Shown here: positions 1 through 62,337 of the stretch, piece by piece | Position numbering within the stretch: position 1 is the first letter of the stretch | Layout: each line of letters begins with the position of its first letter | Origin: a virus | Lineage: Duplodnaviria; Caudoviricetes | Virus record (IMG/VR): IMGVR_UViG_3300025128_000029 | Span: 1 to 62,337 of that record | DNA length: 62,337 bases | Reading direction: 5' to 3' (one strand) | Made by a program: the position numbers and the translations under genes | Notes under the pieces: model-generated | Seen by the model: the letters and a program-made list of their open reading frames with translations, nothing else | What the model was told of the DNA's origin: nothing | The model's database searches: none

Positions 1-44
1 GCAATAGTATTTCCATCTTTATCTACTATGTTTGTTGTTGCCAT
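1..44 (-). CDS. 5' part of a tail-module hypothetical protein (MATTNIVDKDGNTI...), truncated by window edge
   Basis: ATG at 44-42 immediately after the stop of 45..533; open to position 1. Confidence 0.6.
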   Translation of the reverse strand, partial: MATTNIVDKDGNTI

Positions 45-533
45 TTAAGCCACCTTTTCTTTCTGTATGGTTAGTTCTTCGTTAATCTTCCAAGCATTTC
101 GCCATACTCTAGTGCTTGGCAGTTGTGACCTAGTACAAATAACCATTCTAGGTTTATTTGCTTTGTCGTAATCTTTCCACACATGTTGTGGAAGATCTTT
201 CATAATTAAATACTCTATAGCTCGTTCTTCTGTCATTGCCTCAATAGGCTTTGTATTGTGAAGCAAATACCCTCTTGTATGTTTAACAAAATCTGGTTTT
301 GCCTCATCCTTCTTTAACTCCCAGTATGCCTCAACTGGAGGTAAAATGCCACCCTGTAATGCACAAGCCATCCAATTAGGATCTGGGTGCGTTACTTTTG
401 CAGGTGCATCAGGTTCTTCAGGATCTTCCCATACGACACAATACTCTGTTCTATAAGGCTCTAGCTTTTCTTTCGCCCAACACAATCTTTCCCAAAGATG
501 TGTGCCTTGAAATTCTGGTGTTTCTATTGTCAT
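45..533 (-). CDS. conserved phage hypothetical, tail fibre/assembly module
   Basis: 162-aa ORF coupled to neighbours; position within tail module. Confidence 0.6.
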   Translation of the reverse strand: MTIETPEFQGTHLWERLCWAKEKLEPYRTEYCVVWEDPEEPDAPAKVTHPDPNWMACALQGGILPPVEAYWELKKDEAKPDFVKHTRGYLLHNTKPIEAMTEERAIEYLIMKDLPQHVWKDYDKANKPRMVICTRSQLPSTRVWRNAWKINEELTIQKEKVA

Positions 534-913
534 GCTAAATCTCCAAATACTGCACCTGATGGTTGAGTATCACCTGCACTACCATCAGTAGAACCAATAC
601 CTTTTTGTCTAACTCTAGTAGTAAGCACACCAGTAGTTAATATTATATCATTTCCTGTTGTATTAAGTGTGGCACAAGGATAGGCATAGTCATCATTTGC
701 CATATTATTAGTAAAGTTAAAATCATACGTTGAACCTGCCACATCAGTTAAAGTAGATATATTAAAATCATCTTTTAAAGTAACATCATTAGAACTCCAC
801 CATACTTTAGCAACACCATTAAAAACATAACTTGTATCAACAGACTTAACTGTACCAGACTTAACTGAATCAGATGTTGATAATGTATCAAATGCTATTG
901 TTCCGTTTGCCAT
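530..913 (-). CDS. small tail-fibre-associated module protein (GDLA-ending family)
   Basis: AKVW...DDFNIS...F.NNM.N..Y motifs, ends VFGDLA; paralog of 913..1386, 61701..62069, 62069..62337. Confidence 0.6.
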   Translation of the reverse strand: MANGTIAFDTLSTSDSVKSGTVKSVDTSYVFNGVAKVWWSSNDVTLKDDFNISTLTDVAGSTYDFNFTNNMANDDYAYPCATLNTTGNDIILTTGVLTTRVRQKGIGSTDGSAGDTQPSGAVFGDLA

Positions 914-1386
914 TATGCTAGGTCTCCATGTATATTATTTGATACATAATTAAGGTCTTGAGAACCTGAAGCACTTGCTCCTGCATGGTTTGCAGTTATT
1001 CTTAAAGTACTTGTTGTAACAGAGCCATCTTGTAATGGTTGAGGACTATAAACAAAAGCTGTTGTATCACCTGCTGGAGCAGCTTTACCACTTACAGTAT
1101 ATCCTTCTGCTGTAGCCATGTTACTTGTAATAGCATAAGTTGTATCTCCTGCTGCATTATCTGATTGCACAGAAAAATTAAAAGAATCAGCAACTACTGG
1201 ACTTGTTGAATCTAGTGCATAAGCAATCCATCCTTTACATAATCCTTGTTGAATACTTGTCTGTGCTGAACCCTCACCTCTAATAGTCATAGAGTTTGCA
1301 CTTGCACTTACTACAGGTGTTGAGCCAATGGTTATGGTTGTTGCAGTGGACTTGCCTGTGATTGTGTCTAGGATTACTGTACTCAT
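913..1386 (-). CDS. small tail-fibre-associated module protein (GDLA-ending family)
   Basis: CKGW...DSFNFS...GDT...SNM motifs, ends IHGDLA. Confidence 0.6.
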   Translation of the reverse strand: MSTVILDTITGKSTATTITIGSTPVVSASANSMTIRGEGSAQTSIQQGLCKGWIAYALDSTSPVVADSFNFSVQSDNAAGDTTYAITSNMATAEGYTVSGKAAPAGDTTAFVYSPQPLQDGSVTTSTLRITANHAGASASGSQDLNYVSNNIHGDLA

Positions 1387-1388
1387 CT

Positions 1389-1673
1389 CTAACCTTTCGG
1401 ATACTTGTCTTTAACAGCTTTGATTGCAGCTTGAAATGTATCTCCACCCACACCTGCATGATACATCATGTCTAATTGTTCTGCTATTGCAGGATATTCT
1501 TCTTGTCTTTTTTCTACATATGCTATTGATGACATTTTAGTTTTTATATCTGTTTTAGATATTTCTGATGTTCCCCCTAACCATTCAATTTTACAATTAT
1601 CTATATCGTCTCCTCTAACAACAACTTCAGCTTTAGGATTAATAGCTTTTATTGCATCAATTACTTTTTTCAT
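1389..1673 (-). CDS. tail fibre assembly/chaperone-like small protein
   Basis: C-terminal KRQEEYPAIAEQLDMMYH...VKDKYPKG motif typical of small genes following marine phage fibre genes. Confidence 0.55.
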   Translation of the reverse strand: MKKVIDAIKAINPKAEVVVRGDDIDNCKIEWLGGTSEISKTDIKTKMSSIAYVEKRQEEYPAIAEQLDMMYHAGVGGDTFQAAIKAVKDKYPKG

Positions 1674-2152
1674 TATGCTCTTATCTCCGTAAGTTTAATT
1701 GTATAACGCTGACCATCTGTACCTGTGCTTGTTGTACCTCCAGACGCAGTTGATAAACGAAGTTTATACGTTTGTGAACTGGTTGAAGAGGGGCTATCCG
1801 TGCCGAATACAGACATAGGAGAAGAATTAGCAATCGCAGAACCAAGAACAGCTGTTGTAATAGCACTGTCTGAGGAGTCTGTTATATACAAACTAGCAAA
1901 AGCATTACTACCACCAACTACTACTTGCATCCTACTAACATATCCTTCAATATGTATTACACTATCAGTAAATTGAGGAGTTATCGAAGCAGTAATTAAG
2001 TCAGAAGCACTAGTTGAAGAAGAAGAGACAGTTGATGTAGACGTATTAATTACACTTTGTATAACATGACCACTAACATTCAACCCTAAATCAGTTGGTT
2101 TTGGCACTGAACCATTTACTTTTTGTATTGTATCTACTTTAATTGTACTCAC
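1673..2152 (-). CDS. tail fibre module protein (Ser/Thr-rich beta-sandwich)
   Basis: MSTIKVDTIQ N-terminus, VIQ...ITP....S.I motif, S/T-rich. Confidence 0.55.
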   Translation of the reverse strand: MSTIKVDTIQKVNGSVPKPTDLGLNVSGHVIQSVINTSTSTVSSSSTSASDLITASITPQFTDSVIHIEGYVSRMQVVVGGSNAFASLYITDSSDSAITTAVLGSAIANSSPMSVFGTDSPSSTSSQTYKLRLSTASGGTTSTGTDGQRYTIKLTEIRA

Positions 2153-2604
2153 GATATCACCAACCTTCCACCACTATTGACAGTCAATGTAACGCTATCT
2201 GCTATTGTAAATGTTCCAGTAACTTGTGCGTTTTCTGTAGCAAGTATTGTTGTATCAATAGTTAAACTTTGTGCGTTAAGTCTAAACATACCACCATTCT
2301 TAAAGTTACCTTTGTTCTCTTCTGCAGGGGTTACATTTCCTGCAGCTAATCCAAGAAAATATACAAAAACATTACCTGTTCCACTTGAGGGTGCATCACC
2401 TGAACCAAAAGTAAGAGTAGACCCATCAGGAACAGTGTAACTAGAACTGTCTTGCACAACACCATCTACTGATACTATTATTGATTGCACATTAGATATT
2501 GATCTACCTAAAGCAAAGGTTAATGTTGAACCATTACCATTAAATCTGACTACTGAAGGTAGAGATTGAAAATTAGCAGGTACATTATTTCCTATATATG
2601 CCAT
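2149..2604 (-). CDS. tail fibre/baseplate-wedge-like protein
   Basis: MAYIGN start, FNGNGSTLTFAL...IIVSVDGVVQ repeat-type domain. Confidence 0.55.
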   Translation of the reverse strand: MAYIGNNVPANFQSLPSVVRFNGNGSTLTFALGRSISNVQSIIVSVDGVVQDSSSYTVPDGSTLTFGSGDAPSSGTGNVFVYFLGLAAGNVTPAEENKGNFKNGGMFRLNAQSLTIDTTILATENAQVTGTFTIADSVTLTVNSGGRLVIS

Positions 2605-2939
2605 TAGGGTGTTATCTCCATAATACTTAATACTGTATCTAAACTATTAGCAATATCACAAGAAACAGTTAAAGTATGTCCAGCTTTCATAATAATTTTA
2701 TTTCCTGCCATGAATTCAAAACTACTACCTACAGGGATAGGAATTGCTTTAGCAAGAAACACTGTTTGTCCTGCACTTAGTTTAATATTTGCTGAAATTT
2801 GACTAGTACCTGTATTACATAAAGTTAGTCCTATAACAACTGTTGATGTTACAGTTGAACCTGCTGTATAGATATTCATTCCTGTACTAGCAGAAGTGTT
2901 ACTTCCATCAAAGACAGCATTTAAAAAGGTATTAGCCAT
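2604..2939 (-). CDS. virion structural protein (tail)
   Basis: MANTF start, beta-rich 111 aa, coupled in tail operon. Confidence 0.55.
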   Translation of the reverse strand: MANTFLNAVFDGSNTSASTGMNIYTAGSTVTSTVVIGLTLCNTGTSQISANIKLSAGQTVFLAKAIPIPVGSSFEFMAGNKIIMKAGHTLTVSCDIANSLDTVLSIMEITP

Positions 2940-2948
2940 TAATTACTC

Positions 2949-3416
2949 CTATGCTACATCATCTATGAGAGCTGCCACTATTAGATTAACTACTGCGTCA
3001 CCTGTATCACCTATATCTGACGATATGGCATGTAAATTTCCAACTGTTGTATTAGGTAATCTTCCAAACCATGTTTGAGAAGGTCCGATAAACACACCAT
3101 CTGCAACATCATTAGCAGCAGTGCCTCCATCAAATACAAGATATACACCATCTCCTGTGCTAGTGTTTTTAACCAAAAGAAACTTTACTTTATCATTTGC
3201 ATGAACTGCTGTGGGTGCTGTGTCATCATCAACAGCAGTATAATCTAAAAAATACCCTGCAATTAAATCTGTGTTTGTTGCTGTACAAGAAGTTAGTTTG
3301 TAATACCATTTATCATTTGCATCATCTGGTGTAACAGTCATGCTCCCTGATATTGTTTTAGCAATTTCATCAGGTAGTATAGTTGCCTGAATTGTTACTG
3401 TAGCGTCATCTGCCAT
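2949..3416 (-). CDS. virion structural protein
   Basis: 155-aa acidic beta-rich ORF with GGAG RBS in tail operon. Confidence 0.5.
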   Translation of the reverse strand: MADDATVTIQATILPDEIAKTISGSMTVTPDDANDKWYYKLTSCTATNTDLIAGYFLDYTAVDDDTAPTAVHANDKVKFLLVKNTSTGDGVYLVFDGGTAANDVADGVFIGPSQTWFGRLPNTTVGNLHAISSDIGDTGDAVVNLIVAALIDDVA

Positions 3417-3433
3417 TTATTTTCTCCTTTATA

Positions 3434-5374
3434 TTATCCCAAAGCTATAGCTAATGCTGTGGGGTCTTCACTACTAAACCCTTGAGCATTCATTAATGTT
3501 ATTAATCTTGATAGAGCAGCTTTTCTGTTTGTTCCTGCTCCTGCATCATCAACAATAATCAGATCAGAAGTTGTTAAATCAGCACCTATATCTGTGCCAC
3601 CATCTATTTCTAATGCAGTTAGTGCTACTTTCCCTGCTGTTGTCAATTGTGCTAATTTAGTATCAGCTATTGCTGCTCCCGAAGCTACACTTGCATTGAC
3701 AACTGCATTCGCTGCTAACTTATCTGCCGTGACGGCATCATCTGCTAAATGAGCTTCATCAATAGATCCATCAGTATAATGCTCTGAATCTAGAGCGTCA
3801 TCTGCAATTTTTGCACCTGTTACAGCATCGGCTGCAATCATAGCAGTTTCTACAGAAGTATTTGCTATCGTAACTACTCCAGCATTTGTCATAGTAACGT
3901 CACCACTCAATGCAGCAGCAGTGAATCCAGTTCCATCACCTATTAGTATTTGTGTATCTGTAACTGCTTTTGCAGAAACAACACCAGAACTGTTAGCGTC
4001 TCTCACCAATACAGTATTCGCAGCTTGGTTAGCTATTTTCGCTAATGTAACTTGAGCATCAGCAATATGAGCAGTATCTATTGATCCGTCTGTGTAATGT
4101 TCAGAATTTATAGCATCATCGGCTATCTTAGCACCAGTGATTGCATCGGCTGCTATTTTAGCAGTTGTAACTTGTAAATCACCTAGATGAGCAGTGTCTA
4201 TTGAGCCATCTGTATAATGTTCGGAATCTATAGCATCGTCTGCTATCTTAGCCCCTGTTACAGCATCGGCTGCTAGATGTGCAGTGTCTATTGATCCGTC
4301 TGTATAATGTTCGGAATCTATAGCGTCATCGGCTATCTTAGCCCCTGTTACAGCATCGGCTGCAAGTTCAGCAGTTACAACCCCACCGTCTTTAATCGTG
4401 ACAGCACCACTAGATACAGCAAAATTATCAGAACTAAATGAAGCTACACCTTTATTGCTAGTTGTAGCATCTTCTCCTGCTATCGTAACTGTTGTTCCAG
4501 TTGCTGATGTATCAATACCTTCGCCACCAGCTATAGTTAAGGTTTCACTGTCTAAATCTATATCTATTGTACCACTATCTGATGTAACATCTAAATCTTG
4601 TGCTGTTACTTGTGAATCTACATATGCTTTAATTGATTGTTGCGAAGCAATAGAAGAAGCACTGTCTGAGGACATGTTATCTTCATCTTTAAATGTTAAA
4701 GCCACACTCCCCAAAGTAAGCTGACCATCTGGAACAACTAATCCAGCAGCTCCGTTTAAAATTAAATCATCTGCTGATGTATCCCAAGTCATGTTTGCTG
4801 ATGCAGTATCACCATAAAGAATTACATCGTAACCCTGATCGTTAGCACCGACAGTTATAGTATTGTCAATTTGTACAGCACCGTCTATGTCAACTGCATC
4901 TAGGTTTGTTGTACCATCTACATCAAGATCACCATTAAAATCTGCATTACCAGCTAGAGTTAAAGTGGTAGCCATATCGACTGCACCATCTATATCAACT
5001 ACATCTAAATTAGTTGTGCCATCTACATCAAGATCACCAGCAATATCTAAATTACCACCTGCATTAAGCGAAACAGCTTTTTCGGCTGGTTGAGTACAGA
5101 AAATACTTCGTGTTCCACTTGTCCAAACAACAGCAGAATTACTATTACTAGATTCTAAAATAGCTGTTCTAGCTAAAGTATTGCCAGAACTTGCATATGT
5201 GCCAACACCTACCTCAAAATCAACACCATCAGTACAACAATAATAGGTTGTGTTTGTATTACCTATGACAGTAGAAAATGTTCTAAACCCTGTTTCAGCA
5301 CCACCTAAAGTATAATCGCCTGACCCTGTGGTTGTAGAAGTTTCCTTAACTCTATCTCCTAAAATTAAAGCCAT
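3434..5374 (-). CDS. tail fibre protein
   Basis: N-terminal DRVKETSTTTGSG anchor domain, internal A/D/T-rich repeats, C-terminal TALAIALG. Confidence 0.75.
   Translation of the reverse strand: MALILGDRVKETSTTTGSGDYTLGGAETGFRTFSTVIGNTNTTYYCCTDGVDFEVGVGTYASSGNTLARTAILESSNSNSAVVWTSGTRSIFCTQPAEKAVSLNAGGNLDIAGDLDVDGTTNLDVVDIDGAVDMATTLTLAGNADFNGDLDVDGTTNLDAVDIDGAVQIDNTITVGANDQGYDVILYGDTASANMTWDTSADDLILNGAAGLVVPDGQLTLGSVALTFKDEDNMSSDSASSIASQQSIKAYVDSQVTAQDLDVTSDSGTIDIDLDSETLTIAGGEGIDTSATGTTVTIAGEDATTSNKGVASFSSDNFAVSSGAVTIKDGGVVTAELAADAVTGAKIADDAIDSEHYTDGSIDTAHLAADAVTGAKIADDAIDSEHYTDGSIDTAHLGDLQVTTAKIAADAITGAKIADDAINSEHYTDGSIDTAHIADAQVTLAKIANQAANTVLVRDANSSGVVSAKAVTDTQILIGDGTGFTAAALSGDVTMTNAGVVTIANTSVETAMIAADAVTGAKIADDALDSEHYTDGSIDEAHLADDAVTADKLAANAVVNASVASGAAIADTKLAQLTTAGKVALTALEIDGGTDIGADLTTSDLIIVDDAGAGTNRKAALSRLITLMNAQGFSSEDPTALAIALG
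3760..4365 (-). repeat. coding repeats of ~90 nt (30-aa AADAVTGAKIADDAIDSEHYTDGSIDTAHL)
   Basis: four copies of KIADDA(I/L)(D/N)SEHYTDGSID; the copies at ~4190-4365 are near-identical at nt level. Confidence 0.85.
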
Positions 5375-6226
5375 TTATGTTCTCCGAGACTGAGGTAACC
5401 CTCTTCTATACGCATCAGCATTTTCTCGTGCTTCTGCTAAATCTTTTAATCTTGCCACACTTTCTAAAAACCTACCATTATATAAATCTAATATATCTTT
5501 TTCACCTTTTAAGTAAGTATAAGCTTCAAATAACGATCCGTAAAGTAAAGCATTTTTTGCATTTTCACTTAACCATGTGACTGTAGTATCAGATCCTATT
5601 GCCGAAATAGTAGTCGTTGCACCACTACTTGAACCTGTAATCGTTTCTCCAACTGTAAAAGTTCCTGTGGGAACAACAACTATCGCTGAAGTAGTAGTCG
5701 GTTTGCTATTTAATGTAGTTGTTTGACCACTACTTGCACCTGTAATCGTTTCTCCATCTGTGAAGCTACTACTTAACGCAAGAGTTAAAGTTATTGTACT
5801 TTTAGTTAAACTCGTTGGTCTATAATAATAATGTAATTCTAACGCATACCCAGAATTAGGGGTAGGGGCTACTATAAAATGGTCTACATCAAAGCGTGCA
5901 TAATATTTAGGAAGACCTGTAGTAGAAGCACTCGGAGTATAGTCTCTTAAAAAGTTTACGTCTTTTTCAAGCAAAAAAGTTTCTGAACCAGAAGTCGTTA
6001 TCTGTAAAGAAAAAGGGGCAAGCAAATCACTAGGTACAGTTAAGTATTGGTCTGAAGAAGTAAAAGCCCCTGTTACATTTTTTCTAAAATATTCTAAATC
6101 GACTGATTTAAATAATCTTTCTTCAGCAGAAAATATGAAGTCAGGTAAATGAGTAATAAAACTACTTTCTTCTGTCTCAGTATAATCTTTTATTGCTGTT
6201 TTTAATTGTGTGTATGTATAACTCAT
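5375..6226 (-). CDS. head-tail adaptor / tail tubular protein A-like, with inserted domain
   Basis: YTYTQLKTAIKDY...AEERL, PTP..Y..ELHYYYRP, LLYGSLFEAY motifs; insert with two F..GETITG.SSG.T repeats. Confidence 0.65.
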   Translation of the reverse strand: MSYTYTQLKTAIKDYTETEESSFITHLPDFIFSAEERLFKSVDLEYFRKNVTGAFTSSDQYLTVPSDLLAPFSLQITTSGSETFLLEKDVNFLRDYTPSASTTGLPKYYARFDVDHFIVAPTPNSGYALELHYYYRPTSLTKSTITLTLALSSSFTDGETITGASSGQTTTLNSKPTTTSAIVVVPTGTFTVGETITGSSSGATTTISAIGSDTTVTWLSENAKNALLYGSLFEAYTYLKGEKDILDLYNGRFLESVARLKDLAEARENADAYRRGLPQSRRT

Positions 6227-6726
6227 TATCCCACCACCGTTACTGGACCTGCTGTTGCGATAGTTCCTCCACCTTTTGTGTTTGCTAAAGTTGCTGTTTC
6301 ACCATTAGCAGAAAAAGTATAAGAATCATCATTTACTTTGGTTATACTATATCCTGTCGCTTGTTGTAAAACAGATATTGTAAATCCAGCAAAAGGTTTT
6401 ACATTTCTAAAGCGAACCACATCATCAGTATCTCTACCATGATTTTTCTCAGTAACTGTAATAGTTGCTGTACCTATAGAACTTGAAGTAAAAGGGTTAG
6501 GTACTAACAATCTTTCTATAGCTACCTCCGTTCGATCTACTCTAGCATTATACAAAGCTTGAGGTTCAAAAGGAGGTTTTCTAGGGGTTAATTGGGGGTG
6601 TTTTTCTTCGTATTCAGATCTATGGACAATAAAACCATTCCACTCTTTTACTTTTTCTCTAAAAGGAAAGGCAAATCCACTACGGTCGGAAATAAATTTA
6701 GCTTTTTTACCAAGTGCAAATTTCAT
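6226..6726 (-). CDS. virion protein with C-terminal beta-barrel extension
   Basis: ISDRSGF.F..REKVKEWNG..V...EYEEKHPQL motif; ITVT..HG...D.V.F extension. Confidence 0.55.
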   Translation of the reverse strand: MKFALGKKAKFISDRSGFAFPFREKVKEWNGFIVHRSEYEEKHPQLTPRKPPFEPQALYNARVDRTEVAIERLLVPNPFTSSSIGTATITVTEKNHGRDTDDVVRFRNVKPFAGFTISVLQQATGYSITKVNDDSYTFSANGETATLANTKGGGTIATAGPVTVVG

Positions 6727-7391
6727 ATCAATCCATAATAAGTTGTACTAGGGGTTAAACTTAAACTTGCTCTATCCCTATCTTCAGCAGCAGCTCTTTC
6801 AAACTCTTCTTCATAAACTGCTTTTAATATTTTAATTCTATCTGGAGCTCTTTTCATAGCTAAATAATAAGCTAATCCTGCTGTTAAACAAGGATAAAAC
6901 CTAAAAGGCACATCAACAGTATTCACAGAAGCATCAGCATCTTGTATTCTAGTTAAAGCATCATAATATAAAACATCTGTACTGTTTTCTGGAGCTGACC
7001 ATATTTTTAAGTTAGGAGTTATCTGCCTATCTAAAAAGAACTGACTTGGTCTACCTGTAGTCGTTTTAGAAGGTAAATTAATATAATCATCCCTACTTAT
7101 TCTTGTCATAGAATAATCTATATTACTTCTTCTAACAACCATACTAAGGATATCTATCACATCAGCTCCTAATGTATAATCTACATCATTAGCTGTAAGA
7201 GCCTGTGTTCTTTGTGTAATAGTCCATTGATTTAAACCTCTGTTAGCCCAGTCTGCAAATAATAAATTCATAGAACGTCTGGCTGACCTTAAATCATACC
7301 CTGTGCGAATCTCAATTCCACATCTTTCAAATGCTTCTTCAATGTATTCAGCTACATCTATTTCAAAATCTACAGAACTTGAAGTTGCCAT
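6723..7391 (-). CDS. head-tail connector/adaptor protein
   Basis: IEEAFERCG...TGYDLRSARRSMNLLFADWANRGLNQW motif; GLAYYLAMK. Confidence 0.65.
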   Translation of the reverse strand: MATSSSVDFEIDVAEYIEEAFERCGIEIRTGYDLRSARRSMNLLFADWANRGLNQWTITQRTQALTANDVDYTLGADVIDILSMVVRRSNIDYSMTRISRDDYINLPSKTTTGRPSQFFLDRQITPNLKIWSAPENSTDVLYYDALTRIQDADASVNTVDVPFRFYPCLTAGLAYYLAMKRAPDRIKILKAVYEEEFERAAAEDRDRASLSLTPSTTYYGLI

Positions 7392-7394
7392 TTG

Positions 7395-7517
7395 TTAAGC
7401 CTTTTTCATTACTTTTTTCTTTTTACCCAACTTTTTAAAATCTGCTCCTGTTATTTTATTTCTGGGAGAAGCCATACTAGCTAACTTTTTTTGTTTAGGA
7501 GATAATTTCTTAACCAT
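7395..7517 (-). CDS. 40-aa Lys-rich microprotein (MVKKLSPKQKKLA...KITGADFKKL)
   Basis: read manually, below ORF-track cutoff; AGGAAAAG upstream. Confidence 0.6.
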   Translation of the reverse strand: MVKKLSPKQKKLASMASPRNKITGADFKKLGKKKKVMKKA

Positions 7518-7634
7518 TTACTTTTCCTTTCTGGGTCTTCCTCGACCTCTTTTCATAGGGGTCTCATTTATTTTACTACATTGGCATATCTTTGGAAAAA
7601 AAGATAAAACCCATTTATAAAATTTTGTTACCAT
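7518..7634 (-). CDS. 38-aa microprotein ending in AT-hook-like KRGRGRPRKEK
   Basis: read manually; fills the gap between neighbours exactly. Confidence 0.5.
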   Translation of the reverse strand: MVTKFYKWVLSFFPKICQCSKINETPMKRGRGRPRKEK

Positions 7635-7636
7635 AT

Positions 7637-7828
7637 CTAAGCCTTTTTAGTTACTTTTTTCTTCTTTTTCTTTTTAGGAAACCCTGCTTTCATATTGGCA
7701 TAAGCTTCTTTAGAAATAGTACTATTCTTTTTTGATCTAGAAATACCTTTTTTCTTTCTTTTATTAATGTTCGCATATAGTCCTGGTTTACTCACTTGCT
7801 TCTCCATGTTTCCTCGTGTCATAGCCAT
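7637..7828 (-). CDS. small Lys-rich protein (PGLYANINKRKKKG)
   Basis: TAATG overlap with upstream gene gives start at 7828. Confidence 0.6.
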   Translation of the reverse strand: MAMTRGNMEKQVSKPGLYANINKRKKKGISRSKKNSTISKEAYANMKAGFPKKKKKKKVTKKA

Positions 7829-8106
7829 TAACACTTCCACCTTTTTCTAGATTGACGTAAACGACTATTTGGGTTTTTCGCAGCTTTAGGGAACTTTTTC
7901 ATTTGACCTGCCGATCTAGCACAATAAGACTTACGTCTTTTTGCAGCTTTACTTCCAGGCTTGACCTTCCCTGTAACAGCAGTTTTTAATTTACTTCCAG
8001 GATTTGCTCTCCTATAAGCAGCAACTCCTTTCTTAGTCAAGCCAGCTCCACTTTTAGTGGGTCTTTTATGTCCAGACTTAATAGACATTTTAGGTTCTTT
8101 AGCCAT
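7828..8106 (-). CDS. small highly basic protein (DUF6321-like)
   Basis: GAGLTKKGVAAYRRANPGSKLK...RRKSYCARS...RKRWKC. Confidence 0.65.
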   Translation of the reverse strand: MAKEPKMSIKSGHKRPTKSGAGLTKKGVAAYRRANPGSKLKTAVTGKVKPGSKAAKRRKSYCARSAGQMKKFPKAAKNPNSRLRQSRKRWKC

Positions 8107-8115
8107 TTTCTACTC

Positions 8116-8739
8116 CTATGCGAAGAAAAATGTCATCATATCTATAGTTGCTATTGTATAAACAATATATAAACCATCTGTAAAAACAATACCTTCATCT
8201 GGTATGGTATTATCTATAGTTGTATTATCTGTGCCAATAGTCCTTGCTTTAAATAAAGCAGAGCCACCATCATTAGGATCACCATTAAAAAATTCTATTA
8301 CTCCTGCTGTTCCTCCAGAAACTATAGAATAACCTTTTAATCTTACTCTTCCTGCGTGAACAACATCTGCTGCTGCTGTCGCAGTTCCTGCTGTCATTGT
8401 TCCTGCTGGATTCCCCACAGCAGTAATGCTAGTAATTGTCTTAAAGTATTTTGTGCTTGTTGCTGTGTCAGAATCAACACCACTTACAGTTTCTGTTAGG
8501 GCAGTACCATTAATATCTGTGCCTACTACTGTAAAAGAAATACCACTATCATCGCCAGCCGAAACAAGAACTACTTTTCTAGCCGAGCCACCTAATGTAA
8601 CTGTGCCTCCCGAATGTAAAGCACCTCCAATAACGAAAGCTGCATTATTACCAACTGAAGCTGAAGCTGATATTCCATCTGGGTCGGCTGCTATCTCATC
8701 ACTAATAAATTTAGCTTGAACATCACTTTGTACACCCAT
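8116..8739 (-). CDS. virion structural/decoration protein
   Basis: beta-rich; C-terminal RLKGYSIV...IPDEGIVF..GLYI domain; downstream of capsid genes. Confidence 0.55.
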   Translation of the reverse strand: MGVQSDVQAKFISDEIAADPDGISASASVGNNAAFVIGGALHSGGTVTLGGSARKVVLVSAGDDSGISFTVVGTDINGTALTETVSGVDSDTATSTKYFKTITSITAVGNPAGTMTAGTATAAADVVHAGRVRLKGYSIVSGGTAGVIEFFNGDPNDGGSALFKARTIGTDNTTIDNTIPDEGIVFTDGLYIVYTIATIDMMTFFFA

Positions 8740-8759
8740 TTAAATCTCCTTATAAAAGT

Positions 8760-8782
8760 GTGGGGGTATGAGAACCCCCACT
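8760..8782 (-). terminator. intergenic hairpin, possible terminator/attenuator
   Basis: GTGGGGG-N-CCCCCAC inverted repeat. Confidence 0.45.
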
Positions 8783-8787
8783 AATGT

Positions 8788-9801
8788 TTACTCGTACATG
8801 TATCTATTAATCGCTTCGTAGCCAACATGTAATGTTTTAGCTTCTGCAGCGAGTGCTTGGATACCAATATAAGGAATAAAGTCTTTATCATCAGTTAAAG
8901 CTGATCCGAGTGTTGTTCCAGCAGCAGTATCAACTCCACCACCTGTTGCAGTAGAAGTTAATGAATACTGTGTTCCATTTATAAAAGCTGCTGGCTTTCT
9001 ATCACTATCAATGATTATTTTTAAATGATAAATAGTGTTAGCAGCGACAGCTAAATTCAAATCACTTAAATAATCTGTACCACCTACACTATAAGCAAAA
9101 TGCCAATTAGCTTGAGTTGTGATTGTACCTAAATCATCGTCAGTAGCATATATAAAGTATGCTTGATCAGCATCAGTAGCTATGGTTGGAGTGTTTGTTA
9201 ACTTTAGTCCAGCCCAAATACAAGTGTTTGTAATAGCTGCTCCTGTTGTAATAAGACATTCCCACTCAGTTTGATTCTCAGAACCCCACTTAGTTCCTGT
9301 CCAAGCTGTTTGATTAGTATCTAAATGTGGAAGAATAATAATTTGATCATTATCTGCTCCATCAAGAGTAAGTTCGACACCACCTCGAGTAGCTGAAAAA
9401 GTAACATCATCAGTAGATGCGTTAGTTCCTAATATCTCAAAATTTTTATTTGCAGCTTGAGTTGCAGCAAGAGCAGAGGCATTATCAGCATCTGGATCTA
9501 TAATATTAACTGCATTAAGAGCTGGTCTTTGTAGAAAAAATTCTTCTAAATAAACTCTATCAATAGCCCTTGCTGTTCTATTAATACCCTTTGCTCCAGA
9601 AATAGTAACTGTATTATTAGCTGTTGTTGCTCCTGTAAGAGTTGTTGCTCCTGTTACAGCAAGTGTGCCACCTATAGAGGTATTACCTGTTGTAGAGGAA
9701 ATTGAAGTATGAGTTGTTTCTACACCTGTTGCATCGGCTGTAGAAATAACGGATAAACCACCCTCAGCTCGGACGGTTCCTTTAAAAGTTGTATTAGCCA
9801 T
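8788..9801 (-). CDS. capsid-associated fibre/decoration protein
   Basis: MANTTFKGTVRAEGG N-terminus typical of genes after this MCP type; C-terminal lectin-like beta domain. Confidence 0.55.
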   Translation of the reverse strand: MANTTFKGTVRAEGGLSVISTADATGVETTHTSISSTTGNTSIGGTLAVTGATTLTGATTANNTVTISGAKGINRTARAIDRVYLEEFFLQRPALNAVNIIDPDADNASALAATQAANKNFEILGTNASTDDVTFSATRGGVELTLDGADNDQIIILPHLDTNQTAWTGTKWGSENQTEWECLITTGAAITNTCIWAGLKLTNTPTIATDADQAYFIYATDDDLGTITTQANWHFAYSVGGTDYLSDLNLAVAANTIYHLKIIIDSDRKPAAFINGTQYSLTSTATGGGVDTAAGTTLGSALTDDKDFIPYIGIQALAAEAKTLHVGYEAINRYMYE

Positions 9802-9807
9802 ATATAT

Positions 9808-9852
9808 CTCCTATCGTGGCTTAGTCAATCACACCATTATGATTGTTAGGAA
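9808..9852 (-). ncRNA. structured element downstream of MCP, resembling the Mu-gpT-DE RNA motif
   Basis: minus strand UCCUA..CAAUCAU-AAUGGU-GUGAUUG..ACUAAGCCACGA..UAGGAG; outer stem sequesters the RBS of 8788..9801; family assignment from memory, not a search. Confidence 0.45.
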
Positions 9853-9869
9853 TAAAATCAGTATTACAT

Positions 9870-9899
9870 AAAAAAAGGCGACACGCAAGTGTCGCCTTT
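9870..9899 (-). terminator. intrinsic terminator after MCP
   Basis: AAAGGCGACAC-GCAA-GTGTCGCCTTT perfect 11-bp stem, T-run on minus strand. Confidence 0.85.
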
Positions 9900-9919
9900 G
9901 ATTTTAAATTTATTTTGGT

Positions 9920-10828
9920 TTATACTCCAGGAGATCCAAACACACATCTTGGGTCTGAAACACCGAAGCTATATCTCTCACGAGCCTTATATCTTACGTT
10001 TCCTGTATCGAAGTCACCTTCCATACTTGTTGCGATTCCTGCTCTTTCAAAATGCTTAAATCCGTTTGGAGCATCAGTTTTAATGAAAAACGCATCTGTA
10101 TCTGTTAAGAAGTGATTGATAACGTACCCTTGTGGTAACATTCCCATGTTCTTAACTGCGTTTACATCATTATCTGCTGTTCCAGGACGTAAGTTAGAAG
10201 CCATTAATCTTTCAGCAACAAATTGTAATGCTGGTGGAATAATTAACTTCTGTCCTTTAAGAGCAATCTTTAGTCCTCTTTCATCAATAAAAGCTGCAAT
10301 ATCTATTAATGCTTGTTCTAAAGAAGTTTCATTTAAGTCAGCTGAACTGCTCAATTCATTTCTGAATGTGCCTCCTGCTGCTGTTGGATGGTCTGTAGCA
10401 CAAAGCTCTTTTCCATCACCAAATGTAAAACCACTGTCAAACGCATTGTTTAATACAGAAGCTGCCTTGACTTGCTTGGTATTAGACATAGAACGAGCTA
10501 ACGCACGAGTATAACGAGAACTAAGTTTGTCATAAAGGTTATCCTCTACGGCTTCCTCAGTAATCGAGAACGCTAGTGCGATCGTTTCATGTGTGTACCT
10601 TGCTGTGAAGGACTCATTAGCAGTGTCAAACGATACAGCAGCACCTTCTGCTTTTTCAGGTGCTGTTCCAAAGCCTGACAACATTACCTCTTCTTCAAAC
10701 GCTCTGTCTGAAGATTCAGTGTCGTAAATTTCAGTATGCTCGTTGTCATACCTATCATACTCCAAACCAAATAGAGCGTTTAATCCAGGCTCTAATTCTT
10801 TAAGGAGTTGGGATCTTGCAATAGCCAT
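9920..10828 (-). CDS. major capsid protein (Mu-like gpT family, HK97 fold)
   Basis: MAIARSQLLKELEPGLNALFGLEY...SDRAFEEEV...GDFDTGNVRYKARERYSFG signature. Confidence 0.9.
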   Translation of the reverse strand: MAIARSQLLKELEPGLNALFGLEYDRYDNEHTEIYDTESSDRAFEEEVMLSGFGTAPEKAEGAAVSFDTANESFTARYTHETIALAFSITEEAVEDNLYDKLSSRYTRALARSMSNTKQVKAASVLNNAFDSGFTFGDGKELCATDHPTAAGGTFRNELSSSADLNETSLEQALIDIAAFIDERGLKIALKGQKLIIPPALQFVAERLMASNLRPGTADNDVNAVKNMGMLPQGYVINHFLTDTDAFFIKTDAPNGFKHFERAGIATSMEGDFDTGNVRYKARERYSFGVSDPRCVFGSPGV

Positions 10829-10840
10829 ATCAATATCTCC

Positions 10841-11461
10841 TTATAGACCAGTGGTTGCAGTGTGGAACGGAAGATTTAACTTCACCAAGAAGCGAACTCC
10901 TGCTGATGCTACATCAATGTCGTTGAAACTGTCTTTTATTCCAACAATTCTGAAGTTATCAGTTGCCGTAGTTGCTCCTGCTGTGGTTACGGATATTTCT
11001 CCAGTAGAAATATTACTATTTCCAGTGGTAGAACCAAATCCAGTTCCCTCAGCATTGGAATGAACAAGTGACTGAGCAGTTGCTACATTAGTTAAAGACG
11101 CATCCCCTTGTATTTCATAAACCTGATTAGGGTTATCATAAACAAACACAGTTGCTTCTGAGCTTGCTTTTAAAAGGGATGTTCCAGGATAGTAGTTGTT
11201 GAATACAGTTTTACCTGTAAGATCAACGTATTCACATCCAGCCATAACTCCTAAGATTGCTACACTTCCACCATCACTAGCACTAACATCTACAAGTCCA
11301 TTAGCCAACGGGATAACCATGTCACCTTGATAGATGGCAGAGGATGATCCAGCAGTTGCACTAACTTGAACCTTGTATGCAGTTAACCCATTTGAGTTTG
11401 GTGCAGAACCTAAGAGATTATATGGACGTAAACCAAAAGGGGCATCTATATTGCTTGCCAT
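10841..11461 (-). CDS. capsid cement/decoration protein
   Basis: NIDAPFGLRP...IYQGDMV...GVMAGCEY motifs; directly upstream of MCP. Confidence 0.65.
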   Translation of the reverse strand: MASNIDAPFGLRPYNLLGSAPNSNGLTAYKVQVSATAGSSSAIYQGDMVIPLANGLVDVSASDGGSVAILGVMAGCEYVDLTGKTVFNNYYPGTSLLKASSEATVFVYDNPNQVYEIQGDASLTNVATAQSLVHSNAEGTGFGSTTGNSNISTGEISVTTAGATTATDNFRIVGIKDSFNDIDVASAGVRFLVKLNLPFHTATTGL

Positions 11462-11485
11462 TTTTTAGTTTCCTTCTCTAAAAGT

Positions 11486-11947
11486 TTACTCGGTAGTACC
11501 TTTGTTACCACCGAAAGTTACACGACTTTGCCTTTCTGGTTTCAGAATAGGCATACTAGGGTGTTGTTCCCTCATCATATCGTTATCTACAGCTTTCATT
11601 TGATCTCTAGTCATATTTTTAAAATATTCCTGTCGTTCAGCTTTAGATTCTAATGGGAACCTTGCGAGTATTAAGCCACCCACCCCTATAACACCAGAAT
11701 GTTTTCCATCCTGTATCGTAGGAGCTTCAAAATCGGGGTACTCGTCTGCACGAACTAATTCAAAGCCTTCGCGAAGCCTTGCAGAAAGGTTTTTCTTATC
11801 GTCGTATCCCATGATTGATTCACGGATCCAACGATGAGTATAGCCTTCTGGAGCTGGGGGAGCATCTAAAGTAGATGGGGGTGTCCACGGTTTCCTGCGT
11901 GTTTGTTTTTCACGAGTAGCTGTGGTGCGTGAAGTGCGATCTGTCAT
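11486..11947 (-). CDS. conserved head-module protein
   Basis: WTPPSTLDAPPAPEGYTHRWIR...REGFELVRADEYP...VGGLILAR. Confidence 0.65.
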   Translation of the reverse strand: MTDRTSRTTATREKQTRRKPWTPPSTLDAPPAPEGYTHRWIRESIMGYDDKKNLSARLREGFELVRADEYPDFEAPTIQDGKHSGVIGVGGLILARFPLESKAERQEYFKNMTRDQMKAVDNDMMREQHPSMPILKPERQSRVTFGGNKGTTE

Positions 11948-11953
11948 AATGAT

Positions 11954-12871
11954 CTATCCTTTACGAGTTTCTAGCAAAGCAAGTTGCTCTGCATATTTGT
12001 CTAATGGTACACCAAGTTTCTTGGCGATTGCAACCTCTGATTTATTTAATTTGACAGATTTCTTTGTAACTCTGCCAGAACCACGATTAGTAGAAGCCAC
12101 TACAGGACCTCTAGGTTGGTTGACTACTCGTGATTGTTCTTCCCCTTTAAACTTATGAGGAAAATCTCTTTTCATTCTAGAATCTAATTCTTCATAATAA
12201 TCATCGGAAGTTGGATCAAATCCTTCAGATTCAACTAATGTTTTATGATGACTAAATGCTGTTAATGTCATAGGTTCATCTGCACCAAACCATGCGTTTT
12301 TCGCAGCCCATGCTGATGCTTTTGGATCGGGTGCTGGTTTAGCAGGAGGGACGGCTGCTGATGGAGGAGTTTCTGCAGCCGTATCAGTTTTCGCTTCCGT
12401 TTCTTGAGCTTTTTTGATGTAACTTAGCTTAACATTCTCACTAGCTAAATTAGCAAGTTCAGTTTGAGCTTGCACTTGAGCTTCAGTGTCTCCACGATCT
12501 ATTGCATCTCTCAATTTACTTTGTAAAGTATCTTGTGTTGCTTTTATTCTACTTTCAAATTCAGAAACATATTGAGTATCGGCTGTAGTTGCCTTTTTTG
12601 CTTGTTCTTCAACTTGAGCTTTTAGAGCTTCAGCATATTTTATCGCTGCTTGCTCTCTTCTTTCAGTTTCACGCATTTTAGCTGTTAAATTATCTATTCT
12701 GCGTTGAACTTTTTTACTATAACCCTCTAATTCTTCATCAGAAGATTCTTTTTCGGGTTCTTGTGGTGTCTCCGTCTGTTTCTCTACCTGTTCTGCTTTT
12801 TGTTTATCTTCAGGTAACTGAACTTCTACTTCTTCTAAATCTAAATCTAATTCTTGTTGTGCTTCTGCCAT
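11954..12871 (-). CDS. capsid scaffolding protein
   Basis: acidic coiled coil; DPKASAWAAKNAWFG; C-terminal VAIAKKLGVPLDKYA. Confidence 0.75.
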   Translation of the reverse strand: MAEAQQELDLDLEEVEVQLPEDKQKAEQVEKQTETPQEPEKESSDEELEGYSKKVQRRIDNLTAKMRETERREQAAIKYAEALKAQVEEQAKKATTADTQYVSEFESRIKATQDTLQSKLRDAIDRGDTEAQVQAQTELANLASENVKLSYIKKAQETEAKTDTAAETPPSAAVPPAKPAPDPKASAWAAKNAWFGADEPMTLTAFSHHKTLVESEGFDPTSDDYYEELDSRMKRDFPHKFKGEEQSRVVNQPRGPVVASTNRGSGRVTKKSVKLNKSEVAIAKKLGVPLDKYAEQLALLETRKG

Positions 12872-12880
12872 TGTTTTCCC

Positions 12881-13297
12881 CTATAAATGTAAAATGTCTG
12901 CAGGATCATTAATCGTAGCTAAGATTTCGTCATCATTTAACAATCTGACTTCACCTCCGTCTATTCTAAAACGACTTCCTGCGTATCTTCCAAAAATAAC
13001 CCAGTCTTCTTCCTTACACCACGCTCCACTATCACCAAATTTATCTGGATCTTTGTATGCGAGAGGACCAACTTTTAAAACTAAGGCACAAACAGTAGCT
13101 AAAGCTTCTCTTTCTACTGCTGCATCAGGGATAAAAACACCACCTTCAGTTTTTCCTTTGCCCTTATAAGGAAGAACAAGTATTCTCCACCCTGTAGGCT
13201 CTGGTAATTTTTCTAATGTTGGTGTTTCTTGAGATTTTTCTTTTTTAGGCTGCGATTTATTAGCAAATCGTTTAGGTAATATTAAAGTTTTACTCAT
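12881..13297 (-). CDS. groES: co-chaperonin GroES
   Basis: PTGWRILV...KTEGGVFIP...VLKVGP...RYAGS...LLNDDEILA. Confidence 0.85.
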   Translation of the reverse strand: MSKTLILPKRFANKSQPKKEKSQETPTLEKLPEPTGWRILVLPYKGKGKTEGGVFIPDAAVEREALATVCALVLKVGPLAYKDPDKFGDSGAWCKEEDWVIFGRYAGSRFRIDGGEVRLLNDDEILATINDPADILHL

Positions 13298-13487
13298 TTT
13301 GTTTTTCTACTCTTTCTAGCAGGGTCGTTAATTCCTGTCGAACGTAATTTAGCTCATGTAATTTAGCTCTAAGCTTTTCAAACTCTTGAAAATCCTTCAC
13401 AGCACCATAACATAAGGTTTCGTGCAAGTTTTCCTTGCGTTCATCCATCACTTTAAGCAATTTTTGGGAAATGTAAAGGTCATCCAT
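13290..13487 (-). CDS. conserved small head-module protein
   Basis: 65 aa, GAVKDFQEF motif, overlaps groES start. Confidence 0.55.
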   Translation of the reverse strand: MDDLYISQKLLKVMDERKENLHETLCYGAVKDFQEFEKLRAKLHELNYVRQELTTLLERVEKQNE

Positions 13488-13594
13488 CTACTTTTCTCCT
13501 CTTTTTTGTCTTTTTTTCACACATTGTACATGTTTATAGTAAAAATAGTTGCCAATTTTATCAAAAAACTTAAATATTCTCAAATATGTCCACA

Positions 13595-13990
13595 TCATTT
13601 GGTTAAACCTTTTTGTTTCTCATATGTTCTTAACCCACCAAGTCCTAACATTCCCATCAAAACAGTCATTAAACTACCCATATCAAAAGTAGGAAGTTCT
13701 GGTATCTGAACAGATAGATAGGCACATACAAATATAGTCACAGGGGCTAGGACAAAATGCCAACATAGAGCAATTCCACAAGTCCACCCAATAAAAGGTC
13801 TCCATCCAGCTACAAAAATAGATTTGTGCTGTGCTTCTGCTTTGTTTATTTCTATTTGTCCTTTAGCTAACTCCTGTGCGTGTTTCTCAGCCATAGTCGC
13901 AAGATCGTGTGCTAATTTATTTTTTACATCTTTGTCCTCAATAAACTTACCAACAAGTTTACTTACTGGACCGATTAGTGCTGTTAACAT
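13595..13990 (-). CDS. holin (3TM, gene-transfer-agent holin family)
   Basis: INKAEAQHKSIFVAGWRPFIGW...LMGMLGLGGLRTYEK; start at MLTALIG after GGGAG. Confidence 0.8.
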   Translation of the reverse strand: MLTALIGPVSKLVGKFIEDKDVKNKLAHDLATMAEKHAQELAKGQIEINKAEAQHKSIFVAGWRPFIGWTCGIALCWHFVLAPVTIFVCAYLSVQIPELPTFDMGSLMTVLMGMLGLGGLRTYEKQKGLTK

Positions 13991-14195
13991 TATTTTCTCC
14001 CTTATGTTCGTGACCCATCCATATACCAAATACACCAGTCATTACACCCATAACTACAGATACAAATGCAGACTGACTAGCAGTTGGTGCATCTAAATCC
14101 ATAAACCATTCGGCACATCTCCAGGACATTATTGTACTAGCAAGCATCATAAATCTTGGTAGTATCTTCCATTTTAGAAAAGTTTCTACATTCAT
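13959..14195 (-). CDS. small 2-TM membrane protein
   Basis: two hydrophobic segments, WFMDL.APT..QSAFVS. Confidence 0.6.
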   Translation of the reverse strand: MNVETFLKWKILPRFMMLASTIMSWRCAEWFMDLDAPTASQSAFVSVVMGVMTGVFGIWMGHEHKGENNVNSTNRSSK

Positions 14196-14407
14196 TTCAT
14201 TAATGCCTCATTTAGTCCAAACACTTCTAAAATCATAAACGTAAAAAATAATAATAGTATGCCACCAGCTATTAGCTTACCAGAAAAATTAGTTGAACCA
14301 ATTTTAATTGCGATAAACTCATTTCCTAATATTCTCAATATTAGTTCAAAACTATTACTTCCTACTTTTAAATCAACTGCTTTTTTCTTTCCACTTGTAT
14401 CTTCCAT
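14192..14407 (-). CDS. small membrane protein
   Basis: FELILRILGNEF motif plus C-terminal TM helix. Confidence 0.55.
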   Translation of the reverse strand: MEDTSGKKKAVDLKVGSNSFELILRILGNEFIAIKIGSTNFSGKLIAGGILLLFFTFMILEVFGLNEALMK

Positions 14408-14621
14408 TGTAATTTTCCCCTTTTAATCTTCCTACAGAAAGTTTTTTACATTTATATTGAGTGGGTTTCCATAATGGGTAGTATTTGTGTACTTGTCTAC
14501 TAATAGCAAGAGCTCTTTGTATGCAATCATATTCTGTTTTATAAGGACCATATTGATCTACTAAAACTTGACAGGTGTTAGGTATTCCTATTACACAAAT
14601 TGTTACAAGAGTTTTAAACAT
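14373..14621 (-). CDS. small Cys-containing, possibly exported protein
   Basis: hydrophobic N-terminus, GPY.TEYDC motif. Confidence 0.5.
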   Translation of the reverse strand: MFKTLVTICVIGIPNTCQVLVDQYGPYKTEYDCIQRALAISRQVHKYYPLWKPTQYKCKKLSVGRLKGENYNGRYKWKEKSS

Positions 14622-14751
14622 CTTCCTTTTTATTAGGTTTCTTTTTTGCTGCTCTTGCTTTCTTTATTTTTGCTTCATATTCACGCATTTCTTGTAACTC
14701 TTTACGAGCCACTTCGTTCGCTGAATTTTCAACTTTTTTTGCTTTTTTCAT
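14614..14751 (-). CDS. 45-aa charged microprotein
   Basis: read manually; AAGGAG RBS. Confidence 0.45.
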   Translation of the reverse strand: MKKAKKVENSANEVARKELQEMREYEAKIKKARAAKKKPNKKEDV

Positions 14752-14761
14752 TTTAATCTCC

Positions 14762-14929
14762 TTATCTTACTAATAATCCTATAAGCATTACTATTGCAGT
14801 ACCTGAAGTAGCAATCATAAGATGCTCCATACGTTTGATTCGTAAAATCGATTCTTTCCATCGTTCATCAGAAACAGCAATATGTTTTTCTAGTGTGACA
14901 TGTATCTCTTGTAGAGTTGGTTTAGGCAT
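14762..14929 (-). CDS. 55-aa coiled-coil plus TM protein (XhlA-like)
   Basis: MPKPTLQEIHVTLEKHIAVSDERW...IVMLIGLLVR, read manually. Confidence 0.5.
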   Translation of the reverse strand: MPKPTLQEIHVTLEKHIAVSDERWKESILRIKRMEHLMIATSGTAIVMLIGLLVR

Positions 14930-15217
14930 CTACTTCACACCTCTAAATTTTAACCCTTGCATAGACTTACGACCACCACGAGAAACTTCTCCACCTTTAT
15001 TCATTTTCATAGGTTTATCATAAACCATACCACCACCCATAAATTTACGAGTAGCCATTTTACGAGTAGGTGTTACAAGTCCACCCATTCTGTAACCATT
15101 TTGAGTTTGAAACTTTTCAGCTTCTATTAAATCTTTTATTTCCTGATAGTCAGGATTACTAGGATCCATGTCTTTTAACATTTGTTCTAGTTCCTGCATT
15201 CTTTGATCGTCTGACAT
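14930..15217 (-). CDS. hypothetical virion protein with repeated GG motifs
   Basis: YRMGGLV, FMGGGMV, MNKGGEV; ends RGG...QGLKFRGVK. Confidence 0.55.
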   Translation of the reverse strand: MSDDQRMQELEQMLKDMDPSNPDYQEIKDLIEAEKFQTQNGYRMGGLVTPTRKMATRKFMGGGMVYDKPMKMNKGGEVSRGGRKSMQGLKFRGVK

Positions 15218-15226
15218 TTTAATCTC

Positions 15227-15799
15227 CTATTCGTAAAAGTTATCGCTATATAATTGAGGTAATTTTTGCATAGAAATTGATGGAATCGCACCAGCTTGAT
15301 AAGTGTTCATTATTCCCATGTTTGTTGGAGGACCAGGAGGCTGTGTACCCAAATCATACACAGGGGTCGCATCTATCTGTTCTTGAGTTTTTGCAGGAAA
15401 AGGATTGGGTAACTCAGCTATCCCTCTATTTGCTAAACTCAAACCAAATTGTGCAGCTTTATCTAAACCTAAAGCTGGACCAGCAAGAAAAGTTAAACCC
15501 CCTAAAGGAGTGTTTTGTCCAGGAACTAACATATTATATAGATTAGTACTCAAAGCTAGATTGGGTTTATATCCTATCATTTTTTGGAAAACACTCATTA
15601 TCCCACTAGGACGTTTAGTTGTTACAGGACTGCGACCATCAGCACCCTTTTTATCACGACTATCTTTTCTTTCATCGTCCATAAAATCTTTTGCTGTATA
15701 AGTTTTGTTTTCTCCTGCAGAAGCAGACAAAATGTTAGCAAAGTTTGCTGCTGACTCTTCAGGAGTATTTCTTCCAAAATCACTAGCATCATATGCCAT
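15227..15799 (-). CDS. hypothetical protein
   Basis: 190-aa ORF coupled to portal stop. Confidence 0.5.
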   Translation of the reverse strand: MAYDASDFGRNTPEESAANFANILSASAGENKTYTAKDFMDDERKDSRDKKGADGRSPVTTKRPSGIMSVFQKMIGYKPNLALSTNLYNMLVPGQNTPLGGLTFLAGPALGLDKAAQFGLSLANRGIAELPNPFPAKTQEQIDATPVYDLGTQPPGPPTNMGIMNTYQAGAIPSISMQKLPQLYSDNFYE

Positions 15800-18225
15800 T
15801 ATTGTCCTGCCTTCCCATTTGCATTCTGGGCTTGCCTTTGTAATGCAATATTCGCTCTCATTTGTGCAATATCCTCTGTGCTATCTATTCGCTCTCTTTG
15901 TATCGCATTAGACTCTTGCATTTTTTGTTTATCCAACTGTAACTTAGCTTGGTCTTGCATAGCATCTTGTTGTTGTTCTTGGGCTTTTAAATCTAACTCT
16001 TGTTGTTTAATCTCTACTAACGGATCATCACTTTCTTTTGGTGGGTTCGCTTGTAAATATTCTGCCATTAATTCTGCTTGTACTTCTGAGACTCTATTCT
16101 CCATAGCTACTGGATCTGGTTGTTCCTGTTGTGCCATAGCTGGATCCATCGCTCCATCCATAGGTGGTTGTGCCATTTCCTGCTCGACCATTACTTTTGC
16201 TTTCAAAGCTAAATGTTCATATATATGTTTTTCTAATGTCATCAATACTGCTGGTTGTAATTTAGCTGTTTGACTCTGCATATATATCTGGTGTACTGCA
16301 ATATGTGCATCATGATTCTGTTCAGGAAACGCAGTTAATTTACTTTGTCCTATAGCAGCATCACTTGCTTCTTGGTTTTCTGTTCCAGGATCTTTTGGTT
16401 GTGGTTGTGGCTTAGGAGTTAATATCTGGTCAATATTACCTACACCTAAAGCTTCATACATACGTTTATAACTCTCATACATATTGTGCATTTCTGGTGC
16501 AGCTTGAGCCAATTTTAATTGTTCTTGAGCTAAAATTACTCTTTGCGACATACTAAAAATATTAGGGTCGCTTACTGGAAGCACATCAATACGTTGGTCA
16601 AAATCTTGTGCTTTTATCTGTTGGTCAACACCTGTTTCATAAGGATAAGGCACAGGGTCTTGTGCAAACTGTCTCGCAAGCATTTTTAATTCTATTTTCA
16701 TAGAAGCATGCAATCTCTTATGCACAGCATTAATTACTCTAGCACCACGCTCAAGTAAAGCGATTGTAGTTCCAACTGGCATCTCTTGTTTACCATCACC
16801 TACACCAATATCACTTGTGCCTACAAATTTTTGTGCAGCCGATACAACAAATCCCATCAATTCAAACAATGTTCTACTTGGCTCTTTATAGGGTAAAGGC
16901 ATTAATACTGAACGTAAATCTCCTCCTGGAACATCTACATCTCTAAATTCTCCAGGACTCAAAGGTTCACTATCATTTGCAATTCGCATTCCTCTTGCTT
17001 TAAATCCTGCTGGCATATTACTCAATGTACCTGCATCTATCAACTGTCTGAGGTTCGCTGTCGCTGTTCTACTTAAATTACCTATCATATGAATTAATCC
17101 AAAACCATAAAACCCTAATCCTGGAGTAAACTTATATTGCACAAAATGTTGAATCTTTTGCTTCTGTATATCGTCTGGCATAAAGTTACGGCGAACACTC
17201 AACACATCGCTTGTATCGCTACAAACTGTTACGATATATGGTAACTTTATGCCAGTCTCTTCACCCTGTTCATCTTTATCTGTATATTCTTCTATGTCTA
17301 AATAACAATGGCACTCGTACAATGTAAATTCTTCATCATAAGAATTACTGTTTGTACCCGAAATTTCATTATACTTATCTGTAATCTGGTCAGCATCTTC
17401 AGCAGAGCCACCTTTCATATCCACATTACTGTAAATTCCATTCCGTTGTTGTTTTTTGAGTTCATTCTCACTTATCTTTATAGTATGCGTTACTCTCTCA
17501 GCACTGCGTAAATCAGTTGCTGTGTAAGGTACTACTAATTCCTCAGCAGGAATAAACTTACTTACAGGTCTACCCAATACTTCATCGCGATAAACCTTTT
17601 TAAACGCACTACCAGCAAGACCTAGAAAATATAACATCTGATCAAACTCGGGCTCGTATTCTTCCATCTGGTACATAACCATATAATTCATGTACTCAGT
17701 TACTCGTTTTGCTTGTTTTTCAACTTCTGGGTTAGAAGTTCCTACTATATGAGCTCTCACTGGACCACCACTCGGCATCATCTCTTTATATGCCCCAGCC
17801 TGAAACTGAGTAACAGCTTCATTCAACATGGGGTGGATTACTCCAGTTGCACCCTCAAAAGGTTCACTACGTTGCTCATAACGTAAACCAAGTAAATCTA
17901 ATCCTTTTGTATAACCCTCTTCCCATTCGGAACGGCTATTTTTATCTTCTTCTACAGAATCTAATACATAACTAGAAACCTCACTCAAACTATCATCTGA
18001 TAAATTATCTACTAAATTATCAAAAAAGTTTTCTGGCTCACCACCCATAGGGGCTTCTTCATCGCCAAATTGTATTTCAACCCCACCCTCTTCATCTTCC
18101 TCAATCTCAAAATCTACCTGCTGAGCTTCCTGTGCCAGTAAATCATCTTCCTCTAAACTAAGGGTATCATTGGGGGCTTGTATAAGCGATCGGTCTACAT
18201 TACTTGGACGTGGTGAAATAGCCAT
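15799..18225 (-). CDS. portal protein
   Basis: 808 aa after TerL; PFEGATGVIHPMLNEAVTQFQA, GSAFKKVY, PGLGFYGFGLIH, LRQLIDAGTL. Confidence 0.9.
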   Translation of the reverse strand: MAISPRPSNVDRSLIQAPNDTLSLEEDDLLAQEAQQVDFEIEEDEEGGVEIQFGDEEAPMGGEPENFFDNLVDNLSDDSLSEVSSYVLDSVEEDKNSRSEWEEGYTKGLDLLGLRYEQRSEPFEGATGVIHPMLNEAVTQFQAGAYKEMMPSGGPVRAHIVGTSNPEVEKQAKRVTEYMNYMVMYQMEEYEPEFDQMLYFLGLAGSAFKKVYRDEVLGRPVSKFIPAEELVVPYTATDLRSAERVTHTIKISENELKKQQRNGIYSNVDMKGGSAEDADQITDKYNEISGTNSNSYDEEFTLYECHCYLDIEEYTDKDEQGEETGIKLPYIVTVCSDTSDVLSVRRNFMPDDIQKQKIQHFVQYKFTPGLGFYGFGLIHMIGNLSRTATANLRQLIDAGTLSNMPAGFKARGMRIANDSEPLSPGEFRDVDVPGGDLRSVLMPLPYKEPSRTLFELMGFVVSAAQKFVGTSDIGVGDGKQEMPVGTTIALLERGARVINAVHKRLHASMKIELKMLARQFAQDPVPYPYETGVDQQIKAQDFDQRIDVLPVSDPNIFSMSQRVILAQEQLKLAQAAPEMHNMYESYKRMYEALGVGNIDQILTPKPQPQPKDPGTENQEASDAAIGQSKLTAFPEQNHDAHIAVHQIYMQSQTAKLQPAVLMTLEKHIYEHLALKAKVMVEQEMAQPPMDGAMDPAMAQQEQPDPVAMENRVSEVQAELMAEYLQANPPKESDDPLVEIKQQELDLKAQEQQQDAMQDQAKLQLDKQKMQESNAIQRERIDSTEDIAQMRANIALQRQAQNANGKAGQ

Positions 18226-19709
18226 TAGTAATAAATCCTTTCTTTAGGTATTGGATCTTCATCTTGATAATCCTCTGGGTGGGTTATAAACCCTCCCTCT
18301 CTAAATCTTCTCAAAGCTTGTGACACTGTATCAACATAATCGTCGTGTTCTCCTGCAGGAAATGCTGCACACTCTTCAACAACATCTTCAGCCCATGATG
18401 TATCTGGACACCATACTAACCCACTTTCGAACAAAGGTGCAATAGAATTTACTCGACTTATCTTATCATTTCCTCTACTAGGAGAATAATTAGTGACGGG
18501 GATCCCCATCTGCCTTAGTTCTTGGGTCAATGGCATACCCGAAGCTTTTGCCTCAATTAAAACCATTTCTGGCTCCCAATACTTATATTCTTCCAAAGCT
18601 TTCCTTCTTAACTCTGGAAAATCCCATCTACCCTTTCTCGCATCAACAAGAATAATGTTCGGAGGTTCACCCTCCTTTGGGTAAAAAACACCCCATGTTG
18701 TTATCGCACTATAATCTGCTGATTCCTGTTTACTAAATGCTGTATCATAACTCTGCATTACATATTCCAAAGCAGGTAACTCTTTCTTCTCCCACTTCTT
18801 CCACCAATCACGCTTAATTATCGCACTGACATCACTCGTCGGATTCTGCTGCCACTGAGCTTCCCACTTACCAACTGACAAACTTCCCTTTACGGCAAGT
18901 AAATCTTCCTTCTTCCAAAACTCACCCCATAAAGGTTCATCATTCGGCATCAACGCAGGAAACTCTATTATCTCCCATTTATCAGCCAGTATATCTCTCG
19001 CTTGCTGTCTTATCAATTTACCAGTTAAATCATTCTCAGCCCATCGCGTCATCACAATTACTATCGTTCCTCCTGGCTGCAATCTCTGTCTCGGACCAGA
19101 AGTGTACCATTCATAAGCATGCTCTAAAGCCGTCGGACTTAAAGCATCTTGCTCAGAATGGGGGTCATCAATAATTAATAAATCTGCACCTCGACCAGTA
19201 ACAGCTCCTCCTACTCCAGCAGCAAAATACTCTCCACCCTTATCCGTCTCCCAACGACCTGCTGCTTGGGAATCAACTCGTAAAGCAACCTTTGGAAAAA
19301 TTTTTAAATATTCTTGGCTATTCATCAAGTTACGAGTCTTACGTCCAAAACGAAAAGCAAGCTCAGCAGTATGCGTTGTCTGCATAATCTTCAACATAGG
19401 GTTCCTACCCATTAACCATGCTGGAAGCATAAAACTCGCAAATTCACTTTTAGTATGTCTAGGGGGCATGTTTATTATAACACGCTTTAAATCTCCCGTC
19501 GCCACTCGATTAAACTTTTCTGCCATAAGCTTATGGTGGCGTCCATGGATAAATCCATCCCAAGTCTGCTCCACAAAAGTTAAAAAATCCTTTTGGGCTA
19601 ACTCGGAATCTTCCATCTCCTTCGCTCTCTGCATTAAGTTCGCAAAATGCTTTAAACGATCCTCTGGTATTAACTCAATATCCATAGCCATTATTTTTTT
19701 ATATATCAA
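18225..19709 (-). CDS. terL: terminase large subunit
   Basis: INMPPRHTKS Walker A, LLIIDDP Walker B, SYDTAF and HDDYVD nuclease motifs; true start may be 19691. Confidence 0.95.
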   Translation of the reverse strand: MIYKKIMAMDIELIPEDRLKHFANLMQRAKEMEDSELAQKDFLTFVEQTWDGFIHGRHHKLMAEKFNRVATGDLKRVIINMPPRHTKSEFASFMLPAWLMGRNPMLKIMQTTHTAELAFRFGRKTRNLMNSQEYLKIFPKVALRVDSQAAGRWETDKGGEYFAAGVGGAVTGRGADLLIIDDPHSEQDALSPTALEHAYEWYTSGPRQRLQPGGTIVIVMTRWAENDLTGKLIRQQARDILADKWEIIEFPALMPNDEPLWGEFWKKEDLLAVKGSLSVGKWEAQWQQNPTSDVSAIIKRDWWKKWEKKELPALEYVMQSYDTAFSKQESADYSAITTWGVFYPKEGEPPNIILVDARKGRWDFPELRRKALEEYKYWEPEMVLIEAKASGMPLTQELRQMGIPVTNYSPSRGNDKISRVNSIAPLFESGLVWCPDTSWAEDVVEECAAFPAGEHDDYVDTVSQALRRFREGGFITHPEDYQDEDPIPKERIYY

Positions 19710-19772
19710 AAATTTTTATAGGGCAATGAACCTATGACCTTTTTCTGGATAAGGGGGGTACTGACTTAATAA

Positions 19773-19859
19773 TTTTTTGACGTCACAAATTTTGCGAGGA
19801 ACATGGCAAGCCCCCTTGATAGGGCTTGCCTAAAAGTCTCTAGGGGGGGCGTCAAAAAA
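19773..19859. other. dyad-symmetric non-coding element, candidate genome terminus/packaging site
   Basis: TTTTTTGACG (19773-82) / CGTCAAAAAA (19850-59) around a centred GGCAAGCCC-N8-GGGCTTGCC hairpin (19805-30); G6/G7 runs nearby. Confidence 0.4.
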
Positions 19860-19885
19860 CCCTGTTAACCTATAGGCTAACAGGG
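19854..19885 (-). terminator. intrinsic terminator of 19903..20358
   Basis: minus strand CCCTGTTAGCCT-AT-AGGTTAACAGGG-TTTTTT. Confidence 0.75.
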
Positions 19886-19902
19886 CTAGGGGGTAACCTA
19901 AG

Positions 19903-20358
19903 TTACTTAGTTGTTGTTGGCATAGTGCTAACAAGTTTAATAAAAGGTGTACCCCAACTGCTACTACTAGGGCTATAACCACCATTTAACAGGGCTAATA
20001 AACAATTAGGTTTTTTACTGCTATGCCCTAAAGGTTTGCCAACTGCTAGGCTAGTACTAACAAGGTTACAAACCTTACCTGTTGTTTTGTTTTTAACACC
20101 ATGCAACATTGCATTTTGTATTATTGCCCTAACCCCATTAGGTTTACCACCATACCCAAAAGGTACAGGGTTAGCCTGTTGTAGTTTGCAATTAGGTAAT
20201 GGTACTATTTGTGCGTTAGCCATACTACCACCACAATTATTATTAATAAAAGCCCATAAACTAGCATAGGTTACCTCGTTGCCTGTATGTGTTAAAGTTG
20301 CGTAAGTTGTTGTTGGTGCTGTATTAGGTGCTACCTTACCTTTTGTTGTATTTTGCAT
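19903..20358 (-). CDS. hypothetical basic protein, Asp-free paralog of 20616..21059
   Basis: shared PVPFGYGG.P.GVR, PLGHS.KKP.CL.AL..GGYSPSS..W.TP.IKLV; own RBS (AAAAAGGGG) and terminator. Confidence 0.85.
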   Translation of the reverse strand: MQNTTKGKVAPNTAPTTTYATLTHTGNEVTYASLWAFINNNCGGSMANAQIVPLPNCKLQQANPVPFGYGGKPNGVRAIIQNAMLHGVKNKTTGKVCNLVSTSLAVGKPLGHSSKKPNCLLALLNGGYSPSSSSWGTPFIKLVSTMPTTTK

Positions 20359-20390
20359 TTTATACCCCTTTTTGGTTAATGCGTTAAAGT

Positions 20391-20426
20391 TGCTATTATA
20401 TAAACATTTATTTGTAATTTTTGCAA
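20391..20426 (-). promoter_or_regulatory. putative promoter of 19903..20358
   Basis: TATAAT at 20400-20395 (TATAATAGCA, also at 25180-25171); TTGCAA upstream with non-ideal spacing. Confidence 0.5.
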
Positions 20427-20470
20427 AACCAAAATAGTAGTTCTCTATATATAACCCCTATATTAATGCT

Positions 20471-20570
20471 TATGATTAGACCTCTCTCCATCCATCCTCT
20501 CATCGGGGAAATCATCGGGAATCCTCATCCTCTGGTCGGGGAAAATCCTCACGAATCATCGGAAGGCAAT
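20471..20570. repeat. TC/GA-dense degenerate repeat spacer
   Basis: ATCCTC / ATCGGG(G)AA units; 26 TC+GA in 100 nt by hand count. Confidence 0.75.
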
Positions 20571-20573
20571 GTC

Positions 20574-20605
20574 AAAAAAAGAGGGGACAGTCGCCTGTCG
20601 CCCTC
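20574..20605 (-). terminator. intrinsic terminator of 20616..21059
   Basis: minus strand GAGGG-C-GACAG-GCGA-CTGTC-CCCTC-TTTTTTT. Confidence 0.8.
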
Positions 20606-20615
20606 GTGTTAGATG

Positions 20616-21059
20616 TTAAGCTTTGACTACGAGCTTGATGTATGGAGTCATCCAGTATTTGCTGGACGGTGAGTATCCTCCGTGCATGAGAGCATGTAGA
20701 CAAGTAGGCTTTTTGCGACTGTGTCCAAGAGGAGCAGCTTTATTGAGTATGGTTTTAAGGGACATGTCCTTGTCCTTGCCGACACCGAATAATAACCAAT
20801 CCTGAATCATTTGTCGGACCCCTCCAGGCTGACCTCCGTAACCGAATGGGACAGGCTTGTCACTTTTTAAGTCACAGTTATCAAGTGGAACAACCACTAC
20901 GTTAGATTCTTGACCTCCTGCATGCTCCTGGACAAACTTCCAGATATCATTGTAGGATAGCTCCTTGTCAGTCACTTTTAACTCAACTGATTTTACAGTT
21001 TTAATTGGAGCGTCTAAGGTTAATGATGCCTTAGTCATCTTTTTAGTAGTTTTAGTCAT
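20616..21059 (-). CDS. hypothetical protein, normal-composition paralog of 19903..20358
   Basis: same motifs; TCGTAGAAAGGGG leader; 9 Asp + 4 Glu. Confidence 0.85.
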   Translation of the reverse strand: MTKTTKKMTKASLTLDAPIKTVKSVELKVTDKELSYNDIWKFVQEHAGGQESNVVVVPLDNCDLKSDKPVPFGYGGQPGGVRQMIQDWLLFGVGKDKDMSLKTILNKAAPLGHSRKKPTCLHALMHGGYSPSSKYWMTPYIKLVVKA

Positions 21060-21112
21060 TGTAATCCCCTTTCTACGAGATTGTTAAGTTAATAGCTGTT
21101 TGCTATGATTAA

Positions 21113-21141
21113 AGAATAGCAATTAATTTGTCTAGTTACAA
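21113..21141 (-). promoter_or_regulatory. sigma70-like promoter
   Basis: TTGTAA-17 nt-TATTCT with TG extension. Confidence 0.6.
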
Positions 21142-21187
21142 GTCTATTATTGTCCTATTTATTCGTTTTTTATCCTCAAATTAGACA

Positions 21188-21298
21188 ATCAATCTGGCGT
21201 CATCATCTTTCTTCTTCGGCGTCGTCAATCATCCTCTTTCCTCGGTGAAAAGAAACGATGACGCGAGGATGAAAGACGATAGAGGAAGATTGATGAGA
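21188..21298. other. bipartite TC-rich then GA-rich non-coding element
   Basis: 15 TC/0 GA in 21188-21243, then 15 GA/0 TC in 21247-21298. Confidence 0.8.
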
Positions 21299-21300
21299 AA

Positions 21301-21732
21301 CTAATCGTTGTCAGGACGACCCGATGATGATAGAATATGATTGATAATGCCCGTCCAGTCGTACGGGATTCTCGTCTCAAAATCAGGGATCAAGTCATCC
21401 TCCCTCCTCGGTGATTCTGTCCACTGTCTAGCTCGCCAACCCCCAAATAATTTGAGCGACGAGGAAGAGAGATGATGAACCAAGTTCCAGACATGTCCTG
21501 ATTGCGAAGAATATTGAGTTTGCCAGAGAATTTGGTGAGGAGACAAATTGATGGACTTTAATGACTTTAACCTGTGGACTTTCAATTCTAACCAAAAGGC
21601 ATGACCATCAACTATACCATGCAGATCTGGAACTCCAGGAATAGCCCACGACTCAAGACGTGTCCAAAACACCCCTTGAGCCTTTGTGTTGTCGCGTAGA
21701 TTATGCCACAGTTTGGACTCAGGCTTTTTCAT
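21301..21732 (-). CDS. VRR-NUC / PD-(D/E)XK nuclease (Holliday junction resolvase-like)
   Basis: PESKLW...RLES...GVPDL...FWLELK...LSPHQ. Confidence 0.75.
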   Translation of the reverse strand: MKKPESKLWHNLRDNTKAQGVFWTRLESWAIPGVPDLHGIVDGHAFWLELKVHRLKSLKSINLSPHQILWQTQYSSQSGHVWNLVHHLSSSSLKLFGGWRARQWTESPRREDDLIPDFETRIPYDWTGIINHILSSSGRPDND

Positions 21733-21977
21733 TAATCACACTCTACCTGCTCTACGTCATGTCGCCATTTTAGTAGATACTCACATACTCGTTTCCAAGT
21801 ATTTTGCACACTAGGGTCAACGTCTTCTACATGACCACTATTATACTCGTCATCACACTCTACAAAAAAGTTACTATCCTCTTCTATAGTACCATAGCAA
21901 TAGATTGTCCCTCCGTTTGGTTTGTTGTGGACGTAATCAATATGGTGACCTCGCTCGGTCGTTACATTATATGGCAT
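21732..21977 (-). CDS. hypothetical early protein
   Basis: preceded by TCGTAGAAAGG leader. Confidence 0.6.
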   Translation of the reverse strand: MPYNVTTERGHHIDYVHNKPNGGTIYCYGTIEEDSNFFVECDDEYNSGHVEDVDPSVQNTWKRVCEYLLKWRHDVEQVECD

Positions 21978-21982
21978 CAGTT

Positions 21983-22436
21983 AATCCTTTCTACGATTAA
22001 TTAAGTTATATTTAATAATAGCATAAAATACGTCTAGGTGTTTAATTTATTATCAAGAGTTCTCCGTGTCACGGAAGTAGTCTACTTGTACTTTAATGGC
22101 GATGCCGTCTTGTTCGGCTCCATTCCTCATTTCTTTTATAACACTAATAGCCTCGTCTAAGCTTTTCTGGTCAACAACTTTTGTAAACCAACTGATAAAG
22201 TCGCCTCCCTCTTCAATGTTATACAAAAAAGCATAGACTTCCTGAGGGGAAGACATTGTTATTACTAACCGACCATCTTCTCCCCACTGCTCAGTATAAG
22301 TACTAATATTATCAATAACAACAGGGTTGATATAGTAGGTGCTATGACCTGATTCTTTGATTAAAGTGTTAAACAACATGATAAATCCTTTCTACGATTA
22401 ATTTGTTTATACTTATATAATAGCATAAAATACGTC
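21983..22436. repeat. direct repeat of promoter/RBS cassette flanking 22053..22379
   Basis: AATCCTTTCTACGATTAATT at 21983 and 22384; ATAATAGCATAAAATACGTC at 22015 and 22417. Confidence 0.85.
22053..22379 (-). CDS. hypothetical early protein
   Basis: TCGTAGAAAGG leader; 108 aa. Confidence 0.6.
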   Translation of the reverse strand: MLFNTLIKESGHSTYYINPVVIDNISTYTEQWGEDGRLVITMSSPQEVYAFLYNIEEGGDFISWFTKVVDQKSLDEAISVIKEMRNGAEQDGIAIKVQVDYFRDTENS

Positions 22437-22983
22437 AAGTGGTGTCTTTTATTACCTTACTTTCTCCCTCTATGACAAGGTTATCTTCAGTAAAAGATTT
22501 GAGTGCAGGAAACTCTTCCTGGATTCTCTTAATTTCTTTCATGACCTCGTCGCGATTCATCGAGTCAATCTTTCCATGCAGAATCTCTTTGCGATCAATA
22601 TAAAGTCCGGCAGCTTGACCTCGGGACTTCTCTGCCGCGACTGCTGCTGCGAAATTCCCTCCTGTCATAGCTTGATCTCTGATCTCGGCTAATTTTTTGA
22701 CGTGTCCTTCAAATGAGACTTCATATTTTTTAGACAGCTCAGCTTTAAGCTCTTTGATTCGGGCGACTACTGCTGGATATCGGGTTCCGTTGAGGAGTTG
22801 CGATGCTATTGCATGAGCTGATGCGACAGAGTATCCTGCTCTTATCGCTGCTTCAGTCTGGCTTATGTCTTCAGTTACATAAATCTTAGCGAACTCTTCT
22901 TGTTTGGGAGTGATCCCCTTCTCCGATCGGGGATTGCCTACAATATCTAATGTGGGCTTATGTGTCTTTTTTGCTAATGCCAT
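22435..22983 (-). CDS. terS: terminase small subunit
   Basis: ITPKQEEFAKIYV...TEAAIRAGYS...ASQLL...AEKSRGQAAGLY; start MALAKK after AGGAG. Confidence 0.8.
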   Translation of the reverse strand: MALAKKTHKPTLDIVGNPRSEKGITPKQEEFAKIYVTEDISQTEAAIRAGYSVASAHAIASQLLNGTRYPAVVARIKELKAELSKKYEVSFEGHVKKLAEIRDQAMTGGNFAAAVAAEKSRGQAAGLYIDRKEILHGKIDSMNRDEVMKEIKRIQEEFPALKSFTEDNLVIEGESKVIKDTT

Positions 22984-23058
22984 AATTATCTCCTGTACTT
23001 TACATAATAGGAGCAGACTAAGAATTTGCAAAGAATTTTTTTATCTCCGATAACAGTG

Positions 23059-23153
23059 TGTGACCAGATGAAGTAAGATATTAGATATTGTATATCGGAA
23101 TATTTCTAAAAAATAATTCATTAACTTTTTCATTTCACTCCTATATAAGCAAA
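23059..23153. repeat. non-coding element copy A (origin-like; copy B at 44747-44830)
   Basis: TGTGACCAGAT, ATATTGTATATCGGAA, AACTTTTTCATTT, CCTATATA, GCAAA blocks shared with copy B. Confidence 0.75.
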
Positions 23154-23185
23154 CTCCGTGGACCATTGTTATCGGTCCACGGAGT
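23153..23185 (-). terminator. hairpin/terminator
   Basis: ACTCCGTGGACC-N9-GGTCCACGGAGT perfect 12-bp stem. Confidence 0.65.
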
Positions 23186-23216
23186 CTTAGGGGTATAAGG
23201 GTAAACGTAGAGAGAT

Positions 23217-23456
23217 TTACCCTTTGAGAATTCTATTCCAAGCAGTTTCTAAAAGCAAGTAGTGATCGGTATCCATACTTTTTTTATTTAGTTTAAGATA
23301 CGTGGAGATAATGGACACAGCAGATTGCCATGACATATCTTTTAGTTTTTCATCCCAATAGGCTTTACTGTCTTGTTCAGCCCAATATTTATCATCACGA
23401 TCGTATGGGTGACGTGGTAGTTTAGTGCTTGTCGTCATACCTTCTTTATTTTCCAT
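23217..23456 (-). CDS. hypothetical early protein
   Basis: 79-aa ORF with GAGG RBS. Confidence 0.5.
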   Translation of the reverse strand: MENKEGMTTSTKLPRHPYDRDDKYWAEQDSKAYWDEKLKDMSWQSAVSIISTYLKLNKKSMDTDHYLLLETAWNRILKG

Positions 23457-23466
23457 AGTTTTCCTC

Positions 23467-23658
23467 CTATATTTCTATGGTTGCGTAGTCAATGAGTTCT
23501 ACTTTAATTTTTTCTGGGTGATGAACTTTGTTTAATCGTTCAACTTCTGCCATTTGTGATACTCTATCATTTGTGACATTATATTCTACTTCGCCATCTG
23601 GGTAAGTAGTTTTCCATAAATATTTTTTGCCTGTCGGCGACATAACATCAAGAGCCAT
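23467..23658 (-). CDS. hypothetical early protein
   Basis: start revised to MALDVMSP after GGGAG. Confidence 0.5.
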   Translation of the reverse strand: MALDVMSPTGKKYLWKTTYPDGEVEYNVTNDRVSQMAEVERLNKVHHPEKIKVELIDYATIEI

Positions 23659-23854
23659 TCGGTTTCTCCCTGAAAGTATTAGCGAATTGTTTAGCATTAT
23701 GATAAGTACCTGTAAAATAATCAACAACCTCATACATCGGCGAACCCCAACACTCATCATAGTCGGGGTAAAGGGTAATATCGCCCTTTTTATTACCAGT
23801 CGCAAAATTATCTTTAGCCCATCTTAGGACAACCCACTCTTTAACATCTTGCAT
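23648..23854 (-). CDS. hypothetical early protein
   Basis: GAGGAG RBS, promoter upstream. Confidence 0.55.
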   Translation of the reverse strand: MQDVKEWVVLRWAKDNFATGNKKGDITLYPDYDECWGSPMYEVVDYFTGTYHNAKQFANTFREKPNGS

Positions 23855-23891
23855 TAACTTCTCCTCTTAAGTTATTGTTTACGTTAAATAA

Positions 23892-23920
23892 ATAATAGCA
23901 ACGGATAACCCGATAAGCAA
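23892..23920 (-). promoter_or_regulatory. sigma70-like promoter
   Basis: TTGCTT-17 nt-TATTAT with TG extension. Confidence 0.6.
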
Positions 23921-23927
23921 TTCTTGT

Positions 23928-24254
23928 TTAATCATTTAGCCTCACAATATCATCTTCCCCAAAATATGTACCGAGTTGTGTTTCAATAATGGTTAGAGGT
24001 CCATCAGTCTCGTTTGCTATATAATGAATACTTGTTTGTGGGATATCTATACTTTCCCCTTTTACGAGAGAGTAGAATACACCATCAAGGTAAACAGTTG
24101 CTTCCCCTTTTGTAATGAGCCAATGTTCACTCCTGTGCATATGATATTGTTTAGAGATTTGTTTATATGGATTAATCGTCAGTTTTTTTACTTTACAATC
24201 GTGATCGAGTTGTAGAACTTCAAACTTGCCCCATATTCTATTGACTATGTCCAT
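23928..24254 (-). CDS. cupin, mannose-6-phosphate isomerase type II C-terminal-like
   Basis: R.WGKFEVL...KVKKLTINP...S.QYH.HRSEHW...IIETQLGTYFGEDDIVRL; start MDIVNR after AGGAG. Confidence 0.8.
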   Translation of the reverse strand: MDIVNRIWGKFEVLQLDHDCKVKKLTINPYKQISKQYHMHRSEHWLITKGEATVYLDGVFYSLVKGESIDIPQTSIHYIANETDGPLTIIETQLGTYFGEDDIVRLND

Positions 24255-24281
24255 CGTTTTCTCCTGAAAAAAAAATTTTGT

Positions 24282-24353
24282 GCTTACATAATCAATCAAA
24301 GTTTCCCAATAAACTTCTGCGTCGCCACGCAAATTAAGACTGATTATGTAAGC
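24282..24353 (-). ncRNA. candidate three-way-junction RNA
   Basis: 16-bp outer stem (one G-U on minus strand) enclosing UGCGU-GGCG-ACGCA and AAGUUU-AUUGGG-AAACUU. Confidence 0.4.
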
Positions 24354-24435
24354 TAGAGCAGGAAGGAGGTACAGAAAGGAGATGCCCCCCTTCAATCAAG
24401 AGACAATAACTAAACTCTTGATCATAACCACTACT

Positions 24436-24795
24436 CTATTCTGTCTTTATAAATACTCCATCTAAATTATAACCTTTTCTATCTTGGATCTCAACTAATG
24501 CCTTGCGTAAACAATCTTTTACACTAATCTCATTCCTAATCATGATATTTATCATTACAACCAACATATCACCAAGTGAATCGGTTAGGTCATTATAAAT
24601 ATCGGAACAAATATCATCAGATAATTCACCTAATTCCTGCATCAACTTTAAACATTGGTCTTTGTCGGAACTACCCTCTATTAATCCTCTATTTTCATGC
24701 CACTTTTTTACTTCGTCAATGAGTTCGTCGTACTCCATTGAATCGAACTTAGAGCTAGTCCATCTTCTGGCATTTGGCTTACTAAAATCACTCAT
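24436..24795 (-). CDS. MazG-like NTP pyrophosphohydrolase
   Basis: W...RGL...QCLKLMQELGEL...DSLGDMLVV...EIQDRKG...DGVFIK. Confidence 0.8.
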   Translation of the reverse strand: MSDFSKPNARRWTSSKFDSMEYDELIDEVKKWHENRGLIEGSSDKDQCLKLMQELGELSDDICSDIYNDLTDSLGDMLVVMINIMIRNEISVKDCLRKALVEIQDRKGYNLDGVFIKTE

Positions 24796-25029
24796 TTACC
24801 ACCTCACTATGTAAGATCTGTTTGTTTTGATATTCAATACAGTAGCATAATCTTTATGGATCATCATATCTACTAACTCATAACCATAGGCTATAAGAAT
24901 CTTTTTTAAGTTATCTAATGTATTATCAAGTTCGTTCTTTCCATTTATCTGTTCCATAGTCAACTTAAAGTTATCGCTATGAAAGTCAGCAAGTACATTG
25001 GATAATTTTATATACTCTGGTATATTCAT
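24796..25029 (-). CDS. hypothetical protein
   Basis: start MNIPEY after AGGGAG. Confidence 0.5.
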   Translation of the reverse strand: MNIPEYIKLSNVLADFHSDNFKLTMEQINGKNELDNTLDNLKKILIAYGYELVDMMIHKDYATVLNIKTNRSYIVRW

Positions 25030-25059
25030 TTGGTTCTCCCTTAAAGTTAAGTCCAAAGG

Positions 25060-25170
25060 TAAGGAATCTTAGAAGGCAACTCCCGTCGAAGTTGAAGTGC
25101 TCGTATATTACAGTAGCTTCACTGTCTAGTCCCAGCTACTTCCCTCACCTCTGGTAGTTCACGCGAACTA
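25060..25170 (-). ncRNA. candidate structured leader/small RNA
   Basis: three hairpins (25155-70, 25112-40, 25077-94) directly downstream of TATAATAGCA. Confidence 0.35.
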
Positions 25171-25186
25171 TGCTATTATAATTACA

Positions 25187-25432
25187 TTAATTAGCCCGAT
25201 TTAAAACTCTAATGTGTTCTTTTAACCTCGTCAAATCAGAGTTAACAGTTTGCCAAAATTTAATAGCCCAACTATTATCATCAGGTAATAACTCTAGCAA
25301 TACTTCTACATTATTAATTTTTTGCAATATATCTTCTTCTGTAAGATGATCTCTATTGTACATTTTTAGGTTTCTCCTTTTTAGGTCTTCCAGGTTTGCC
25401 ATATTTAGGCTTCTGGTCTTGTTTACGTCCAT
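25187..25432 (-). CDS. hypothetical protein
   Basis: ORF track; start may be MANLED. Confidence 0.45.
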   Translation of the reverse strand: MDVNKTRSLNMANLEDLKRRNLKMYNRDHLTEEDILQKINNVEVLLELLPDDNSWAIKFWQTVNSDLTRLKEHIRVLNRAN

Positions 25433-25724
25433 ACTTTTTTATCTTTTCGTTTTGAACAACTCTACTTCTATTTGTTAAATTAAATAAATTAGAGTCATGT
25501 TTACTTGTTTGAGAGGGAGGTAAATAACCTGTCGGCATAAATTGTTCGTTTTCGTTTTCTTCTGCCATAATTTCCTCAGCATAACAAAGATGAAAAGGCA
25601 TACTTTTATTTGTCATACATTTTACATATTCAATAGTTTCTATCATTTCATCACTTATAATATCTAGGTACAACCTACCTTGTGAAGTGATAGTAAAATT
25701 AGTAAATGGATAAAACGGTTTCAT
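25353..25724 (-). CDS. hypothetical protein with basic GRP-containing C-terminus
   Basis: ends KYGKPGRPKKEKPKNVQ. Confidence 0.45.
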   Translation of the reverse strand: MKPFYPFTNFTITSQGRLYLDIISDEMIETIEYVKCMTNKSMPFHLCYAEEIMAEENENEQFMPTGYLPPSQTSKHDSNLFNLTNRSRVVQNEKIKKYGRKQDQKPKYGKPGRPKKEKPKNVQ

Positions 25725-25784
25725 TTACGTTCCCCAAACAAAAAGATTAACAATACCATCAATGCTAATATTATATAAAGCATA

Positions 25785-25976
25785 TCAAGTTGGAAACCTT
25801 AAAACATTGTCAGAGACTGCGATTGCATGGTCTCGTGTATATGTATCAATAAAGGTTTCAATATCATTTTCGTTCATGCCCCATGCTTTAAGTTGGGAGA
25901 TAGCTGTCTTAGCTGATATACACCCCTCAATAAATAAAGCTTGCACTTCTTCTATACTACTAGGAGTCATATTCAT
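25785..25976 (-). CDS. hypothetical protein
   Basis: GGAG RBS; ends NVLRFPT. Confidence 0.5.
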   Translation of the reverse strand: MNMTPSSIEEVQALFIEGCISAKTAISQLKAWGMNENDIETFIDTYTRDHAIAVSDNVLRFPT

Positions 25977-26151
25977 TATTTTCTCTCCACCAATTCCACC
26001 ATGCTTGTTCTTCTAATGTATCAAATATCATAACAATTCCTTTCTATGTTTATTGCTATATTTAAATTTAGCCCACCATAAAGGGAGGAGCAAGTCCTTT
26101 TGTATCTCCAACTAATTACGTCATCTTTCTTCATCGAACCGTACAATAGTC

Positions 26152-26187
26152 AAAAAATAGTGGGTTAGTTACCTACCACCCACTATT
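26152..26187 (-). terminator. intrinsic terminator
   Basis: AATAGTGGGT-N12-ACCCACTATT, T-run on minus strand. Confidence 0.6.
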
Positions 26188-26267
26188 AAACTGATTGTCA
26201 GAAGGGGCTTAAAACCCTCCTTTTTTACGTCAATATTGTAAAATTTACCAATATATGAGCAAAAAGG

Positions 26268-26504
26268 TCAATTGCTAGGGCTACTAGGTAATCCATCTTT
26301 TGCCTCCCTTTCTTGTATATCAATTACTTCGTCAATCATATCGGTCAACACCTCATGAAAAGCCTCGTTTAATGTAGGGTTTGCATCTGGGTGATGTACT
26401 ATATTATGAGCATACATTTCAGTCACTCTTGAAACGAACTCATCAAAAGGAGGTAGCTCGTATGTGTCTACCTCAATAGTAACCTTTTCAGTCATTTTTG
26501 GCAT
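26268..26504 (-). CDS. hypothetical early protein
   Basis: GGAGGAG RBS. Confidence 0.55.
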   Translation of the reverse strand: MPKMTEKVTIEVDTYELPPFDEFVSRVTEMYAHNIVHHPDANPTLNEAFHEVLTDMIDEVIDIQEREAKDGLPSSPSN

Positions 26505-26669
26505 TTTTCTCCTCCTTCATGCTAATACGCACAGACAGGTCTGTTTCATTTTGACGTATATACAATAACATTTCACCGACCCATTGTTGAGTTGCCTTTA
26601 TAGTTTTGAACTCAACACTATCACGAAGAGAACCATCAGGATAATGATGTTCTACTAAATAAACCATTA

Positions 26670-26861
26670 TTATCTCTCCCTCAAGTATTCATGGATTAAG
26701 TGGTTAACGACCTGTTGTAAACTGATACTGACACCAGTATTACTGTACAGTATGTCTTGGATACTTTTAAGATCTTTGATGGTTTCTTCTTGATTAATCA
26801 TAACGAAATTACGATCGGCTTGTTTTTGATTATAATTAAGTTTGCTTTTAGTTTTGACCAT
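26670..26861 (-). CDS. small putative DNA-binding protein
   Basis: GGAGG RBS; basic N-terminus and helical C-terminus. Confidence 0.45.
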   Translation of the reverse strand: MVKTKSKLNYNQKQADRNFVMINQEETIKDLKSIQDILYSNTGVSISLQQVVNHLIHEYLRER

Positions 26862-26933
26862 AAGGTCCTCCTTTGTTAATGGTTACTTTATTAATAATAA
26901 AAAACATTATAAGGATAGACTATTTAAAAGTTA

Positions 26934-27173
26934 TCAGTCCTTTAAAGCCTCTCCATTTTCCTTAATAAAAGTTCTGAGCTTTTTGTCGCAATCAGGTTCG
27001 CCCCCTAACTCATCAACAATAAATTGTGTGAGGGCATCACCACTTATTTCGCTTTTCTCAAAAAGCATTAACATAAAGTAAACTAGATCTCTACCCTCTA
27101 AGGTATCAATCATATGACACACTTTTTGCTTATCGGTTAAAGGTGTATCTAAAGCATCTATTAAATCATCCAT
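26934..27173 (-). CDS. hypothetical early protein
   Basis: TAATG-coupled ORF. Confidence 0.5.
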   Translation of the reverse strand: MDDLIDALDTPLTDKQKVCHMIDTLEGRDLVYFMLMLFEKSEISGDALTQFIVDELGGEPDCDKKLRTFIKENGEALKD

Positions 27174-27418
27174 TACTGTTCTCCTTTGGCTAATGGCATA
27201 TTGATAGGATCAACTCTACCCTGTGGTTGACAAACTGCGTATATCAATACTCGGGCAGTTGGTCGGTTAGCTTTTACATTGAACTCATAATCACGAGCTT
27301 CTTGCAATGATTCAAAAGCAACTTTCTCATATTTGCCACGACCAAGAAACTCAGTAACCATGTAACCTGTGACATGTTTGAACATTTCCTCTTCATAGCC
27401 TTGCCAAGTATCCATCAT
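27173..27418 (-). CDS. hypothetical early protein
   Basis: AGGAG RBS, promoter upstream. Confidence 0.55.
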   Translation of the reverse strand: MMDTWQGYEEEMFKHVTGYMVTEFLGRGKYEKVAFESLQEARDYEFNVKANRPTARVLIYAVCQPQGRVDPINMPLAKGEQ

Positions 27419-27442
27419 ACACTCCTTTGTAGTTATTAATTA

Positions 27443-27471
27443 ATAGTAACAATGGATATTTAGAAAGACAA
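27443..27471 (-). promoter_or_regulatory. sigma70-like promoter
   Basis: TTGTCT-17 nt-TACTAT with TG extension. Confidence 0.65.
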
Positions 27472-27474
27472 ATC

Positions 27475-27648
27475 TTATTGTTTCGGTGCCTCTAACCTAT
27501 CACGGACTTTTAAACCAAAGTCAAACCCTCTTTTATAATAAGCTGATGAAGTACTATTCTCATTCATTTCTCCATTAAAGAGGGCATCAATAATGCCCTC
27601 TTCATATATGGTTAGATAGGTTGATCTTCTTTTAGCTAATACGTCCAT
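27475..27648 (-). CDS. hypothetical early protein
   Basis: start revised to MDVLAK after GGGAG; YEEGIIDAL...YYKRGFDFG. Confidence 0.5.
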   Translation of the reverse strand: MDVLAKRRSTYLTIYEEGIIDALFNGEMNENSTSSAYYKRGFDFGLKVRDRLEAPKQ

Positions 27649-27719
27649 AGCTTCTCTCTCCCTTTGAGTTCGTCTTATTCGTAGACGAGTTTTGCGTTTT
27701 AACCATGTGAGGTTGACGG

Positions 27720-28088
27720 TCAATGTGTATGTTCCCATACTGCTTGGGATAATACTCTCAAGGCTGAACCTCTACCCATTTTTTGACCTGCTTCTCTCTG
27801 AGCATCTCGTAAACCAAAAAGATTTGTTAAAGCATTAGCTATCGTACTAGACATAACTCCTTGTAATGAATGAATAATTTCACCATTATCACCATAGATA
27901 GTGCTTTTTGGTGAACTCGTATCAGACTTATAAGTATGAGCATATTTTAGCACAAACTCTTCTGGTAAACCAAGATCGGTAAAAGCACTCGGCTTGAATA
28001 TAGTATGAGCATCACTCATAACTTCCCAGTACTTATCTTTTTCTACATTTTTTATAGCATCGTAGAACTGCTGTGTTTCACTCTTCAT
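27720..28088 (-). CDS. hypothetical early protein
   Basis: start MKSETQ after GGAGG. Confidence 0.55.
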   Translation of the reverse strand: MKSETQQFYDAIKNVEKDKYWEVMSDAHTIFKPSAFTDLGLPEEFVLKYAHTYKSDTSSPKSTIYGDNGEIIHSLQGVMSSTIANALTNLFGLRDAQREAGQKMGRGSALRVLSQAVWEHTH

Positions 28089-28284
28089 AGTTTTCGTCCT
28101 CCTGTGGATCATTATAAAAAATTACGACATGTGCTATTCTATCACTGTTAGGACTGTCGCCGTTCCTTTTCGACATTATAGACTCAACTTTTGCATGGAG
28201 CTTTGAATCTGCAAATCCCCAATTTCTATGACCGAGTATTGCTTCGCAGCAATCATCAATGTCGTCAGTGAAATCTCTACTCAT
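28078..28284 (-). CDS. hypothetical early protein
   Basis: overlapping-coupled ORF. Confidence 0.5.
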   Translation of the reverse strand: MSRDFTDDIDDCCEAILGHRNWGFADSKLHAKVESIMSKRNGDSPNSDRIAHVVIFYNDPQEDENYEE

Positions 28285-28573
28285 TTTGTATCCCCCTTTT
28301 TATAGTTTTAGCTTTTGGATGAAAATAATCAACATCGGAGCCTGTGCTTCCATAAGGCTCAACATATACTTTTTCCTCTTTCTCCCATTGTTTGATCATT
28401 TTTAGTAAGCCCTCAGCACACTCGTACCTACCCTCAAGCAAAGCAGATTCCCTTGTATCGTCATCCTCATACAAAGGGTTTTTTCTAACTTCGGATAGTT
28501 CGCCTCGTAACCATACTTTTATTTTATTGACTAGCTGATTAGCTAAGTCATCTGGGTTATTTCTCATTTGCAA
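28277..28573 (-). CDS. hypothetical early protein
   Basis: GGAGG RBS. Confidence 0.5.
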   Translation of the reverse strand: MQMRNNPDDLANQLVNKIKVWLRGELSEVRKNPLYEDDDTRESALLEGRYECAEGLLKMIKQWEKEEKVYVEPYGSTGSDVDYFHPKAKTIKRGIQNE

Positions 28574-28714
28574 CCTCCTTGGACTTATTAAACATTTCCA
28601 TTAAATTTTCTTCTAAGTACTTAACCTTATCTTTGTCAGTCATATGTTGTTTTTTATTAGAATAATCAATAAGACTGTACTCAATATCAGCTAGTATTTG
28701 ATCAGTGCTATACA

Positions 28715-28987
28715 TTAAGCTTCCTCCCTTTCAATAGGCATATAACCATTTTCAGGAATATCGGCTTCTATGTAAATGCCGTACTCTTCCTCTAAGGTTT
28801 CCTCAGATAAAAGAAAGATGCCGTTTTTGCTATGCTTACCTTCCTCAATATTCTCGGTCAGCCACCTACTAGCATCAAGTACAGTATCAAAAAGTTTTAC
28901 TTCTTGGTCTTCGTCACAAATAAATTCTTTGCCATTAAGGGAAATCCCATTAGGGTAGCGAAAGATTCTATACTTTACATCACTCAT
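28715..28987 (-). CDS. hypothetical early protein
   Basis: TCGTAGAAAGG leader; IFRYPNGISLNGKEFI motif. Confidence 0.6.
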   Translation of the reverse strand: MSDVKYRIFRYPNGISLNGKEFICDEDQEVKLFDTVLDASRWLTENIEEGKHSKNGIFLLSEETLEEEYGIYIEADIPENGYMPIEREEA

Positions 28988-29025
28988 ATTACTTCCTTTC
29001 TACGAAGTTTGTTGGTAATTATTTA

Positions 29026-29054
29026 ATAGTACAAATAGAAAAAGCGAAAGACAA
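29026..29054 (-). promoter_or_regulatory. sigma70-like promoter
   Basis: TTGTCT-17 nt-TACTAT. Confidence 0.65.
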
Positions 29055-29082
29055 CTCAAATGTTGTCCTTCGCTCTAAGGTA

Positions 29083-29409
29083 TTAAGCGACTATGCGTTG
29101 ATTATCGCTGGCTATTTCTGCATACTCAAGAATAGTTTTATCAGCTTTAAAAAACTTATCCCTTTCAACAGGTAAACCAAATGGAGGGAAACGTAAGTTT
29201 TGCAACTCTGAATAACTTACCATACCTAACTCTGGAGTACCCATACCTAAGTCACATAAGCCAAACATATAATCATTGCCGTCCCACTCACTTATTAGCC
29301 AAGTGCAAGCACCACCACCGAAAAACTTAACGACAGGCTTTACGTTTTCTTCTTCGCTTTGAAAATTTTCTATCAGCTTTTGAGCTAATACATTAGTTAA
29401 TAGTTTCAT
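29083..29409 (-). CDS. DUF2958 family protein
   Basis: PVVKFF...TWLISE...FGLCDLGMG.PELG.V...EL...VERD; TCGTAGAAAGG leader. Confidence 0.75.
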   Translation of the reverse strand: MKLLTNVLAQKLIENFQSEEENVKPVVKFFGGGACTWLISEWDGNDYMFGLCDLGMGTPELGMVSYSELQNLRFPPFGLPVERDKFFKADKTILEYAEIASDNQRIVA

Positions 29410-29482
29410 ATTTTTCCCCTTTCTACGAGAATAAGTTAACATTAAATATAGTATTACAAAAGATTTATTGAAAAGCAAATCT

Positions 29483-29716
29483 TTAGTTTTCAGGTCGCCA
29501 TTGGCTTCCAGTGAGAGTTCCACAATCAAAACAAGCAATCTGATGACTTTCATCAGACAACATCAAAAACGATTGTGAGCCACATAATCCACAGACAACA
29601 ACCTCAACCTCGTTAGTTACTACTTGTAATCCTGGGAGGGGTTTTGGTTTAGTCGGGAATGGTATGATGTTAGATCCTCCATGAATGGGGGAATTTTTCT
29701 TTTTTTCCATGTACAT
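29483..29716 (-). CDS. small Zn-ribbon protein
   Basis: CGLC...CFDC. Confidence 0.45.
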   Translation of the reverse strand: MYMEKKKNSPIHGGSNIIPFPTKPKPLPGLQVVTNEVEVVVCGLCGSQSFLMLSDESHQIACFDCGTLTGSQWRPEN

Positions 29717-30144
29717 ATATCCCTTGCTAATTGTTTATCATAATAATAATAATCTTGATACGCAAGCACTGGATCTGAAGTTTTATATTCTTCAGGCATC
29801 GCTTGAGCAAATTTAGTAAACCCCCTTGCTGTCAGTCCTGTGGGTGGGGATTTAATTAGGCAAAGCACTTGCTCACAAGCATGAATACGTTCATATCTGT
29901 AAGTATATTCTTTACATAAAGCGATGCCTAACTTCCATAACCACCGATAATTTTCTAATGTCTGTCCAGCCCACAAAGTACAAGGGTGTTTTTGATGAAC
30001 AATTTTGTATGGTCCTTCTTCATTATACCTATAGAATACTGTACTGAGCATTTGTGTTGTTTCTAAAGGCATTTTGACAATATGCTTATCACAGTGGTAT
30101 TCAGCACATTTCTTATGGTTGTAGTCCAGTACGAAAATGTTCAT
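29620..30144 (-). CDS. pyrimidine-dimer DNA glycosylase (DenV)-like protein
   Basis: MNIFVLD...HCDKHIVKM.LE..QMLST...HPCTLW...NYRWL...EYTYRY. Confidence 0.7.
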   Translation of the reverse strand: MNIFVLDYNHKKCAEYHCDKHIVKMPLETTQMLSTVFYRYNEEGPYKIVHQKHPCTLWAGQTLENYRWLWKLGIALCKEYTYRYERIHACEQVLCLIKSPPTGLTARGFTKFAQAMPEEYKTSDPVLAYQDYYYYDKQLARDICTWKKRKIPPFMEDLTSYHSRLNQNPSQDYK

Positions 30145-30186
30145 AACATAACCTACCCTATAAAAATAAGAAAGACCGTTCCTTTG

Positions 30187-30645
30187 TTATCCGTGAGGAA
30201 AAGTTTGCATCTTTTCCATTCTGTCTACGAGACGTTTTGCTCTGTTTGGAACTTGATTAAACCAACGAGAATCTTCCATTTGAATAGAAGCCTCAATCCA
30301 ATCGCCATCAGCTATAGCTTGATTCATTTTTTTAAATTTACTCAATCGTGGTCTACCCATATTGAACATCATATTACACAAAATCAACTGGACTTCATCG
30401 GGAAGTTCGTCAAAATTAGTATAGAGTTTTTTGCACTCGTTTATCGTAGTATGAATATCTGCTTGGAAACAAGAGGAGACCCTGTCCCCAGAGACAACAG
30501 TTCCTTCGGGTTTCCCATATTCTTCATCCCATTCTGTAATCAAATGTCCAATTCCAAAAGTAAGTAAGCCAAGATGATCTAAATAGATCTCGTACTTACA
30601 CCCCTCATCTTCCTCTATCTCTTTTCTTAATTGATTTTTATCCAT
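30187..30645 (-). CDS. lysozyme (GH24, T4-like)
   Basis: DEG...IYLDHLG..TFGIGHL...NMMFNMG...DSRWFNQVPNRAKRL. Confidence 0.85.
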   Translation of the reverse strand: MDKNQLRKEIEEDEGCKYEIYLDHLGLLTFGIGHLITEWDEEYGKPEGTVVSGDRVSSCFQADIHTTINECKKLYTNFDELPDEVQLILCNMMFNMGRPRLSKFKKMNQAIADGDWIEASIQMEDSRWFNQVPNRAKRLVDRMEKMQTFPHG

Positions 30646-30646
30646 A

Positions 30647-30931
30647 TTAATCTCCTAATGTTGAATGCTCACTCGCTAATTGAACTGTGGGTTGTCTAAC
30701 TACTCTACCGTATTCTATTTCTTTTACTGCTCTAGGGTCATCTTCAAATCGTTCTTCATCTGCTGAGGGTGGGGGAGGGTTCTTTTTAAGCTCTATAAAT
30801 ATTTTTCTAATTTCGCTATTTCCTCCGATTCTTGCTCCTCTGCATGAGGAACACATCTTAAGACTATTTCTCTCTGCTCCAACTCTTTTCAAAGGCTCGT
30901 TACATTTATAACATCTATTAAATTTATTCAT
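30647..30931 (-). CDS. Zn-finger hypothetical protein
   Basis: CYKC...CSSC; FEDDPRA. Confidence 0.5.
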   Translation of the reverse strand: MNKFNRCYKCNEPLKRVGAERNSLKMCSSCRGARIGGNSEIRKIFIELKKNPPPPSADEERFEDDPRAVKEIEYGRVVRQPTVQLASEHSTLGD

Positions 30932-30941
30932 ATTGTCCTCC

Positions 30942-31490
30942 TTATTTTAATTCTAGTAGAATACTATGTACTACTGCAAAGTCGGGATTGCTAGAAAATT
31001 TTCTATACAAATATTCTCTGCCACGAGTATAAATAGGCTCAGCTAAAGTATTTCCCATTTGCGTTTGTCTTTTACAATGCAGAACTAACTCAAGCATATC
31101 AGCCATTTTTACTAACCCTCTATCTCTGTCTGTTAAATCTTGTAACATAACAGGAAGTTCTAGATCTTTTTCGTATTTAAACTCTGCTTTTGAAAATTCT
31201 TGTGCTAAATCTGTGTACTTCCACTTTGTAGTAGCTGGAAGATCGCCTAACTCAGCTTCTGCCACATCGTGGAATAATAACCAGAGTATAGCCTCTTTAC
31301 TTACATCTTCCCATAATGTAGTCAGTACAATCAATGCCCTCCATGTATGACTGGCAACATTCTGTCCTTCACCTACTTCGGGTCTTGTATGGAATCTAAC
31401 AACATGACCCCCTTGTAATCTTCTATGTACTTTTCTTAGTAATAAGTAATCCCCTTTTTGTGAAGATCCCCATTTTATATTATCTGACAT
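30942..31490 (-). CDS. HD-domain 5'-deoxynucleotidase/dNTPase (YfbR/DatZ-like)
   Basis: VVRFHT...NVASHTW...HDVAE..LGDLP..TK...KMADMLE. Confidence 0.8.
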   Translation of the reverse strand: MSDNIKWGSSQKGDYLLLRKVHRRLQGGHVVRFHTRPEVGEGQNVASHTWRALIVLTTLWEDVSKEAILWLLFHDVAEAELGDLPATTKWKYTDLAQEFSKAEFKYEKDLELPVMLQDLTDRDRGLVKMADMLELVLHCKRQTQMGNTLAEPIYTRGREYLYRKFSSNPDFAVVHSILLELK

Positions 31491-31499
31491 TACTTTCTC

Positions 31500-33416
31500 C
31501 TATGTCTGCATGGTTGAATGATTATCTCGTAAACCTCTTGTCCAAGGTTTATCGCTCAAAGTTTGTTTTGCCTCACCCCAATTTGGACCGAGCTCAGCGT
31601 CTACAATACTTGGTACTTCAAGAGACACACAGGTCTCCATTATTTCTGTTATCCTTTTTACTTGTGCTTCATTTTCTACACTTACATCAAGTTCATCATG
31701 TACTTGTATCATAGGCATAATACCCTCTTCAGCTAATGCCACCATCGCAGCTTTTGTCTGGTCAGCAGCACTCCCTTGAATTAGTTTGTTTAAAGCTTTA
31801 TAAGTGAATGCTCTTTTAATAGCTGGACCATGTTCAGCATACGCATCTTTTTGAGTCATAGGTTTCCAGCTACCATATTGAGTTGGTTCCCATTTATCAA
31901 ACCTACATCTCCTGCCTAGTAAAGTACGGATAACTCCTTTTTGTGTGGCTCTGTTAATAGCATACTCAGATAACTCTTTTACAAAAGGCACTTTTTTGTG
32001 ATAAGTAGCAAATAAGTCCTGTGCTTCTTCAAATTCTAAACCTAAACTTGCTGCGAGCTTCTTACTTCCCATACCATAAAACAGACCTAGATTAATATCT
32101 TTAGCTTGTTTGCGTGGTACTCCTACAATATCAGCAGCCATCTGATGAAAATCTGTTCGAGCATCTATGTTATATTGGTCGGCAAACTCTTCTGCCCCTC
32201 TAAAGCCCATGAGTTTTGCATAATGCACCACCAATCGAGGTTCTTGGCTTGAGTAGTCGAACGCACCCCATAACGCATCCTGTTCTGGTATAAACAAGCT
32301 ACGAATAAGTGGACCAATTTCACCATGCCTAGCAGGGATTTGTTGTAGATTAGGGTTACTATAACTGAATCTTCCTGTTACTGTACCACCTTGATCATTG
32401 CGTAAAGGGTGGAGTTCAGCATGGATCCTACCATTTTTTTGGTGTTTCAGTATTGTATCTACAAAAGTTGTCCGTGCTTTATTAAATTCTCTTGCCTGTA
32501 CAATCATTTTAGGAACTTCATGTGGGTGTGTCGTTAAAAACCCTTTAGTAAAGCTAGGAGCTCCTGTCTTTTCTGTTTTACTGTAGCCTAACCCAACAGC
32601 ATCAAAAGCTTTAGCAACACTCTCAGAAGCCCATATTTCAACTTCTATACCTGTGATCCTTTTTATTTCTTTCATTAGCCTTTGTTCTTTTGCTAATAAA
32701 TCTACTTTTATTAGTTCAGCTTTATGTAAATCAACCCGAACACCTCTTGCTCGCATAGGGATAATTGTTTTAAGAACCTTGAGTTCAAGGTCAACTATAT
32801 CTGAGATGTCTTCTTTAATTATTAATCCTTTAAAATACTGCCATAATCTTAATGTTAATCCAGCATCTTGCTCAGCATACTTACCCACATAATGAGCAGG
32901 AAGTTTATACATCTCACTTTTAGCATTTACTCCAAATGCCTCAGCAGCTTCTCTTAAGTCAGCTTCTGACTTGCGTTCTTGTAAGTAATCCCTACCTATC
33001 GCATTAAGGGCATAACTGAATCTATTTTCATCCAACAGGGGAGCAACAACCATTGTATCACATATTCTACCTTTAATATGCACTCCCTCTGCAAGTAGCC
33101 AACCTACATCGTAAGGAGCATTATGAAAAATATAATCTCTATCTATAGAAACAACTTCTTTTAACCAATGTAATGTCCTCATAGGGTCAAAGTTTGAACC
33201 TATCTCATGCCTAATGGGAAAGTACCATTGACTACCCTCAACAGCTACAGCTACTCCAATTATATGTCCATCTTTTCTAGCCCACCCTGACCCCATTGTT
33301 GTTAGGTTAGGGTCTTTTGTTTCTAAATCAATAGCTACTTCTTTATACTTATCTAAGTCTGGGTAACCATCTGGCATAACCCAATCAATCGGGGGTTGAA
33401 ATAAAGGTATCTGCAT
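31500..33416 (-). CDS. polA: DNA polymerase family A with 3'-5' exonuclease
   Basis: DLET exo I, HNAPYD, TGRFS...PNLQQIP, DYSSQEPR, AKDINLGLFYGMG, QVHDEL. Confidence 0.95.
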   Translation of the reverse strand: MQIPLFQPPIDWVMPDGYPDLDKYKEVAIDLETKDPNLTTMGSGWARKDGHIIGVAVAVEGSQWYFPIRHEIGSNFDPMRTLHWLKEVVSIDRDYIFHNAPYDVGWLLAEGVHIKGRICDTMVVAPLLDENRFSYALNAIGRDYLQERKSEADLREAAEAFGVNAKSEMYKLPAHYVGKYAEQDAGLTLRLWQYFKGLIIKEDISDIVDLELKVLKTIIPMRARGVRVDLHKAELIKVDLLAKEQRLMKEIKRITGIEVEIWASESVAKAFDAVGLGYSKTEKTGAPSFTKGFLTTHPHEVPKMIVQAREFNKARTTFVDTILKHQKNGRIHAELHPLRNDQGGTVTGRFSYSNPNLQQIPARHGEIGPLIRSLFIPEQDALWGAFDYSSQEPRLVVHYAKLMGFRGAEEFADQYNIDARTDFHQMAADIVGVPRKQAKDINLGLFYGMGSKKLAASLGLEFEEAQDLFATYHKKVPFVKELSEYAINRATQKGVIRTLLGRRCRFDKWEPTQYGSWKPMTQKDAYAEHGPAIKRAFTYKALNKLIQGSAADQTKAAMVALAEEGIMPMIQVHDELDVSVENEAQVKRITEIMETCVSLEVPSIVDAELGPNWGEAKQTLSDKPWTRGLRDNHSTMQT

Positions 33417-33555
33417 TACTTTTTATCCTCATAGGTTTAGGGGGGCGACACTTTTTACACATCGCCCATTTATTTTTAAGAGTACGAAAGGTAAGGATTC
33501 TTTCATCTCCACATGTGTCACAAACTGCTTTTATCTTCTGGTCGAGTGATTCCAT
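33385..33555 (-). CDS. 56-aa Zn-ribbon microprotein
   Basis: MESLDQKIKAVCDTCG...CKKCRPP, read manually; GAGG RBS; overlaps both neighbours. Confidence 0.5.
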   Translation of the reverse strand: MESLDQKIKAVCDTCGDERILTFRTLKNKWAMCKKCRPPKPMRIKSNADTFISTPD

Positions 33556-33844
33556 TTAATCTTACCTCTGCCTCCACTAATAACAAGTACCTCCTTAAAT
33601 CTTGTATATCATCTAATATACCCTCTGGGCGAGTATCTTCCTTTATTGCTTGGAAAACATCGTAATTAACTTTTGTTACTTGGTTCTCAAGCCTATCCCA
33701 TTTACGAGCAAGCATCATAAAAGCACCTACACCACCTCGCTTTTTCCAACTATCACCGTAAGATTGCTCAGCTTCATGTAACCCTTTTACATCTTCGTTT
33801 GCTAATGTATTTACTTTTTGTATTATCTTACTTCTAGTACTCAC
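33518..33844 (-). CDS. nucleotide-modification-associated domain 1 (Nmad1/DUF1599-like, MazG-fold)
   Basis: SYGDSWKKRGGVGAFMMLARKWDRL...DDIQDLRRYLLL; GTGA overlap suggests GTG start at 33844. Confidence 0.65.
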   Translation of the reverse strand: MSTRSKIIQKVNTLANEDVKGLHEAEQSYGDSWKKRGGVGAFMMLARKWDRLENQVTKVNYDVFQAIKEDTRPEGILDDIQDLRRYLLLVEAEVRLNGITRPEDKSSL

Positions 33845-34824
33845 TTCAGTCTCCTCTCTAACCATTCTATACAAGCCCTCCTCCATGCTCTATCATTTAT
33901 TCTTGATGCAAACTTTAATGCTGTAAGTAGTTCTTTCTTTTTCCAAGCTTTCCATGACTTCATCATGGGGGTAGCTGTGTCTGTGAGATAAGTATTAGTT
34001 AATCCTTCTATAGTATAATCATCAAACCATTTGTACAACTCAGAATCAAAATTATGAGCATTATCTATTAATGGTGGCGAATTATAACTTAACCCATCTT
34101 CAGCTAATAAAAGATAAGGTTCATAATCGGGCTGTAGGGAATATAAGTTTAATTTTTCTAATACATCTGTATAAACATGAAGATTATTACTTATTTGATA
34201 ATAAGTACCAATTTTATTATCTGTCATGAAAGCCATATATTCTAACAAAAAAGACATATGTACTGCATTTGCTCCATAAGCACCCCAGATCATATCATTA
34301 CTTCTGTTTACCACAGTCATATTAAGATAACCTTTTCTAGCCCAAAAAAAGACTTGTGTATTACAAGGATAATCTACTCCTGTGTTTGTTGAAGTTAGAT
34401 CAGCATAAGGATCCCACATACCTACTACAACTCTACGATCATTAGGGTAACTTAACAATCTGTTTTTAGCTATGTTTAATTGGTCTACACCAAAGTGCTT
34501 CCTCCAGCGATGTCCGTATGCACCATGAAAGGTAATACCGTCATCGCTATAATTATTCATTCTTCCGTTAAATTGGCTAATCCACTCTACATCATTACGA
34601 CCTGCTAACATCCATAAGCTTTCCATAAAATGGAAATATGGGTTAGCATCACGTTGAGGGTAAAACAATACTCTTTCCCAACTGTGTGTGTATTCTGTGC
34701 AAACAGGCATTGGAAACTCTAAAGCTTTACCATTTCTAGTATCTACCTCTACCCCTGTGTTTTGGATAACCTGTATGCCGTGATATAAAGCCTCACTAAC
34801 ACCTCTACTATATATATTGTACAA
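33841..34824 (-). CDS. dUMP hydroxymethylase (thymidylate synthase superfamily)
   Basis: TRNG, ANPYFHFMESLWML.GRND, AYG.RWR, catalytic DYPCN, RSNDMIWGAYGANAVH with Asn (dUMP-type) specificity residue, NLHVY. Confidence 0.8.
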   Translation of the reverse strand: MYNIYSRGVSEALYHGIQVIQNTGVEVDTRNGKALEFPMPVCTEYTHSWERVLFYPQRDANPYFHFMESLWMLAGRNDVEWISQFNGRMNNYSDDGITFHGAYGHRWRKHFGVDQLNIAKNRLLSYPNDRRVVVGMWDPYADLTSTNTGVDYPCNTQVFFWARKGYLNMTVVNRSNDMIWGAYGANAVHMSFLLEYMAFMTDNKIGTYYQISNNLHVYTDVLEKLNLYSLQPDYEPYLLLAEDGLSYNSPPLIDNAHNFDSELYKWFDDYTIEGLTNTYLTDTATPMMKSWKAWKKKELLTALKFASRINDRAWRRACIEWLERRLK

Positions 34825-34850
34825 TATGCCCTCCTATGGCGAATGAGTTA

Positions 34851-34876
34851 TTATAGGGTACAAATATACCCTATAA
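34851..34876. promoter_or_regulatory. intergenic hairpin within modification operon
   Basis: TTATAGGGTA-N6-TACCCTATAA. Confidence 0.45.
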
Positions 34877-34909
34877 GTTAATTGTGACAGTCAGAGCCTA
34901 ATCGAGTGG

Positions 34910-35905
34910 CTACTCAATGTTTAAGAACTGCTTGTATTGGCTACCTATTATTATAGGGTCGTGTAATTTAAGAGCATTATACCCATTTTCTCTAATTGAT
35001 GGTATAGAATCAGAGTAAGCCCCATTGAGTATAGTAGCCAACTCTTCTGCAGAGCCAACAGCAAAACAGTTATAATCAGGCTTCATATCATCAGGTTCGT
35101 CAAGTATCCACTTATTATGTATAATAGGAATACATCCTGCATTCCAAGATTCTAAAGCTGTGTATTGTGTTCCACCACCATCACCCACTATTTGCGTCAT
35201 ATCTACATTAAACACATAATCTTGCATTAACTTAAACGCAAAATCATTTTCTCTAGGGTAATGGGCTTTAGATTGTACCCACTCTGGATACTTTGGCACA
35301 ATTTTAAACCGAGTAAAAATTCTGTTTTCAAAACCTCTTATATTTATTTTCTTATCTTCAGTTAATAACCTATTAGCATCTAATAATATTTCAGTGTGCT
35401 TATCAAAATCAATACGCGAAGTACTTACAGCACCCTTTCTATCAAGGTTAGTATGTTTAGGAAAAGGTGTATAAGGGTGACGGATAAAGGTTGCCCCCTC
35501 AAAAGTTCTTGCACCTATTTGTCTAATAACAACACACCTTTTAGGGTCTAAATCAACAGGTAAGTTTTTTAATTCAGTTGGGTCATGAACAACGATACTT
35601 GCACCTATATCGTACAATAGCTGTGTTTCTTCTTTAAACTGCTTTGCCCCAGCGACAACTAACTTAATCGTTTCTTTGTACTCGTTGTTTACAATAGTTT
35701 TACGATTCCTAGCCTCAGCCATAGAAATATTTCTATAATGTTTACCATAACCAAACTCACGGCTTTTGCGTTCACTCTTTGGTCTTATCTTAAACAGGGT
35801 ACACTTAACTCCTACTGCTTCAAGGGCTTCCATCAAATGATTAGTATAAGTAACCCAACCTCCATACGGATTAGGGCTTAAATAAAATAAATCTACATGT
35901 GTCAT
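34910..35905 (-). CDS. GT-B fold glycosyltransferase (GT4-like), putative DNA glycosyltransferase
   Basis: PYGGWVTYTNHL N-terminal loop, VVHDP, TSRIDFDKH, GGGTQYTALESWNAGCIPI; ATGA overlap gives start 35905. Confidence 0.7.
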   Translation of the reverse strand: MTHVDLFYLSPNPYGGWVTYTNHLMEALEAVGVKCTLFKIRPKSERKSREFGYGKHYRNISMAEARNRKTIVNNEYKETIKLVVAGAKQFKEETQLLYDIGASIVVHDPTELKNLPVDLDPKRCVVIRQIGARTFEGATFIRHPYTPFPKHTNLDRKGAVSTSRIDFDKHTEILLDANRLLTEDKKINIRGFENRIFTRFKIVPKYPEWVQSKAHYPRENDFAFKLMQDYVFNVDMTQIVGDGGGTQYTALESWNAGCIPIIHNKWILDEPDDMKPDYNCFAVGSAEELATILNGAYSDSIPSIRENGYNALKLHDPIIIGSQYKQFLNIE

Positions 35906-36816
35906 GCTACAGGTCCTTCCAATGTTTTCCATTTGTTGTAATTTAAAAGTGAACTAAGATGGGCATCGTACTTACTACGAGGTGTACCTTGCCCTAATCT
36001 AACTCTTTCATACTTATCCCACTCACACAGGCTATGCTCTATAGTTCGCATATCTACGTTTTCAATGGAGACTACATTTCTAGTACCCTGTGCAATATCT
36101 AATACTTTTTTCATTTCTATATTAGACTGAACAGCAGTTAGTCCTTTAGTAAGGGGTCTATCGTATAACCTGTTTAAACCTCGTTTTGCTCCTGGACCTG
36201 CGTTCGCCCAAGTAAAACGGTCTGTCGCCTCGTCCAGTATGCGTGTGTAGTTGAGATCGGTAACCACTTCGTAAGACATAAAGCCCCCTCCACCCCACCC
36301 ACGATAGGCAGACATCGCATGGTGTAAGGCTTGTAACGACTGAGTGTTGGTCGCAATCTCGGCAAGTTTTTCTTTGCTTTCCCAAATAGGGGTGAGGAAA
36401 TGGTCAACTACAACTTCTCCTTTAGGTAACTTTAACCCTTGATTAGTTATAATATATGCTCCTGTAAAAGTTCGCAACTTCTTAGCCAATCGTTCGGCGA
36501 TTAATTGCTTAGTATATTCAGGATCCCACTTTGAAGCCCAACCATGAGCCTCAGCAAACTCAGTTGTACCAACCATTCTAAACAAACAACAGTTAAATAT
36601 TATTTCGCCATCGGGTTTATTATGGTTTGGGTTTGTCCAGTTCTGACGCATCCATATAGTAACCTTATCGTTTTCACGGAAAGGGTTTGTAAATTTATAC
36701 TCTTGGAGTATTTTATCTTTTGTAAAGGGAGGTGGATCACCAATTACTTTTTTTCGGTAAATAGCATGTCGCTCATTTATCCAATAAAAGAACCTTTCTA
36801 AGTTCTCTATGTTCAC
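35902..36816 (-). CDS. aGPT-Pplase1-like DNA base hypermodification protein (HhH glycosylase-derived)
   Basis: FFYWINERHAIY.KK..G.PPP.T.D.ILQ.YKFTN.FRENDKVT, FTGAYII, FMSYEVVTDL, ANAGPGAKRGL, EH.LCEWDKY.R. Confidence 0.8.
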   Translation of the reverse strand: MNIENLERFFYWINERHAIYRKKVIGDPPPFTKDKILQEYKFTNPFRENDKVTIWMRQNWTNPNHNKPDGEIIFNCCLFRMVGTTEFAEAHGWASKWDPEYTKQLIAERLAKKLRTFTGAYIITNQGLKLPKGEVVVDHFLTPIWESKEKLAEIATNTQSLQALHHAMSAYRGWGGGGFMSYEVVTDLNYTRILDEATDRFTWANAGPGAKRGLNRLYDRPLTKGLTAVQSNIEMKKVLDIAQGTRNVVSIENVDMRTIEHSLCEWDKYERVRLGQGTPRSKYDAHLSSLLNYNKWKTLEGPVA

Positions 36817-36818
36817 AA

Positions 36819-37430
36819 TTACTCTCCCATACCTAGCTGGATTACTTTGTTTTGAATAGCAATAGTAATATCTCTGGCACTTCCTGGAGAAGGCTCTAGC
36901 TTACGCAAAGATTGTAATGCTTCACCTAAAGTATCAGAGTTTAAAATAACCATCATATTTCTATAACGATTTGTACCCTCACGCATAGGGGGTGAATCCA
37001 TAAGCTTTTTTATTTTTACATGAGGTTCTAACTTATGAATAGGCATAGATGTCAATGTTCCATCAGCAACTATGTTTAAGACTTCTTTGGTAGCTTCTGG
37101 TGTTAATTCAGTCATTTTCTTTCCTTCTGTTTTTTCTATAGGTTTATATTTTTTGGAGTGTGTTTCCACATATTCAAAAAAGTTAGTATAATGTTGGTCT
37201 TCGTTATACTTGTGAAAATGATATTGGTTACAGGCTACAAGAATCCACTTTAAATCTTCAGCAGAATAATCCCTTTGTAACTGTTGTATATCAGAGAAGA
37301 CAATACTATACTCATTAACTTCTTTACACTCTTTACTTGCACTTAATGTAGGAAAATGAAAAAAGCTATAAGCTGTATTCTTCCCACTATTATTATCGTT
37401 TTCTAAAACGATGTACACTTGTCTTGCCAT
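36819..37430 (-). CDS. hypothetical protein heading the modification operon
   Basis: start MARQVY after AGAAAGG; C-terminal PMREGTNR...TLGEAL...DI..AI....IQL domain. Confidence 0.55.
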   Translation of the reverse strand: MARQVYIVLENDNNSGKNTAYSFFHFPTLSASKECKEVNEYSIVFSDIQQLQRDYSAEDLKWILVACNQYHFHKYNEDQHYTNFFEYVETHSKKYKPIEKTEGKKMTELTPEATKEVLNIVADGTLTSMPIHKLEPHVKIKKLMDSPPMREGTNRYRNMMVILNSDTLGEALQSLRKLEPSPGSARDITIAIQNKVIQLGMGE

Positions 37431-37513
37431 GTATCTTTCCTTTCTATGAAAAAATGCCAATGTTCATATTCTGCAATATGCACATTGGCATGACAAGGTT
37501 TATTTTGTCGGTA

Positions 37514-38536
37514 TTAAGATGCGTACTCTAGCACTTTAGTTAATGCTTTTCTCTTAGTATTAGCACCTGTCCCAAACCATGCAGAGTGTAAAGAATTACC
37601 TATTACATTGGACTTTTTCTCATGGTCAACAACATAAGTCACTGCATTCAATGCTCCCCACCAAGTGCCTTTAGCAGACTTTAGCTGGGATCCTGGGGAA
37701 GTTTCTATAGCATCAAGAACATTTTCAGCAGTACGAGAAAACTCATCTCGTAGGGGTGGTAAACTTTCAAAACTGTCGGACTTACCTCGCTCTATAAGCA
37801 ATTTAGGTTGAAGTAACTCAGCAATAAAATTATCAAGGTCAGCAGATTTGTATTGCTTACTAGATAAAAACTCTGATTGCTCTTGGAAAGCTTTCATTTG
37901 TTGCCCTGAAAGACCTAATGCCTCCTCAGCAGCTTTTATAATTTCTTCGTCGAACATTTGTAAATGTAGAACTCTGAAACGTTCACCGTCAGCACCAAGT
38001 GCCATTGTCAAGGTGTTGTTACAAACAACTCGTATCGGTGTAAACATAATAGTCATAGCTTTACCAACTTGGTGACTATTATTTATTAATAGGTAACCTT
38101 TAACTTCGTCGTCACCTGAAAGCTTAAACTTGTCAGTTAGTTTTGCTAACCCCCAAATGTCCTTGCCCTCTTTTAAGCTTCCTGCAGTTTCCATTTGCAT
38201 TTGCCCTGCGTCAGTAAACTTTTTGAAAAAGTCCATAACTTCTGCATTTTGAAATGGTACATAACCATCACCACAAGAACTTAAAACCTTGTTGTCACTG
38301 TCACGCACTAAATGGTAACTGTCAGGGCAACGAATAAAGTTCGCTTCCCCTGAAGGGTCAAGTATATTCCAAACATCTGGTTTGTCTGGAACGTAGGAAG
38401 GTCGTTTGCTAACTGTCCAGTTTAACTTCGCAGCTTCTAACATTTGTTCAGGTGTCATGTCTGATGAAACCTGTTCGCCTAGACCATGCCATGGAACGTT
38501 TCCTGCATAAGCCATTGTTTCTATTTCGTGTGCCAT
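37514..38536 (-). CDS. DUF932 family protein
   Basis: MAHEIE...PWHGLG...L.WTV...Y.PFQN...ETAGSL..G...TPIRVVCNNTL...GTWWGALNAVT. Confidence 0.85.
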   Translation of the reverse strand: MAHEIETMAYAGNVPWHGLGEQVSSDMTPEQMLEAAKLNWTVSKRPSYVPDKPDVWNILDPSGEANFIRCPDSYHLVRDSDNKVLSSCGDGYVPFQNAEVMDFFKKFTDAGQMQMETAGSLKEGKDIWGLAKLTDKFKLSGDDEVKGYLLINNSHQVGKAMTIMFTPIRVVCNNTLTMALGADGERFRVLHLQMFDEEIIKAAEEALGLSGQQMKAFQEQSEFLSSKQYKSADLDNFIAELLQPKLLIERGKSDSFESLPPLRDEFSRTAENVLDAIETSPGSQLKSAKGTWWGALNAVTYVVDHEKKSNVIGNSLHSAWFGTGANTKRKALTKVLEYAS

Positions 38537-38552
38537 AATAATATACTCCTTT

Positions 38553-38864
38553 CTAATGAGTAGTTGGTTGATGTTGCACAGTTGGTAGTGAATCGAAAGT
38601 TTTAAAGGGTATATCTAAAAAACCCCTTTGCCCCTCTGCACCAAGTAAAACTTCTACACGCATTTCATGGTCATTGTGGGGCATACTAAAGGTAATAGGA
38701 AACTTAACATCTTCACCATAAGTAAATATCAATGTACTGAGGGCTTTTTTGTCAAGTGCTCTATTGCGTTTAGTTCTGTGGGCTACATTGTTTGCTCTAG
38801 TAAGACTTTGCTTAGTAAAGTATTTGTAGCTGTCTTGTTGTGTAAGCATTATATTCCTTTCCAT
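38553..38864 (-). CDS. hypothetical protein
   Basis: 103-aa ORF. Confidence 0.5.
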   Translation of the reverse strand: MERNIMLTQQDSYKYFTKQSLTRANNVAHRTKRNRALDKKALSTLIFTYGEDVKFPITFSMPHNDHEMRVEVLLGAEGQRGFLDIPFKTFDSLPTVQHQPTTH

Positions 38865-38923
38865 AATGTTTTGTTGCTATTAAGTATTAATAAAACATTT
38901 AGTTTAGATTGATAACTCTTTTG

Positions 38924-40441
38924 TTATCCAGTTGGTATTGAGTACCCACGACTAAACATTGGATGGATCAAGTGTAGGTTTTGCTTGGCTCTTGTTAAAC
39001 CAACATACCAAACCCTCGCTTCATCTTCATCAAAAGTACTAATCTTCCTCCACATAGAATAAGGTCTACGCATAGTATCAGTTAAAAGCATTACATTTGT
39101 AGCTTGAGCTCCTTTAGCTGAATGAATAGTAGATATCCGTATGCGTGGATCCTCTGTTAAAGACTCACCTTTTTTCAAACAAGCTTTTATGTAAGACCTG
39201 TCTTTTTGGGGAATTTTACCTAAACTTTCATCCCACGGACGAGTATGTAAAAGCCCATGCTCTTTTAATAGATCTTCTATACTATACATTACTCCTTGCT
39301 CGCCATTAGGCATCGCCTTATAGCCATAAGCGACTTCTGTGTTAAACAGCATCTGTTTAAACACTATTCGGACCTCATCAGCCGATTTTTTATCACCTTT
39401 ACGCAAAGACTCCCAGATGCGAACACTTTCTAATACTTTACTATCTATACTTTTAGAGCCATTATAGGTATAAAGGTGTCCACGTCTGCGAACTTCTTCC
39501 TCAATTTGTTGAGCTCCTTTAGTTGTTCTACTGAGAAGTAACCAGTCGCCTTGTGCTAAGTCAACTTCTTCGGAGTGCCTATGCCAATCCAAATAACCCA
39601 ACTCATCTTTTGGTTGAAAGGATTTTTCCCTGCGACCGACAACCCTCTTGATAACTTCATTACACAATGCGTGATGCTTGGAAGGAATTCTATAACTTTG
39701 TTTGAGAAAAGTGACATCACCAACCAAATTAACAAAGTGAGATACATCTGCTCCTGCATAACGGAAGATGGCTTGATCATCGTCTCCTGCAACGTAGCAG
39801 ATTTTGCTATTAGCCTGTAGTAGACTTACCATTTTCCATTGTAAGGGAGATAAATCTTGTGCTTCATCTATAAACACTACCTCTAGTTTAGGGGCAAGAT
39901 TTCTTTCTACAAAAGTTTCTAACATATCTGTGTAATCAAATAAACCAAATGAATTTTTCCAATGAGTTAATCCTCTGTGTACATAATCTACTCTAGCCCA
40001 ATCTGTTTTTAAGGGGACTATACTTTCATTATAAACTTTCCTCAAAGGTTGCTGCAAGATTCTAGATATGTTTATAATTTCTAAAAATTTATCGCCATAC
40101 CCAAAATCCTTGTATGGACCTTGATCAGTAGAATCGCTATAAAAGCCTCCTATCTTTAACCAATCAGCTATCTCTTGGTACTTTTCCCCTGTTATAATCT
40201 GACTGTGAGTTAGTCCAGCTTGCAAAAAAGCTAAACTGTGCAGAGTTCTAAAAAAAGGTAATTGTTTTTTATTGAAGTTGAATTTAAGGCAAGCCCGATC
40301 AATAGCTTCAGTTGCTGCTCTTCGGGTAAAAGCAAAATAGCCTATCCTATCAGGGGCTACACCTGAACTTAAATACTGTTCTACTAAATTCAATAGCTTA
40401 GTAGTCTTCCCTGTTCCAGGAGGACCGAGCACTATCTTCAT
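38924..40441 (-). CDS. UvrD/Rep-like SF1 helicase
   Basis: GPPGTGKT, AFTRRAA, DEAQD, GDDDQAIF, STIHSAKG, YVGLTRAK. Confidence 0.9.
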   Translation of the reverse strand: MKIVLGPPGTGKTTKLLNLVEQYLSSGVAPDRIGYFAFTRRAATEAIDRACLKFNFNKKQLPFFRTLHSLAFLQAGLTHSQIITGEKYQEIADWLKIGGFYSDSTDQGPYKDFGYGDKFLEIINISRILQQPLRKVYNESIVPLKTDWARVDYVHRGLTHWKNSFGLFDYTDMLETFVERNLAPKLEVVFIDEAQDLSPLQWKMVSLLQANSKICYVAGDDDQAIFRYAGADVSHFVNLVGDVTFLKQSYRIPSKHHALCNEVIKRVVGRREKSFQPKDELGYLDWHRHSEEVDLAQGDWLLLSRTTKGAQQIEEEVRRRGHLYTYNGSKSIDSKVLESVRIWESLRKGDKKSADEVRIVFKQMLFNTEVAYGYKAMPNGEQGVMYSIEDLLKEHGLLHTRPWDESLGKIPQKDRSYIKACLKKGESLTEDPRIRISTIHSAKGAQATNVMLLTDTMRRPYSMWRKISTFDEDEARVWYVGLTRAKQNLHLIHPMFSRGYSIPTG

Positions 40442-41086
40442 TTACTTTTCTTTCTTCGTTTTCCAAAAATACTCATCAGTATCACCTAATCTAGTATTAT
40501 TACCATTCTCTACCTGATAAAAAACTGTACTCACCTTAAAGTCGGGATTGATAGGTTTTTCAGGGGTCAAACTATTATCATATACTCGCATTCTATTATT
40601 AGGGTATAAGCAAAACTGTCCGTTTTCTAACTCTAGTAAGTTAAAAGATTTATGCTCCTCGGGATTCTCACTTGTACTATAATCAATCGAGTCGGGATCG
40701 GCATGATAGTTATCTATCGTACAAACATAATATCCTTTTTGTATGCCAAAATCTCTGGTTAATATTTCAAAATCCATACTACCGATAAATTGTTTGTGTA
40801 TAGCTGTAACATTGTAATCCATACAATTCCAAAACTGTAAGTTGTTAAGGGGCATGTCGGGTTTTGGTGGCTTTTTAGAAGCAACAAAAGCACTGATTGG
40901 TAACTTATCAAACAAAGCACCATAATCAGGTAAATAAGTTTCAAAGTAAAATGCTCTCCCAGGAATAGATTTGCATGAAGTCCATATTCCAGCAACATAC
41001 TCGCCATGTCCATCATTATGGTCTCTTAAATATTCTTTTCTAACCCAAACTTTTTGTGCTGGAAGATTACATATCAACTCTGCCAT
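40442..41086 (-). CDS. conserved phage hypothetical protein
   Basis: VRKEYL.D...GHGE...KSIPGRA..FE...KLPISAF...EHKSFN...PNNR. Confidence 0.65.
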   Translation of the reverse strand: MAELICNLPAQKVWVRKEYLRDHNDGHGEYVAGIWTSCKSIPGRAFYFETYLPDYGALFDKLPISAFVASKKPPKPDMPLNNLQFWNCMDYNVTAIHKQFIGSMDFEILTRDFGIQKGYYVCTIDNYHADPDSIDYSTSENPEEHKSFNLLELENGQFCLYPNNRMRVYDNSLTPEKPINPDFKVSTVFYQVENGNNTRLGDTDEYFWKTKKEK

Positions 41087-41328
41087 TAATCAACAAACTC
41101 CTCTAATGCTGTTTTTAATGAATGAAGATGAACAAATACAGGGGTGTCTTCGCCAACCCATGCACCAATAACATTATAAGACATCCATTCTTCTGCTTCG
41201 TCTTCACTCATCTTGTCTCGTTTCATTAAAATTTTTATACATTTAGAGTAATCATAAACAGCGACAACGATATTAAATCTGCAACCTGTACCAATAAAAG
41301 CTTTCTCAAATCCATCAGCTAACATCAT
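41086..41328 (-). CDS. conserved phage hypothetical protein
   Basis: ADGFEKAFIG...VYDY.KC...EAEEW...NV.GAWVG..TP.F. Confidence 0.6.
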   Translation of the reverse strand: MMLADGFEKAFIGTGCRFNIVVAVYDYSKCIKILMKRDKMSEDEAEEWMSYNVIGAWVGEDTPVFVHLHSLKTALEEFVD

Positions 41329-42863
41329 TATATCAAACCTGAACCTTTGGGTAGGTCGGGAATTTTTATTTCTACATCGTCAGTATCAAAATATTCTTGT
41401 GGTAAAGACCATACATGAATACCCTTGTTTTTAATTCTCCAAAACATTTTATCTGCCCCTAAATCTCTTAACCTTAATGTTATTTTATTAGAAGTATAAT
41501 GGTTGAAATCGTTTACAGACAAATGTTTTTTAACATCTTTTATTTGAAAATAAACTCTGCCCTCAACCCATACAGCAACTCCTTGAATAATTTCCTCTTT
41601 CTCTTCACCTTTGGCTCTTTCACAACAAAAAGCATGAAGTAAATCTTCAAACTCTCCTTTAAGTGTAGCATCAGGTGGAACTTCTACAATAGTTACTTTA
41701 TCTAACAAAGCTTGTATTCTTGTTTGCCAAGCCCTCTGGCTAATAGTAATCGGGAATTTATTTATTTGTGCAACACACTCCCTTTGAAACTGAGTCTGTG
41801 CTGTTAAACCACTTGTAGATAATTCAACCCTTTGATCATCTACGTTTAATATCCATATAGCAGGATCACCATCTATTTTAGTTAAGCTACTTAAATCGTT
41901 ACTAACTGTATTCGGACCTACACCATACTTCCGTGTCTTACAAACTTCTTTATCACAAAAAGGTTTTATTGGTTGGTCTTCACATTTATAAAAATATTCT
42001 TTTTTGTTAAGCTGTTTGATAACAGTGCCTACTTCACTATGACTCAAGGGTGGGGAAAAGTAATCTATATTATATTTTTGTATTAAAGTTTCCCAATTAT
42101 TTTCATCAAATCTTCTAGCATAAACACCCAAGTTAAACAGAGCATTATTGCGTGAACCCTCAGCAAATCCCTTACTACATAAATGTTGTAAGCATGGTGG
42201 ACCTTCCTCAAGAACACCCTCTTTTACTCCAAAGCTAAATTGTAACTTCATAAATTCTTTAGGGGTAATCCTGTTTCTCTTTGCATACTCTATAAAAGCT
42301 GTTGTTAACATTGTTGTGCCTTTTTCATCAAAAGCATAACGAGTAGTTTTATCCCCTGCATGATAAGGCATATTTAAAAAGTTACCTGTATCTCCTCGCT
42401 CTACTAATATAGTAGATTGCTTAGGAAATATCTCACAACCAGAATGACCTAGAGCTGCTGATAATTCTGTCATCTTGCGTTGCATATCAATAGCTTCAAT
42501 AGACTCTGTTAAAAATACCCATACATGAGCTCCACCACTTTTAGTCCTGCCTACAACAGCAGGGATATTATTGTTATGTAAAATATCGCATAATTCTTTA
42601 TGGTCAATATCATACTTATCAATATCTATTGCACCCCATTGACATTGGTTATCGCTTCGTATTGGGATAATACCTATACCTGTTCCTCCTGTTAGATGTT
42701 CTTTCCACATATCAACAGTAGTAGGCTCTTTTATAACCTTTGCAGTACCTTGTTTTTTACCACCTCCAGGACGGCTTGTGTTTACTATAAATGTTCCATG
42801 AGCAATATCACTGCCCTTAAACAAGTCAAAAAATTCTTGTGCTAAATCCATTAGTTTCTCCAA
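41328..42863 (-). CDS. primase (AEP/primase-polymerase-like with PriCT-like domain)
   Basis: HL.G..GIG..PI, IDID, RTKSGGAH, EIFPKQ, GNFLNMPY, PPCL, RNNALFN. Confidence 0.8.
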   Translation of the reverse strand: MEKLMDLAQEFFDLFKGSDIAHGTFIVNTSRPGGGKKQGTAKVIKEPTTVDMWKEHLTGGTGIGIIPIRSDNQCQWGAIDIDKYDIDHKELCDILHNNNIPAVVGRTKSGGAHVWVFLTESIEAIDMQRKMTELSAALGHSGCEIFPKQSTILVERGDTGNFLNMPYHAGDKTTRYAFDEKGTTMLTTAFIEYAKRNRITPKEFMKLQFSFGVKEGVLEEGPPCLQHLCSKGFAEGSRNNALFNLGVYARRFDENNWETLIQKYNIDYFSPPLSHSEVGTVIKQLNKKEYFYKCEDQPIKPFCDKEVCKTRKYGVGPNTVSNDLSSLTKIDGDPAIWILNVDDQRVELSTSGLTAQTQFQRECVAQINKFPITISQRAWQTRIQALLDKVTIVEVPPDATLKGEFEDLLHAFCCERAKGEEKEEIIQGVAVWVEGRVYFQIKDVKKHLSVNDFNHYTSNKITLRLRDLGADKMFWRIKNKGIHVWSLPQEYFDTDDVEIKIPDLPKGSGLI

Positions 42864-42870
42864 AAAGGGT

Positions 42871-42895
42871 GAGGGCTACATAACTTGTAGCCCTC
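42871..42895 (-). terminator. hairpin/terminator after SSB-like gene
   Basis: GAGGGCTACA-TAACT-TGTAGCCCTC. Confidence 0.65.
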
Positions 42896-42928
42896 GCAGT
42901 TGTAAGGTGATCAGTCCTTCCAACCGAA

Positions 42929-43723
42929 CTAAAATGGTATATCGTCTTTTACTTCTTGTGAGGCTGGCTCAGCAGAGGGTTCTTTTACTTCTACTTCTCC
43001 AGCTTGCACAGATTTAGCAAAAGCTATCGCAGCATCAAACATGTGCTTCTCATGGTTATTGGCTAAGTCTATTTGTTTTTCTTTATTAATAACCCAACCA
43101 AACCAAGAACCCATATCGTTCTGCTCGGGAACTGTAGTAAGCTTATATAAATGGGACATCATAGGTAAAGTGTACGGACCATTCTTACCCATCGCTGTTA
43201 AAGCATTCATTTGTGTAATCCAACGTCTGGACTTCTTTAACTGTGTACTAGACATAGTTATTAAAGCACGACTGAAACTACCATCAGCAGTTGCTAATAA
43301 TACAAAGTGTTGAGCAGTATTAGAAAGTAAATTACCATTTGGTAATACATCTGCATTTTTATCGTTTTTTGTAGTTGTCTTTACTATTGGGTCATCAGGT
43401 AAATAGCTACCCATGTATCCACCACCAGACTCACGAGGTTTCCACTCAATAAACCTACGATTAAAATAACAAGGCATCACAGAAACACCTACTTCACCAT
43501 CGTAAACTTCATTAGCTACTGTATTATATATCATTCCTGGCTCAGCACCATCAACATATGCACCATCTCTTTTGTTTACCTGTGGTGAACCTTTATCAAG
43601 AATACGCAAAAATGGTATAGACATATCCTCTGCACTTACTTCAGCAAACCCTGTTACTGAAACATCTTCAAACGCACTCATTGCAAGCTGAGTGCTTTGC
43701 TTTTCAACTATTTCTTTAGCCAT
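42929..43723 (-). CDS. single-stranded DNA-binding protein-like
   Basis: IPFLRIL...SPQV, MSSTQLKKSRRW, acidic C-terminal DDIPF. Confidence 0.7.
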   Translation of the reverse strand: MAKEIVEKQSTQLAMSAFEDVSVTGFAEVSAEDMSIPFLRILDKGSPQVNKRDGAYVDGAEPGMIYNTVANEVYDGEVGVSVMPCYFNRRFIEWKPRESGGGYMGSYLPDDPIVKTTTKNDKNADVLPNGNLLSNTAQHFVLLATADGSFSRALITMSSTQLKKSRRWITQMNALTAMGKNGPYTLPMMSHLYKLTTVPEQNDMGSWFGWVINKEKQIDLANNHEKHMFDAAIAFAKSVQAGEVEVKEPSAEPASQEVKDDIPF

Positions 43724-44265
43724 TATCTTTCCTTCCGTTTAATTTTAGTTTTATAACCCACATAAACACCAAAGGTGTCCATCGGGATTGTGCTTATTTG
43801 TTCTTTTGCAAAAGCTTTCAATGTCATTGGTTCAACCCACTTTCTTGTATTTACAGGTAAACCTCTGCTATTTAGTTCGTCAGCAAAATCTTCGGCTATT
43901 TGTTCTTGTCCACGCACAAAGTTTGTAGAAACAACATTCTTTATAAGGTCGCCGTGACCATTATTATTAAGCCAAGCAAAAGCTTCATCCTGCTTGTCTT
44001 TTGGTATACTCGCTGAAACATACTCAGATACAGTGATTTCTGCACCATCATGTAGTTCCAACTTTTTGAGGTTATGCTCCATCATCGCTGCTGGTAGCTG
44101 ATCCTCTGTTACCTCTCGGTAAGCCTTTTCTTTTTCTTTAAGTTCGGCTTTTAACCTTACGATATCATCTTCCATAGCAGAAGCCATTGTAGCAAGTTTG
44201 CTAATCTGGCTCATACCTGTTTCAGTAATACCTTTAAGGTTGTCGGCTGCTGATTCAAAGTCCAT
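43723..44265 (-). CDS. conserved replication-module protein
   Basis: LP..M.E...AFAWL...GHGDLIKN...VEPMTLKAF. Confidence 0.65.
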   Translation of the reverse strand: MDFESAADNLKGITETGMSQISKLATMASAMEDDIVRLKAELKEKEKAYREVTEDQLPAAMMEHNLKKLELHDGAEITVSEYVSASIPKDKQDEAFAWLNNNGHGDLIKNVVSTNFVRGQEQIAEDFADELNSRGLPVNTRKWVEPMTLKAFAKEQISTIPMDTFGVYVGYKTKIKRKER

Positions 44266-44590
44266 TAATACCTCCTTTCGGTTTATAATTACAATCGGCA
44301 GTAAGAGGGAAATACTTATTTTCTTGCCTATCCCACTTCAGCATTTTAAACCTTCCATTATTAGCACGACTCGCTAGTACAGCAGATAAAGCTATCGCTG
44401 CTGGATCTCCTGCTAATAACAAATAGTCATCGTCTGTGAACTTGTTAAGTCTCTGTTGTAGCCTACGGATCGTAGGTTGTGTTGAAAAACTTGTTTGTTC
44501 ACCATCAGGTAATAGTATCTCTAAATCCCCAAAGTTTTGAGCATCTGTAAGATCCCTACCTCGCATTTCTTGTACAATGTAAACGGTCAT
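44255..44590 (-). CDS. conserved hypothetical protein
   Basis: start MTVYIVQE after GGAG; A..FG.L, DDYLLLAGDP, LKWDR. Confidence 0.65.
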   Translation of the reverse strand: MTVYIVQEMRGRDLTDAQNFGDLEILLPDGEQTSFSTQPTIRRLQQRLNKFTDDDYLLLAGDPAAIALSAVLASRANNGRFKMLKWDRQENKYFPLTADCNYKPKGGINGL

Positions 44591-44746
44591 GTCTTTCTCC
44601 ACATGTTTTAACATAAGTAAACCTAGCATATTAAAATGCGATTTACGTTTCTTGTTTTATCTAAACTACTTTTTTCTATAAATAGTTTTACTTATTAGTA
44701 CCAAAATAAAAAAGTTGTGCTACTTTTTTTAAATCCGTTTTTATCT

Positions 44747-44830
44747 TGTGACCAGATATTGTATATTGTATATCGGAAAAGTTGTGAATACAAGTTATTA
44801 AACTTTTTCATTTACCCCCTATATAGCAAA
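44747..44830. repeat. non-coding element copy B (origin-like) in the divergent intergenic region
   Basis: same blocks and same 22-nt spacing as 23059-23153; AT-rich flanks. Confidence 0.75.
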
Positions 44831-44906
44831 GTGAGTAAATAGTTATAGCAACTCTTATACATTTATATATAATAAAGTAATTACATATTCCGAAGAAAGG
44901 GAACTA

Positions 44907-46346
44907 ATGCGTTATAAATTTAAGTTTGAACCATATAAACATCAGTTAGATGCTTTAACTAAGGCATGGAACAAAGAGTTTTTTGCTTTCTTTATGGATA
45001 TGGGTACAGGTAAATCAAAAGTATTAATAGATAATATTGGCATACTTTATGACAAAGGCGAAATAGACTCTGCTTTGATCATAGCACCCAAAGGTGTTTA
45101 CCATAACTGGACAAGAAAAGAACTACCTACACATTTACCTGAACATATCCATGCTGATATTGTTACATGGTCTCCTGAGAAAACACAAAAGAAAGCAAAA
45201 GAGCTTGCTGTGTTAAACCAAGTTACAGACAACCTTGTTATATTCGTTATGAATGTAGAGGCTTTATCTACTAAAAGGGGAGTAGCTGTAGCTGATAAGT
45301 TTTTGTTAACTCACAGGGCTATGCTTGCTGTAGATGAAAGTACTACCATAAAATCTAGAACAGCTTCAAGAACAAAAAATCTTATGAAACTAGGTAAACT
45401 AGCCAGTTATCGCAGAATATTAACTGGCTCCCCTGTAACTCATTCTCCCTTAGATCTTTATACCCAATGCACTTTTTTAAAAGAAGAAAGTTTAGGGCAG
45501 TCTTCATTTTGGACTTTCCAAAACAGATATGCTAAAATGGTTAGGAGAACACTTGGTTCACATAGCTTTAATCAAATAACAGGTTACCAAAACCTTGAAG
45601 AACTAAATGGTATTATAGAACCCTATAGCTTTAGAGTTCGCAAAGAAGACTGTTTAGACTTGCCAGATAAAGTGTATATAAAAAGGTCAGTGGAACTAAC
45701 TGATGAGCAAAAACTTTTATATGTTCAGTTAAAAAGTTCTGCTATGGCTTTTGTAAAAGAACAAGGGCAAATCACAGCACAAACAGTACTCACACAAATA
45801 ATTAGATTACAACAAGTATGTTCAGGCTTTGGCAAACTTGATGATGGGCGAATGGTTGAAGTTTCATCAAACAAACTTAATGAACTAATGTCTGTATTAG
45901 AAGAAACAACAGGTAAAGTTATTATATGGGCGAACTTTACACATGATCTACAAATAATTTATCAAGCAATAACAAAGGCTTACGGAGCAGATTCAGCTTC
46001 CCTTTTCTATGGGGAAACCCCTACTGATGACAGACAAGATATAGTAGAGCAGTTTCAAAACCCTAATAGCCCACTGAAATATTTTATAGGACAACCACGC
46101 ACAGGTGGATATGGGTTAACTCTTACTGAGGCTAAAACAGTTATATATTATAGTAATGGATATGATTTAGAAGTTAGGTTACAAAGTGAAGATAGAGCTC
46201 ACCGTATTGGTCAAACTAATAAAGTCACTTATGTAGATATAGTTACTGAAAAAACTATAGATGAAAAAATATTAAAAGCATTAAGGGCTAAAATAGATAT
46301 TGCAAGTCAAGTATTAGATGAAGGTGTGATGAACTGGATTATTTAG
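44907..46346 (+). CDS. SNF2-like SF2 helicase
   Basis: MDMGTGKS, DEST, LTGSP, GGYGLTLT, QSEDRAHRIGQ. Confidence 0.9.
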   Translation: MRYKFKFEPYKHQLDALTKAWNKEFFAFFMDMGTGKSKVLIDNIGILYDKGEIDSALIIAPKGVYHNWTRKELPTHLPEHIHADIVTWSPEKTQKKAKELAVLNQVTDNLVIFVMNVEALSTKRGVAVADKFLLTHRAMLAVDESTTIKSRTASRTKNLMKLGKLASYRRILTGSPVTHSPLDLYTQCTFLKEESLGQSSFWTFQNRYAKMVRRTLGSHSFNQITGYQNLEELNGIIEPYSFRVRKEDCLDLPDKVYIKRSVELTDEQKLLYVQLKSSAMAFVKEQGQITAQTVLTQIIRLQQVCSGFGKLDDGRMVEVSSNKLNELMSVLEETTGKVIIWANFTHDLQIIYQAITKAYGADSASLFYGETPTDDRQDIVEQFQNPNSPLKYFIGQPRTGGYGLTLTEAKTVIYYSNGYDLEVRLQSEDRAHRIGQTNKVTYVDIVTEKTIDEKILKALRAKIDIASQVLDEGVMNWII

Positions 46347-47091
46347 CTATACTTCTTAAACTTTCCATAACTTGATCAATATTCGGTTCTTTACCATTTG
46401 GATTTAACTTACATTTGTACTGACGAGGGCAACCAATATGTATGTCTGTAAACTCTAATTCATATGTTCTTTGAGCTCCTACATAGACGCATGCCATTTT
46501 ATCTTTAAAAACTTTTTGTAACTTTAATCGGCATGTAGTCATCTTTGGTTCAATAATTTCTCCTCGTTGTATTTTTTGTTGCCTCGTATAGTCTTTAGGA
46601 GCGTTATATATTTTCCCTTTTGCATATGCTTTAAAGGTGAGAATGACTCCAATAACAAGTACAGCAACCACACAAAAAACAATCCCCATTGTCTGAATAA
46701 CATCAATTATTTCTTTTTGTTGTTGTCTTTTTTCAATCTTTTGTAACCTAACAGCTTCTTTTGCCTGACTAATCCTATTTGCTCTTTCAGCTATAATTTG
46801 ATCCCAAGCAGTAGGTCCAAACCTTAAGTTAATCATATTCTTTAATTCTTGACGTTTTTCTTCTAATAGCTTTCTATCTATAAAATCTGTGGCAGCAGAT
46901 TCAACTCCAAACTGTTCTTTTATACCAAGACCTTTGCCTTTGCCTTTGTTCATTTGAGCTTCGCCCTCAAAGAATCCATCTATCTGTTTAGCTATTCCTG
47001 ATATATCTTGAACTGTGTTTATATTAGATTTTATGAACTCAACGGATTTTTGAACTAGGGCTATTCCTGTGAGTATTTCTGCAACAACCAT
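46339..47091 (-). CDS. hypothetical membrane protein
   Basis: coiled-coil N-terminus, single TM, Cys-containing C-terminal domain. Confidence 0.55.
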   Translation of the reverse strand: MVVAEILTGIALVQKSVEFIKSNINTVQDISGIAKQIDGFFEGEAQMNKGKGKGLGIKEQFGVESAATDFIDRKLLEEKRQELKNMINLRFGPTAWDQIIAERANRISQAKEAVRLQKIEKRQQQKEIIDVIQTMGIVFCVVAVLVIGVILTFKAYAKGKIYNAPKDYTRQQKIQRGEIIEPKMTTCRLKLQKVFKDKMACVYVGAQRTYELEFTDIHIGCPRQYKCKLNPNGKEPNIDQVMESLRSIAK

Positions 47092-47099
47092 TCTTCATC

Positions 47100-50000
47100 C
47101 TATGCTAACCCCATGATGCCTGATTGTTTTCTTTTTTCAATTGCAGCACTTGTAGCATCAAAAGGAAATAAATCAGTAACAGAGGTTTTATTTTTTACAT
47201 TAGTCGGGCTTGGTGCAGGAAGATTATTCGCTGTTGTTATATTGGGTTTGATATCTGCCTCTGCTGTTTGTACAACAGGGGGAGTAACTTCATTTGAGCT
47301 TAGTGGTTCTATTTCTATTTGTACAGGTGGAGCAGAAGGTGGACTCATATCTGCACCAAAAGGAATACCTAAATTAAATAAAAATTGATTTAGTCTTCTA
47401 TTTATTTCAGGTATAATAACAGAAGCAGAATCTTTTGGAGATTCTTGTACTAATAGTTTTGCTATTTGAGGATTAAATATAGCTTCTTGCATTAAGGCAT
47501 CAGCTCTTATATTAGATTGTTGAGAGATTGCTCTACTTAAAAAATAACCAATCGCAGCCCTCGGACCAAGACGTTTCTCTCCTACAGCAACTAACCTGTT
47601 AGATACGTTTAATGGTGTACTACCAATAAGATTTGCTAATTTGTCGCCCATACCTTTATTTGTTACTCCCTCTCCTAAGTTTCGTGGGAGTAAATTCACT
47701 CTTTCAACAGCATCAGCTATTAGATAAAGGTTTTCAAAATGTTCTTTACCTAAAGCAATATCTAATACTTTTTCATTTGTCGCTAAGTATTGTTTAAATG
47801 CAGTAGGGTTAGAAGCTAAGTCGGGACTCTTAGCAAATATTCTTTGGAATATCGCAGCATTAAATGCTTCAGTTGCTTTAAAATCATCTATCTTACCAAC
47901 TTCTCTTTTTAACACAGACATTAATTTACCATTCCGTAACGCATCGTCAAACATTTTGTCGGGATTTAAATTATCTGTTGCTAATAATAAACCTTTGACC
48001 ATTTTATTATTAGAAATTATTTTTGCTCTATTTGTTAAATCTAATCTTCTAGTAGCCATGTTTTGTAATAATTTAGCAGTATCACCAAACTCATCCATCA
48101 TACCAATAGTGGTTAATTTTTCTCTATTCTTATTTATAAAAACATTTAATTTATCAGCATTTAGACCATTTTTAGTTATCGCTGCATCATAAGCTTTATC
48201 ATAAATTGTGCTTTTCATTGCATTTATCATGTTTTTATTTTGTTTAAAAGTACCAATGAATTGACCTAAAGTTTCATCGCTTGCAAAAAAAGCATCAGCT
48301 ACATTTTCATCAGAAGTTTGGTAAACAGGATTCTCTTTACTTGACCCTGCCCCTTTTTGCATGACTTGTAAAACAGCACTCTTTTCATAAGGTTGTATTA
48401 CATTGTTATAATAACTTTTTCTGTATGTTTCAAAACTTTCATTTATTTTACCAAAATTTTTACCCATAATATCAAGCTCTTCTAATAGTATAGCTAACTG
48501 TTTTACTTGAGGTTTATTACCTAATGCTGATTGTTTACCTAATTCTGCTCCTGCCATTTCACGGAAGTTCTTCCAATCAAAAAAAGTAATACCATCTTGA
48601 CCTTGCTCGGGAAAAAACGTAACAAACTTTTTTATTAAACTGTTTACCCCTGAACCAGAAAGAGATTTCTCATTTATCTCTTTAATCGTTGCAGTACCTT
48701 TTAATTGTGGGATTAAATTTCTAACTTTAGCTTGGCTCTTTTTTAAAGAATCTATTGTAGATAAGGTTGTATTATTATTTATACCTAAATCTTTAGCTTC
48801 TTTTTCAGCTATCGTTTTTGCATTGTTATAGTTCTTTTCTATCGTTGTCCTTATATTTTTTCCAACAATAGATCTATTTGTTATTTTAGGTAATAATCCA
48901 CTTTCAGCATTACTTGCTTCATCAATTCTATTTACAAGAGTTCCGTCTTGATCTTTGAGTTTACCTAACATACTCGTGTATTTTTTAGTAACTAAATCTA
49001 CAACATAAAAGGGTGAATCTATTAATGGATCGCCACTAAAAGTGCTTGTTTTAAAATTTTCAATAGCATCTAAATTATCTTGTTTTCTTTGATTATTTTT
49101 TCTAGTAAAGTCGGGAGAACCTTTGCCCTCTACCTCTCTTTGTGCTTTTATTAAAGCAGGATCCATTGTTTGTTCGGCTGGGCTAAGTTTTAATCCTGGA
49201 ACACCACCAATGTTCTCTTCAATTTGTATTGCTCTATCTAAGTTAGCTGCTCCTTCTTCAGTTTCTACTGCTGCTTTGAGTTGTTTACCAAACTCGCTCT
49301 GTGCAGCTTTGCCTCCAGGAGTTGTATCCTCAAGAACATTTTGTTGTCCTTCTAATATCTTGTTTTGAGTTTTTATATCGGCAACAGCATCTTTACCTTT
49401 ACCAAATGTCCACTTAACTAATCTCGCTGCTGGACTATTTGTAAATAAATACTTACCTCCTGTATATATAGCTGGACCAGCTAAAGGAGCAGCCAGAGCA
49501 CCTATCCCTGTTTCTGTACCAAATAATTCTTTTTCTGCAGTCGCTCCACCACCTGATAATGCACCAAAACCTGTTTCTATCCCAGCTGTCAATGCTGGGG
49601 CTGAAGTATATCCTTTTGTAACAGCCTCTTGTAATATGGGAGCTACTTTGTCTGATCCTGCTACTGTTCCTGTTGTCCCTGTGCGAACAGCTCCTGAGCC
49701 TAGTTGTGCTGTTCTACCTGATAGCCCTACGAAAGGAAGAGCCAAGCCCCCTCCTTGTCCCGAGCCTCTTGCTAGTTTAGCTCCAGTGCCAGTCGGACCT
49801 ACAAACTCTCCAACACCATAACTCAATACATAGGGAATGATAACATTCATATCTTCATAATCAGTTGAGTTAAAAACTCGACTTAAAAAGTTACGGTCAA
49901 CAGTTCCTGGCTCTACAATTCCTGCTGATTCCATAGCTGAAGCAATAGCATTAATTCCAGCATCTGGTAAGGCTAATACAATATCATTAAAACCACCGAA

Positions 50001-50210
50001 AAGGTTTTGAGCTAAATTAACGAAATAATTTTGATCTCGTTCCCCAACAGATTGTTTTTCTGCTGTACCAACTAAAGATTCTGTACCAAAAGTCTTACTT
50101 TTCTTTTCTTCTGTTGATCGGGAATCAAAAGGTAAAAGACCTTTATATCCACTTTCAGCTTCATAAGCATTTACATCATCTTGACTAGGAGCAGTTATTT
50201 TAAAATCCAT
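47100..50210 (-). CDS. large internal virion/DNA ejection protein
   Basis: 1036 aa, Gly/Ala-rich N-terminus, helical; last of three large genes after tail stabilisation gene. Confidence 0.6.
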   Translation of the reverse strand: MDFKITAPSQDDVNAYEAESGYKGLLPFDSRSTEEKKSKTFGTESLVGTAEKQSVGERDQNYFVNLAQNLFGGFNDIVLALPDAGINAIASAMESAGIVEPGTVDRNFLSRVFNSTDYEDMNVIIPYVLSYGVGEFVGPTGTGAKLARGSGQGGGLALPFVGLSGRTAQLGSGAVRTGTTGTVAGSDKVAPILQEAVTKGYTSAPALTAGIETGFGALSGGGATAEKELFGTETGIGALAAPLAGPAIYTGGKYLFTNSPAARLVKWTFGKGKDAVADIKTQNKILEGQQNVLEDTTPGGKAAQSEFGKQLKAAVETEEGAANLDRAIQIEENIGGVPGLKLSPAEQTMDPALIKAQREVEGKGSPDFTRKNNQRKQDNLDAIENFKTSTFSGDPLIDSPFYVVDLVTKKYTSMLGKLKDQDGTLVNRIDEASNAESGLLPKITNRSIVGKNIRTTIEKNYNNAKTIAEKEAKDLGINNNTTLSTIDSLKKSQAKVRNLIPQLKGTATIKEINEKSLSGSGVNSLIKKFVTFFPEQGQDGITFFDWKNFREMAGAELGKQSALGNKPQVKQLAILLEELDIMGKNFGKINESFETYRKSYYNNVIQPYEKSAVLQVMQKGAGSSKENPVYQTSDENVADAFFASDETLGQFIGTFKQNKNMINAMKSTIYDKAYDAAITKNGLNADKLNVFINKNREKLTTIGMMDEFGDTAKLLQNMATRRLDLTNRAKIISNNKMVKGLLLATDNLNPDKMFDDALRNGKLMSVLKREVGKIDDFKATEAFNAAIFQRIFAKSPDLASNPTAFKQYLATNEKVLDIALGKEHFENLYLIADAVERVNLLPRNLGEGVTNKGMGDKLANLIGSTPLNVSNRLVAVGEKRLGPRAAIGYFLSRAISQQSNIRADALMQEAIFNPQIAKLLVQESPKDSASVIIPEINRRLNQFLFNLGIPFGADMSPPSAPPVQIEIEPLSSNEVTPPVVQTAEADIKPNITTANNLPAPSPTNVKNKTSVTDLFPFDATSAAIEKRKQSGIMGLA

Positions 50211-50223
50211 TAAATTCTCCTTA

Positions 50224-52728
50224 TCATTGTATCATCATTTGGTTACTTATTTTAATGGTTAATGAACCATCATCATTTGTTTTTAAAGACTTCGCTGCTG
50301 GATTTGCTTGTATGAATTTAGCTAAGAAAGAAGCTGGGATATTTAAAAACTTACCATTTAGAGCTTTTTTACTTGGGTCATTTTTAGCAATATTTTGTAG
50401 ATAAGGTATAACTCCCTGATTTCCATAATTAAATGGATCGTTTTCTGTTCCTGTAGCAACAGCTTGTAATTCTAAAATAGCAGGATCCTTAGGATCAATC
50501 GTATTTCTTCTTAAAGCAAGGTCATTAACTAATACCCTACTCAAGTTTTGCATCTTAACTGCCATACTTCCTGGGTCTCTAAAGAATGTTCCATCTTCTA
50601 TTTGACCTGCTAAACTCCTTAATATTTGTTGTTCGTACACATTATATCTATCACTTAACGCAATCGCTTGTACAAGTTTTCTACCAAAGGTTTCTATTTG
50701 GTTTCTTCCTCTATCAGTAGCATAGTATTTAGCCCATGCGTTACTACCCTCAGGTAATAAAGCAGCGACGTTATTTGTTAAAAAGGCTTTAATAGTATTA
50801 GTCGGACCATATACATCGCCCAATGCTTCTTTAGTAAGTGTTTCAATTTCACTAATCGCAGAGATTAAATAAGGGATTCTGCTTTGTGCATGTTTGATAA
50901 TATCTTGATTAGTAGAAGCATAAGTAACCCCTGACTTACCAATGTTCTTAACTAATGGATTACCTGATTCTATTACACCCTTTTCATTATACACAGGGGC
51001 TTCTAATGCGTAACCTAATCCACCTGTCATTGGAACAACTTCACCTGTTTCTGAACTTACAATACCCGATAAGAAACTCTTACCTTTATGCTTGCCACCT
51101 TTTATAGTAACAAAAACTCTTCCAACACTATCAGGTTCAGCTACTTGTAGTATATCTTTTTCGTTACCCTCTAAAAATCCTACAGGAGCTTTTACTGGAT
51201 CTGCACCAGCTCCTTTAAAGTAAAAATATCCTGCTCCAGGGATATACTCTCCAGCAACTTGTTTATAACCACTAATAGATTGACCATCGGGAATTAATAA
51301 ATTTTTAGCTTTAGCTTTAGTTCTATCTATTGTTCCATTTTTAAGACCTTTAGCTATAGCAGAATCCCCTACTTTTATATAACCCTCAGGTAAAGCTATA
51401 AGTTGACCATTTTTTATCATAGCTAACCCATTAGGTGCTGGAGAACCATCAGTTAAAGTTTGTGTTCTACGCACCATGACTGGAGAGCCTTCTATTTTAC
51501 CATTCACTACTTTAGCATAAGTCTCTGCTGGCATTCCATGGAACTGTAGATCTCTAGCAAAATTTTCAGTTATGATAGTATTATAATTTTTATTATTAAT
51601 CTGTGCCTTACTTAGTCCTTTCTCTAAAGATTTCTCAGCAGTACTGAACGTATACTTTTTGAAATCACCTTGTTCTTTACTTTCTGTACCTATTGCATCT
51701 AAAGCAATTTTTAAATTTTGTTCTTCAAGTTGATCTGATTCTTTTTTAGCTTCTGCTCTCGCTGCTAACTTAATATCTCGTTGGGCTTTCGCATCAGCAG
51801 CTAATATCTGACTTGTCTCGGGAACTCTATCTACAGCAGCATCAATAATTGCTGTAAGAGGTTTCTCCCCAGATTGAAATATATCTCTTCCTGCTTTTGC
51901 AAGTTGTAAATATAATTGCATATCCCTTGCATCAGCATCACCTTTACCCAAACTTTCAACAAGTTCTTGTTCTATCTCAGCTGCTGATCTAGGTTGTTTT
52001 AAAAAAGGTGCTAATGTTTTTTGATTCGCTGCAAGTATTTCTTCAGTAGTTCGTGGTTTAAATTTTTCTAAAAAAGGTTTATACATTTCCATAAACTGTT
52101 GAGTATTACCTGTTATATTACCAAAGTCAAGAGTTTTATAATTAGGAACACCTTGTGTAAAAATATTAGTATTGGCTATGTTTTGACTCATAGGTGATGG
52201 AAAAACATATTTCATACCTTGTTGTTGACCTAAGTTGGGAAACTTTGGGATAATTTCTCCTGACTGACCTGACCCTACTTTTCTATTTACAGGAACTTCA
52301 CCCATAGCTATTCGTGCAGAAGCTTCCTCTGTTCCTGGGGCTTGCATAGGCATAGCTTCATTAATCCCACCTTCTGGCACTTGCTCAGAAGCTTCCAACA
52401 TCAACATTGTTGGTTGTAATAAAGTTAAAACAGATTCAGGTGTTTTAGTTGCATCAGCTTTACCTACTAAATCAGCAAGTTCTTTTCTTAAACTTTCTAA
52501 TGTAACATCACCTCCACGGAGGGCTTGCATAATCGCTTCTGGGCTATCAGCTGAATCTATTTCATTAAACAAATTTTGCATACCCTCTGCTGTATTTGCT
52601 AATGCCTCAGCAGAAACTTGTTTTTCGTTTTCTACTAATCCATCTGTAATACCAACTCCTTCACTATTAACAGGAGGCACTTGCCCTTTAAACATGTTTC
52701 GTTGTAATGTAGGATCCATCATAACCAT
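50224..52728 (-). CDS. internal virion/ejection protein
   Basis: 834 aa; ELADLVG..DA..TPESVLTLLQP motif; position. Confidence 0.55.
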   Translation of the reverse strand: MVMMDPTLQRNMFKGQVPPVNSEGVGITDGLVENEKQVSAEALANTAEGMQNLFNEIDSADSPEAIMQALRGGDVTLESLRKELADLVGKADATKTPESVLTLLQPTMLMLEASEQVPEGGINEAMPMQAPGTEEASARIAMGEVPVNRKVGSGQSGEIIPKFPNLGQQQGMKYVFPSPMSQNIANTNIFTQGVPNYKTLDFGNITGNTQQFMEMYKPFLEKFKPRTTEEILAANQKTLAPFLKQPRSAAEIEQELVESLGKGDADARDMQLYLQLAKAGRDIFQSGEKPLTAIIDAAVDRVPETSQILAADAKAQRDIKLAARAEAKKESDQLEEQNLKIALDAIGTESKEQGDFKKYTFSTAEKSLEKGLSKAQINNKNYNTIITENFARDLQFHGMPAETYAKVVNGKIEGSPVMVRRTQTLTDGSPAPNGLAMIKNGQLIALPEGYIKVGDSAIAKGLKNGTIDRTKAKAKNLLIPDGQSISGYKQVAGEYIPGAGYFYFKGAGADPVKAPVGFLEGNEKDILQVAEPDSVGRVFVTIKGGKHKGKSFLSGIVSSETGEVVPMTGGLGYALEAPVYNEKGVIESGNPLVKNIGKSGVTYASTNQDIIKHAQSRIPYLISAISEIETLTKEALGDVYGPTNTIKAFLTNNVAALLPEGSNAWAKYYATDRGRNQIETFGRKLVQAIALSDRYNVYEQQILRSLAGQIEDGTFFRDPGSMAVKMQNLSRVLVNDLALRRNTIDPKDPAILELQAVATGTENDPFNYGNQGVIPYLQNIAKNDPSKKALNGKFLNIPASFLAKFIQANPAAKSLKTNDDGSLTIKISNQMMIQ

Positions 52729-53907
52729 TTATACAATCCCTGCTTTGTTTGCTGCTCCATATAAACCTAATCCTGTTATACCACCACCAAGTATTTGATT
52801 AAATAAACTAGGGTTTGTTGAAGATTGCAAGCTTGTTGTTTGTTGAGTACTTGGAGCTCCCCTTAATATATCACTATAATAACTTAACCTTTGATAAGGT
52901 TCATAGATGTTTTGCAGATCTGTTTGACGTTGTGCATCTAATTCTCTTTGTGCTTGTTGCTGTCTAGTTGCACCTAATGTTTCTAATAAGTTAATATCGG
53001 TAATTCCAGCTTTCTGTGCAAACTCTCCTAGAGCTGCTTGCTGTGTACCTATTTGACCTAACTGCGTACCTAGTTGACCTTTTTGAGCTCCTAATGCTCC
53101 TGCTGTTGTTGCAGCTTGATTTCCAATATTGCTATATGTTTGACCTAAGTTTCCTGCTATTGTTCCTAGATTACCTAATCCTTGTCCTGCTGCCATTTGT
53201 GCTTGAGCAGAAGCTAATTCTCTTGCTTTTTGGTTTTGGAAATCTTGCATAGAAGCTGTTCTAGCTTGTCCATAATTTCTTGAAAGGTCTTCAAATATTC
53301 TTCTACTTGTAACATCGGCTAGTTCACCCTGAGCAACCCCTTCCATAACTCCTGCTCTTGATCCACCAAATGCTCCAGATCCAATAGCTCCTGCTCCTCT
53401 TTGAGCTTGTTGTACCCCATATTGTTTATTTAATTGATCAATAGCACCTTGCGTAACCATTTGTTGATAAGGATCCATAAAAGCACTGATTCCTGCAGCA
53501 GGGTCATAAGCACTCGCCGAACCCATAGCTTGAGTTGCACCTGTATCATAATATCCTTTAGCTGGGTCTAAATAACCTTGTCCTTGCGTAACCATAGCTT
53601 GACCTGTTGCTGGATCAATATAACTCATACCTGTATCTATATCAGCAATCCCACCCTCTGTTGTTGTCGCTGCTGTGCCTAAAGTACTTTCGGCATCATC
53701 TAGAAAAGGTTGATACGCACCAATCCCTCCAACTGCTTGATCGTAAGCATCTATTTGTGCTTGGTCTAATCCAGCTACTTCATAATCAGGAAGACCTCCT
53801 ACAGGAGGAGCTGAAGTTAAATCTTTAGCTTGTTCTAATAGCCCAAGTTTATAAGCCTCTATTTCAGGGGCTTCTCTTTGAATGACGGTTTGGGTTTCTT
53901 CAGCCAT
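52729..53907 (-). CDS. internal virion/DNA transfer protein (Gln/Gly/Ala-rich)
   Basis: FMDPYQQMV...GAFGGSR...EPYQRLSYYSDILRG. Confidence 0.65.
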   Translation of the reverse strand: MAEETQTVIQREAPEIEAYKLGLLEQAKDLTSAPPVGGLPDYEVAGLDQAQIDAYDQAVGGIGAYQPFLDDAESTLGTAATTTEGGIADIDTGMSYIDPATGQAMVTQGQGYLDPAKGYYDTGATQAMGSASAYDPAAGISAFMDPYQQMVTQGAIDQLNKQYGVQQAQRGAGAIGSGAFGGSRAGVMEGVAQGELADVTSRRIFEDLSRNYGQARTASMQDFQNQKARELASAQAQMAAGQGLGNLGTIAGNLGQTYSNIGNQAATTAGALGAQKGQLGTQLGQIGTQQAALGEFAQKAGITDINLLETLGATRQQQAQRELDAQRQTDLQNIYEPYQRLSYYSDILRGAPSTQQTTSLQSSTNPSLFNQILGGGITGLGLYGAANKAGIV

Positions 53908-55340
53908 TATGCAGCTCCCTTTTCAAAATTACGCATCATTGCATACATTTTCTTTGCTCCTGCTTTCCTATCTCCATTTCCAGCACCACGCACAGCTTTT
54001 GCATTCATTACAAATTCTCCATCACTTAGCATAGCTGGAATAGAATCAGAGGTTGGAGTTCCAGGACCCATTATTTCTCCCCCTCCAGCAGCATAATATG
54101 GGTTAGTCCCATAAAACCTTGATGGATCAAAAGCATACTTATATGCACCACTTGCTATATCTTCATCAAACATAATCTTACCAGTGATAGGGTCTATGTA
54201 TGGCTCACCTTTAGGCTCTTCAAATGCTCCTAATCCATAAGCTAATGCTGTTCCTGCTGTAGCTAATGGAGCATACTTTCTTAGTGTTCCAGGAGTATTT
54301 TCTTTTATAAGAGCTTCGTATATTTTTGATCTATTTGCACCTGTATTTATATTAGCAGGAAGTTTAGAAATTTTTTCATTATACTGTTTTAGTACTTCAG
54401 TCATATCAGGAGACATGCTTGGTCGACTTGGACTTAAATATTTTTGGTAAGGCTCAACTACATACTGGTTAGCTAACTCTTTAGCTTGTGAAAATAAATT
54501 TTTATCAGCTACTTGTTCTATACCTACTTCTTTTGGAAATAAAGAAGTCTTAGATGGACCATCTACTCCTAATACTGTTTTAGGGGCTGAAGATGGAGGC
54601 ACATAAAAATCTTGACCTGAAGCTAAGTTAGCTGTTTTAGTCCCTAACTTTCCTGGACTAGAAACTGGTAATTTTTTTACACCACCCTCTGTTAAAAAAG
54701 GATTGTTTGCACTACTAGAAGCTAATGTAGGTGATCCTGTTCCTGAAGGTGTACCAAATATATTGTAATCTGTTGTTAAACCAGATTCAGCACCTGTCGC
54801 ACCAAACCCTTTACCAAAAGCTGCTGAACCTATCCCAGCTAATCCTCCTGCTATTACAGCACCTTTTAAAGCATCCATCGGGTCTTGTCCTGCAGCTAAT
54901 CCTCCTGCAAAACTACCAATACCAGCACTCAAGAATAAAGGCATTGTAGGCAATAAGTAAGGAGCAACAATAGGAAGCACTATTGGAGCAACTTTCTTAA
55001 CTATCTTTTTTAAACCTTTGAATAGTTTTTTAAGAAAAAACTCAGGTTTACCTGTAATAGGATTTATAGAATTTAATTCATTACCAACAACATAACGCTC
55101 TGGTTCTAACCCCATATCTTCCATTTGTTTAAAAATCATGTTTTTCATACGAGGATTAGCTTGTAATACTTCCATAGGTATTACTGTTTCGCCCTCAGCA
55201 GCATGAACAATATAAGTATCGCCTTCACGACCGAAGCTTGCCAACATATCGGCTGCTTTTTTATATTCGCTTAAACCTCCTGCTGGAACAAAAGGTTGCG
55301 ACTGTACCTCAAAAGGTAATGTTGCTATTCCTGCTGTCAT
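53907..55340 (-). CDS. internal virion protein
   Basis: GREGDT..VH...INPITGKPEFF; C-terminal GPGTPTSDSIPAMLSDGEFVM. Confidence 0.6.
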   Translation of the reverse strand: MTAGIATLPFEVQSQPFVPAGGLSEYKKAADMLASFGREGDTYIVHAAEGETVIPMEVLQANPRMKNMIFKQMEDMGLEPERYVVGNELNSINPITGKPEFFLKKLFKGLKKIVKKVAPIVLPIVAPYLLPTMPLFLSAGIGSFAGGLAAGQDPMDALKGAVIAGGLAGIGSAAFGKGFGATGAESGLTTDYNIFGTPSGTGSPTLASSSANNPFLTEGGVKKLPVSSPGKLGTKTANLASGQDFYVPPSSAPKTVLGVDGPSKTSLFPKEVGIEQVADKNLFSQAKELANQYVVEPYQKYLSPSRPSMSPDMTEVLKQYNEKISKLPANINTGANRSKIYEALIKENTPGTLRKYAPLATAGTALAYGLGAFEEPKGEPYIDPITGKIMFDEDIASGAYKYAFDPSRFYGTNPYYAAGGGEIMGPGTPTSDSIPAMLSDGEFVMNAKAVRGAGNGDRKAGAKKMYAMMRNFEKGAA

Positions 55341-55378
55341 GTTAGTACCTTAACAGTTTCATAATAATTATACAATCC

Positions 55379-55774
55379 TTAAACTCTTCGTTGTTGAGAG
55401 AACTCTTGTACACTTGCTACAACATGTAATCTTTCTCCTGTCGCAGCAGTTGCTTTTAATACTTCTCCACTTTGCAATACTAAATCTCTCGTTAATAGTT
55501 CTACTGATGTATTTGCAGCGATAGCCTTAACTTGGAACAAACTGAAAACATGAGAAGTAAGACTTCCAGTTGAACTTACACCATTTCCAGTAATGGTTAC
55601 AGTTATTGTATCACCACTACCTGAATCATTAGATACTATTATAGAACTAATAACGGAAACATTAAAATCGCCATCACTCGGTGCTGTGTAAACAGTTGTT
55701 ATCGCAGTTGTTGTTAGATCAGCTTTAGCATTTGTCATGCCCTGAATAAATTGTGGAACAGTTGTTATAAACAT
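55379..55774 (-). CDS. virion structural protein
   Basis: beta-rich 131 aa in tail operon. Confidence 0.55.
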   Translation of the reverse strand: MFITTVPQFIQGMTNAKADLTTTAITTVYTAPSDGDFNVSVISSIIVSNDSGSGDTITVTITGNGVSSTGSLTSHVFSLFQVKAIAANTSVELLTRDLVLQSGEVLKATAATGERLHVVASVQEFSQQRRV

Positions 55775-57882
55775 TATCTTCTTCCATCTGGTCTAATTTC
55801 AACTCGAGGAGACCCTAACTTCCATTTAGTTCCAAGCCCTGTTGATTGTACTTTTAATGAAAAAGACCTACCTCTTAATCTTACATCTAATTTTTCTGTC
55901 CATTGTTCAACGGGAGTTGTTGCTGATCTTGTTGCTGTGCCTGTATTAGTTTGATTATAATTTGCTCCAGGATGACGTCTAGTTTGTAGTGTAAAATCAA
56001 CAGAGGGTACTGGAGTGGTAGATCCATCAAACTTTACATCGGGAATTAATTTCGTTAACATAAGAAACCGATCACCATCGCCTGTATCTAATTGACTAGA
56101 TTCAACAAACGAAGTCATAGCAACACCATCATTATCATTACCTAACTCATGATTATAGATATACCCTCCCTGTGCAGCGATTGGATAAGTTTTAATCCCT
56201 CTGTCTAACCACGCTGTTCGGCTGAGTGTCCCATAGTACCAAACTTTTTGTATGTAGTTATAAATCACATATTTATCGTTTTCTTGGCTAGTAGAAGAAG
56301 GATAAAACCACCAAACTTCACCCCACTCTGAGTTTACTCCCGAAATAACTTTATCTCGTTGCTCAAAATTAAAATCTAAAAACACTTTATCTTTTACAGT
56401 ACAAGGTAATTGTTGGATTTGGTTTTGTGCGTATAAATAAAAAGTATCTAAACCCATCCAATAAACTATTTCTTCTGTGCCTATCGCTGCATTAGAACTC
56501 ATAAGAGTAATACTAGAAGATATTTGGTTTATACCAAACGTAAACGGAGGACCGATAAACTGCATAGAATGAAGAGAACTATCTGTCCATATAAGGATTT
56601 CTCGTTTAGTTTCAACAGCTTGTACAAAACCCGAACCAGAACCTAACCTTAAATCTCCTGCTGTATTTGTTGCTTTCGCTTCCCATTCAGCAGGAGATTC
56701 TTGGTTGGAGAAACGAATTAAAAGAGGGTCTTGAATAGTTGACCCTTGTGGGTTACAACCAAAAGCTATGACATGCCTGTCTTTATCTGATACTAAAACT
56801 TGTTTAGCAATAGTTGGAACTTCATTAGCCCCTGCTAAAGTAGAAATATTCACAGCTCTTGTCGATAAATTATTTGACCTATCCCAATAAAAAATTGCAC
56901 CATCTCTTGGATTAATTAATAAGTCTTCACCAAAGTTATCATGAGACCATAAACGTATTTGAGTTTTTGTGGTTAAAGCAGAAGATTGACCCCAACCAAC
57001 ATAATCATCATCACTACTTTCATTACCTTTAGCTACTATAACTATCGCATTATCAGCATGAGTAGTTGCTGTAGTACCACTATGTCCTCTTGTTACGTTC
57101 AATGTATTATCATCTGTATCACCAGCAACAAGCATTAATTCTGCCCCTACTAAAATAATATCTCCTGCTGTTGTGATTCCAGTTTCATCATCTACATTAA
57201 TTCCAGTTTCACTATTATCAAGGGCTTCAGCTAATTGAGTTGTTAAAGGGTTACTTGTTACACCACCAAATAATCCAGCTCCCCAACCTGTGCCTCCTAC
57301 TTGACTATCTAATCCTGCGTTTAATTGATATGTGCCTACAGTACTACTTCCTCCACTATTACCAGCATCAGTGGCGTTAGCAGTTACACTCACTGCAATA
57401 GTGTAAGAGTTACCATTTACAATACTTACAATTTCATGTTCAGCATTTAATATAGAAGCAATAACTGTTCCACCTAAACTATCAGCCCCACTAAAAGTAA
57501 CAAAATCTCCTGCTGCTGCTCCATGAGCAGTATCAGTAACAGTCAAAGTACTAGACCCATTTACAGCAGTAAAAGTTACATCTCCTGCACTTGTTGCAAC
57601 TCTCAAAGGTGTAATATCATTAAAATCTCCTCCCTCTTCTATATAATATTTAGAGTTAGTACCAATTCCTAAATATTCAGAACCATCTAAAGCAACCCAA
57701 GTGTGAAGTTCTCTTGCTGTGCCTTGATAAGTATTAGCAGAGTATTTTGACCAACCCCCTATTTTTTCTGGAAAGTTTAAATGAAACCTAATTAATTCAC
57801 CATCAAAATAACCACCCTCATTACTGTAAGAAGTTATATCTCTATTGATTCCTGGTTTAAAATTTAATTTAGTTAAGGTCAT
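55774..57882 (-). CDS. tail stabilisation/nozzle protein (P22 gp10 / tubular protein B-like)
   Basis: FKPGIN...PEKIGGW, DNFGEDL, DPLLIRFS.QE, WGEVWWFYP, RLRGR...RPDGRR. Confidence 0.75.
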   Translation of the reverse strand: MTLTKLNFKPGINRDITSYSNEGGYFDGELIRFHLNFPEKIGGWSKYSANTYQGTARELHTWVALDGSEYLGIGTNSKYYIEEGGDFNDITPLRVATSAGDVTFTAVNGSSTLTVTDTAHGAAAGDFVTFSGADSLGGTVIASILNAEHEIVSIVNGNSYTIAVSVTANATDAGNSGGSSTVGTYQLNAGLDSQVGGTGWGAGLFGGVTSNPLTTQLAEALDNSETGINVDDETGITTAGDIILVGAELMLVAGDTDDNTLNVTRGHSGTTATTHADNAIVIVAKGNESSDDDYVGWGQSSALTTKTQIRLWSHDNFGEDLLINPRDGAIFYWDRSNNLSTRAVNISTLAGANEVPTIAKQVLVSDKDRHVIAFGCNPQGSTIQDPLLIRFSNQESPAEWEAKATNTAGDLRLGSGSGFVQAVETKREILIWTDSSLHSMQFIGPPFTFGINQISSSITLMSSNAAIGTEEIVYWMGLDTFYLYAQNQIQQLPCTVKDKVFLDFNFEQRDKVISGVNSEWGEVWWFYPSSTSQENDKYVIYNYIQKVWYYGTLSRTAWLDRGIKTYPIAAQGGYIYNHELGNDNDGVAMTSFVESSQLDTGDGDRFLMLTKLIPDVKFDGSTTPVPSVDFTLQTRRHPGANYNQTNTGTATRSATTPVEQWTEKLDVRLRGRSFSLKVQSTGLGTKWKLGSPRVEIRPDGRR

Positions 57883-59027
57883 AAGGCACTCGTTGATCTT
57901 GTTCCTGTATAATTATCTACGTTAATTCCTCCACTGCCAGTACTTACATCAGAGAAAGCAAAAGGTCTACCAGCATCATTATTTCCAGAAACGCTTGTTA
58001 TTATAGAAAAAGAACCATCGGTAGAATCTCTATCTATACTTCCTGTTGACCCAGCACTAACAGAGGTGCTACTAAAAGGATTCCCTCCTGTAAGAACAGC
58101 AGTTGTTTGTAAATTATTTGTAAATATAAATCTTCTTCCTGCTGTTGGACCAAACACATCTACATTTTTGATTTGATTAAATGCTCCCCTTCCAGCTAAA
58201 AGAGCAATAATGGCATTACCTGAGTTTTGATCGATAAATATTCTAACACCAAAAGAGCCAGAATTTCCCTTATTCACTCCTTGTACAGCATTGTTCCACT
58301 GCATATATCTATACCCATTTCCAGTGGAATTAGTATTTGCATCAGGTTGATCAGCACTAACACCATCAAAGGTACTAGGACCTCCAGGACCAACTATTGC
58401 TCCACTTATTGGCGTACCATCTTCTAAAAAAGCATGGGTAAAAGACATAGCAAAATCAGATCTGTCTAGGTTTGTTAAATCAGTTCCTCCAAACAATGTA
58501 GCATAACTAAGATAACTTTCATGTACCATTAAGTTAGTGTTACTATTAGATGAAGGATCAAAAACTTGAGAAGTACCATCACCCCATCCTGGTCCACCAC
58601 CAGCACCTCTGTCGTCGTTAACAAGTTGAGCATCAAAAGTATGTGAAGTTACGTCTACATTAATAGTGGAATTATCTAACTCTTCAACAATAGTGATTCC
58701 TGAATTAGTAGTAGAAGTTACAGTAGTCGTTATACTTGTTTGTGTCGATTTTATATCTCCACTGCCTTTTAAATCTAAAGTAGTACTAGAGTTATTCGTA
58801 AGAGGAGCTCCACTAGAATTAGTTAAGTCAAACCCATTAGTGTCTAATATGACTTTTTTATGGGTATCATTATTATCTAAAGTTAAATTACCAGAAACAT
58901 TACCTGTTAATTTAAAATATTGAATAGGCATATCATCTGCTGATGAGGCTTTCTCAGCAGCTTTTTGATTCAAGTTTCCTGAAGAAGATACTTCTGTAAA
59001 ATTTAAAGGAGAAATAATTGGAATCAT
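57879..59027 (-). CDS. tail spike/fibre-associated protein
   Basis: N/S/T/G-rich beta protein in tail operon. Confidence 0.5.
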   Translation of the reverse strand: MIPIISPLNFTEVSSSGNLNQKAAEKASSADDMPIQYFKLTGNVSGNLTLDNNDTHKKVILDTNGFDLTNSSGAPLTNNSSTTLDLKGSGDIKSTQTSITTTVTSTTNSGITIVEELDNSTINVDVTSHTFDAQLVNDDRGAGGGPGWGDGTSQVFDPSSNSNTNLMVHESYLSYATLFGGTDLTNLDRSDFAMSFTHAFLEDGTPISGAIVGPGGPSTFDGVSADQPDANTNSTGNGYRYMQWNNAVQGVNKGNSGSFGVRIFIDQNSGNAIIALLAGRGAFNQIKNVDVFGPTAGRRFIFTNNLQTTAVLTGGNPFSSTSVSAGSTGSIDRDSTDGSFSIITSVSGNNDAGRPFAFSDVSTGSGGINVDNYTGTRSTSAL

Positions 59028-60211
59028 GATTTAATTGTTTCTGTAAAGGAAAAGTGAGTGCCATTGTAAAACGCAACGGCTAATTGACAAGAAGTTCCTA
59101 ATGAGATACCTTGTGAATTAGCAGGATAAGCAACTGTGAGAGTATTACTGCTTGTGTCTATTTTATCAATAACAACATAATCACCAACAGCTAATCCAGA
59201 ACCTACAGTAATCGTTACTGTAACATTTCCACTAGAACAGTTTACCACTTGGTAGTTTGATTGTGTTGCATTCAAAGTGCCATCAGCAGTGAGTGTAGTC
59301 GGAACTAAAAAACCTCTTGCTTTTGCATCTAATTGCGTTTGTATTGCTGAAGTCACACCATCAACATAGTTAAGTTCAGTAGTGGTTACTGTTGCTCCAT
59401 CTAATATTTCTAATTCAGCTTCAGTTACTTCAGCAGAACCTATTGTTACCCCTGTAGAAGCTGTCATTGTTCCTGTAACTGTTACACCAGAGGCAGAAGT
59501 AGCTATCTTTGCAGTATTATCATGGTAAAGGGTTACTGCTCCATCATCTGTAAAAGTAGCCATTGTTTCACCACTGTCAGCACCACCAAGTATATCTACT
59601 TGACTACCAGAGATTTTTAAATTACCTGTACCACTATCTACTATGTAACTATGGTTTGAATCATGATATATTTTTAAATCTTGAGATGCACCGAACTGTA
59701 ACGTATCATCACTTCCTGCTGTTGCAGCATCACCAAAGTTTATATTCTTACCATTTGTATCTAAGTTACCACCCAACTGTGGAGAAGAATCAGATAACAC
59801 ATCAGTACCAATATTATCAACTTTTGCTGAACCTCCACCTCCATCAGCATAAATCACAGCAGAAGCTCCATTAGCTATGGTAGCATTACCACCAGAGCCT
59901 TGAGTAATTGTTGCTGTTTGTCCTGTACTGTTTTTTACAAAGAAAAACTTTTGTTGAGTACTAGGAGTTATTGTTAAAGTAAATCCTGCTCCAGGAGTTC
60001 CTGCTAATAAAAGAACTTTATAATGTCCTGGGGATAATGTACCCTCAGTGGTTGTTATATTGGCATCACCTGAAATAGTAAGAGTAACTACTCCATTTAA
60101 CACTCTATCAATAATGCTAAGATTAGTGTTTGTTGTAGTCCCCCAAGTTCCAGCTTGTTCTCCTACCCCTATTAATTCTAATCCACCATTATCTGTATAT
60201 GTACTCGCCAT
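59024..60211 (-). CDS. tail fibre protein
   Basis: MASTY...GEQAGTWGTTTNTNL anchor, DSSPQLGGNLD, DLKIYHD, TTTELNYVDGVTS repeats. Confidence 0.7.
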   Translation of the reverse strand: MASTYTDNGGLELIGVGEQAGTWGTTTNTNLSIIDRVLNGVVTLTISGDANITTTEGTLSPGHYKVLLLAGTPGAGFTLTITPSTQQKFFFVKNSTGQTATITQGSGGNATIANGASAVIYADGGGGSAKVDNIGTDVLSDSSPQLGGNLDTNGKNINFGDAATAGSDDTLQFGASQDLKIYHDSNHSYIVDSGTGNLKISGSQVDILGGADSGETMATFTDDGAVTLYHDNTAKIATSASGVTVTGTMTASTGVTIGSAEVTEAELEILDGATVTTTELNYVDGVTSAIQTQLDAKARGFLVPTTLTADGTLNATQSNYQVVNCSSGNVTVTITVGSGLAVGDYVVIDKIDTSSNTLTVAYPANSQGISLGTSCQLAVAFYNGTHFSFTETIKS

Positions 60212-60220
60212 TTAATCACC

Positions 60221-60415
60221 TCATATAATTCTTGTTTTTATATCTGTCCAAGTTTCTGCACCTGAAGGAGTTATATTTGTCCATGACTCAGATCCCGAAG
60301 GTGTTAAGTTACTCCAAGTTTCATTCTCTGTAGGTATTATATGTCTCCAATGCTCTCTTGACAATATAGCAATATCATTAAAAGCTAATTCACCGAAAGT
60401 AAAACTAGAAAACAT
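60221..60415 (-). CDS. small virion protein with W-repeat
   Basis: ETWSNLTPSGSESWTNITPSGAETWTDI. Confidence 0.55.
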   Translation of the reverse strand: MFSSFTFGELAFNDIAILSREHWRHIIPTENETWSNLTPSGSESWTNITPSGAETWTDIKTRII

Positions 60416-60591
60416 CAATCAGCATCCTCTATCTTGTTGCCATCAGCTACCCATTCTTGGATTGCTATGTAGTGTCTGTTAGCTGTGTCCATTGGAACAG
60501 ACATCTCTTGTCCATCTATTTTACACATAATAGCTATTTTTGTTTTACCATCTATGGGATTTATAAACCATTTTGCATTTTCTATAACCAT
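60415..60591 (-). CDS. 58-aa tail-fibre partner protein
   Basis: VPMDTANRHYIAIQEWVADGNKIEDAD, read manually; GGAG RBS. Confidence 0.6.
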   Translation of the reverse strand: MVIENAKWFINPIDGKTKIAIMCKIDGQEMSVPMDTANRHYIAIQEWVADGNKIEDAD

Positions 60592-60600
60592 TGTTTTCTC

Positions 60601-61704
60601 CTATAGCTCTGCATCTAATGTTCCATCTGAACCATATAAGGCAGTTACATTATGATTATCAGTTCTACCACTTAGATTTCCATTAAATACAATAGATAAA
60701 TACCCTGTTGTGCCATCAACTTCATACGAGCCACTATTTGCAAATACTGCATGAGCTGCATTACTAAAACTATTATCGTCATCATCATAAACAGTTAAAG
60801 TAATATTTCCTATTGCTGGAGAAGCTCTAAAAGGTCTTGTAATTGGAATACCTGCTCGTAAGCTATTAGAACCAACTTCTACAGCACCTATAAAAAAAGT
60901 ATATTTAGGTACAACTTGATAATACCTCTGACACAAAGCTAGTTCTTCCCCATATGACCTATGCTCAAATGGTGTGGCTTGTGAGCCTACTTCTAGTTGT
61001 ATACCTGTTATTTGCCATGTTGCATTATCTGTTGTAGCAACTGCATTTGCATTATGTCCTACTGCGTGTTTAGCAGTAGCAAAAGTTTCCCAACCACTAT
61101 TTGAACCTGATGTATAGTCAGTTCCAGCCATTAAAAACCAATTTAATTGCATACCTATACCAGTATCATCATTAATAACATCTGAAGTATTACCTATAAA
61201 TGTTAAAGTTTTACGTTCCCAAGTGTTTGCAGAATTAATTGTGTATGCTTGTCCATTTACTTTGTTGGCATCATTTTGGTATAAATTAAATCCATAAGTT
61301 GCAGCGACAGAACTTCTTACATAAAAAGAAACAGTTATTCTTTCGGCTGCAGATGTTCCAAACTTTAATTGTTGTAAATCTTGTGCTTCTACTTTGTAAA
61401 TAACTCTAAATTCTTCATCTGCTGCAACAGCACTTTCTGCTGTAGTCGCTTGAACTTTTAAAGAATTAGCAAAGCCATCAGGACCTTCACTTGCTTGCGT
61501 TAATGTTGTTCTTAATTCATCTTCATTTACAAAATTAAAATTAAATCTATCTAGTGTAAGATAACCACTTGTATGTTGTCCTGTTTCTGAGGTGCTTCTT
61601 TGGCTACATTGCATTGCACCATTAATTACAATGTTGCGTCTGCCACCAATCTGACTATTGGTTAGGACTTCACCCATCTTTGCTAATTCTGCTGCTTTGG
61701 TCAT
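60601..61704 (-). CDS. tail fibre protein with carbohydrate-binding-like domain
   Basis: RRNIVINGAM...QR, DRF, GIQLEVGSQATPFEHRSYGEELALCQRYY. Confidence 0.75.
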   Translation of the reverse strand: MTKAAELAKMGEVLTNSQIGGRRNIVINGAMQCSQRSTSETGQHTSGYLTLDRFNFNFVNEDELRTTLTQASEGPDGFANSLKVQATTAESAVAADEEFRVIYKVEAQDLQQLKFGTSAAERITVSFYVRSSVAATYGFNLYQNDANKVNGQAYTINSANTWERKTLTFIGNTSDVINDDTGIGMQLNWFLMAGTDYTSGSNSGWETFATAKHAVGHNANAVATTDNATWQITGIQLEVGSQATPFEHRSYGEELALCQRYYQVVPKYTFFIGAVEVGSNSLRAGIPITRPFRASPAIGNITLTVYDDDDNSFSNAAHAVFANSGSYEVDGTTGYLSIVFNGNLSGRTDNHNVTALYGSDGTLDAEL

Positions 61705-62069
61705 GCTAGGTCTCCTTGTAACGCAACGAAGTTTCTTTGGTCAGCAGCGGCAAAGCTATCTGCCCTACTAAAAACTGAAACAGATATTGCTGAAGTTAAC
61801 AATGTTGCGTTTTTAACTTGTGCTATTTCAGCAGATATAGCATTACAAGTTTGTGACCATTGATTATTTGCCATATTATTGCTAAGAGCATAGGTGTAAT
61901 CACCTGTTCCATTATCTGTTCCGCCACTTATATTGAAAGAATCAGATAAAGCTGCTGCATCTGTTGCTTGAACCCAAGCCTTTGCAGTACCCTGATTGAT
62001 TGTACTCATAGCAGTAGAATTATTACTACTTGCATCTGTTAATGTGTTTACTCTTAATATACTAGCCAT
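61701..62069 (-). CDS. small tail-fibre-associated module protein (GDLA-ending family)
   Basis: start MASILRVN (TAATG overlap); AKAWV...DSFNIS...D.GTGDY; ends LQGDLA. Confidence 0.65.
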   Translation of the reverse strand: MASILRVNTLTDASSNNSTAMSTINQGTAKAWVQATDAAALSDSFNISGGTDNGTGDYTYALSNNMANNQWSQTCNAISAEIAQVKNATLLTSAISVSVFSRADSFAAADQRNFVALQGDLA

Positions 62070-62337
62070 TATGCGAGGTCTCCTTGCCAAGCTGCAGAAT
62101 TTAAATCAACATCATTTGCAGAAGTACCTCCGCCACTGGGAAAAGCAAAACTAAAAAAAGTTGTAGTTGTAGTTGTTGGTTCATTACTACTACTACTATA
62201 GATGCCTATACCTCTATTACCACCTCCAGTTAATTCTCCTATTCCTGTTATAATAATAAAGGTTATATTATTAAAAGGATTTGTTAAAGTCTGCTTACAT
62301 ACACCAGTGCCTAAATCACTAATGCTAGAAACGCCTA
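62069..62337 (-). CDS. 3' part of another GDLA-family module protein (truncated by window edge)
   Basis: ...VSSISDLGTGVCKQTLTNPFNN...AAWQGDLA*, read manually. Confidence 0.6.
   Translation of the reverse strand, partial: GVSSISDLGTGVCKQTLTNPFNNITFIIITGIGELTGGGNRGIGIYSSSSNEPTTTTTTFFSFAFPSGGGTSANDVDLNSAAWQGDLA

Follow-up and report, generated by a model that had tools for sequence, protein, structure and literature searches.

The stretch of marine phage DNA analysed here (62,337 nucleotides, hereafter the window) carries between its terminase genes a gene cassette from which the dinucleotide TC and its complement GA have been purged on both strands. The purge is maintained by selection, and it co-occurs with a putative thymidine-modification cluster; its recurrence in many related phages suggests a gene under pressure to evade some nucleic-acid mark specific to a dinucleotide. 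We tentatively interpret the cassette, with slightly less than even confidence, as a target-free unit that is spared the T modification made by the phage itself at 5'-TC-3' and is thus expressible from modified DNA. The fuller proposition, that a bulky hmdU-derived mark sits on the T of 5'-TC-3' and that one bootstrap gene is kept free of it on both strands, from control region to terminator, with its protein rebuilt without acidic residues, is put forward with more reserve.

In a dinucleotide scan of the 62-kb genome, the cassette consists of two TC/GA-free runs of 424 bp (19852-20276) and 166 bp (20276-20442), while the third longest run, i.e. the longest elsewhere in the genome, measures 59 bp (expected maximum ~82 bp); the TC-free gene of the original prediction is real, and the effect is larger than had been supposed. 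None of the other nine dinucleotide classes has a comparable outlier run in the same scan. Genome-wide observed/expected ratios on the + strand are 0.99 for TC and 0.79 for GA, and sense-strand GA stands at 0.99, which means no depletion. Unlike the genome-wide loss of a 4-8-bp, usually palindromic site, the depletion is confined to 590 bp and acts on a dinucleotide.

The cassette ends directly past a hairpin with T-run (19854-19885) that is probably the terminator of its gene, B, and a stretch at 20394-20426 is an uncertain candidate for the B promoter (Table 1). The Shine-Dalgarno sequence of B reads AAGGGG, not GGAG. TC and GA are lacking at every codon phase, and equally from the 84 bp ahead of the start codon, the Shine-Dalgarno sequence and the terminator, so that the purge cannot result from codon or amino-acid choice alone; purging of non-transcribed DNA is a softer argument, because the promoter scan did not call this stretch, which was recognised by eye. 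Removal of TC/GA steps on both strands has cost B nearly all acidic residues: it contains one Glu and no Asp, its Ser codons are all AGY, and ATC, TTC, GTC, CTC and GGA codons are absent. It is very hard to credit that the island has no nucleic-acid function and is a by-product of protein composition, of foreign origin, or of an assembly or synthetic artefact. A protein without acidic residues would by itself remove the GAN codons, but TC and GA are also missing at synonymous sites, at codon junctions and in the non-coding flanks, and the cassette occurs in many independent metagenome assemblies and in diverged lineages.

Table 1. Features of the terminase region and of the modification cluster, with positions in the window.
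Feature	Position	Strand	Basis or remark
Terminase large subunit (terL)	18225-19709	-	Pfam/PHROG
B-terL spacer: G-run 19843-19849, GTCTC, hairpin 19805-19830	19754-19851	.	Candidate terminus of the original prediction
TC/GA-free cassette, 590 bp with one TC/GA	19852-20442	-	Dinucleotide scan; kept in relatives
Hairpin (arms 19860-19872, 19873-19885), then T-run on minus strand	19854-19885	-	Read by eye; missed by stricter terminator scan
B gene, P0001, 151 aa	19903-20358	-	Cassette ORF; paralog of A
Sole TC of cassette	20276-20277	+	GAG (Glu) codon of minus-strand gene B; GAG or GAA in close relatives
Promoter-like stretch: TTGCAA, then A/T-rich TATATAAT region	20394-20426	-	By eye; not called by promoter scan
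TC/GA-dense, TA-free block between A terminator and B cassette	20465-20585	.	Repeated CATCCTC and TCATCGG motifs
Terminator-like hairpin of gene A	20586-20599	-	Promoter/terminator scan
A gene, P0002, 147 aa	20616-21059	-	Ordinary paralog; 58 TC/GA, 13 Asp+Glu
Promoter-like sites upstream of A	21058-21134	-	Promoter scan
Strand-switching TC/GA block, long imperfect inverted repeat/hairpin between HNH-like gene and A	21185-21305	.	Folding
HNH/endonuclease-like gene	21301-21732	-	PHROG 2165 and 93
Terminase small subunit (terS)	22435-23031	-	Pfam/PHROG; TC/GA-dense windows at 22461-22640
Thymidylate-synthase homolog, candidate dUMP hydroxymethylase	33841-34824	-	Thymidylat_synt E 2.6e-20; phrog_5131 E 2.6e-104
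P0123, 340 aa, possibly divergent GT-B glycosyltransferase	34910-35932	-	Weak profile match only, hhalign E 0.034
PF18723 (HMUDK_hel) protein, 304 aa	35902-36816	-	E 2.3e-46; domain at residues 6-274
213-aa protein inside modification cluster	36819-37460	-	Position

Six close variants of the cassette differ in 103 alignment columns and in indels, including an insertion of ~40 bp, and none of these changes creates a TC or GA; 33% of random substitutions would do so (P ~1e-18 if changes are independent). By this measure, selection against TC/GA is ongoing in the cassette. In diverged lineages, B-type cassettes lack Asp and Glu and have TC/GA-free lengths of 500-830 bp, further lineages are part-purged, and among 76 unique proteins of the family 13 are encoded by genes with at most two TC/GA and 12 by genes with low counts. 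An independent sample of 21 near-complete genomes, chosen by the PF18723 domain, contains islands of at least 500 bp in six genomes and of 200-499 bp in six more, and in every scan made islands of such size belong to the TC/GA class only. In many lineages the purged unit comprises the ORF with about 85-170 bp upstream and 30-95 bp downstream, regardless of its neighbours, and these comparative data show that a single gene cassette is what selection targets. The phage collection holds neither a megablast match to the genome DNA nor a tblastn match to P0002.

The purge affects both strands, and sense-strand GA (template-strand TC) tends to disappear first. Genes of the 'mid' class retain 26 GA per kb versus 55 in normal genes, and 49 TC versus 64, and in the part-purged genes L056 and L087 sense GA has reached 0 with 17 and 7 TC, respectively. 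This order could point to escape from a GA-directed defence modifier, such as a CmdT-type ADP-ribosyltransferase, with B as an antidote or as a spare for A that the defence cannot hit; transcripts devoid of GA, Shine-Dalgarno sequence included, would still be translated once the defence fires. CmdT is reported to modify N6 of adenine in GA of single-stranded RNA, including the Shine-Dalgarno sequence, and to act more slowly on single-stranded DNA (bioRxiv 10.1101/2024.02.24.581662). In agreement with such a pressure, the Shine-Dalgarno sequence is GGGG in purged cassettes versus GGAG-like or GAAAGG in A and the part-purged copies, and the variation of the purge among near-identical phages would fit a dependence on the host strain. 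Nevertheless, we consider this origin, though a serious competitor, unlikely. Sense TC is purged as fully as GA in the free cassettes and has already fallen to 0-1 in L030, L031, L035 and L036 while Asp/Glu codons remain, which an RNA-level reader of GA fails to explain; the 84-170 bp preceding the ORF likewise lack both dinucleotides, sense GA is not depleted genome-wide, and the tight co-occurrence with the T-modification cluster would be coincidence.

The hmdU pathway of the original prediction is confirmed in part: the thymidylate-synthase homolog and the PF18723 protein are clear identifications, and the glycosyltransferase, P0123, is a weak match; P0123 has no match among PDB sequences, and relatives carry a ~430-aa GT4-like gene at its position. 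The ORFs scanned gave no Pfam match to a clade-2 aGPT-Pplase (amino-acid:DNA transferase), and the cluster has a glycosyltransferase-like gene instead. As to a 5-hmdU DNA kinase (P-loop kinase), a reading of the translations of 35902-36816 and 36819-37460 revealed no Walker-type P-loop motif. The sequence of the thymidylate-synthase homolog does not in itself separate a hydroxymethylase from a thymidylate synthase. The genome has no Tet_JBP dioxygenase domain, and no phage RNA polymerase was detected among the ORFs scanned with Pfam or PHROGs. PF18723 is present on all eight A/B contigs that reach the modification region and in none of the four named phages nearest by terL, and A/B are present in 20 of the 21 PF18723 genomes; in these sets the link between the A/B family and the T-hypermodification cluster holds statistically.

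Under the preferred explanation, selection at the level of nucleic acid would strip 5'-TC-3' and 5'-GA-3' from both strands, from ~85 bp upstream of the start to the terminator, at the cost of nearly all Asp and Glu codons. A post-replicative thymidine hypermodification, made by the thymidylate-synthase homolog, the PF18723 protein and the glycosyltransferase-like enzyme, would mark the T in 5'-TC-3', and a cassette without TC on either strand would remain unmarked within a marked genome. Unmodified host RNA polymerase could then express it freely, e.g. from incoming virion DNA. B would be a factor that has to be produced ahead of the remainder of the marked genome or without depending on it, and A a better-optimised copy made from marked DNA. 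TC as the modification context would agree with published work, in which hmdU conversion takes place 'in a sequence-specific fashion' (PMC5889632), restriction-resistant sites of the phages M6, ViI and phiW-14 have TG/TC dinucleotides in common (PMC6449724), and a phage T-dioxygenase prefers NTC (PMC13229309). That the modification may hamper transcription is consistent with reports that bacterial RNA polymerase is blocked by bulky major-groove groups, probably at initiation (PMC4838386), and that phosphorylation of 5hmU turns transcription off (PMC6457204). The mark cannot block the host polymerase outright, since all other phage genes contain TC/GA and no phage RNA polymerase was found.

The level of the purge is not set by the modification genes. 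The phages G008 and G011 share 90-96% identity across 28 kb, with 96% between their glycosyltransferases, yet B contains 7 TC/GA in the former and 32-34 in the latter, and G002 has the modification cluster with a B copy holding 41 TC/GA. Such variation among near-identical phages fits neither escape from T modification nor escape from a CmdT-type enzyme in a simple way. P0123, which G000 and G001 carry and G002 and G005 lack, was considered as the cause of the purge; it was rejected, as none of 15 further contigs has it and the strongly purged G007 and G008 carry the other glycosyltransferase.

A and B are indeed paralogs, as had been supposed, with 49% identity (E 7e-44). They have no match in Pfam, PHROGs or PADLOC, a search of PDB sequences with the family profile gave none either, and matches in the protein atlas lie only in unnamed viral clusters. 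The fold is predicted confidently (AF2 model, pLDDT 86.9); Foldseek returned nothing from the PDB at E 0.001 or better for this model, and a wide structure search with VIA reached a best Z of 5.1 and, across residues 63-147, matched many winged-helix domains at Z 3-4, all within the noise described for the tool. B is a basic, possibly DNA-binding protein, and its composition is not that of an acidic DNA mimic of the Ocr or ArdA type. Assembled contigs from RNA runs cover A, the hairpin block and the HNH gene and none is listed over B, although contigs cannot show absence and therefore say nothing about expression. Alternatively, A and B or another phage protein could recognise modified TC or motifs rich in TC/GA, thereby silencing or coating DNA, so that expression of a B cassette without any sites would continue. 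The basic character of both proteins, the weak winged-helix-like matches, and the repeated TCATCCTC-type motifs and palindromes that, in several lineages, directly precede the A and B cassettes would agree with such avoidance of protein sites. We regard it as improbable, because escape from an 8-10-bp motif needs no removal of every TC and GA and the fold matches do not rise above noise.

The surroundings of the cassette had originally been read as a positional code near the genome end, in which an unmodified window abuts heavily modified patches that pause ejection, mark the terminase cut or define the first-entering gene. Its elements are largely present: the cassette lies between terS/HNH and terL, both terminase genes being identified, and beside the densest TC/GA blocks of the genome, with 23 of the 25 densest 120-bp windows falling within 20441-22640 (TC-dense block, strand-switching block and TC/GA-rich genes alike). 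In the HK97 literature, packaging modules of the cos type typically have an HNH gene close to the terminase, and the spacer between B and terL harbours, on the coding strand, a C-run, then GAGAC, then a hairpin, in an order conserved across many lineages. Of this proposal, the unmodified, target-free window is retained as the best available reading, and the layout is conserved, but we attach little credence to the code as such. Positions 19594-20753 are bridged by an independent DNA contig, the terS-terL region is unbroken in six long assemblies, and long assemblies break at differing places outside this region. The evidence on ends consists of assembled Logan contigs from 22 sequencing runs, four of which were aligned to the window and gave no read starts or ends; nothing in it places a genome end here, and no observation indicates a pause in ejection or a mark for the terminase. 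The purge tracks the gene cassette in every lineage, and a fixed positional code would not predict that its level differs between phages with ~94-96% identical modification genes.

Dense blocks, moreover, exist in relatives with an unpurged B copy, and equivalents upstream of A occur in G002 and G005. They look palindromic or regulatory rather than like one half of a code. The block at 21185-21305 folds at -40.9 kcal/mol (z -3.5), with none of 200 shuffles as good. For 20465-20615 a structured RNA was considered and rejected, as shuffled sequences fold equally well.

If escape from the phage's own T modification is correct, an evolutionary footprint would reveal in which sequence context an uncharacterised modification of DNA is placed. 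B would also represent a new kind of gene, one whose defining trait is that a modifier cannot act on its DNA or RNA, and whose product either makes modified DNA usable for the host machinery or counteracts a defence directed at TC/GA. The sequence motifs of thymidine hypermodification have been stated as unknown (PMC5889632), and the purge would provide a sequence-only handle on this long-open question. A full-text literature search on dinucleotide and motif avoidance in phages yielded nothing comparable, and we found no prior description of a nucleic-acid constraint strong enough to remove Asp and Glu across diverged lineages of abundant marine phages. A and B form a natural template pair that differs mainly in TC/GA content, usable for studying effects of DNA hypermodification or of GA-directed ADP-ribosylation on transcription and translation, and scans for dinucleotide-free islands may more generally uncover the sequence contexts of modifications, together with genes under pressure to evade them.

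Among known systems, the present phage resembles the sequence-specific partial thymidine hypermodification of M6, ViI, phiW-14 and SP10 (5-hmdU pathway, Lee et al. 2018 and 2021) in that its thymidylate-synthase homolog lies beside a PF18723 protein and tailoring genes. In those phages only part of T is modified, and restriction-resistant sites have T followed by G or C (PMC5889632, PMC6449724); the available portions of these reports describe no gene or region kept free of the modification context. The cluster itself has already been reported in HTVC023P-type pelagiphages (PMC9599517). Compared with phages of the 5-hmdU pathway, the present genome has no clade-2 aGPT-Pplase match, no Walker motif seen and a glycosyltransferase-like gene instead, and its modification is putative. 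CmdTAC resembles our case in its dinucleotide-level target, the same dinucleotide, and acts on the Shine-Dalgarno and coding sequence. Its authors regard escape by site mutation as implausible for a whole genome (bioRxiv 10.1101/2024.02.24.581662). Here, by contrast, one gene did remove all sites, and the complementary TC and the upstream flanks are purged too. Base J (glucosyl-hmU) of kinetoplastids is likewise a bulky hmU-derived base that affects transcription, possibly sharing a glycosyltransferase step; this eukaryotic base, however, is made by the JBP dioxygenase, a domain (Tet_JBP) missing from the phage genome, and we know of no gene kept free of the mark in base J systems. Finally, restriction-site avoidance and the first-entering anti-defence genes (T7 gene 0.3/ocr, T5 pre-early genes) follow the same logic, in which a target-free gene works first. 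There, however, sites of 4-8 bp are avoided genome-wide or the genes are placed at the leading end, and Ocr is an acidic DNA mimic, whereas B is a basic protein nearly devoid of acidic residues.

The 151-aa gene B lies in a cassette (19852-20442) with a single TC/GA dinucleotide in its whole length, which splits it into free stretches of 424 and 166 bp; no other TC/GA-free run in the genome exceeds 59 bp, and a genome scan revealed no comparable outlier in the other dinucleotide classes. The one remaining dinucleotide falls in a Glu codon that is retained in close relatives. All 12 Ser residues of B are encoded by AGY, the codons ATC, TTC, GTC, CTC and GGA are absent, and the protein possesses no Asp and one Glu. 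By contrast, its 147-aa paralog A (49% identity, E 7e-44) contains nine Asp and four Glu. Since the codon junctions, the 84 bp 5' of the start codon, the terminator hairpin and a ribosome-binding site of GGGG type are likewise purged of TC/GA, the purge acts on the nucleic acid rather than through the choice of codons or amino acids (the promoter and terminator of B were read by eye and are absent from the calls of a stricter scan). That one dinucleotide and its complement are constrained on both strands points to a dinucleotide-specific activity, which reads either duplex DNA or both single strands.

The record is the entire genome of one phage (completeness 100% by CheckV); no end repeats were found in its 62,337 bp, and nearly all genes are carried on the minus strand. 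Its terL is 57-61% identical to those of the Pelagibacter phages HTVC027P and HTVC023P and of two uncultured relatives, and we therefore regard it as a HTVC023P-type marine phage, which is present in many marine metagenome runs. Across the whole window CG is strongly depleted (observed/expected 0.50), and GA on the plus strand, equivalent to coding-strand TC for most genes, has an observed/expected ratio of 0.79.

Features of the phage genome around genes A and B and the modification genes
Feature	Position	Strand	Remarks
terS	22435-23031	minus	first in listed order
two small ORFs	between terS and HNH-like gene		minus-strand order
HNH-like gene	21301-21732		minus-strand order
TC-then-GA block	between HNH-like gene and A		120 bp
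gene A	20616-21059	minus	147 aa
TC/GA-dense block	between A and B
gene B	19903-20358	minus	151 aa
spacer with G/C runs	19754-19851, between B and terL
terL	18225-19709	minus	portal gene next in order
TCATCCTC blocks			repeated motifs; binding by A and B proteins conceivable
cupin gene	23928-24395		mannose-6-phosphate isomerase C-terminal/cupin match
MazG-like gene	24436-24795		match under Pfam cut-off
pyrimidine-dimer DNA glycosylase gene	29620-30144		domain match
DUF2958 gene	29083-29553		domain match
HD-domain nucleotidase-like gene	30942-31490		near modification cluster
modification cluster	33841-37460		thymidylate-synthase homolog, 340-aa protein, PF18723 protein, 213-aa protein, in that order
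tailoring gene	34910-35932		G002, a distant relative: 22058-23350

The purge is maintained while the cassette diverges. Among close IMG/VR relatives (DNA identity 87-95%), an alignment of six contains 103 variable and 52 gap columns in the cassette, among them an insert of some 40 bp, and in none of the six has a TC or GA been gained. One third of the possible single substitutions would create one, so that the probability of chance escape is about 1e-18 if changes are treated as independent. Variable columns account for 16% of the cassette versus 9% of gene A.

The A/B pair is old. In the distant relatives G002 and G005 both copies lie between the HNH-like gene and terL, and their B copies contain Asp, Glu and TC/GA. 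A search with a B-type alignment yielded 69 viral loci; when all ten dinucleotide classes were scanned in every locus, each of the 32 most extreme free runs belonged to TC/GA. Lineages whose protein is only 43-55% identical to B possess islands of 600-730 bp, each with a family ORF of 144-172 aa containing no or one acidic residue, and reaching beyond it by about 85-170 bp on the upstream side and 30-95 bp on the downstream side. By TC/GA count per gene, the 76 unique family proteins fall into 13 free (two or fewer), 12 low, 13 mid and 38 normal copies. The A-type copies group in a single well-supported clade, all normal except one, and the B-type copies make up the divergent remainder of the tree, on which the free state requires at least 2-3 changes, a count to be read with the possibility that shared composition draws purged proteins together.

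An independent sample comprised 21 near-complete genomes picked via their PF18723 gene and not via A/B. Here the scan was confined to the matches and about 1.5 kb to either side, and the longest free run reached at least 500 bp in six genomes (maximum 829 bp, with ORFs lacking Asp and Glu), 200-499 bp in six and less in eight. No comparable island of any class was found in 80 control loci, each about 20 kb long and including a PF18723 gene, nor between terS and terL in the four nearest named phages. In one near-complete genome (G041; L200, L219) the family is matched three times; two of these matches sit at either end of the record and may represent a single copy within overlapping termini. 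In G024 (L211 333-860), a 733-bp TC/GA-free island holds an ORF of 175 aa that contains neither Asp nor Glu; the likeness of this ORF to the A/B family is distant (E 5e-13), so purged copies may diverge past easy recognition.

Both proteins are basic, and the family alignment has 15 invariant columns; a G-H-S stretch is among the conserved columns, and its His, like a Cys close by, is not quite invariant. The AlphaFold2 model of A, from a 35-sequence alignment, is confident (pLDDT 86.9) apart from 20 disordered N-terminal residues. Compared with solved structures, it gave nothing at E 0.001 or better in Foldseek and a best Z of 5.1 in VIA, where many winged-helix domains scored Z 3-4 across residues 63-147, within noise. 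A (P0002) had no match among the records of the phage collection. That the family can do without any acidic residue would be consistent with a putative role in binding nucleic acid.

The modification cluster was present in 8/8 A/B contigs that reach its region, and the A/B family in 20/21 PF18723 genomes, with PF18723 in 0/4 of the nearest named phages; the family thus goes with the cluster, an association confounded by common descent. PF18723 is the helical domain of 5-hmdU DNA kinases. In HTVC023P-type pelagiphage clades the thymidylate synthase is described as adjoining 'aG/PT-PPlase1', which is presumably the PF18723 gene, and in some cases a glucosyltransferase and a 5'-deoxynucleotidase accompany them (Wittmers et al. 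2022, PMC9599517). Two forms occur of the tailoring gene that separates the PF18723 gene from the thymidylate-synthase homolog, one of 340 aa in genomes G000 and G001 and a GT4-like one of about 430 aa in six others (Pfam E about 1e-5, under curated cut-offs). The 340-aa protein has no family matches and aligns with the GT4-like protein end-to-end but weakly at profile level (hhalign E 0.034). The family of the 213-aa protein was not recognised, no Walker-type P-loop motif was seen on reading the translations of the PF18723 and 213-aa proteins, no match to a clade-2 aGPT-Pplase was obtained among the ORFs scanned, and no Tet_JBP domain was found in the genome. The cupin gene might supply a sugar nucleotide to a glycosyltransferase.

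Part-purged genes indicate the order of loss. Four loci (L030, L031, L035, L036) retain 0-1 sense-strand TC and 4-6 GA, nearly all in Asp/Glu codons; L056 and L087 have no GA, and proteins without Asp and Glu, with 17 and 7 sense-strand TC left. Selection therefore acts on both strands. Often sense-strand GA (template-strand TC) goes first: from normal to mid class GA is halved (55 to 26 per kb), with a smaller fall in TC (64 to 49). Furthermore, the relatives G008 and G011 are 90-96% identical across 28 kb, yet differ in purge state: the coding sequence of A (382/424 identical), the spacer downstream of B (221/243) and the start of terL (253/260) are conserved, versus 299/423 in the coding sequence of B, which has 7 TC/GA in G008 and 32 in G011. 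The main rival explanation is that the cassette escapes an ADP-ribosyltransferase directed at GA; one such enzyme, CmdT, is described as marking GA in mRNA, Shine-Dalgarno sequences included, and ssDNA weakly. This rival, which we consider rather unlikely, would account for the polymorphism, for GA going first and for the changed ribosome-binding site. It leaves unexplained that sense-strand TC is lost just as completely, that the upstream flank is free as well, and the tie to the modification cluster.

The TC/GA-dense blocks occur in relatives with and without a purged B alike. In the genome, 23 of the 25 densest 120-bp windows fall within 20441-22640; 21185-21305 forms a long imperfect hairpin (z -3.5), and the longest and third-longest TA-free runs (20477-20610 and 21182-21280) coincide with the two dense blocks. 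Nothing in the analysis supports the original prediction that this region marks a genome end, pauses ejection or flags the terminase cut. In some lineages the sense strand directly 5' of the purged cassette carries a stretch of (TCA)n or an extended array of repeats that contain TC (e.g. L085 about 3220-3265; L036 about 3320-3400). Many diverged lineages (L030, L035, L036, L041, L064, L076, L078, L080, L085, L087) share with this phage (19754-19851) an arrangement in the B-terL spacer, namely a C-run (CCCCCC, sometimes double), GAGAC or GAC, a hairpin and GTTTTGGA, often accompanied by TCTTCGAG; this element might combine a second terminator with the late promoter, or serve as a packaging site.

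Our best explanation is that the cassette escapes the phage's own putative thymidine modification at 5'-TC-3'. The modification would mark T in this context, and a cassette without TC/GA would stay unmarked and could be expressed at once from marked DNA. We hold this reading tentatively, at somewhat under an even chance, because the purge is polymorphic despite near-identical modification genes and because B of G002 is unpurged. Of the T residues on the two strands of the genome taken together, 17% are followed by C, a share that lies inside the range of partial substitution known elsewhere. Full-text literature searches yielded no earlier description of such a cassette. The literature lends support to modification at TC: hmdU conversion is stated to proceed 'in a sequence-specific fashion', with motifs unknown in 2018 (PMC5889632), the restriction-resistant sites of M6, ViI and phiW-14 are reported to have TG/TC in common (PMC6449724), and NTC is given as the preferred context of a phage T-dioxygenase (PMC13229309). 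Bulky major-groove groups and phosphorylated 5hmU are reported to stop transcription by bacterial RNA polymerase in vitro, with initiation as the probable step.

Follow-up and report, generated by a model that had tools for sequence, protein, structure and literature searches.

One transcription unit in the 62,337-bp window (the whole stretch of viral DNA analysed) is almost completely free of the dinucleotides GA and TC, and strong, continuing selection that keeps the whole cassette in this state is supported by its synonymous sites, its amino-acid content, its ribosome-binding site (RBS), untranslated regions (UTRs), promoter zone and terminator, and its deep conservation. An earlier note on this DNA had claimed strong selection against TC/GA here, and the synonymous sites, the loss of Asp and Glu and the deep conservation uphold that claim. 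We give about even chances to the explanation that the phage's own hmU-derived thymidine modification acts in a TC context and that the cassette stays transcribable by avoiding this context.

A transcription unit free of TC and GA

The features of the locus are as follows.

19854..20441, no strand: TC/GA-free block (dinucleotide counts, gap lengths and 588-bp windows)
19854..19886, minus strand: intrinsic terminator of A, with a 12-bp stem, a 4-nt loop and U6 (folding)
19903..20358, minus strand: open reading frame (ORF) A, 151 codons for 151 aa (reading frame and family comparison)
20359..20441, minus strand: putative 5' UTR, RBS and promoter-like A/T-rich zone of A (read from the sequence)
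20442..20574, no strand: TC/GA-rich spacer (counts)
20575..20605, minus strand: intrinsic terminator of B (consensus scan; folding -17.7 kcal/mol, z = -5.45)
20616..21059, minus strand: paralog B, 147 aa, 49% identical to A over 129 aa (E = 7e-44)

A recount of the 588-bp block agreed with the earlier note and gave no GA and one TC, at 20276-20277 on the plus strand. The block comprised GA/TC-free gaps of 424 and 166 bp. With 6,702 GA/TC sites genome-wide (10.75% of positions), about 8e-18 gaps of at least 424 bp are expected under a geometric model. A sliding-window count, which the note had proposed, gave a median of 63 GA plus TC per 588 bp and a minimum of 41 among the windows not overlapping the block, compared with 1 in the block itself. 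Depletion was not found elsewhere in the window in either coding or non-coding DNA; i.e., no similar stretch of the kind that might arise by chance was seen, the longest other gap being 59 bp. In a codon shuffle, also proposed earlier, 20,000 synonymous resamplings of protein A gave 27.4 ± 3.9 GA plus TC (minimum 14), compared with the 1 observed. These gap, window and resampling statistics ruled out chance or base composition as the cause; that is, the purge is real and far beyond chance. Only the GA/TC class was affected, as the nine remaining classes of reverse-complement dinucleotides showed no outlying gaps in the window, and TG/CA was kept in the cassette (observed/expected 1.09).

ORF A lies directly upstream of terL, inside the terS-terL module, and between terL and paralog B. 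The codon usage described earlier was confirmed: Ser is encoded by AGY in 12 of 12 cases, Arg occurs once, as AGG, and translation ends at TAA. In addition, ORF A contains no GGA, ATC, TTC, GTC or CTC codons, and its lone sense-strand GA is its single Glu codon (GAG). Protein A has a pI of 9.9, with 1 Glu, no Asp and 1 Arg; its Asp plus Glu total of 1 compares with 13 in paralog B, which is of normal composition and has 58 GA plus TC. Asp-to-Asn replacements (GA to AA) account for many of the differences from B to A, e.g., IQDW to IQNA/IQNW.

The signals around the ORF were purged together with it. The RBS of A is AAAAAGGGG (about 20365-20373), and it differs from that of the paralog in the way described before (CCAAAAAGGGG in ORF A vs. 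TCGTAGAAAGGGG in paralog B). Upstream, the promoter-like elements TATAAT (20395-20400) and TTGCAA (20421-20426) are 20 nt apart, and relatives carry -35/-10-like pairs with a spacing of 16-17 nt at the corresponding place. From the sequence and these conserved pairs, we predict that the promoter of A lies here; a simple consensus scan flagged neither the promoter nor the terminator of A. Folding of the terminator gave -22.5 kcal/mol (z = -3.6), and in most relatives a hairpin and T-run judged by eye to be terminator-like are found downstream of A. Both edges of the purge are sharp, as had been reported: at the 3' edge, the first TC/GA (19852-19853) comes directly after the terminator U-tract, and at the 5' edge, the free zone stops 83 nt upstream of the ATG. 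The previous statement that the purge covers promoter region, RBS, ORF and terminator stands, with the promoter itself putative.

Just past the terminator of A there is a conserved element, C-rich plus GAGAC.

On the other side, the terminator of B insulates the cassette of A against upstream read-through. The block is therefore a complete, insulated expression cassette in which a promoter-like zone (the promoter being putative) and an RBS precede ORF A and an intrinsic terminator follows it. The interval 20442-20615 holds 35 TC/GA in 174 bp (0.20 per nt) together with short repeats. We considered the GA-rich spacer as a conserved roadblock and rejected this, as the enrichment is limited to the window's own lineage.

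Protein A belongs to an unnamed phage protein family of roughly 145 aa. Proteins A and B had no match in Pfam, PHROGs or a PDB sequence profile, and Foldseek against PDB and BFVD returned nothing at E ≤ 0.001. The AF2 model of protein A had a pLDDT of 83.9. VIA-align wide gave a best Z of 4.8 for A/B; many winged-helix chains appeared at Z of about 3, which is below the noise range stated for the tool. The ESM Atlas matches were unnamed viral clusters only, tblastn of paralog B against 50,697 phage records gave no match at E ≤ 1e-3, and blastn of the locus gave no match. Overall, the sequence and structure searches assigned protein A to no recognisable inhibitor or enzyme family. In the assembled contigs of four public metatranscriptome runs, sparse low-depth contigs covered A, B and terL alike, possibly as DNA carry-over.

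Conservation, turnover and strand asymmetry among relatives

The B-then-A pair was present in at least 79 uncultured marine phage loci. At least 26 distinct versions of A were purged, defined as fewer than 0.025 sites per nt, with protein identities as low as 36%; the syntenic GA/TC-free block that the earlier note suggested seeking in relatives does therefore recur. Among 91 distinct family proteins, 26 were purged, all on the A side of the tree, and the purge state changed 11 times on the tree. Further purged lineages at 36-51% identity had free runs of 539-846 bp, and in every complete purged genome (the window, G001-G005 and G011) the cassette was the sole such island. One relative (L128) carries an in-frame 72-codon N-terminal extension of A, and this extension was likewise purged. 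Across 21 sequence-distinct lineages, the promoter zone from -130 to -50 held 66 sites vs. 163 in shuffles, and the zone from -200 to -130 held 167 vs. 173. The GA within the RBS (GTAGAAAGG) was retained in many otherwise purged lineages.

The cassette was hypervariable between genomes that were otherwise 92-100% identical, with identity at 0.48-0.79 in the cassette only; L055 and L088 likewise had a variable cassette between near-identical flanks. G014 (purged) and G007 (relaxed) were about 94% identical over 12.8 kb and differed essentially in the cassette only. The 12.8 kb common to both includes the PF18723 match of G014. ORF clustering of 6 purged vs. 3 unpurged genomes yielded no gene that tracks the purge; two ORF clusters were found in 5 of the 6 purged genomes, yet both were absent from the window. 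Where A is not TC/GA-free, none of 10 dinucleotide classes was purged as an alternative. In the trinucleotides of L036 and L061, ATC was the most depleted and TCA was tolerated, in counts too small for a motif call. We also considered that the cassette might be the first DNA to enter, at a physical genome end; this was not supported, as 7 of 9 contigs start and stop away from A, close to the counterparts of 55774-62090 and of the tail end at low coordinates.

The avoidance differed between strands. Sense-strand GA (i.e., template-strand TC) was avoided in nearly all A copies, and avoidance of sense-strand TC was on or off by lineage. Avoidable sense-strand GA was at 0.01 of expectation in purged A copies vs. 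0.67 in B copies, and relaxed copies inside the A clade had just 1-8 out-of-frame GA. Four lineages (L036, L065, L082 and L014) had no GA and 7-23 sense TC. In L083, a relaxed copy, GA was back in the promoter and still rare in the transcribed part. That is, the template-strand TC constraint is near-universal and the non-template constraint is optional. The earlier proposal that a TC target is avoided on both strands therefore held in the window but not across the family. This asymmetry fits a polymerase reading the template. Meanwhile, the reverse-complement words and the purge upstream of the likely transcription start favour duplex DNA over RNA as the target.

Candidate modification genes and the preferred explanation

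A set of candidate base-modification genes lies elsewhere in the window.

30942..31490, minus strand: HD-domain YfbR-like 5'-deoxynucleotidase, which fits nucleotide-pool editing for base replacement
33841..34824, minus strand: ThyA-family protein (PF00303, E = 2.6e-20), candidate dUMP hydroxymethylase (or thymidylate synthase)
34910..35932, minus strand: 340-aa protein in the slot of a GT4-type glycosyltransferase in most relatives
35902..36816, minus strand: PF18723 (HMUDK_hel; E = 2.3e-46) protein, homolog of phage M6 gp55

The ThyA-like and PF18723 genes are clustered with a phage polA in the window, as they are in M6, ViI and phiW-14, and the order of the three was the same in 9 of 9 genomes compared. 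The GT4-type glycosyltransferase of relatives was above the Pfam cut-off in one of two tested (28.9 vs. 26.4 bits). The intervals 34910-35932 and 36819-37460 had no Pfam or PHROG match, and aGPT-Pplase2 was not detected. A weak MazG-like match at 24436-24795 was below the Pfam cut-off. Unlike in the M6/ViI/phiW-14 system, no P-loop 5-hmdU DNA kinase of the M6 gp54 type was found in the window, although a very divergent kinase could escape such a search; tblastn with the Sonora kinase homolog gave nothing below E = 6, and the only Walker A motifs were those of a UvrD-like helicase and an 834-aa ORF. In M6, the counterpart of the PF18723 protein is ORF 42260-43264 (gp55), which adjoins the P-loop kinase ORF (gp54); the PF18723 protein is therefore not the kinase itself. 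M6 gp55 is dispensable in the reconstituted M6 reaction.

Co-occurrence of the purge with the modification cluster, another check put forward earlier, was seen in one direction: PF18723 was present in 8 of 8 records at least 90% complete with purged A, but G006, G007 and G009 carry the PF18723 module without the full purge. M6, PhiJL001 and Sonora have PF18723 homologs, and in none of the three did the first 50 kb contain a comparable island. The suggestion that the phage's own thymidine modification is the agent is consequently favoured by the ThyA-like/PF18723/polA context, by the candidate dNMP/dNTP-clearing enzymes, by the GT4 glycosyltransferase of relatives and by the TG/TC context published for such modifications. 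It is weakened by the missing P-loop kinase, by unpurged relatives with the module, by the differing purge states of the near-identical G014 and G007, by the lack of a gene tracking the purge, by the three PF18723-bearing phages with no such island in their first 50 kb and by the lack of any depletion elsewhere in the window.

The hmU-derived hypermodification pathway has been described by Lee et al. 2018/2021 (PMC5889632, PMC8989533), and as of 2018, according to PMC5889632, no sequence motif was known for thymidine hypermodification. Flodman et al. 2019 (PMC6449724) place the hypermodification of M6, ViI and phiW-14 at TG/TC by restriction resistance. The T-then-C context found here is half of the published TS motif; unlike in that system, TG/CA is not avoided in the cassette. 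According to PMC6457204, hmU templates raise the output of E. coli RNA polymerase (RNAP) to about 350%, phosphorylation by 5-HMUDK lowers it to 37% of that on natural DNA, and bulky major-groove groups inhibit RNAP. For T7 RNAP, PMC11550810 reports positive or negative effects of template-strand modifications and mildly positive effects of non-template ones. A modification that recognises GA as its whole motif, the same step on the opposite strand, also has a precedent: the DpdA of Pseudomonas phage iggy inserts dPreQ0 at a strict GA motif, as given in PMC10484667. Unlike iggy, the window had no TGT/DpdA (PF01702) match at E ≤ 0.1, and 14 of 14 control genomes matched; the known GA-motif deazaguanine system is therefore not applicable.

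The purge itself, its extent, conservation, strand asymmetry and turnover are observed; from these and the gene context we infer a modification made by the phage itself as the agent, TC as the context in which it acts and transcription as the process that is protected. Selection acting on the DNA has stripped the cassette of the 5'-TC-3'/5'-GA-3' step, which would be the context where the phage lineage turns hmU-derived thymidine into a bulky modified base, with the ThyA-like, PF18723 and glycosyltransferase-slot module as the candidate machinery. The cassette would be the one transcription unit incapable of being modified, and host RNAP could bind and read it regardless of the modification state of the remaining genome, with template-strand sites mattering most. 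Its product, a basic, acid-free copy of a conserved protein of about 145 aa in the terS-terL module (paralog B), would give the cell an A/B-type protein even while TC-bearing genes are poorly read. A more specific version, which we regard as possible and only tentatively put forward, is that the cassette is a 'modification-proof' bootstrap gene, the sole unit that unaided host RNAP would read from fully hypermodified DNA, and that its product, later backed by paralog B, would license the modified genome for transcription or handling.

Two known systems share parts of this idea. Unmethylated CpG islands occur in methylated vertebrate genomes, and base J (glucosyl-hmU) is a transcription stop signal in kinetoplastids; the former resembles our proposal in the unmodified, transcription-competent island within a modified genome, and the latter in the notion that glycosylated hmU hinders a polymerase. 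Unlike in either, the island here is a single phage gene, and it would be unmodified by the absence of the target word rather than by site protection. A full-text literature search found no earlier description of such a cassette.

Phage hypermodifications are known mainly as nuclease shields, and their cost to the phage's own expression is almost unexplored. Natural experiments are seldom as clean as a transcription unit rewritten around a 2-bp step at the expense of its Asp and Glu. The rewriting speaks for a strong cis-acting cost of the TC step, with the template strand mattering most, and near-identical phages differ in whether the constraint is on or off. If the phage's own modification is the agent, the cassette is a sequence-only readout of modification context, its native and recoded forms offer a test bed for bulky bases on bacterial RNAP, and genes meant to be expressed from modified DNA might be designed by the same rule. 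If the bootstrap version is true, word-free cassettes would report the hypermodification motifs of uncultured phages without wet-lab mapping.

Alternative explanations and related systems

The strongest alternative, which we nevertheless consider unlikely, is that DNA is attacked at TC by a factor of the host or of a competitor, and that the cassette encodes a counter-measure that must be kept intact and expressible while the remaining DNA is hit. Nucleases, DarT-type thymidine ADP-ribosyltransferases and TC-specific deaminases are candidate TC-acting factors. The 11 changes of purge state are typical of arms-race loci, and differences in host would readily account for them; hypervariability between nearly identical flanks is confined to this one module, and no phage gene tracks the purge. 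However, a double-strand nuclease is blind to strand, yet template TC is avoided near-universally and sense TC optionally, and for agents that act on the non-template strand where it is exposed, the asymmetry should run the other way. Moreover, one protected gene cannot rescue a genome irreversibly damaged elsewhere, and protein A resembles no recognisable inhibitor or enzyme family.

Avoidance of restriction and other target sites is known in phages, including the site-poor leading region of T7 with gene 0.3 (ocr). The cassette is similar in that selection has removed, in cis, a short DNA word with reverse-complement symmetry, and, as in T7, the linked gene may need expression whatever befalls the remaining DNA. 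In the window, the word and its reverse complement were both depleted beyond codon and composition expectation, as in target-site avoidance; in a subset of relatives, this applied to sense GA alone. Unlike in T7, the word has 2 bp, the purge is confined to one unit of about 0.6 kb with a template/non-template asymmetry, and codons, amino acids, RBS, UTRs, promoter and terminator are all rewritten.

Immunity at the RNA level seems somewhat less probable still. Here the mRNA would avoid GA, and often UC too, to escape an endoribonuclease of short specificity, which could be a host HEPN-type, a CRISPR-associated or a phage shut-off RNase. RNases preferring GA or UC exist, the constraint on sense GA is nearly universal, and the purged stretch stops precisely at the 3' end of the transcript; the return of GA in the promoter of L083, with GA rare in its transcribed part, also agrees with an RNA target. 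Such a target does not predict that the two avoided words are exact reverse complements of each other, nor that the presumably non-transcribed promoter zone is depleted to less than the shuffled expectation, and the RBS of many otherwise purged lineages keeps its GA. The 62 window ORFs scanned had no Pfam RNase match (mostly at E ≤ 0.001-0.01), a point of little weight as most small ORFs are family-less. The closest parallel is interferase-resistant mRNA, i.e., ACA-less messages that withstand MazF, in which every copy of a short word is likewise removed, including by synonymous and amino-acid changes. Unlike in those messages, both reverse-complement words are gone here and the promoter zone is included, which points to DNA. 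If either a host factor or an RNase were responsible, the cassette would point to a new dinucleotide-specific defence and its probable counter-measure.

It is improbable that the DNA itself is a protein-recognition site kept unmodified, such as a pac or terminase-loading site by terL, with the ORF incidental. The position directly upstream of terL in the terS-terL module and the conserved C-rich plus GAGAC element would suit such a site, but the edges match a promoter and a terminator rather than an element the size of a binding site, the strand asymmetry tracks the coding strand, the ORF shows protein-level conservation, including invariant motifs, and the inserted coding sequence of L128 is purged as well.

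Finally, a mutational footprint, left by a deaminase that repeatedly changed TC to TT in a unit under heavy transcription, could account for the many Asp-to-Asn differences between B and A, but is hardly credible: the state is held down to 36% identity with the ORF intact, AA/TT is just mildly enriched (59 vs. 53 and 83 vs. 71), the asymmetry is opposite to that expected from exposure of the non-template strand, and the other genes are unaffected.

Composition and anatomy of the TC/GA-free cassette

We recounted dinucleotides at 19854-20441 (588 bp) and found, as the earlier note had described, no GA and a single TC; the TC lies at 20276-20277. This cassette carries ORF A, and a paralog of normal composition, ORF B, is encoded nearby (49% identical across 129 residues, E = 7e-44).

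Gene order around the cassette
22435-23031, minus strand: terS (PF03592)
21301-21732, minus strand: small nuclease-like ORF
20616-21059, minus strand: ORF B, 147 aa
19903-20358, minus strand: ORF A, 151 aa
18225-19709, minus strand: terL

The whole window, which is a complete IMG/VR virus (CheckV completeness 100%), holds 6,702 GA or TC sites (10.75% of positions). In sliding 588-bp windows the median was 63 sites and the minimum outside the block 41, versus 1 in the block. The two free runs in the block measure 424 and 166 bp, whereas no other run in the 62,337-bp window exceeds 59 bp; that is, similar stretches arising elsewhere by chance, an objection that the earlier note had raised against itself, were not seen, and about 8e-18 runs of at least 424 bp are expected. 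The remaining nine reverse-complement dinucleotide classes showed no outlying gap in the window.

Both edges are sharp, as claimed. The first GA lies directly after the U-tract of the A terminator (12-bp hairpin and U6, -22.5 kcal/mol, z = -3.6), and the 5' free zone ends 83 nt before the ATG of A, including the RBS (CCAAAAAGGGG; TCGTAGAAAGGGG in B) and an A/T-rich promoter-like stretch. B has its own hairpin and U-tract (-17.7 kcal/mol, z = -5.45). Purging of an entire transcription unit stands for RBS, ORF and terminator, and the promoter region is putative: because the consensus scan gave no flag at the promoter-like site of A, where TTGCAA and TATAAT are 20 nt apart, we only infer a promoter from where the site lies and from the relatives, which have -35/-10-like pairs with better spacing in the corresponding position.

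We redrew the A protein synonymously with genome codon usage (20,000 draws) and obtained 27.4 +/- 3.9 GA+TC, never fewer than 14, compared with 1 observed; B showed 58 against 44.5 expected. The codon details reported earlier were reproduced, as all 12 Ser codons are AGY and the single Arg is AGG; in addition, Gly does not use GGA, and ATC, TTC, GTC and CTC are absent. The protein is also altered: A has one Glu and no Asp, whereas B has 13 acidic residues (pI 9.94 vs 9.54). The sole remaining GA in A is the codon of a Glu conserved through most of the family.

Recurrence of the purge and its strand asymmetry

Protein searches yielded 41 relatives and 66 cluster representatives, all unnamed, many with zero or one acidic residue. 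IMG/VR scans, which followed an initial set of 13, gave 79 loci from the top 80 among 173 confirmed stretches. Among the loci found, contigs with both copies always had the order B then A; GA+TC per nt was always normal in B (~0.09-0.16) and ranged from 0 to ~0.1 in A. When 91 distinct proteins were placed on a tree, all B copies grouped in a single clade of uniformly normal density. The non-B side was mixed: 26 copies were purged (below 0.025 sites per nt), 7 were intermediate and others relaxed (unpurged), which requires at least 11 changes of purge state. That is, the GA/TC-free A recurs in related genomes, where the earlier note had suggested looking. The purge was also present in three more distant lineages that we retrieved in a separate step, with A 36-51% identical to that of the window and free runs of 715-735 bp (L115-L118) and 539-846 bp (L125-L128). 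In one of these loci (L128, 4659-5336), 72 additional in-frame codons lengthen the A frame at its N-terminus, so that the ORF encodes 225 aa and has a second, internal MQN... start; this extension is purged of TC/GA and lacks Asp and Glu. Loci L120-L124 have one unpurged copy, although in some the contig end is too near to exclude a second. The A locus was the sole long GA/TC-free island in the window and in related genomes G001-G005 and G011, and G006, G007 and G009 had no such island. No lineage examined had any other dinucleotide purged.

By terL, the closest cultured phages are the pelagiphages HTVC027P and HTVC023P and phage 023Pt_psg01 (57-61% identity). In the two inspected, HTVC027P and 023Pt_psg01, the terL neighbourhood lacks an A/B-like gene, and B had no match among 50,697 phage records.

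We compared the two words on the coding (sense) strand of A, where GA corresponds to template-strand TC. In fully purged copies, nearly all leftover sites were in-frame Asp/Glu codons. At four loci (L036, L065, L082 and L014) sense GA was zero, even the Asp/Glu codons being gone, and sense TC was 7-23. Relaxed A-clade copies had 16-34 sense TC, at or above expectation, and only 1-8 out-of-frame GA, compared with ~8-16 in B copies. Because sense GA stays low even in relaxed copies while sense TC returns, template-strand TC is a near-universal constraint and non-template TC a separable, optional one. Avoidance on both strands, as first proposed, thus describes the cassette of the window (0 GA, 1 TC) but not the whole family.

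Observed/expected values from synonymous resampling (three B-clade rows were misassigned by the motif-based A/B split, and many loci had too few codons to be included; the per-locus raw GA/TC table is the better basis for strand asymmetry)
Purged A: avoidable GA 0.01, TC 0.05
Intermediate A: avoidable GA 0.13, TC 0.42
B: avoidable GA 0.67, TC 1.52

Upstream, the segment from -130 to -50 held 66 sites in 21 sequence-distinct purged lineages versus 163 in composition-matched shuffles; from -200 to -130 the values were 167 and 173. Turnover was also seen between close relatives. In 150-bp windows, both flanks match at 92-100% between G014, with a purged A, and G007, with a relaxed one; precisely across the cassette, identity falls to 0.48-0.79, and the A genes are 69.5% identical. 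The pair L055 and L088 showed the same pattern; their A proteins are ~88% identical, yet carry 3 vs 28 sites, and therefore the difference is largely synonymous.

Modification genes and the proposed explanation

The replication block contains a ThyA-family gene, a PF18723 (HMUDK_hel) protein, polA, a UvrD-like helicase and an AEP primase, together with Pam3 gp32-34-like genes, an HD 5'-deoxynucleotidase and a weak MazG-like match. Between the PF18723 and ThyA-like genes, seven of the nine genomes compared carry a GT4-type glycosyltransferase; in the window and G002 this slot holds an unrelated 340-aa or 323-aa protein. PF18723 occurred in 8/8 purged-A records at least 90% complete, in 2/2 such records without purged A, and in 3/6 less complete records.

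We rejected the PF18723 protein (35902-36816) as a kinase; it matches M6 gp55, the neighbour of a P-loop kinase. In M6 (L135, 41685-43264), rSAM gp53, placed by its published motif, is followed by P-loop kinase gp54 and then by the homolog of the window protein. One study describes gp55 as dispensable in the reconstituted reaction (PMC8989533). The Pfam name "5-hmdU DNA kinase, helical domain" is no proof that a kinase is present, and depositors label homologs aGPT-Pplase clade 1, 5-hmdU kinase domain protein or terminase small subunit. Neither a P-loop kinase nor TGT/DpdA was found in the window.

The two words are reverse complements, and their depletion extends into the promoter zone; together with the fit to a transcription unit and the template-strand bias, this points to a target on duplex DNA that is relevant to transcription. 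The most economical agent may be the phage's own thymidine modification, whose TC context the cassette would avoid; we consider this about evenly balanced. Without TC, the cassette would stay unmodified and readable whatever happens to the remaining genome. Retention of B would then make sense, as a second, normal copy providing the same function under ordinary expression. In published work, hmU-derived hypermodification was placed at TG/TC in M6, ViI and phiW-14 by restriction mapping (PMC6449724), and a 2018 text still called the motifs unknown (PMC5889632). PMC6457204 reports that E. coli RNA polymerase output was raised by hmU templates and suppressed by 5-hmdU kinase phosphorylation or bulky major-groove groups; for T7 RNA polymerase, template- and non-template-strand modifications act differently, according to PMC11550810. 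We do not rate self-modification higher because its chemistry is putative and the kinase missing, the purge state can differ between almost identical genomes that share this module, the purge is limited to a single gene, and M6, PhiJL001 and Sonora have no GA/TC-free island in the first 50 kb of each.

A host or competitor factor attacking DNA at TC is unlikely, though the strongest alternative; the turnover resembles an arms race, and the strand asymmetry disfavours it. Slightly less probable is immunity of the A message to an RNase, which agrees with the 3' edge and with the universal rule on sense GA but leaves the complementary word and the promoter zone unaccounted for. A protein-recognition (pac) site is highly improbable, since edges and asymmetry track the gene rather than a binding site, and a hypermutation footprint scarcely credible, as the purged state has been kept in deeply diverged lineages whose ORF is still intact.

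Avoidance of target words as such is already known. Full-text literature searches, with key papers' supplements outside their scope, returned no published account of a cassette like this one. Judged by these searches, complete purging of a 2-bp word from a single transcription unit is a new variant, distinguished by a reshaped protein, a strand hierarchy and fast on/off switching between near-identical phages.

Encoded proteins and other features of the genome

For protein A/B, the AlphaFold model, built on a 38-sequence alignment, was confident (pLDDT 83.9, pTM 0.77), but no clear structural relative emerged. Foldseek returned nothing at E <= 0.001 in PDB or BFVD; with VIA-align the best Z was 4.8, and many winged-helix chains scored near Z 3, inside the noise range of the tool. 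PFGYGG, GVR..IQ and LLNGGY are invariant in A and B.

CG is strongly depleted in the whole window, at an observed/expected ratio of 0.50. The minus strand encodes nearly all genes, and the plus strand has a marked T>A, C>G skew. A 214-aa ORF at 40442-41086 matches PHROG 3704 (ferredoxin, auxiliary metabolic gene; E = 3e-109) and occurs only in the window and G004 among nine genomes compared. Towards the upstream genome end (47100-61704), eight large ORFs (367-1036 aa) matched no Pfam family at E <= 0.01. G005 (L048/L050; 60,123 bp), classed as linear, repeats its A region at both ends, like a circular assembly; most other clade records break at roughly homologous places near homologs of window 55774-62090.

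The spacer between the B stop and the A promoter zone (20442-20615) has 35 TC/GA in 174 bp, double the genome rate, 25 of them sense-strand GA, with short repeats of the GAGGAT / CCCGATGA kind; this enrichment is confined to the window's own lineage. Immediately behind the A terminator, ahead of terL (19836-19853), a C-run followed by GAGAC is common to most related lineages (for example CCCCCGCGAGACC in relatives, CCCCCCCTAGAGAC in the window) and could be a packaging or regulatory element. On folding, the 5' UTR of the window's own A was unstructured, without the hairpin that L008, L017, L026, L034 and other loci have ~30-50 nt ahead of the start codon of A, at the putative mRNA 5' end. In these relatives the pairing is kept via two-sided changes (GTAGCC/GGCTAC vs GTAAGC/GCTTAC).

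Follow-up and report, generated by a model that had tools for sequence, protein, structure and literature searches.

A transcription unit nearly free of GA and TC encodes an acid-poor paralog in a tailed virus genome

Two neighboring genes of a virus genome encode related proteins, one with an ordinary complement of acidic residues and the other with almost none, raising the question of what constraint can strip aspartate and glutamate from a single gene product. The genes lie in the window, i.e., the whole stretch of DNA that was analyzed, which is a complete virus record of 62,337 bp with nearly all genes on the minus strand. Pfam matches included the large terminase (18225..19709), the small terminase (22435..23031), an SU10-like portal, adaptors, and a family A DNA polymerase, and at the DNA level the window terminase displayed a distant likeness to those of the Pelagibacter phages HTVC023P and HTVC027P (64% identity). 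Contig ends varied between the related records. Three minus strand ORFs sit between the two terminase genes, namely a nuclease-like ORF (21301..21732; phrog_2165), the normally composed ORF B (20616..21059; 147 aa with nine Asp and four Glu, pI 9.54), and ORF A (19903..20358; 151 aa with no Asp and one Glu, pI 9.94). The region of ORFs A and B gave no Rfam match, and no tRNAs were found.

BLASTP aligned ORF A and ORF B with 63 of 129 residues identical (49%; E 7e-44), in agreement with a first-pass annotation that had described them as tandem paralogs. Its counts of acidic residues in both proteins also held, as did its observation that the acids of ORF B are aligned with Gly, Ser, Asn, Met, Pro, Lys, and Ala in ORF A, and predicted signals were located for both genes where it had assigned each its own promoter and terminator.

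The GA/TC-free island of ORF A

Mapping the positions of all GA and TC dinucleotides revealed an island lacking both on either strand (19854..20441), with the codon for Glu28 of ORF A as its sole exception (TC on the plus strand at 20276-20277). GA was absent from plus strand positions 19818..20474, a gap of 656 nt compared to 225 nt for the next longest in the window, and TC occurred on that strand only at 20276 between 19852 and 20442, while approximately 23 GA and 47 TC (about 70 together) were expected in 654 nt. A single TC in the zone, at Glu28, had been reported by the first-pass annotation, and the overall anomaly is stronger than first noted. No gap comparable to that of GA/TC was found for any other of the ten strand-symmetric dinucleotide pairs across the whole genome, and no other 400-nt stretch of it approaches the depletion of the island. 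TG and CA were undepleted in the island (45 and 33 observed vs. 40 and 44 expected).

The limits of the island match predicted transcription signals. Its upstream edge precedes the -35 box of ORF A by approximately 15 nt and its other edge is the last base of the T run of the terminator, so that the island and one transcription unit, promoter included, coincide. The sigma-70-like promoter (20395..20426, minus strand) was read by eye as TTGCAA (20426..20421), a spacer of 17 nt, and TTATAT, and it was not listed by a consensus promoter scan. Its -10 box has TG upstream and overlaps TATAAT, its -35 box avoids the GA of the consensus TTGACA, the predicted strong promoter is preceded by phased A-tracts, and relatives conserve the promoter. 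The predicted terminator (19853..19885, minus strand) consists of a stem-loop with 13-nt arms at 19860-19885 followed by the T run. ORF B has a promoter-like site (21134-21105, minus strand) and a terminator-like hairpin (20586..20599, minus strand). With all transcription start sites being predictions, at least approximately 50 nt of the island lies in promoter DNA that is predicted not to be transcribed. The 70 nt before the predicted start contained 0-4 GA/TC in A-type genes (16 lineages) compared to 5-19 in B-type genes (10 lineages), with TTGACA as the -35 box in none of the 16 A-type promoters. Contigs from the metatranscriptome runs X16, X17, X18, and X20 held short pieces of A and B at a depth of 2-5, which is uninformative on whether the genes are transcribed as well as on the timing or level of expression.

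The acid-poor protein is a consequence of the missing nucleotide word and not its cause, as revealed by resampling with the A protein held fixed and its codons redrawn from the usage of the phage itself (20000 draws). The resampled genes contained 11.0 +/- 2.6 GA and 16.8 +/- 3.1 TC compared to one and zero in ORF A, values that were matched in 0 of 20000 draws. All 12 serine codons of ORF A were AGY (42% AGY genome-wide), GGA was absent although it accounts for 34% of the glycine codons of the genome, and the single arginine was encoded by AGG.

Comparison with the five close relatives having a full A region (L004, L006, L008, L009, and L010) identified ongoing constraint on the same DNA. Identity to the window was 97-100% for B and only 87-97% for A, while the island was kept in all five and interrupted solely by the Glu codon (GAG or GAA). 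Pairs of variants differed by 19-35.5 synonymous and 3.5-21.5 non-synonymous changes (dN/dS 0.04-0.22), and no GA or TC was created by any of the synonymous changes, although 102 of the 306 possible synonymous single changes (one third) would do so; the chance of zero such changes among 35 is approximately 7e-7. An insertion of 35-38 nt in the 5'UTR of A in relatives was GA/TC-free, and the terminator stem had changed in a compensatory manner, likewise without gaining GA or TC. Through continuing selection on its DNA, the unit from promoter to terminator is kept free of GA and TC on both strands, and this ban forces the A protein to dispense with Asp and Glu. The claim in the first-pass annotation that a DNA-level constraint dictates the protein composition is supported by the GA/TC gaps, the resampling, and the synonymous changes.

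Selection on the protein for few acids, chance, or acquisition from a genome of different composition has a negligible probability as an alternative. Proteins of the A lineage are generally acid-poor, with three Asp and three Glu even where TC is normal, but a fixed protein still leads to the expectation of 11 GA and 17 TC, and the depletion, unequaled elsewhere in the genome, extends to the non-coding flanks. Protein selection alone and chance are effectively refuted by the resampling together with the absence of synonymous changes creating GA or TC.

Spread of the island across the family and related genomes

The A/B family was sparsely recovered, with only 66 relatives identified by phmmer against 1.84 billion representatives, many of these relatives being without Asp or Glu. 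Loci were gathered with two protein queries and the degenerate pattern ALLNGGYSPSS (any Ser codon; 60 loci), which favors A-like copies, B-like copies being found afterwards in the same loci, and a family HMM on the gathered loci yielded 135 ORFs and 91 unique proteins. Genes with zero GA and zero TC encoded 15 of the 91 unique proteins, and in 14 of them the free state continued for 40-146 nt upstream and 49-158 nt downstream, the fifteenth (L102) having a downstream free stretch of just 11 nt. TC was absent from the coding strand in 27 of the 91 unique genes, with GA counts of 0-6; in most of these every GA lay within an Asp or Glu codon, and in three (L088, L046, and L099) the number of GA exceeded that of acidic residues by one or two. 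A single lineage (L016/L017) had no GA but 6-8 TC, some copies were GA-poor only (7-9 GA and 30-34 TC), and the remaining copies were ordinary. The acids kept longest in the family fall on two alignment positions, one of which is that of Glu28 in the window. This residue had been considered indispensable in the first-pass annotation, which holds to the extent that it is the acid most often retained in purged relatives but not further, being missing from all 15 GA/TC-free unique proteins.

Ten related genomes were scanned whole for all ten strand-symmetric dinucleotide pairs, and eight contained an island, one each and always on an A/B family member. The island was strict in G000, G004, G005, G006, and G009 (longest gaps 424-829 nt), near-strict in G007 and G008, and partial in G003, where the gene has no GA but 6-8 TC and GA/TC are present in its promoter. 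No island was found in G001 (complete) or G002 (72% complete), where the longest gap measured 58 and 69 nt, respectively. The product of gap length and density was 28.9-78.9 for GA/TC in the strict and near-strict genomes, while no other pair exceeded 16. In G006 and G009 the acid-free copy lies 4-7 kb from the normal copy and the island is still on the family member. The compositional asymmetry within paralog pairs, a check on relatives proposed in the first-pass annotation, recurs in eight of the ten whole genomes.

A quick tree of 82 proteins, the topology of which may be distorted by the unusual composition of the acid-free rows, placed the normal first copies in one well-supported clade and the purged copies on many deep branches, and at least four changes of the free state were needed. 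In one clade (L058, L065, and L100) the two copies of a given phage, normal and purged, were mutual nearest relatives. That purged and normal copies occur together time and again is consistent with a division of labor, in which purging would cost protein quality and an unconstrained copy would be kept for that reason.

The genomic spread also bears on whether the ban acts on RNA, i.e., whether the mRNA was purged of GA and UC to escape a dinucleotide-preferring endoribonuclease, whether supplied by the host (HEPN, Cas13, or a toxin-type enzyme) or by the phage as a shut-off RNase. Such an origin would account for the island stopping exactly at the terminator, for the mRNA strand of G003 with zero GA but 6-8 UC, which indicates that the motifs are separable, and for the copies that are poor in GA only. 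However, it needs two independent bans on motifs that happen to be reverse complements, and the ban is strand-symmetric, is not limited to the transcript as delimited by the predicted starts, covers some 50 nt or more of predicted non-transcribed promoter, and extends to -35 boxes avoiding the consensus GA, making RNA-level escape highly unlikely. A cause at the level of DNA rather than RNA is supported because GA and TC are reverse complements and the ban reaches predicted non-transcribed promoter DNA.

A gene of 214 aa (40442..41086; structure model pLDDT 36.6) was considered as a correlate of the island, being present in all seven strict or near-strict genomes and absent from the three others. 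It was dropped, as it was also found in G018, where the second copy has normal TC, and is very common (2116 marine matches).

Thymine modification and other DNA-level causes

A thymine-modification pathway offers one candidate cause. A 5-hmdU DNA kinase homolog (35902..36816, minus strand; PF18723, E 2.3e-46) and a thymidylate-synthase-like gene coding for a putative dUMP hydroxymethylase (33841..34824, minus strand; PF00303 E 2.6e-20, phrog_5131 E 2.6e-104) were identified in the window. The latter has a visible Asn at the uracil-specifying position, and its activity may be that of either a hydroxymethylase or a methylase. PF18723 was present in 14 of 15 related records, the exception being a fragment that is 46% complete, and these matches bear out the hmdU pathway suggested by the first-pass annotation. 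The related records all belong to one phage group, so that co-occurrence of kinase and island is not independent evidence. The ORFs flanking the kinase (340 and 213 aa) had no Pfam match, and among the genomes with an island some have the 340-aa ORF beside the kinase, whereas one or more others have a GT4-like glycosyltransferase there; the type of transferase was rejected as a correlate because it does not track the island.

In the phages M6, ViI, and phiW-14, resistant restriction sites share TG or TC, and the hmdU kinase has been proposed to prefer TG/TC contexts (Flodman et al., 2019; PMC6449724). As TG and CA are undepleted in the island, the modification context here would be TC alone if the link to the kinase holds. 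The hypermodification phages M6, ViI, phiW-14, and SP10 (Lee et al., 2018, PMC5889632; Lee et al., 2021, PMC8989533; Flodman et al., 2019, PMC6449724) share the kinase and the thymidylate-synthase-like gene with the window and have only part of their T modified, apparently in TG/TC contexts, whereas the transferase genes beside the kinase in the window differ from those of these phages and a motif-free island, present in the window, is not known to have been described for them.

The explanation that we place first, tentatively and somewhat short of probable, is that the GA/TC ban represents escape from TC-specific thymine hypermodification, leaving the island unmodified and ORF A always transcribable, with ORF B as the unconstrained copy. 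The phage would replace T by 5-hmdU and its kinase pathway would hypermodify only T in 5'-TC-3', and an island with no TC on either strand would thus escape the bulky adduct regardless of how far the remaining DNA has been modified. An RNA polymerase carrying a sigma-70-type factor could then bind and read A from fully modified DNA, which could be either the incoming genome or a late, heavily modified pool. Copy A would secure the supply of a small basic and putatively nucleic-acid-binding protein when modified DNA transcribes poorly, and copy B, lying in unusually TC-rich DNA, may be made from newly replicated DNA before hypermodification. As a point against this explanation, all other genes, including those for replication, are full of GA/TC and must still be transcribed, so that the modification cannot be an absolute block.

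That a base of this kind can obstruct transcription is plausible from base J (glucosyl-hmU), a transcription barrier in kinetoplastids and thus a bulky hmU-derived base able to stop RNA polymerase. The base J system is eukaryotic, and a block of bacterial RNA polymerase by the modification of the window phage is an analogy only.

Avoidance of restriction sites gave mixed signals on the modification link. Genome-wide, GGCC and GCGC were absent (41 and 30 expected) and CCGG occurred once (20 expected); these sites contain no T and lie beyond protection by thymine modification, which fits T-dependent protection. In contrast, TCGA was also avoided (36 observed vs. 126 expected in the genome), although modified TC should protect it, and 4-mer and 6-mer palindromes with and without GA/TC displayed no clear difference in avoidance. 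Further observations stand against the link. The kinase was rejected as a correlate because it is found with and without an island, G001 and G002 carrying the kinase and both paralogs and having no island. The genes beside the kinase differ among island genomes, the partial island of G003 tolerates TC in the gene and GA/TC in its promoter, and phage M6, a characterized hmdU-kinase phage, has no dinucleotide-free zone (largest gap-times-density value 10.4), so that kinase phages do not in general require such an island.

A stronger form of the hypermodification explanation, which we regard as doubtful, is that the modification is a genome-wide transcription lock and the motif-free A is a key gene that is read first, its product opening the genome before B takes over later. 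Early expression of A from modified incoming DNA, with B taking over later, had been proposed in the first-pass annotation. ORF A would then possibly lie where injection begins, beside the genes for packaging, and would encode a small basic protein that binds DNA or the polymerase and represents a new family of folds, while the normal paralog would take over once unmodified replicas exist. If true, an epigenetic code would dictate a protein alphabet without Asp and Glu, repeatedly and in many lineages.

The properties of the A/B protein are compatible with contact to nucleic acids. Both copies are basic, and a putative nucleic-acid-binding role is a reasonable guess. The model of B (47-sequence alignment) was confident (pLDDT 91.7) and comprised a compact alpha/beta domain preceded by a disordered N-terminus rich in Lys and Thr. 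VIA-align gave a best Z of 5.0 and many winged-helix/RRE-like chains at Z 3-4 over residues 55-147, matches that are weak and non-specific. Searches of Pfam, PHROGs, NCBIfam, and PDB sequence profiles returned nothing on function by homology, tblastn against 50,697 phage records was likewise uninformative on function, the ESM Atlas matched only unnamed viral clusters, and Foldseek searches of PDB and BFVD had no match at E <= 0.001, so that these sequence and fold comparisons identified no clear relative.

An external activity may be the selective agent instead of the modification of the phage itself. In such a case the island would avoid a host or competitor activity at a motif of the TC/GA level, and A would be a target-free counter-measure read before the genome is safe. 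Candidate activities are a TC-preferring dsDNA cytosine deaminase, DarT ADP-ribosylation of T in TNTC, and a nuclease cutting at hypermodified T. The same DNA-level facts fit, including an island that is always on one protein family, and so do the strong promoter of A itself with phased A-tracts before it and the presence or absence of the island among close relatives, varying as an arms race would predict. The whole genome, full of GA/TC, nevertheless enters the cell, and one protected gene would help only with stepwise entry; defenses are not known to act on a bare dinucleotide, and the A/B protein is unlike any known inhibitor in both sequence and fold searches. Taken together, we consider a counter-measure of this type unlikely.

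The flanks of the island suggest a further possibility. The spacer between B and A (20442..20612) ranks with the parts of the window that are richest in GA/TC (30 GA/TC in 120 nt, z 5.2), lacks TA and TT in 20477..20610, and carries CATCCTCT..TCGGGGA repeats. A second GA/TC-rich region lies upstream of B (21100..21400) with up to 50 GA/TC per 200 nt (window mean 21.5, sd 4.7), contains TCATC/GATGA inverted repeats, and overlaps the 3' end of the nuclease-like ORF. Coding-strand TC per 100 nt was highest in the nuclease-like gene (9.95), B (6.76), and the small terminase (6.37), compared to a genome mean of 3.57 (sd 1.39; real genes). Of 13 lineages, 12 had z > 0 for GA/TC clusters directly upstream of the island and 8 had z >= 1.9, values that are biased upward by the rule for the island boundary.

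These clusters would serve as candidate binding sites if the A/B protein, alone or in a complex, acts on DNA at GA/TC or at modified T in TC, be it by binding, silencing, modification, or cleavage, and a copy A without the target would never be shut off by its own product. Such self-immunity would suit an island that lies on the A/B family and on no other gene in all eight island genomes, the basic proteins (pI 9.5-9.9) with weak winged-helix-like matches (Z 3-5), and clusters upstream in most lineages with B and the nuclease-like gene being the most TC-rich. However, the fold matches are weak and non-specific, the DNA-binding role is putative, and a target of two nucleotides would be unusually short for a DNA-binding protein, which makes self-immunity quite unlikely.

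Parallels and wider significance

Target avoidance itself is known, both for restriction sites of 4-8 bases and for motif-less mRNAs. The first-step-transfer DNA of phage T5 is free of restriction sites and resembles the island as phage DNA in which targets are avoided, allowing it to work while the remainder of the genome is still unprotected. Unlike T5, the island bans a dinucleotide on both strands, covers exactly one transcription unit, and reshapes the composition of a protein. ACA-less mRNAs resist the MazF endoribonuclease, and their genes are like A in that a missing short target allows escape from a sequence-specific activity at a cost in codon choice, whereas the ban in A is strand-symmetric and present in promoter DNA, pointing to dsDNA rather than RNA.

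The main texts of the full-text literature searched did not describe any motif-free or modification-free island for a hypermodified phage. Several aspects appear to be new, namely a two-base ban over an entire transcription unit, the resulting change in the amino acid alphabet of a protein, the recurrence of the ban in many lineages, and its link to one uncharacterized protein family in hypermodifying phages.

A ban on two bases removes two amino acids from a protein and is kept by selection across diverged phage lineages. If it reflects hypermodification by the phage itself, the sequence alone would reveal the modification motif (TC) of uncultured marine phages; hypermodified DNA would then have a transcriptional cost to engineer around, and the protein handling it would thereby be named. 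The dinucleotide-free island is also a simple genomic signature for finding similar arrangements, and the family offers natural functional proteins built without acidic residues.

Gene exchange beside the 5-hmdU DNA kinase homolog

The position between the 5-hmdU DNA kinase homolog (35902..36816, minus strand) and the TS-like gene (33841..34824, minus strand) varied in gene content among the relatives and was occupied by a gene at 34910..35932 (minus strand) in the window and at 2058-3347 in the related locus L029. Among the related genomes, G000, G003, and G005 encoded an ORF of 340-364 aa without an assigned family at this position; a GT4-like glycosyltransferase of 420-435 aa was found in G001, G002, and G004, and G003 had an FkbM-type methyltransferase in addition. 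Such exchanges suggest that the relatives differ in their hypermodification chemistries.

A gene of 214 aa (40442..41086, minus strand) matched phrog_3704 (labeled "ferredoxin"), had no Pfam match, and its product gave no usable model in structure prediction. The gene was present in all seven genomes whose island (a stretch purged of GA/TC dinucleotides on both strands) was classed as strict or near-strict, and was missing from the three others. It was also identified in one record without a TC-free copy and was highly abundant across marine data.

Small cassettes and the surroundings of the paralogs

Repeated promoter and 5'UTR modules (21978..22052, 22380..22434, and 21060..21140), with the pattern TAGAC/TTGACG..TGCTATT.. 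followed by ..TCGTAGAAAGG, preceded three neighboring genes, namely the normally composed paralog (ORF B) and two small genes on its upstream side. The arrangement resembles a row of small gene cassettes, each self-contained, in the interval separating the two terminase genes. Of all real genes in the window, the nuclease-like ORF adjoining ORF B (21301..21732, minus strand) was the richest in coding-strand TC, with a density of 9.95 per 100 nt (z about +4.6).

In the relatives, a small ORF coding for a hydrophobic peptide of ~19 aa (MWLLIFAI..LIKK) lay upstream of the purged (A-type) gene and within the GA/TC-free island at loci L046, L075, L088, and L090, and a second MQNTK start occurred in L019, within an additional stretch of ~220 nt that its island included. 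Three phased A-tracts (agttaaaaaa, repeat spacing ~10-11 nt) were identified directly upstream of the A-type promoter in L017, L055, L060, and L061. Most lineages maintained a conserved CCCCC..GAGA element 3' of the A-type terminator, ahead of the terminase gene.

Short palindromes and a candidate RNA element

Near-total absence from the 62-kb window was observed for GGCC (0 versus 41 expected), GCGC (0 versus 30), and CCGG (1 versus 20), and TCGA occurred at 0.29 of expectation; all four were likewise avoided in G004, and the avoidance was far weaker in G001, a relative without the island. Immediately downstream of the capsid gene, a Mu-gpT-DE RNA (Rfam RF03012) was matched at 9799..9851 (minus strand) with 50 bits versus a gathering score of 49.

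Follow-up and report, generated by a model that had tools for sequence, protein, structure and literature searches.

A phased, strand-switching TC/GA array beside a GA/TC-free gene cassette between the terminase genes of a probable SAR11 phage

Genes and signals between terS and terL

The window analysed here, the whole stretch of DNA under study, is a complete virus record of 62,337 nt in which almost all genes lie on the minus strand. In the direction of transcription, the region of interest comprises terS, two small genes, a nuclease gene, the element described below, a promoter, paralog 2, a terminator, a second array, paralog 1 and terL. The small terminase subunit (22435..23031, minus strand) is of the Terminase_2 family, the VRR-NUC-like nuclease of 143 aa is encoded at 21301..21732 (minus strand), and the large terminase subunit at 18225..19709 (minus strand). 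The element is untranslated and is located between the nuclease gene and the paralog-2 promoter, 1.1 kb downstream of terS and 1.5 kb upstream of terL, as is typical of a pac-type site, and it occupies the same place in relatives. The replication module spans 44.6-23.5 kb, and the remainder of the genome consists of structural genes. GC skew was uniform across the genome, with no origin signal, and the genes neighbouring the element gave no match to an initiator family.

The closest cultured phages were the Pelagibacter phages HTVC027P and HTVC023P and phage 023Pt_psg01 (TerL 57-61% identical), and the phage is an HTVC023P-type marine phage and a probable SAR11 virus. Neither a DNA search with 20000-23000 nor a tblastn search with paralog 2 gave a match among cultured phages. 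The main text of the pelagiphage paper (PMC9599517) contains neither 'intergenic' nor 'terminal repeat'; its supplementary tables might list these genomes.

The promoter of paralog 2 is of the sigma70 type (21113..21144, minus strand; GACTTGTAA, spacer, TGCTATTCT), with the -35 hexamer TTGTAA at 21141-21136 and an extended -10 TGC TATTCT at 21121-21113, and it is the sole match in the window. This position agrees with the earlier note, in which the element had been placed upstream of a paralog promoter. Between the array and the -35 hexamer lies an A/T-rich, UP-element-like spacer (21145..21187, minus strand), with a AAAGATAATTA-like sequence that is kept in relatives. The paralog-2 5' UTR (21060..21105, minus strand) begins with a 5' stem-loop and continues into the conserved leader CTCGTAGAAAGGGG, in which the Shine-Dalgarno sequence lies inside a small hairpin.

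Paralog 2 (20616..21059, minus strand; 147 aa) has a Lys-rich disordered N-terminus and an AF2 model with a pLDDT of 82, and is followed by an intrinsic terminator (20574..20599, minus strand; stem 20599-20586, then a T run). A second array is located at 20475..20565, between this terminator and the paralog-1 promoter, with GA motifs on the minus strand (GATGATTCGTGAGGATT and similar), a TRF period of 33, and 19 TC and 6 GA on the plus strand. Paralog 1 (19903..20358, minus strand; 151 aa) contains 0 Asp and 1 Glu. The paralogs matched no Pfam or PHROG family, and Foldseek of the paralog model against the PDB returned nothing at E <= 0.001. VIA-align gave Z <= 4.8 only, with many winged-helix domains among these weak rows, which we treat as a lead and not as a result. 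In the ESM Atlas, the paralog matched only unnamed viral clusters.

The array at 21188-21298 and the adjoining GA/TC-free island

On the plus strand, the TC half of the element (21188-21243, 56 nt) contains 15 TC and 0 GA and is 73% pyrimidine, and the GA half (21247-21298, 52 nt) contains 15 GA and 0 TC and is 81% purine. These counts exactly reproduce those of the earlier note, and the spacing of 3-4 nt that it had given resolves into a 3-3-4 pattern with a period of 3.33. Seen on the transcribed minus strand, the TC half is the promoter-proximal GA array, with the core-like site GAGGATGATTGACGAC (core match at 21219, minus strand, 2 mismatches), and the GA half is a UC-rich stretch that begins 2 nt past the nuclease stop codon. 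The two halves abut, and an AT-rich centre is absent.

The whole 62,337-nt window was scanned for 52-nt stretches in which one dinucleotide occurred 12 or more times and the other no more than once, and only the two halves passed this threshold. When the whole window was shuffled 100 times with its dinucleotide composition preserved, the maximum number of GA per TC-free 52-nt window averaged 6.7 and never exceeded 9, compared with 15 observed, and the maximum number of TC per GA-free 52-nt window averaged 10.8 and reached 14, compared with 14 observed. Judged against these shuffles, the exceptional part is the GA half together with the juxtaposition, and the TC half alone, on a plus strand that is T/C-rich, is less extreme and stands at the edge of chance.

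Among all 55-nt windows genome-wide, the top 15 for period 3.33 all fell within 21151-21266. GA-GA distances pooled over the arrays of 37 dereplicated loci (36 relatives and the window) peaked at 3, 7, 10, 13 and 20, indicating three steps per 10-bp turn. When both strands were considered, 49% of the T in the element were followed by C, vs 17% genome-wide. The motif GAKGATGA had 13 copies in the window, vs 3.7 expected, 7 of them within 20525-21478, and copies of the TC/GA motifs were also present in the 3' coding part of the nuclease gene (21326-21351, 21395-21414 and 21457-21478). On our preferred reading, the cluster is a real cis-acting DNA element, which occurs once per genome and consists of two inverted 10-bp-phased arrays.

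The promoter, 5' UTR, CDS and terminator of paralog 1 are covered by a 589-nt island (19853..20441) with a single GA:TC step, at 20276, which is the one Glu codon of paralog 1. The two parts of the island, 19853-20275 (424 nt) and 20277-20441 (166 nt), are each without GA or TC. The next-longest GA/TC gap in the 62 kb is 59 nt, and the longest gap in shuffles had a mean of 72 nt and a maximum of 105. Observed and expected counts in the island were 1 and 42 for TC, 0 and 21 for GA, 43 and 36 for TG, 33 and 40 for CA, and 83 and 71 for TT, respectively. Only the GA/TC pair was depleted across the island, which argues for selection on the GA:TC step itself, on both strands. This selection reaches non-transcribed parts of the island and hence points to DNA rather than RNA or protein. 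Avoidance of UV photoproducts was ruled out as a cause, as TT was not depleted. A bias in codons or amino acids was ruled out as well, as the step is likewise missing from the promoter and terminator and only one dinucleotide pair is affected.

Enough downstream sequence was available for 33 relatives. A gap of at least 300 nt was found in 15 (up to 862 nt) and of at least 150 nt in 21, while 12 of the 33, including G003 and G004, had no gap above 83 nt though arrays were present. In the upstream parts of the relatives' loci, GA/TC gaps never exceeded 56 nt. Among 22 paralog-1-like genes, six had 0 GA and 0 TC (and also 0 Asp and 0 Glu), eight had 0 TC and 1-5 GA, two had a few of each, one had 0 GA and 23 TC, and five were ordinary.

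Relatives and the tests of an RNA or peptide function

The nuclease has 130 relatives in IMG/VR, of which 80 were fetched and dereplicated to 36 spacer types, analyzed together with the window. GA-rich repeats of the GAKGAT / GATTGA kind were present in every spacer downstream of the nuclease in the fetched set. Of the 37 spacer types (window included), 24 end in a GACTTG-spacer-TGCTAYTCT promoter, a 5' stem-loop and the leader CTCGTAGAAAGGAG; directly upstream of this conserved promoter, a GA array in coding orientation was found in 24/24, and a TC half of 54-62 nt stood before the GA array in 12-13 of them. The pattern recurs in relatives, where the earlier note had proposed to look for it without sequence identity. 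In the other 13 spacer types, GATTACGA-GAGAGAG repeats and TGATC(G/A) units spaced at 10 bp occur in a non-coding stretch of about 600 nt. A 15-nt core, GATGATTGAYGATGA (at most 2 mismatches), was found at the locus in 34 of the 36 dereplicated relatives, and only 5 other matches turned up in the rest of those loci. Across five whole genomes of this family (the window and four others), the terS-terL locus alone had dense strand-pure windows and the top signal at period 3.33. TerS was 70-83% identical to that of the window in all array types, and the arrays were still at one locus in relatives whose nuclease was as little as 61-69% identical.

In 13 aligned spacers, the mean column identity was 57%, yet the TC-then-GA counts remained at approximately 10-17 and 8-19, respectively. 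Comparison of the window with its close relative L019 showed two substitutions that gave GAGGATGA on both arms, and no pair was restored. The claim that the dinucleotide pattern and not base pairing is conserved was thereby borne out. At the level of sequence, the comparison showed that the density and strand of the GA:TC step are what persists in relatives.

In paralog-anchored loci, most relatives carried extra arrays past the paralog-2 terminator, in the order GA array, perfect AT-rich palindrome, inverted TC array; the sequence of the palindrome varied and its palindromy was kept. The window has only the GA part past this terminator. The number of arrays (two or three per locus) and their orientation varied among relatives. 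In L083, the paralog-2 cassette has been relocated with its promoter and leader but no array, and the arrays stay at the nuclease-terL locus. In L066, the promoter is kept, GATC-type repeats stand in place of the arrays, and there is no TerS within 3 kb. Ends of IMG/VR contigs near arrays (e.g. L037 and L040) were rejected as hints of genome termini, as repeats and two paralogs also break assemblies.

According to the earlier note, the complementary words of the two halves were not nested in an order that forms one hairpin. This proved incorrect: both strands fold into a single long imperfect hairpin (-43.5 and -44.3 kcal/mol), which on the minus strand spans 21186..21299, with the loop UCACC and 43 Watson-Crick and 5 G-U pairs. 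After half-by-half shuffling, the mean energy was -34.8 kcal/mol, vs -42.9 kcal/mol observed (z -1.86), and 12 of 200 shuffles folded as well, so the hairpin energy is mostly due to composition. The 13 spacers with both halves had z values of -0.75 to -2.9 against half-shuffled controls, and RNAalifold on these spacers retained 12 pairs at -5.8 kcal/mol, of which 2 had changed on both sides. The hairpin is impossible in relatives that carry GA arrays only. The minus strand after the hairpin reads GUCUAAUUUGAGGAUAAAAAAC, without a U run, and a terminator scan of 19500-24500 called none at 21186-21299, while the paralog-2 terminator at 20599-20586 was called. An Rfam search of 19700-21800 gave nothing at gathering score and two chance-level rows away from the element.

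The 21 listed sequencing runs consist of contigs, from which ends, strands and levels cannot be read, and RNA-library parts without cover are uninformative. One RNA-library contig covers 21122-21329 and a separate one 20657-21081. Since the former spans it, the element is probably part of the nuclease-operon transcript as its 3' UTR, although contigs do not prove where transcripts end and DNA carry-over is possible. With regard to a peptide, one plus-strand frame runs through the element without a stop but lacks a usable start codon, and the five other frames contain 1-4 stops. The 32-aa plus-strand ORF had a match in 2 of the 36 dereplicated relatives, both of a near-identical clade, and MIDD-type mini-ORFs in the arrays were ruled out as genes by their inconsistent length and their repetition within arrays. 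A conserved peptide, a covarying RNA hairpin or a lack of the pattern in relatives had been named in the earlier note as counting against its DNA-level interpretation; no conserved peptide was found, the element is not convincingly a selected RNA hairpin, and the relatives do have the pattern.

Several other candidates were set aside. A Rho rut site was dropped as absent in GA-array-only relatives, and a CsrA GGA sponge because GGA is missing from most repeats and the arrays are located behind terminators. A DnaA-trio was dropped by eye, as its polarity does not fit; IHF sites (WATCAANNNNTTR), a DnaA box, Hfq ARN repeats, box C/D k-turns and T7-type GTC primase sites were likewise considered by eye and dropped.

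Thymine modification and candidate roles of the array

The genome encodes a 5-hmdU DNA kinase (35902..36816, minus strand; PF18723, E 2.3e-46), which is homologous to a protein of Pseudomonas phage M6 (31.8% identity over 100% of the query), and a thymidylate-synthase-like enzyme (33841..34824, minus strand; PF00303, E 2.6e-20), a candidate dUMP hydroxymethylase. It thus has both genes by which a hypermodifying phage would be recognized, and an HD-domain nucleotidase-like gene also lies near the kinase. The kinase was present in 5 of 5 near-complete relatives. The complete genomes of HTVC027P and 023Pt_psg01 do not encode it; three further records, being fragments, allow no inference. These two phages have neither arrays nor islands, with GA/TC-free gaps of 80 and 74 nt at most and a top power at period 3.33 of about 0.7, vs 1.4-2.4 in the family. 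M6 and PhiJL001 are likewise kinase-encoding but lack islands and comparable arrays, which means that the link between kinase and array is not general.

In M6, gp54 phosphorylates 5-hmdU in DNA (PMC8989533, in excerpt). The cleavage-resistant restriction sites of M6, ViI and phiW-14 contain TG or TC, and a kinase preference for TG/TC contexts was inferred from these sites (excerpts of PMC6449724). In the island TG/CA is not depleted, though TG as well as TC is inferred in those excerpts. It is plausible that the T of the arrays is modified, considering the kinase next to a TS-like gene, the TG/TC context and the purged island.

Taken together, the arrays and the island suggest that the phage uses the TC/GA step as a signal on its own DNA. 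The reading that we prefer, with somewhat less than even confidence, is a DNA-level array defined by the GA:TC step, which would form a dense, strand-specific patch of hypermodified T for a putative binding protein. TC would be the context of kinase-dependent thymine hypermodification, and modified T would be maximal on the top strand over five helical turns and on the bottom strand over the next five, with three per turn. Either the modified patch or its repeated GATGATTGAYGATGA-like core sites may serve as a landing platform for a DNA-binding protein. The RNA hairpin would be mainly a by-product, which may give the nuclease transcript a 3' end or make it more stable.

As to the role of such a platform, our first choice is a promoter-upstream or boundary function for the late small-gene promoters, followed by recognition for DNA packaging. 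Both arrays of the window and those of the relatives lie upstream of promoters, behind an A/T-rich stretch. The second array and the post-paralog-2 arrays of relatives also lie downstream of intrinsic terminators, and this position behind terminators and before promoters points to a DNA-level rather than an RNA-level element. The proximal core is 39, 49, about 70, 89 or 100 nt from the promoter, and these distances cluster modulo 10 (R 0.73, n=19 related sequences). Such clustering of the core-promoter phase could come from 10-bp slippage without selection. Counter to a promoter role are the relocated promoter of L083 without an array, the promoter of L066 with other repeats, and the orientation of the sites relative to the next promoter, which differs between first and second arrays.

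The arrays might instead be plain sequence-specific repeats for packaging or replication, pac-type for the ring-forming Terminase_2 or an iteron-type origin, with modification irrelevant and the TC/GA pattern a mere consequence of a repeated core site; we consider this rather unlikely. It would account for an element found once per genome between terS and terL, which stays at the locus when the paralog-2 cassette is relocated and whose core is conserved in 34/36 relatives. The 10-bp phasing, which extends over 50-130 bp, would fit DNA wrapped around an oligomer. Many relatives have the GA array, AT-rich palindrome and inverted TC array, others have TGATC(G/A) repeats at 10-bp spacing, and this recalls P1 pac. 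However, such repeats leave unexplained both the neighbouring GA/TC-free island and the dinucleotide counts kept while identity falls. They also sit poorly with the missing AT-rich centre in the window's own element, with two or three arrays per locus of variable number and orientation, and with a GC skew that lacks an origin signal and the absence of an adjacent initiator gene. Two independent runs yielded DNA contigs that span the element, although contigs cannot show ends.

A function in RNA is improbable; here a hairpin in the 3' UTR, located before the paralog-2 promoter, would end, process or stabilise the transcript of the nuclease operon. The fold is strong against whole-sequence shuffles (-43.5 kcal/mol, z -3.0), 13 of 13 two-half spacers fold better than half-shuffled controls, no terminator lies between the nuclease stop and the element, and the separate RNA-library contigs 21122-21329 and 20657-21081 give a weak hint in the same direction. 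These points are offset by an energy that is mostly compositional, by the 12 pairs that RNAalifold keeps, by the roughly half of same-promoter relatives that have GA arrays only, by the lack of a U tract, terminator call or Rfam match, and by other arrays that lie behind terminators. More improbable still is a functionless tract, in which slippage-prone GAT/GAC-type triplets and 10-bp units from a decaying acidic C-terminal tail of the nuclease were duplicated in inverted orientation. The nuclease C-terminus does vary in length and run into repeats, motif copies lie inside the 3' coding part of the gene, 10-bp tandem duplications are visible in spacers, and the number and orientation of arrays are variable. 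Against this, the arrays persist at one locus with a nuclease only 61-69% identical, occur once per genome with the core in 34/36 relatives, and have a strand purity far beyond shuffles, and the adjoining purged island points to selection on the same dinucleotide.

The preferred reading of a modified array can be extended, albeit into what we regard as an unlikely proposal: the family would write a cis-code in the density of the GA:TC step, and a reader would tell finished from unfinished DNA and thereby gate late expression or packaging. Saturated strand-specific arrays would mark the control site between terS and terL, and the paralog-1 cassette would be kept step-free, with its protein purged of Asp and Glu, so as to stay unmodified. 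Late expression or packaging would in this way be coupled to the completion of post-replicative modification, comparable to the gating of the P1 pac site by Dam methylation.

To our knowledge, thymidine hypermodification has so far been known as a shield against restriction, and our literature search returned no report of a phage shaping its own sequence around a modification context, nor of such arrays or islands. An abundant group of ocean phages here shows both extremes of one dinucleotide side by side, a phased strand-switching array and a purged gene, and the paralog-1-type gene dispenses with two amino acids and thereby avoids the step. Should modification prove to be involved, the locus would offer a handle on the sequence specificity of 5-hmdU DNA kinases, on the existence of proteins that read hypermodified DNA, and on the timing of expression or packaging relative to post-replicative modification. 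Even without this link, a cassette of 600-860 nt without GA or TC calls for an explanation. The element itself would be a variety of the known repeat arrays for DNA-binding proteins, and the adjoining island appears to be a new observation. None of the systems compared below joins phased strand-switching saturation by a dinucleotide with a neighbouring gene freed of that dinucleotide.

The hypermodification systems of M6, ViI and phiW-14 are similar in that a PF18723 kinase stands beside a TS-like gene here and a TG/TC context was inferred there (excerpts of PMC6449724). In those phages the context is a genome-wide statistic, and M6 and PhiJL001 have no dense strand-specific arrays or dinucleotide-free genes. 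In this family only TC/GA, and not TG/CA, is visibly selected, and a modification is predicted from the genes.

Hairpins of phage operons include intrinsic terminators and T7 RNase III sites. The element resembles them as a long imperfect hairpin between two transcription units, but it lacks a U tract, covaries weakly, is missing from half of the relatives and derives most of its energy from composition. At rRNA P1 promoters, a UP element is combined with in-phase Fis sites. Here too a strong sigma70-type promoter has an array some 40-170 nt upstream of it, beyond an A/T-rich stretch, and the helical phase between array and promoter looks conserved; unlike rRNA P1, a promoter copy without an array exists in L083 and the second arrays have the opposite orientation.

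The hexanucleotide repeats of the P1 pac site flank the cut in a 4+3 layout, and cleavage is under the control of adenine methylation. The element shares with this site short repeats in two groups near packaging genes, some relatives of the window have TGATC(G/A) repeats, and base modification within the repeats would let a phage sense the state of its own DNA. The P1 site is described as 'seven hexanucleotide repeats' in PMC11260489, in whose reference list the control of P1 pac cleavage by methylation appears as a title. Unlike those of P1, the repeats here are asymmetric and strand-switching, the window's halves abut with no central region, and the element lies outside terS.

At lambda ori, SaPI ori and the SV40 GAGGC pentanucleotides, inverted arrays are arranged around an AT-rich centre. 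As in iteron and viral origins, the locus has phased copies of a short site, direct and inverted, which in relatives flank a perfect AT-rich palindrome; unlike these origins, it has no adjacent initiator gene, belongs to the packaging and not the replication module, and in the window's copy is without the AT-rich centre. The layout of array, palindrome and inverted array in relatives resembles sites that flank a cut or unwinding point, favouring a locus-bound pac or ori.

Leaders and hairpins around paralog 2

The 5' untranslated region (21060-21105) of paralog 2, one of two small paralogous genes and itself of no known family, carries a stem-loop at its 5' terminus. Comparison with the relatives showed that the pairing is kept although the clades differ in sequence, for example CATAAGCAATGGTGCTTATG versus ATAGCAAACAGCTAT. 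Within the same region, the Shine-Dalgarno sequence of the gene is held in a small hairpin with the loop GTAGAAAG, and in the relatives the stem covaries (GATGTC/GACATC, GCTC/GAGC and ATCTC/GGGAT).

The leader CGTAGAAAGG was present in five exact copies in the window, all on the minus strand, at 21068, 21986, 22387, 28995 and 29418. When up to one mismatch was allowed, 10 matches were found in the window versus 2.2 expected. The leader is the mark of a group of small transcription units, each of which has its own promoter. Promoter-leader blocks are repeated 5' of orf81 and orf108 (21983-22065 and 22384-22467) with 76-88% identity. A block of 72 nt upstream of terS (23076-23147) recurs with 78% identity at 44754-44825, in the divergent early region (44.8 kb).

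Palindromes, tandem units and gaps without GA or TC

In relatives, the paralog-2 terminator is followed by a GA array, a perfect AT-rich palindrome of 22-30 nt and an inverted TC array, as in L119 (palindrome at about 2020-2045 of that locus) and also in L107, L122, L105, L129 and L153. The palindromes vary in sequence across relatives, their palindromy is kept, and they are candidate cut or unwinding sites. One group of relatives (L033 at 3540-3620, L054, L055 and L063-L065) has 4-5 TGATC(G/A) units at a spacing of exactly 10 bp, each with GATC inside it, which adjoin a TATATATAT stretch. The relative L079 is without the usual core site, the 15-nt motif found at this locus in most relatives; at 3600-3640 it has five tandem copies of TCCCCATG, preceded by GATTCRTGA repeats that recur about every 10-11 nt.

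The entire cassette of paralog 1 (gene at 19903-20358, minus strand) lies inside a GA/TC-free island (19853-20441), 589 nt with a single GA:TC step. The encoded protein contains no Asp and one Glu. Such gaps reach up to 862 nt in relatives, for example at 3564-4424 in L029, 3714-4564 in L079 and 3882-4709 in L033.

The nuclease gene and other genes of the window

Copies of the TC/GA motif also occur in the 3' coding part of the VRR-NUC-like nuclease gene (21326-21478), where the encoded protein reads HHLSSSS ... PRREDDL ... ILSSSG. Two of these copies, paired by hand and not with a folding program, can pair on the mRNA at 15/16 positions. The nuclease C-terminus differs in length among relatives.

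The genes on either side of the 5-hmdU DNA kinase gene (34910-35932 and 36819-37460) had no Pfam or PHROG family match, and they are candidates for transferase steps in an undescribed thymine modification. Tandem repeats of 120, 105 and 90 nt (4022-4381 and 4842-5051) were found in the structural gene encoding 646 aa (3434-5374), and its neighbour (5375-6226) has a 105-nt repeat at 5610-5764. Finally, the product of the gene at 29620-30144 matches the PF03013 domain of pyrimidine-dimer DNA glycosylases (E 2.6e-06), a sign that this surface-ocean phage may carry UV repair.
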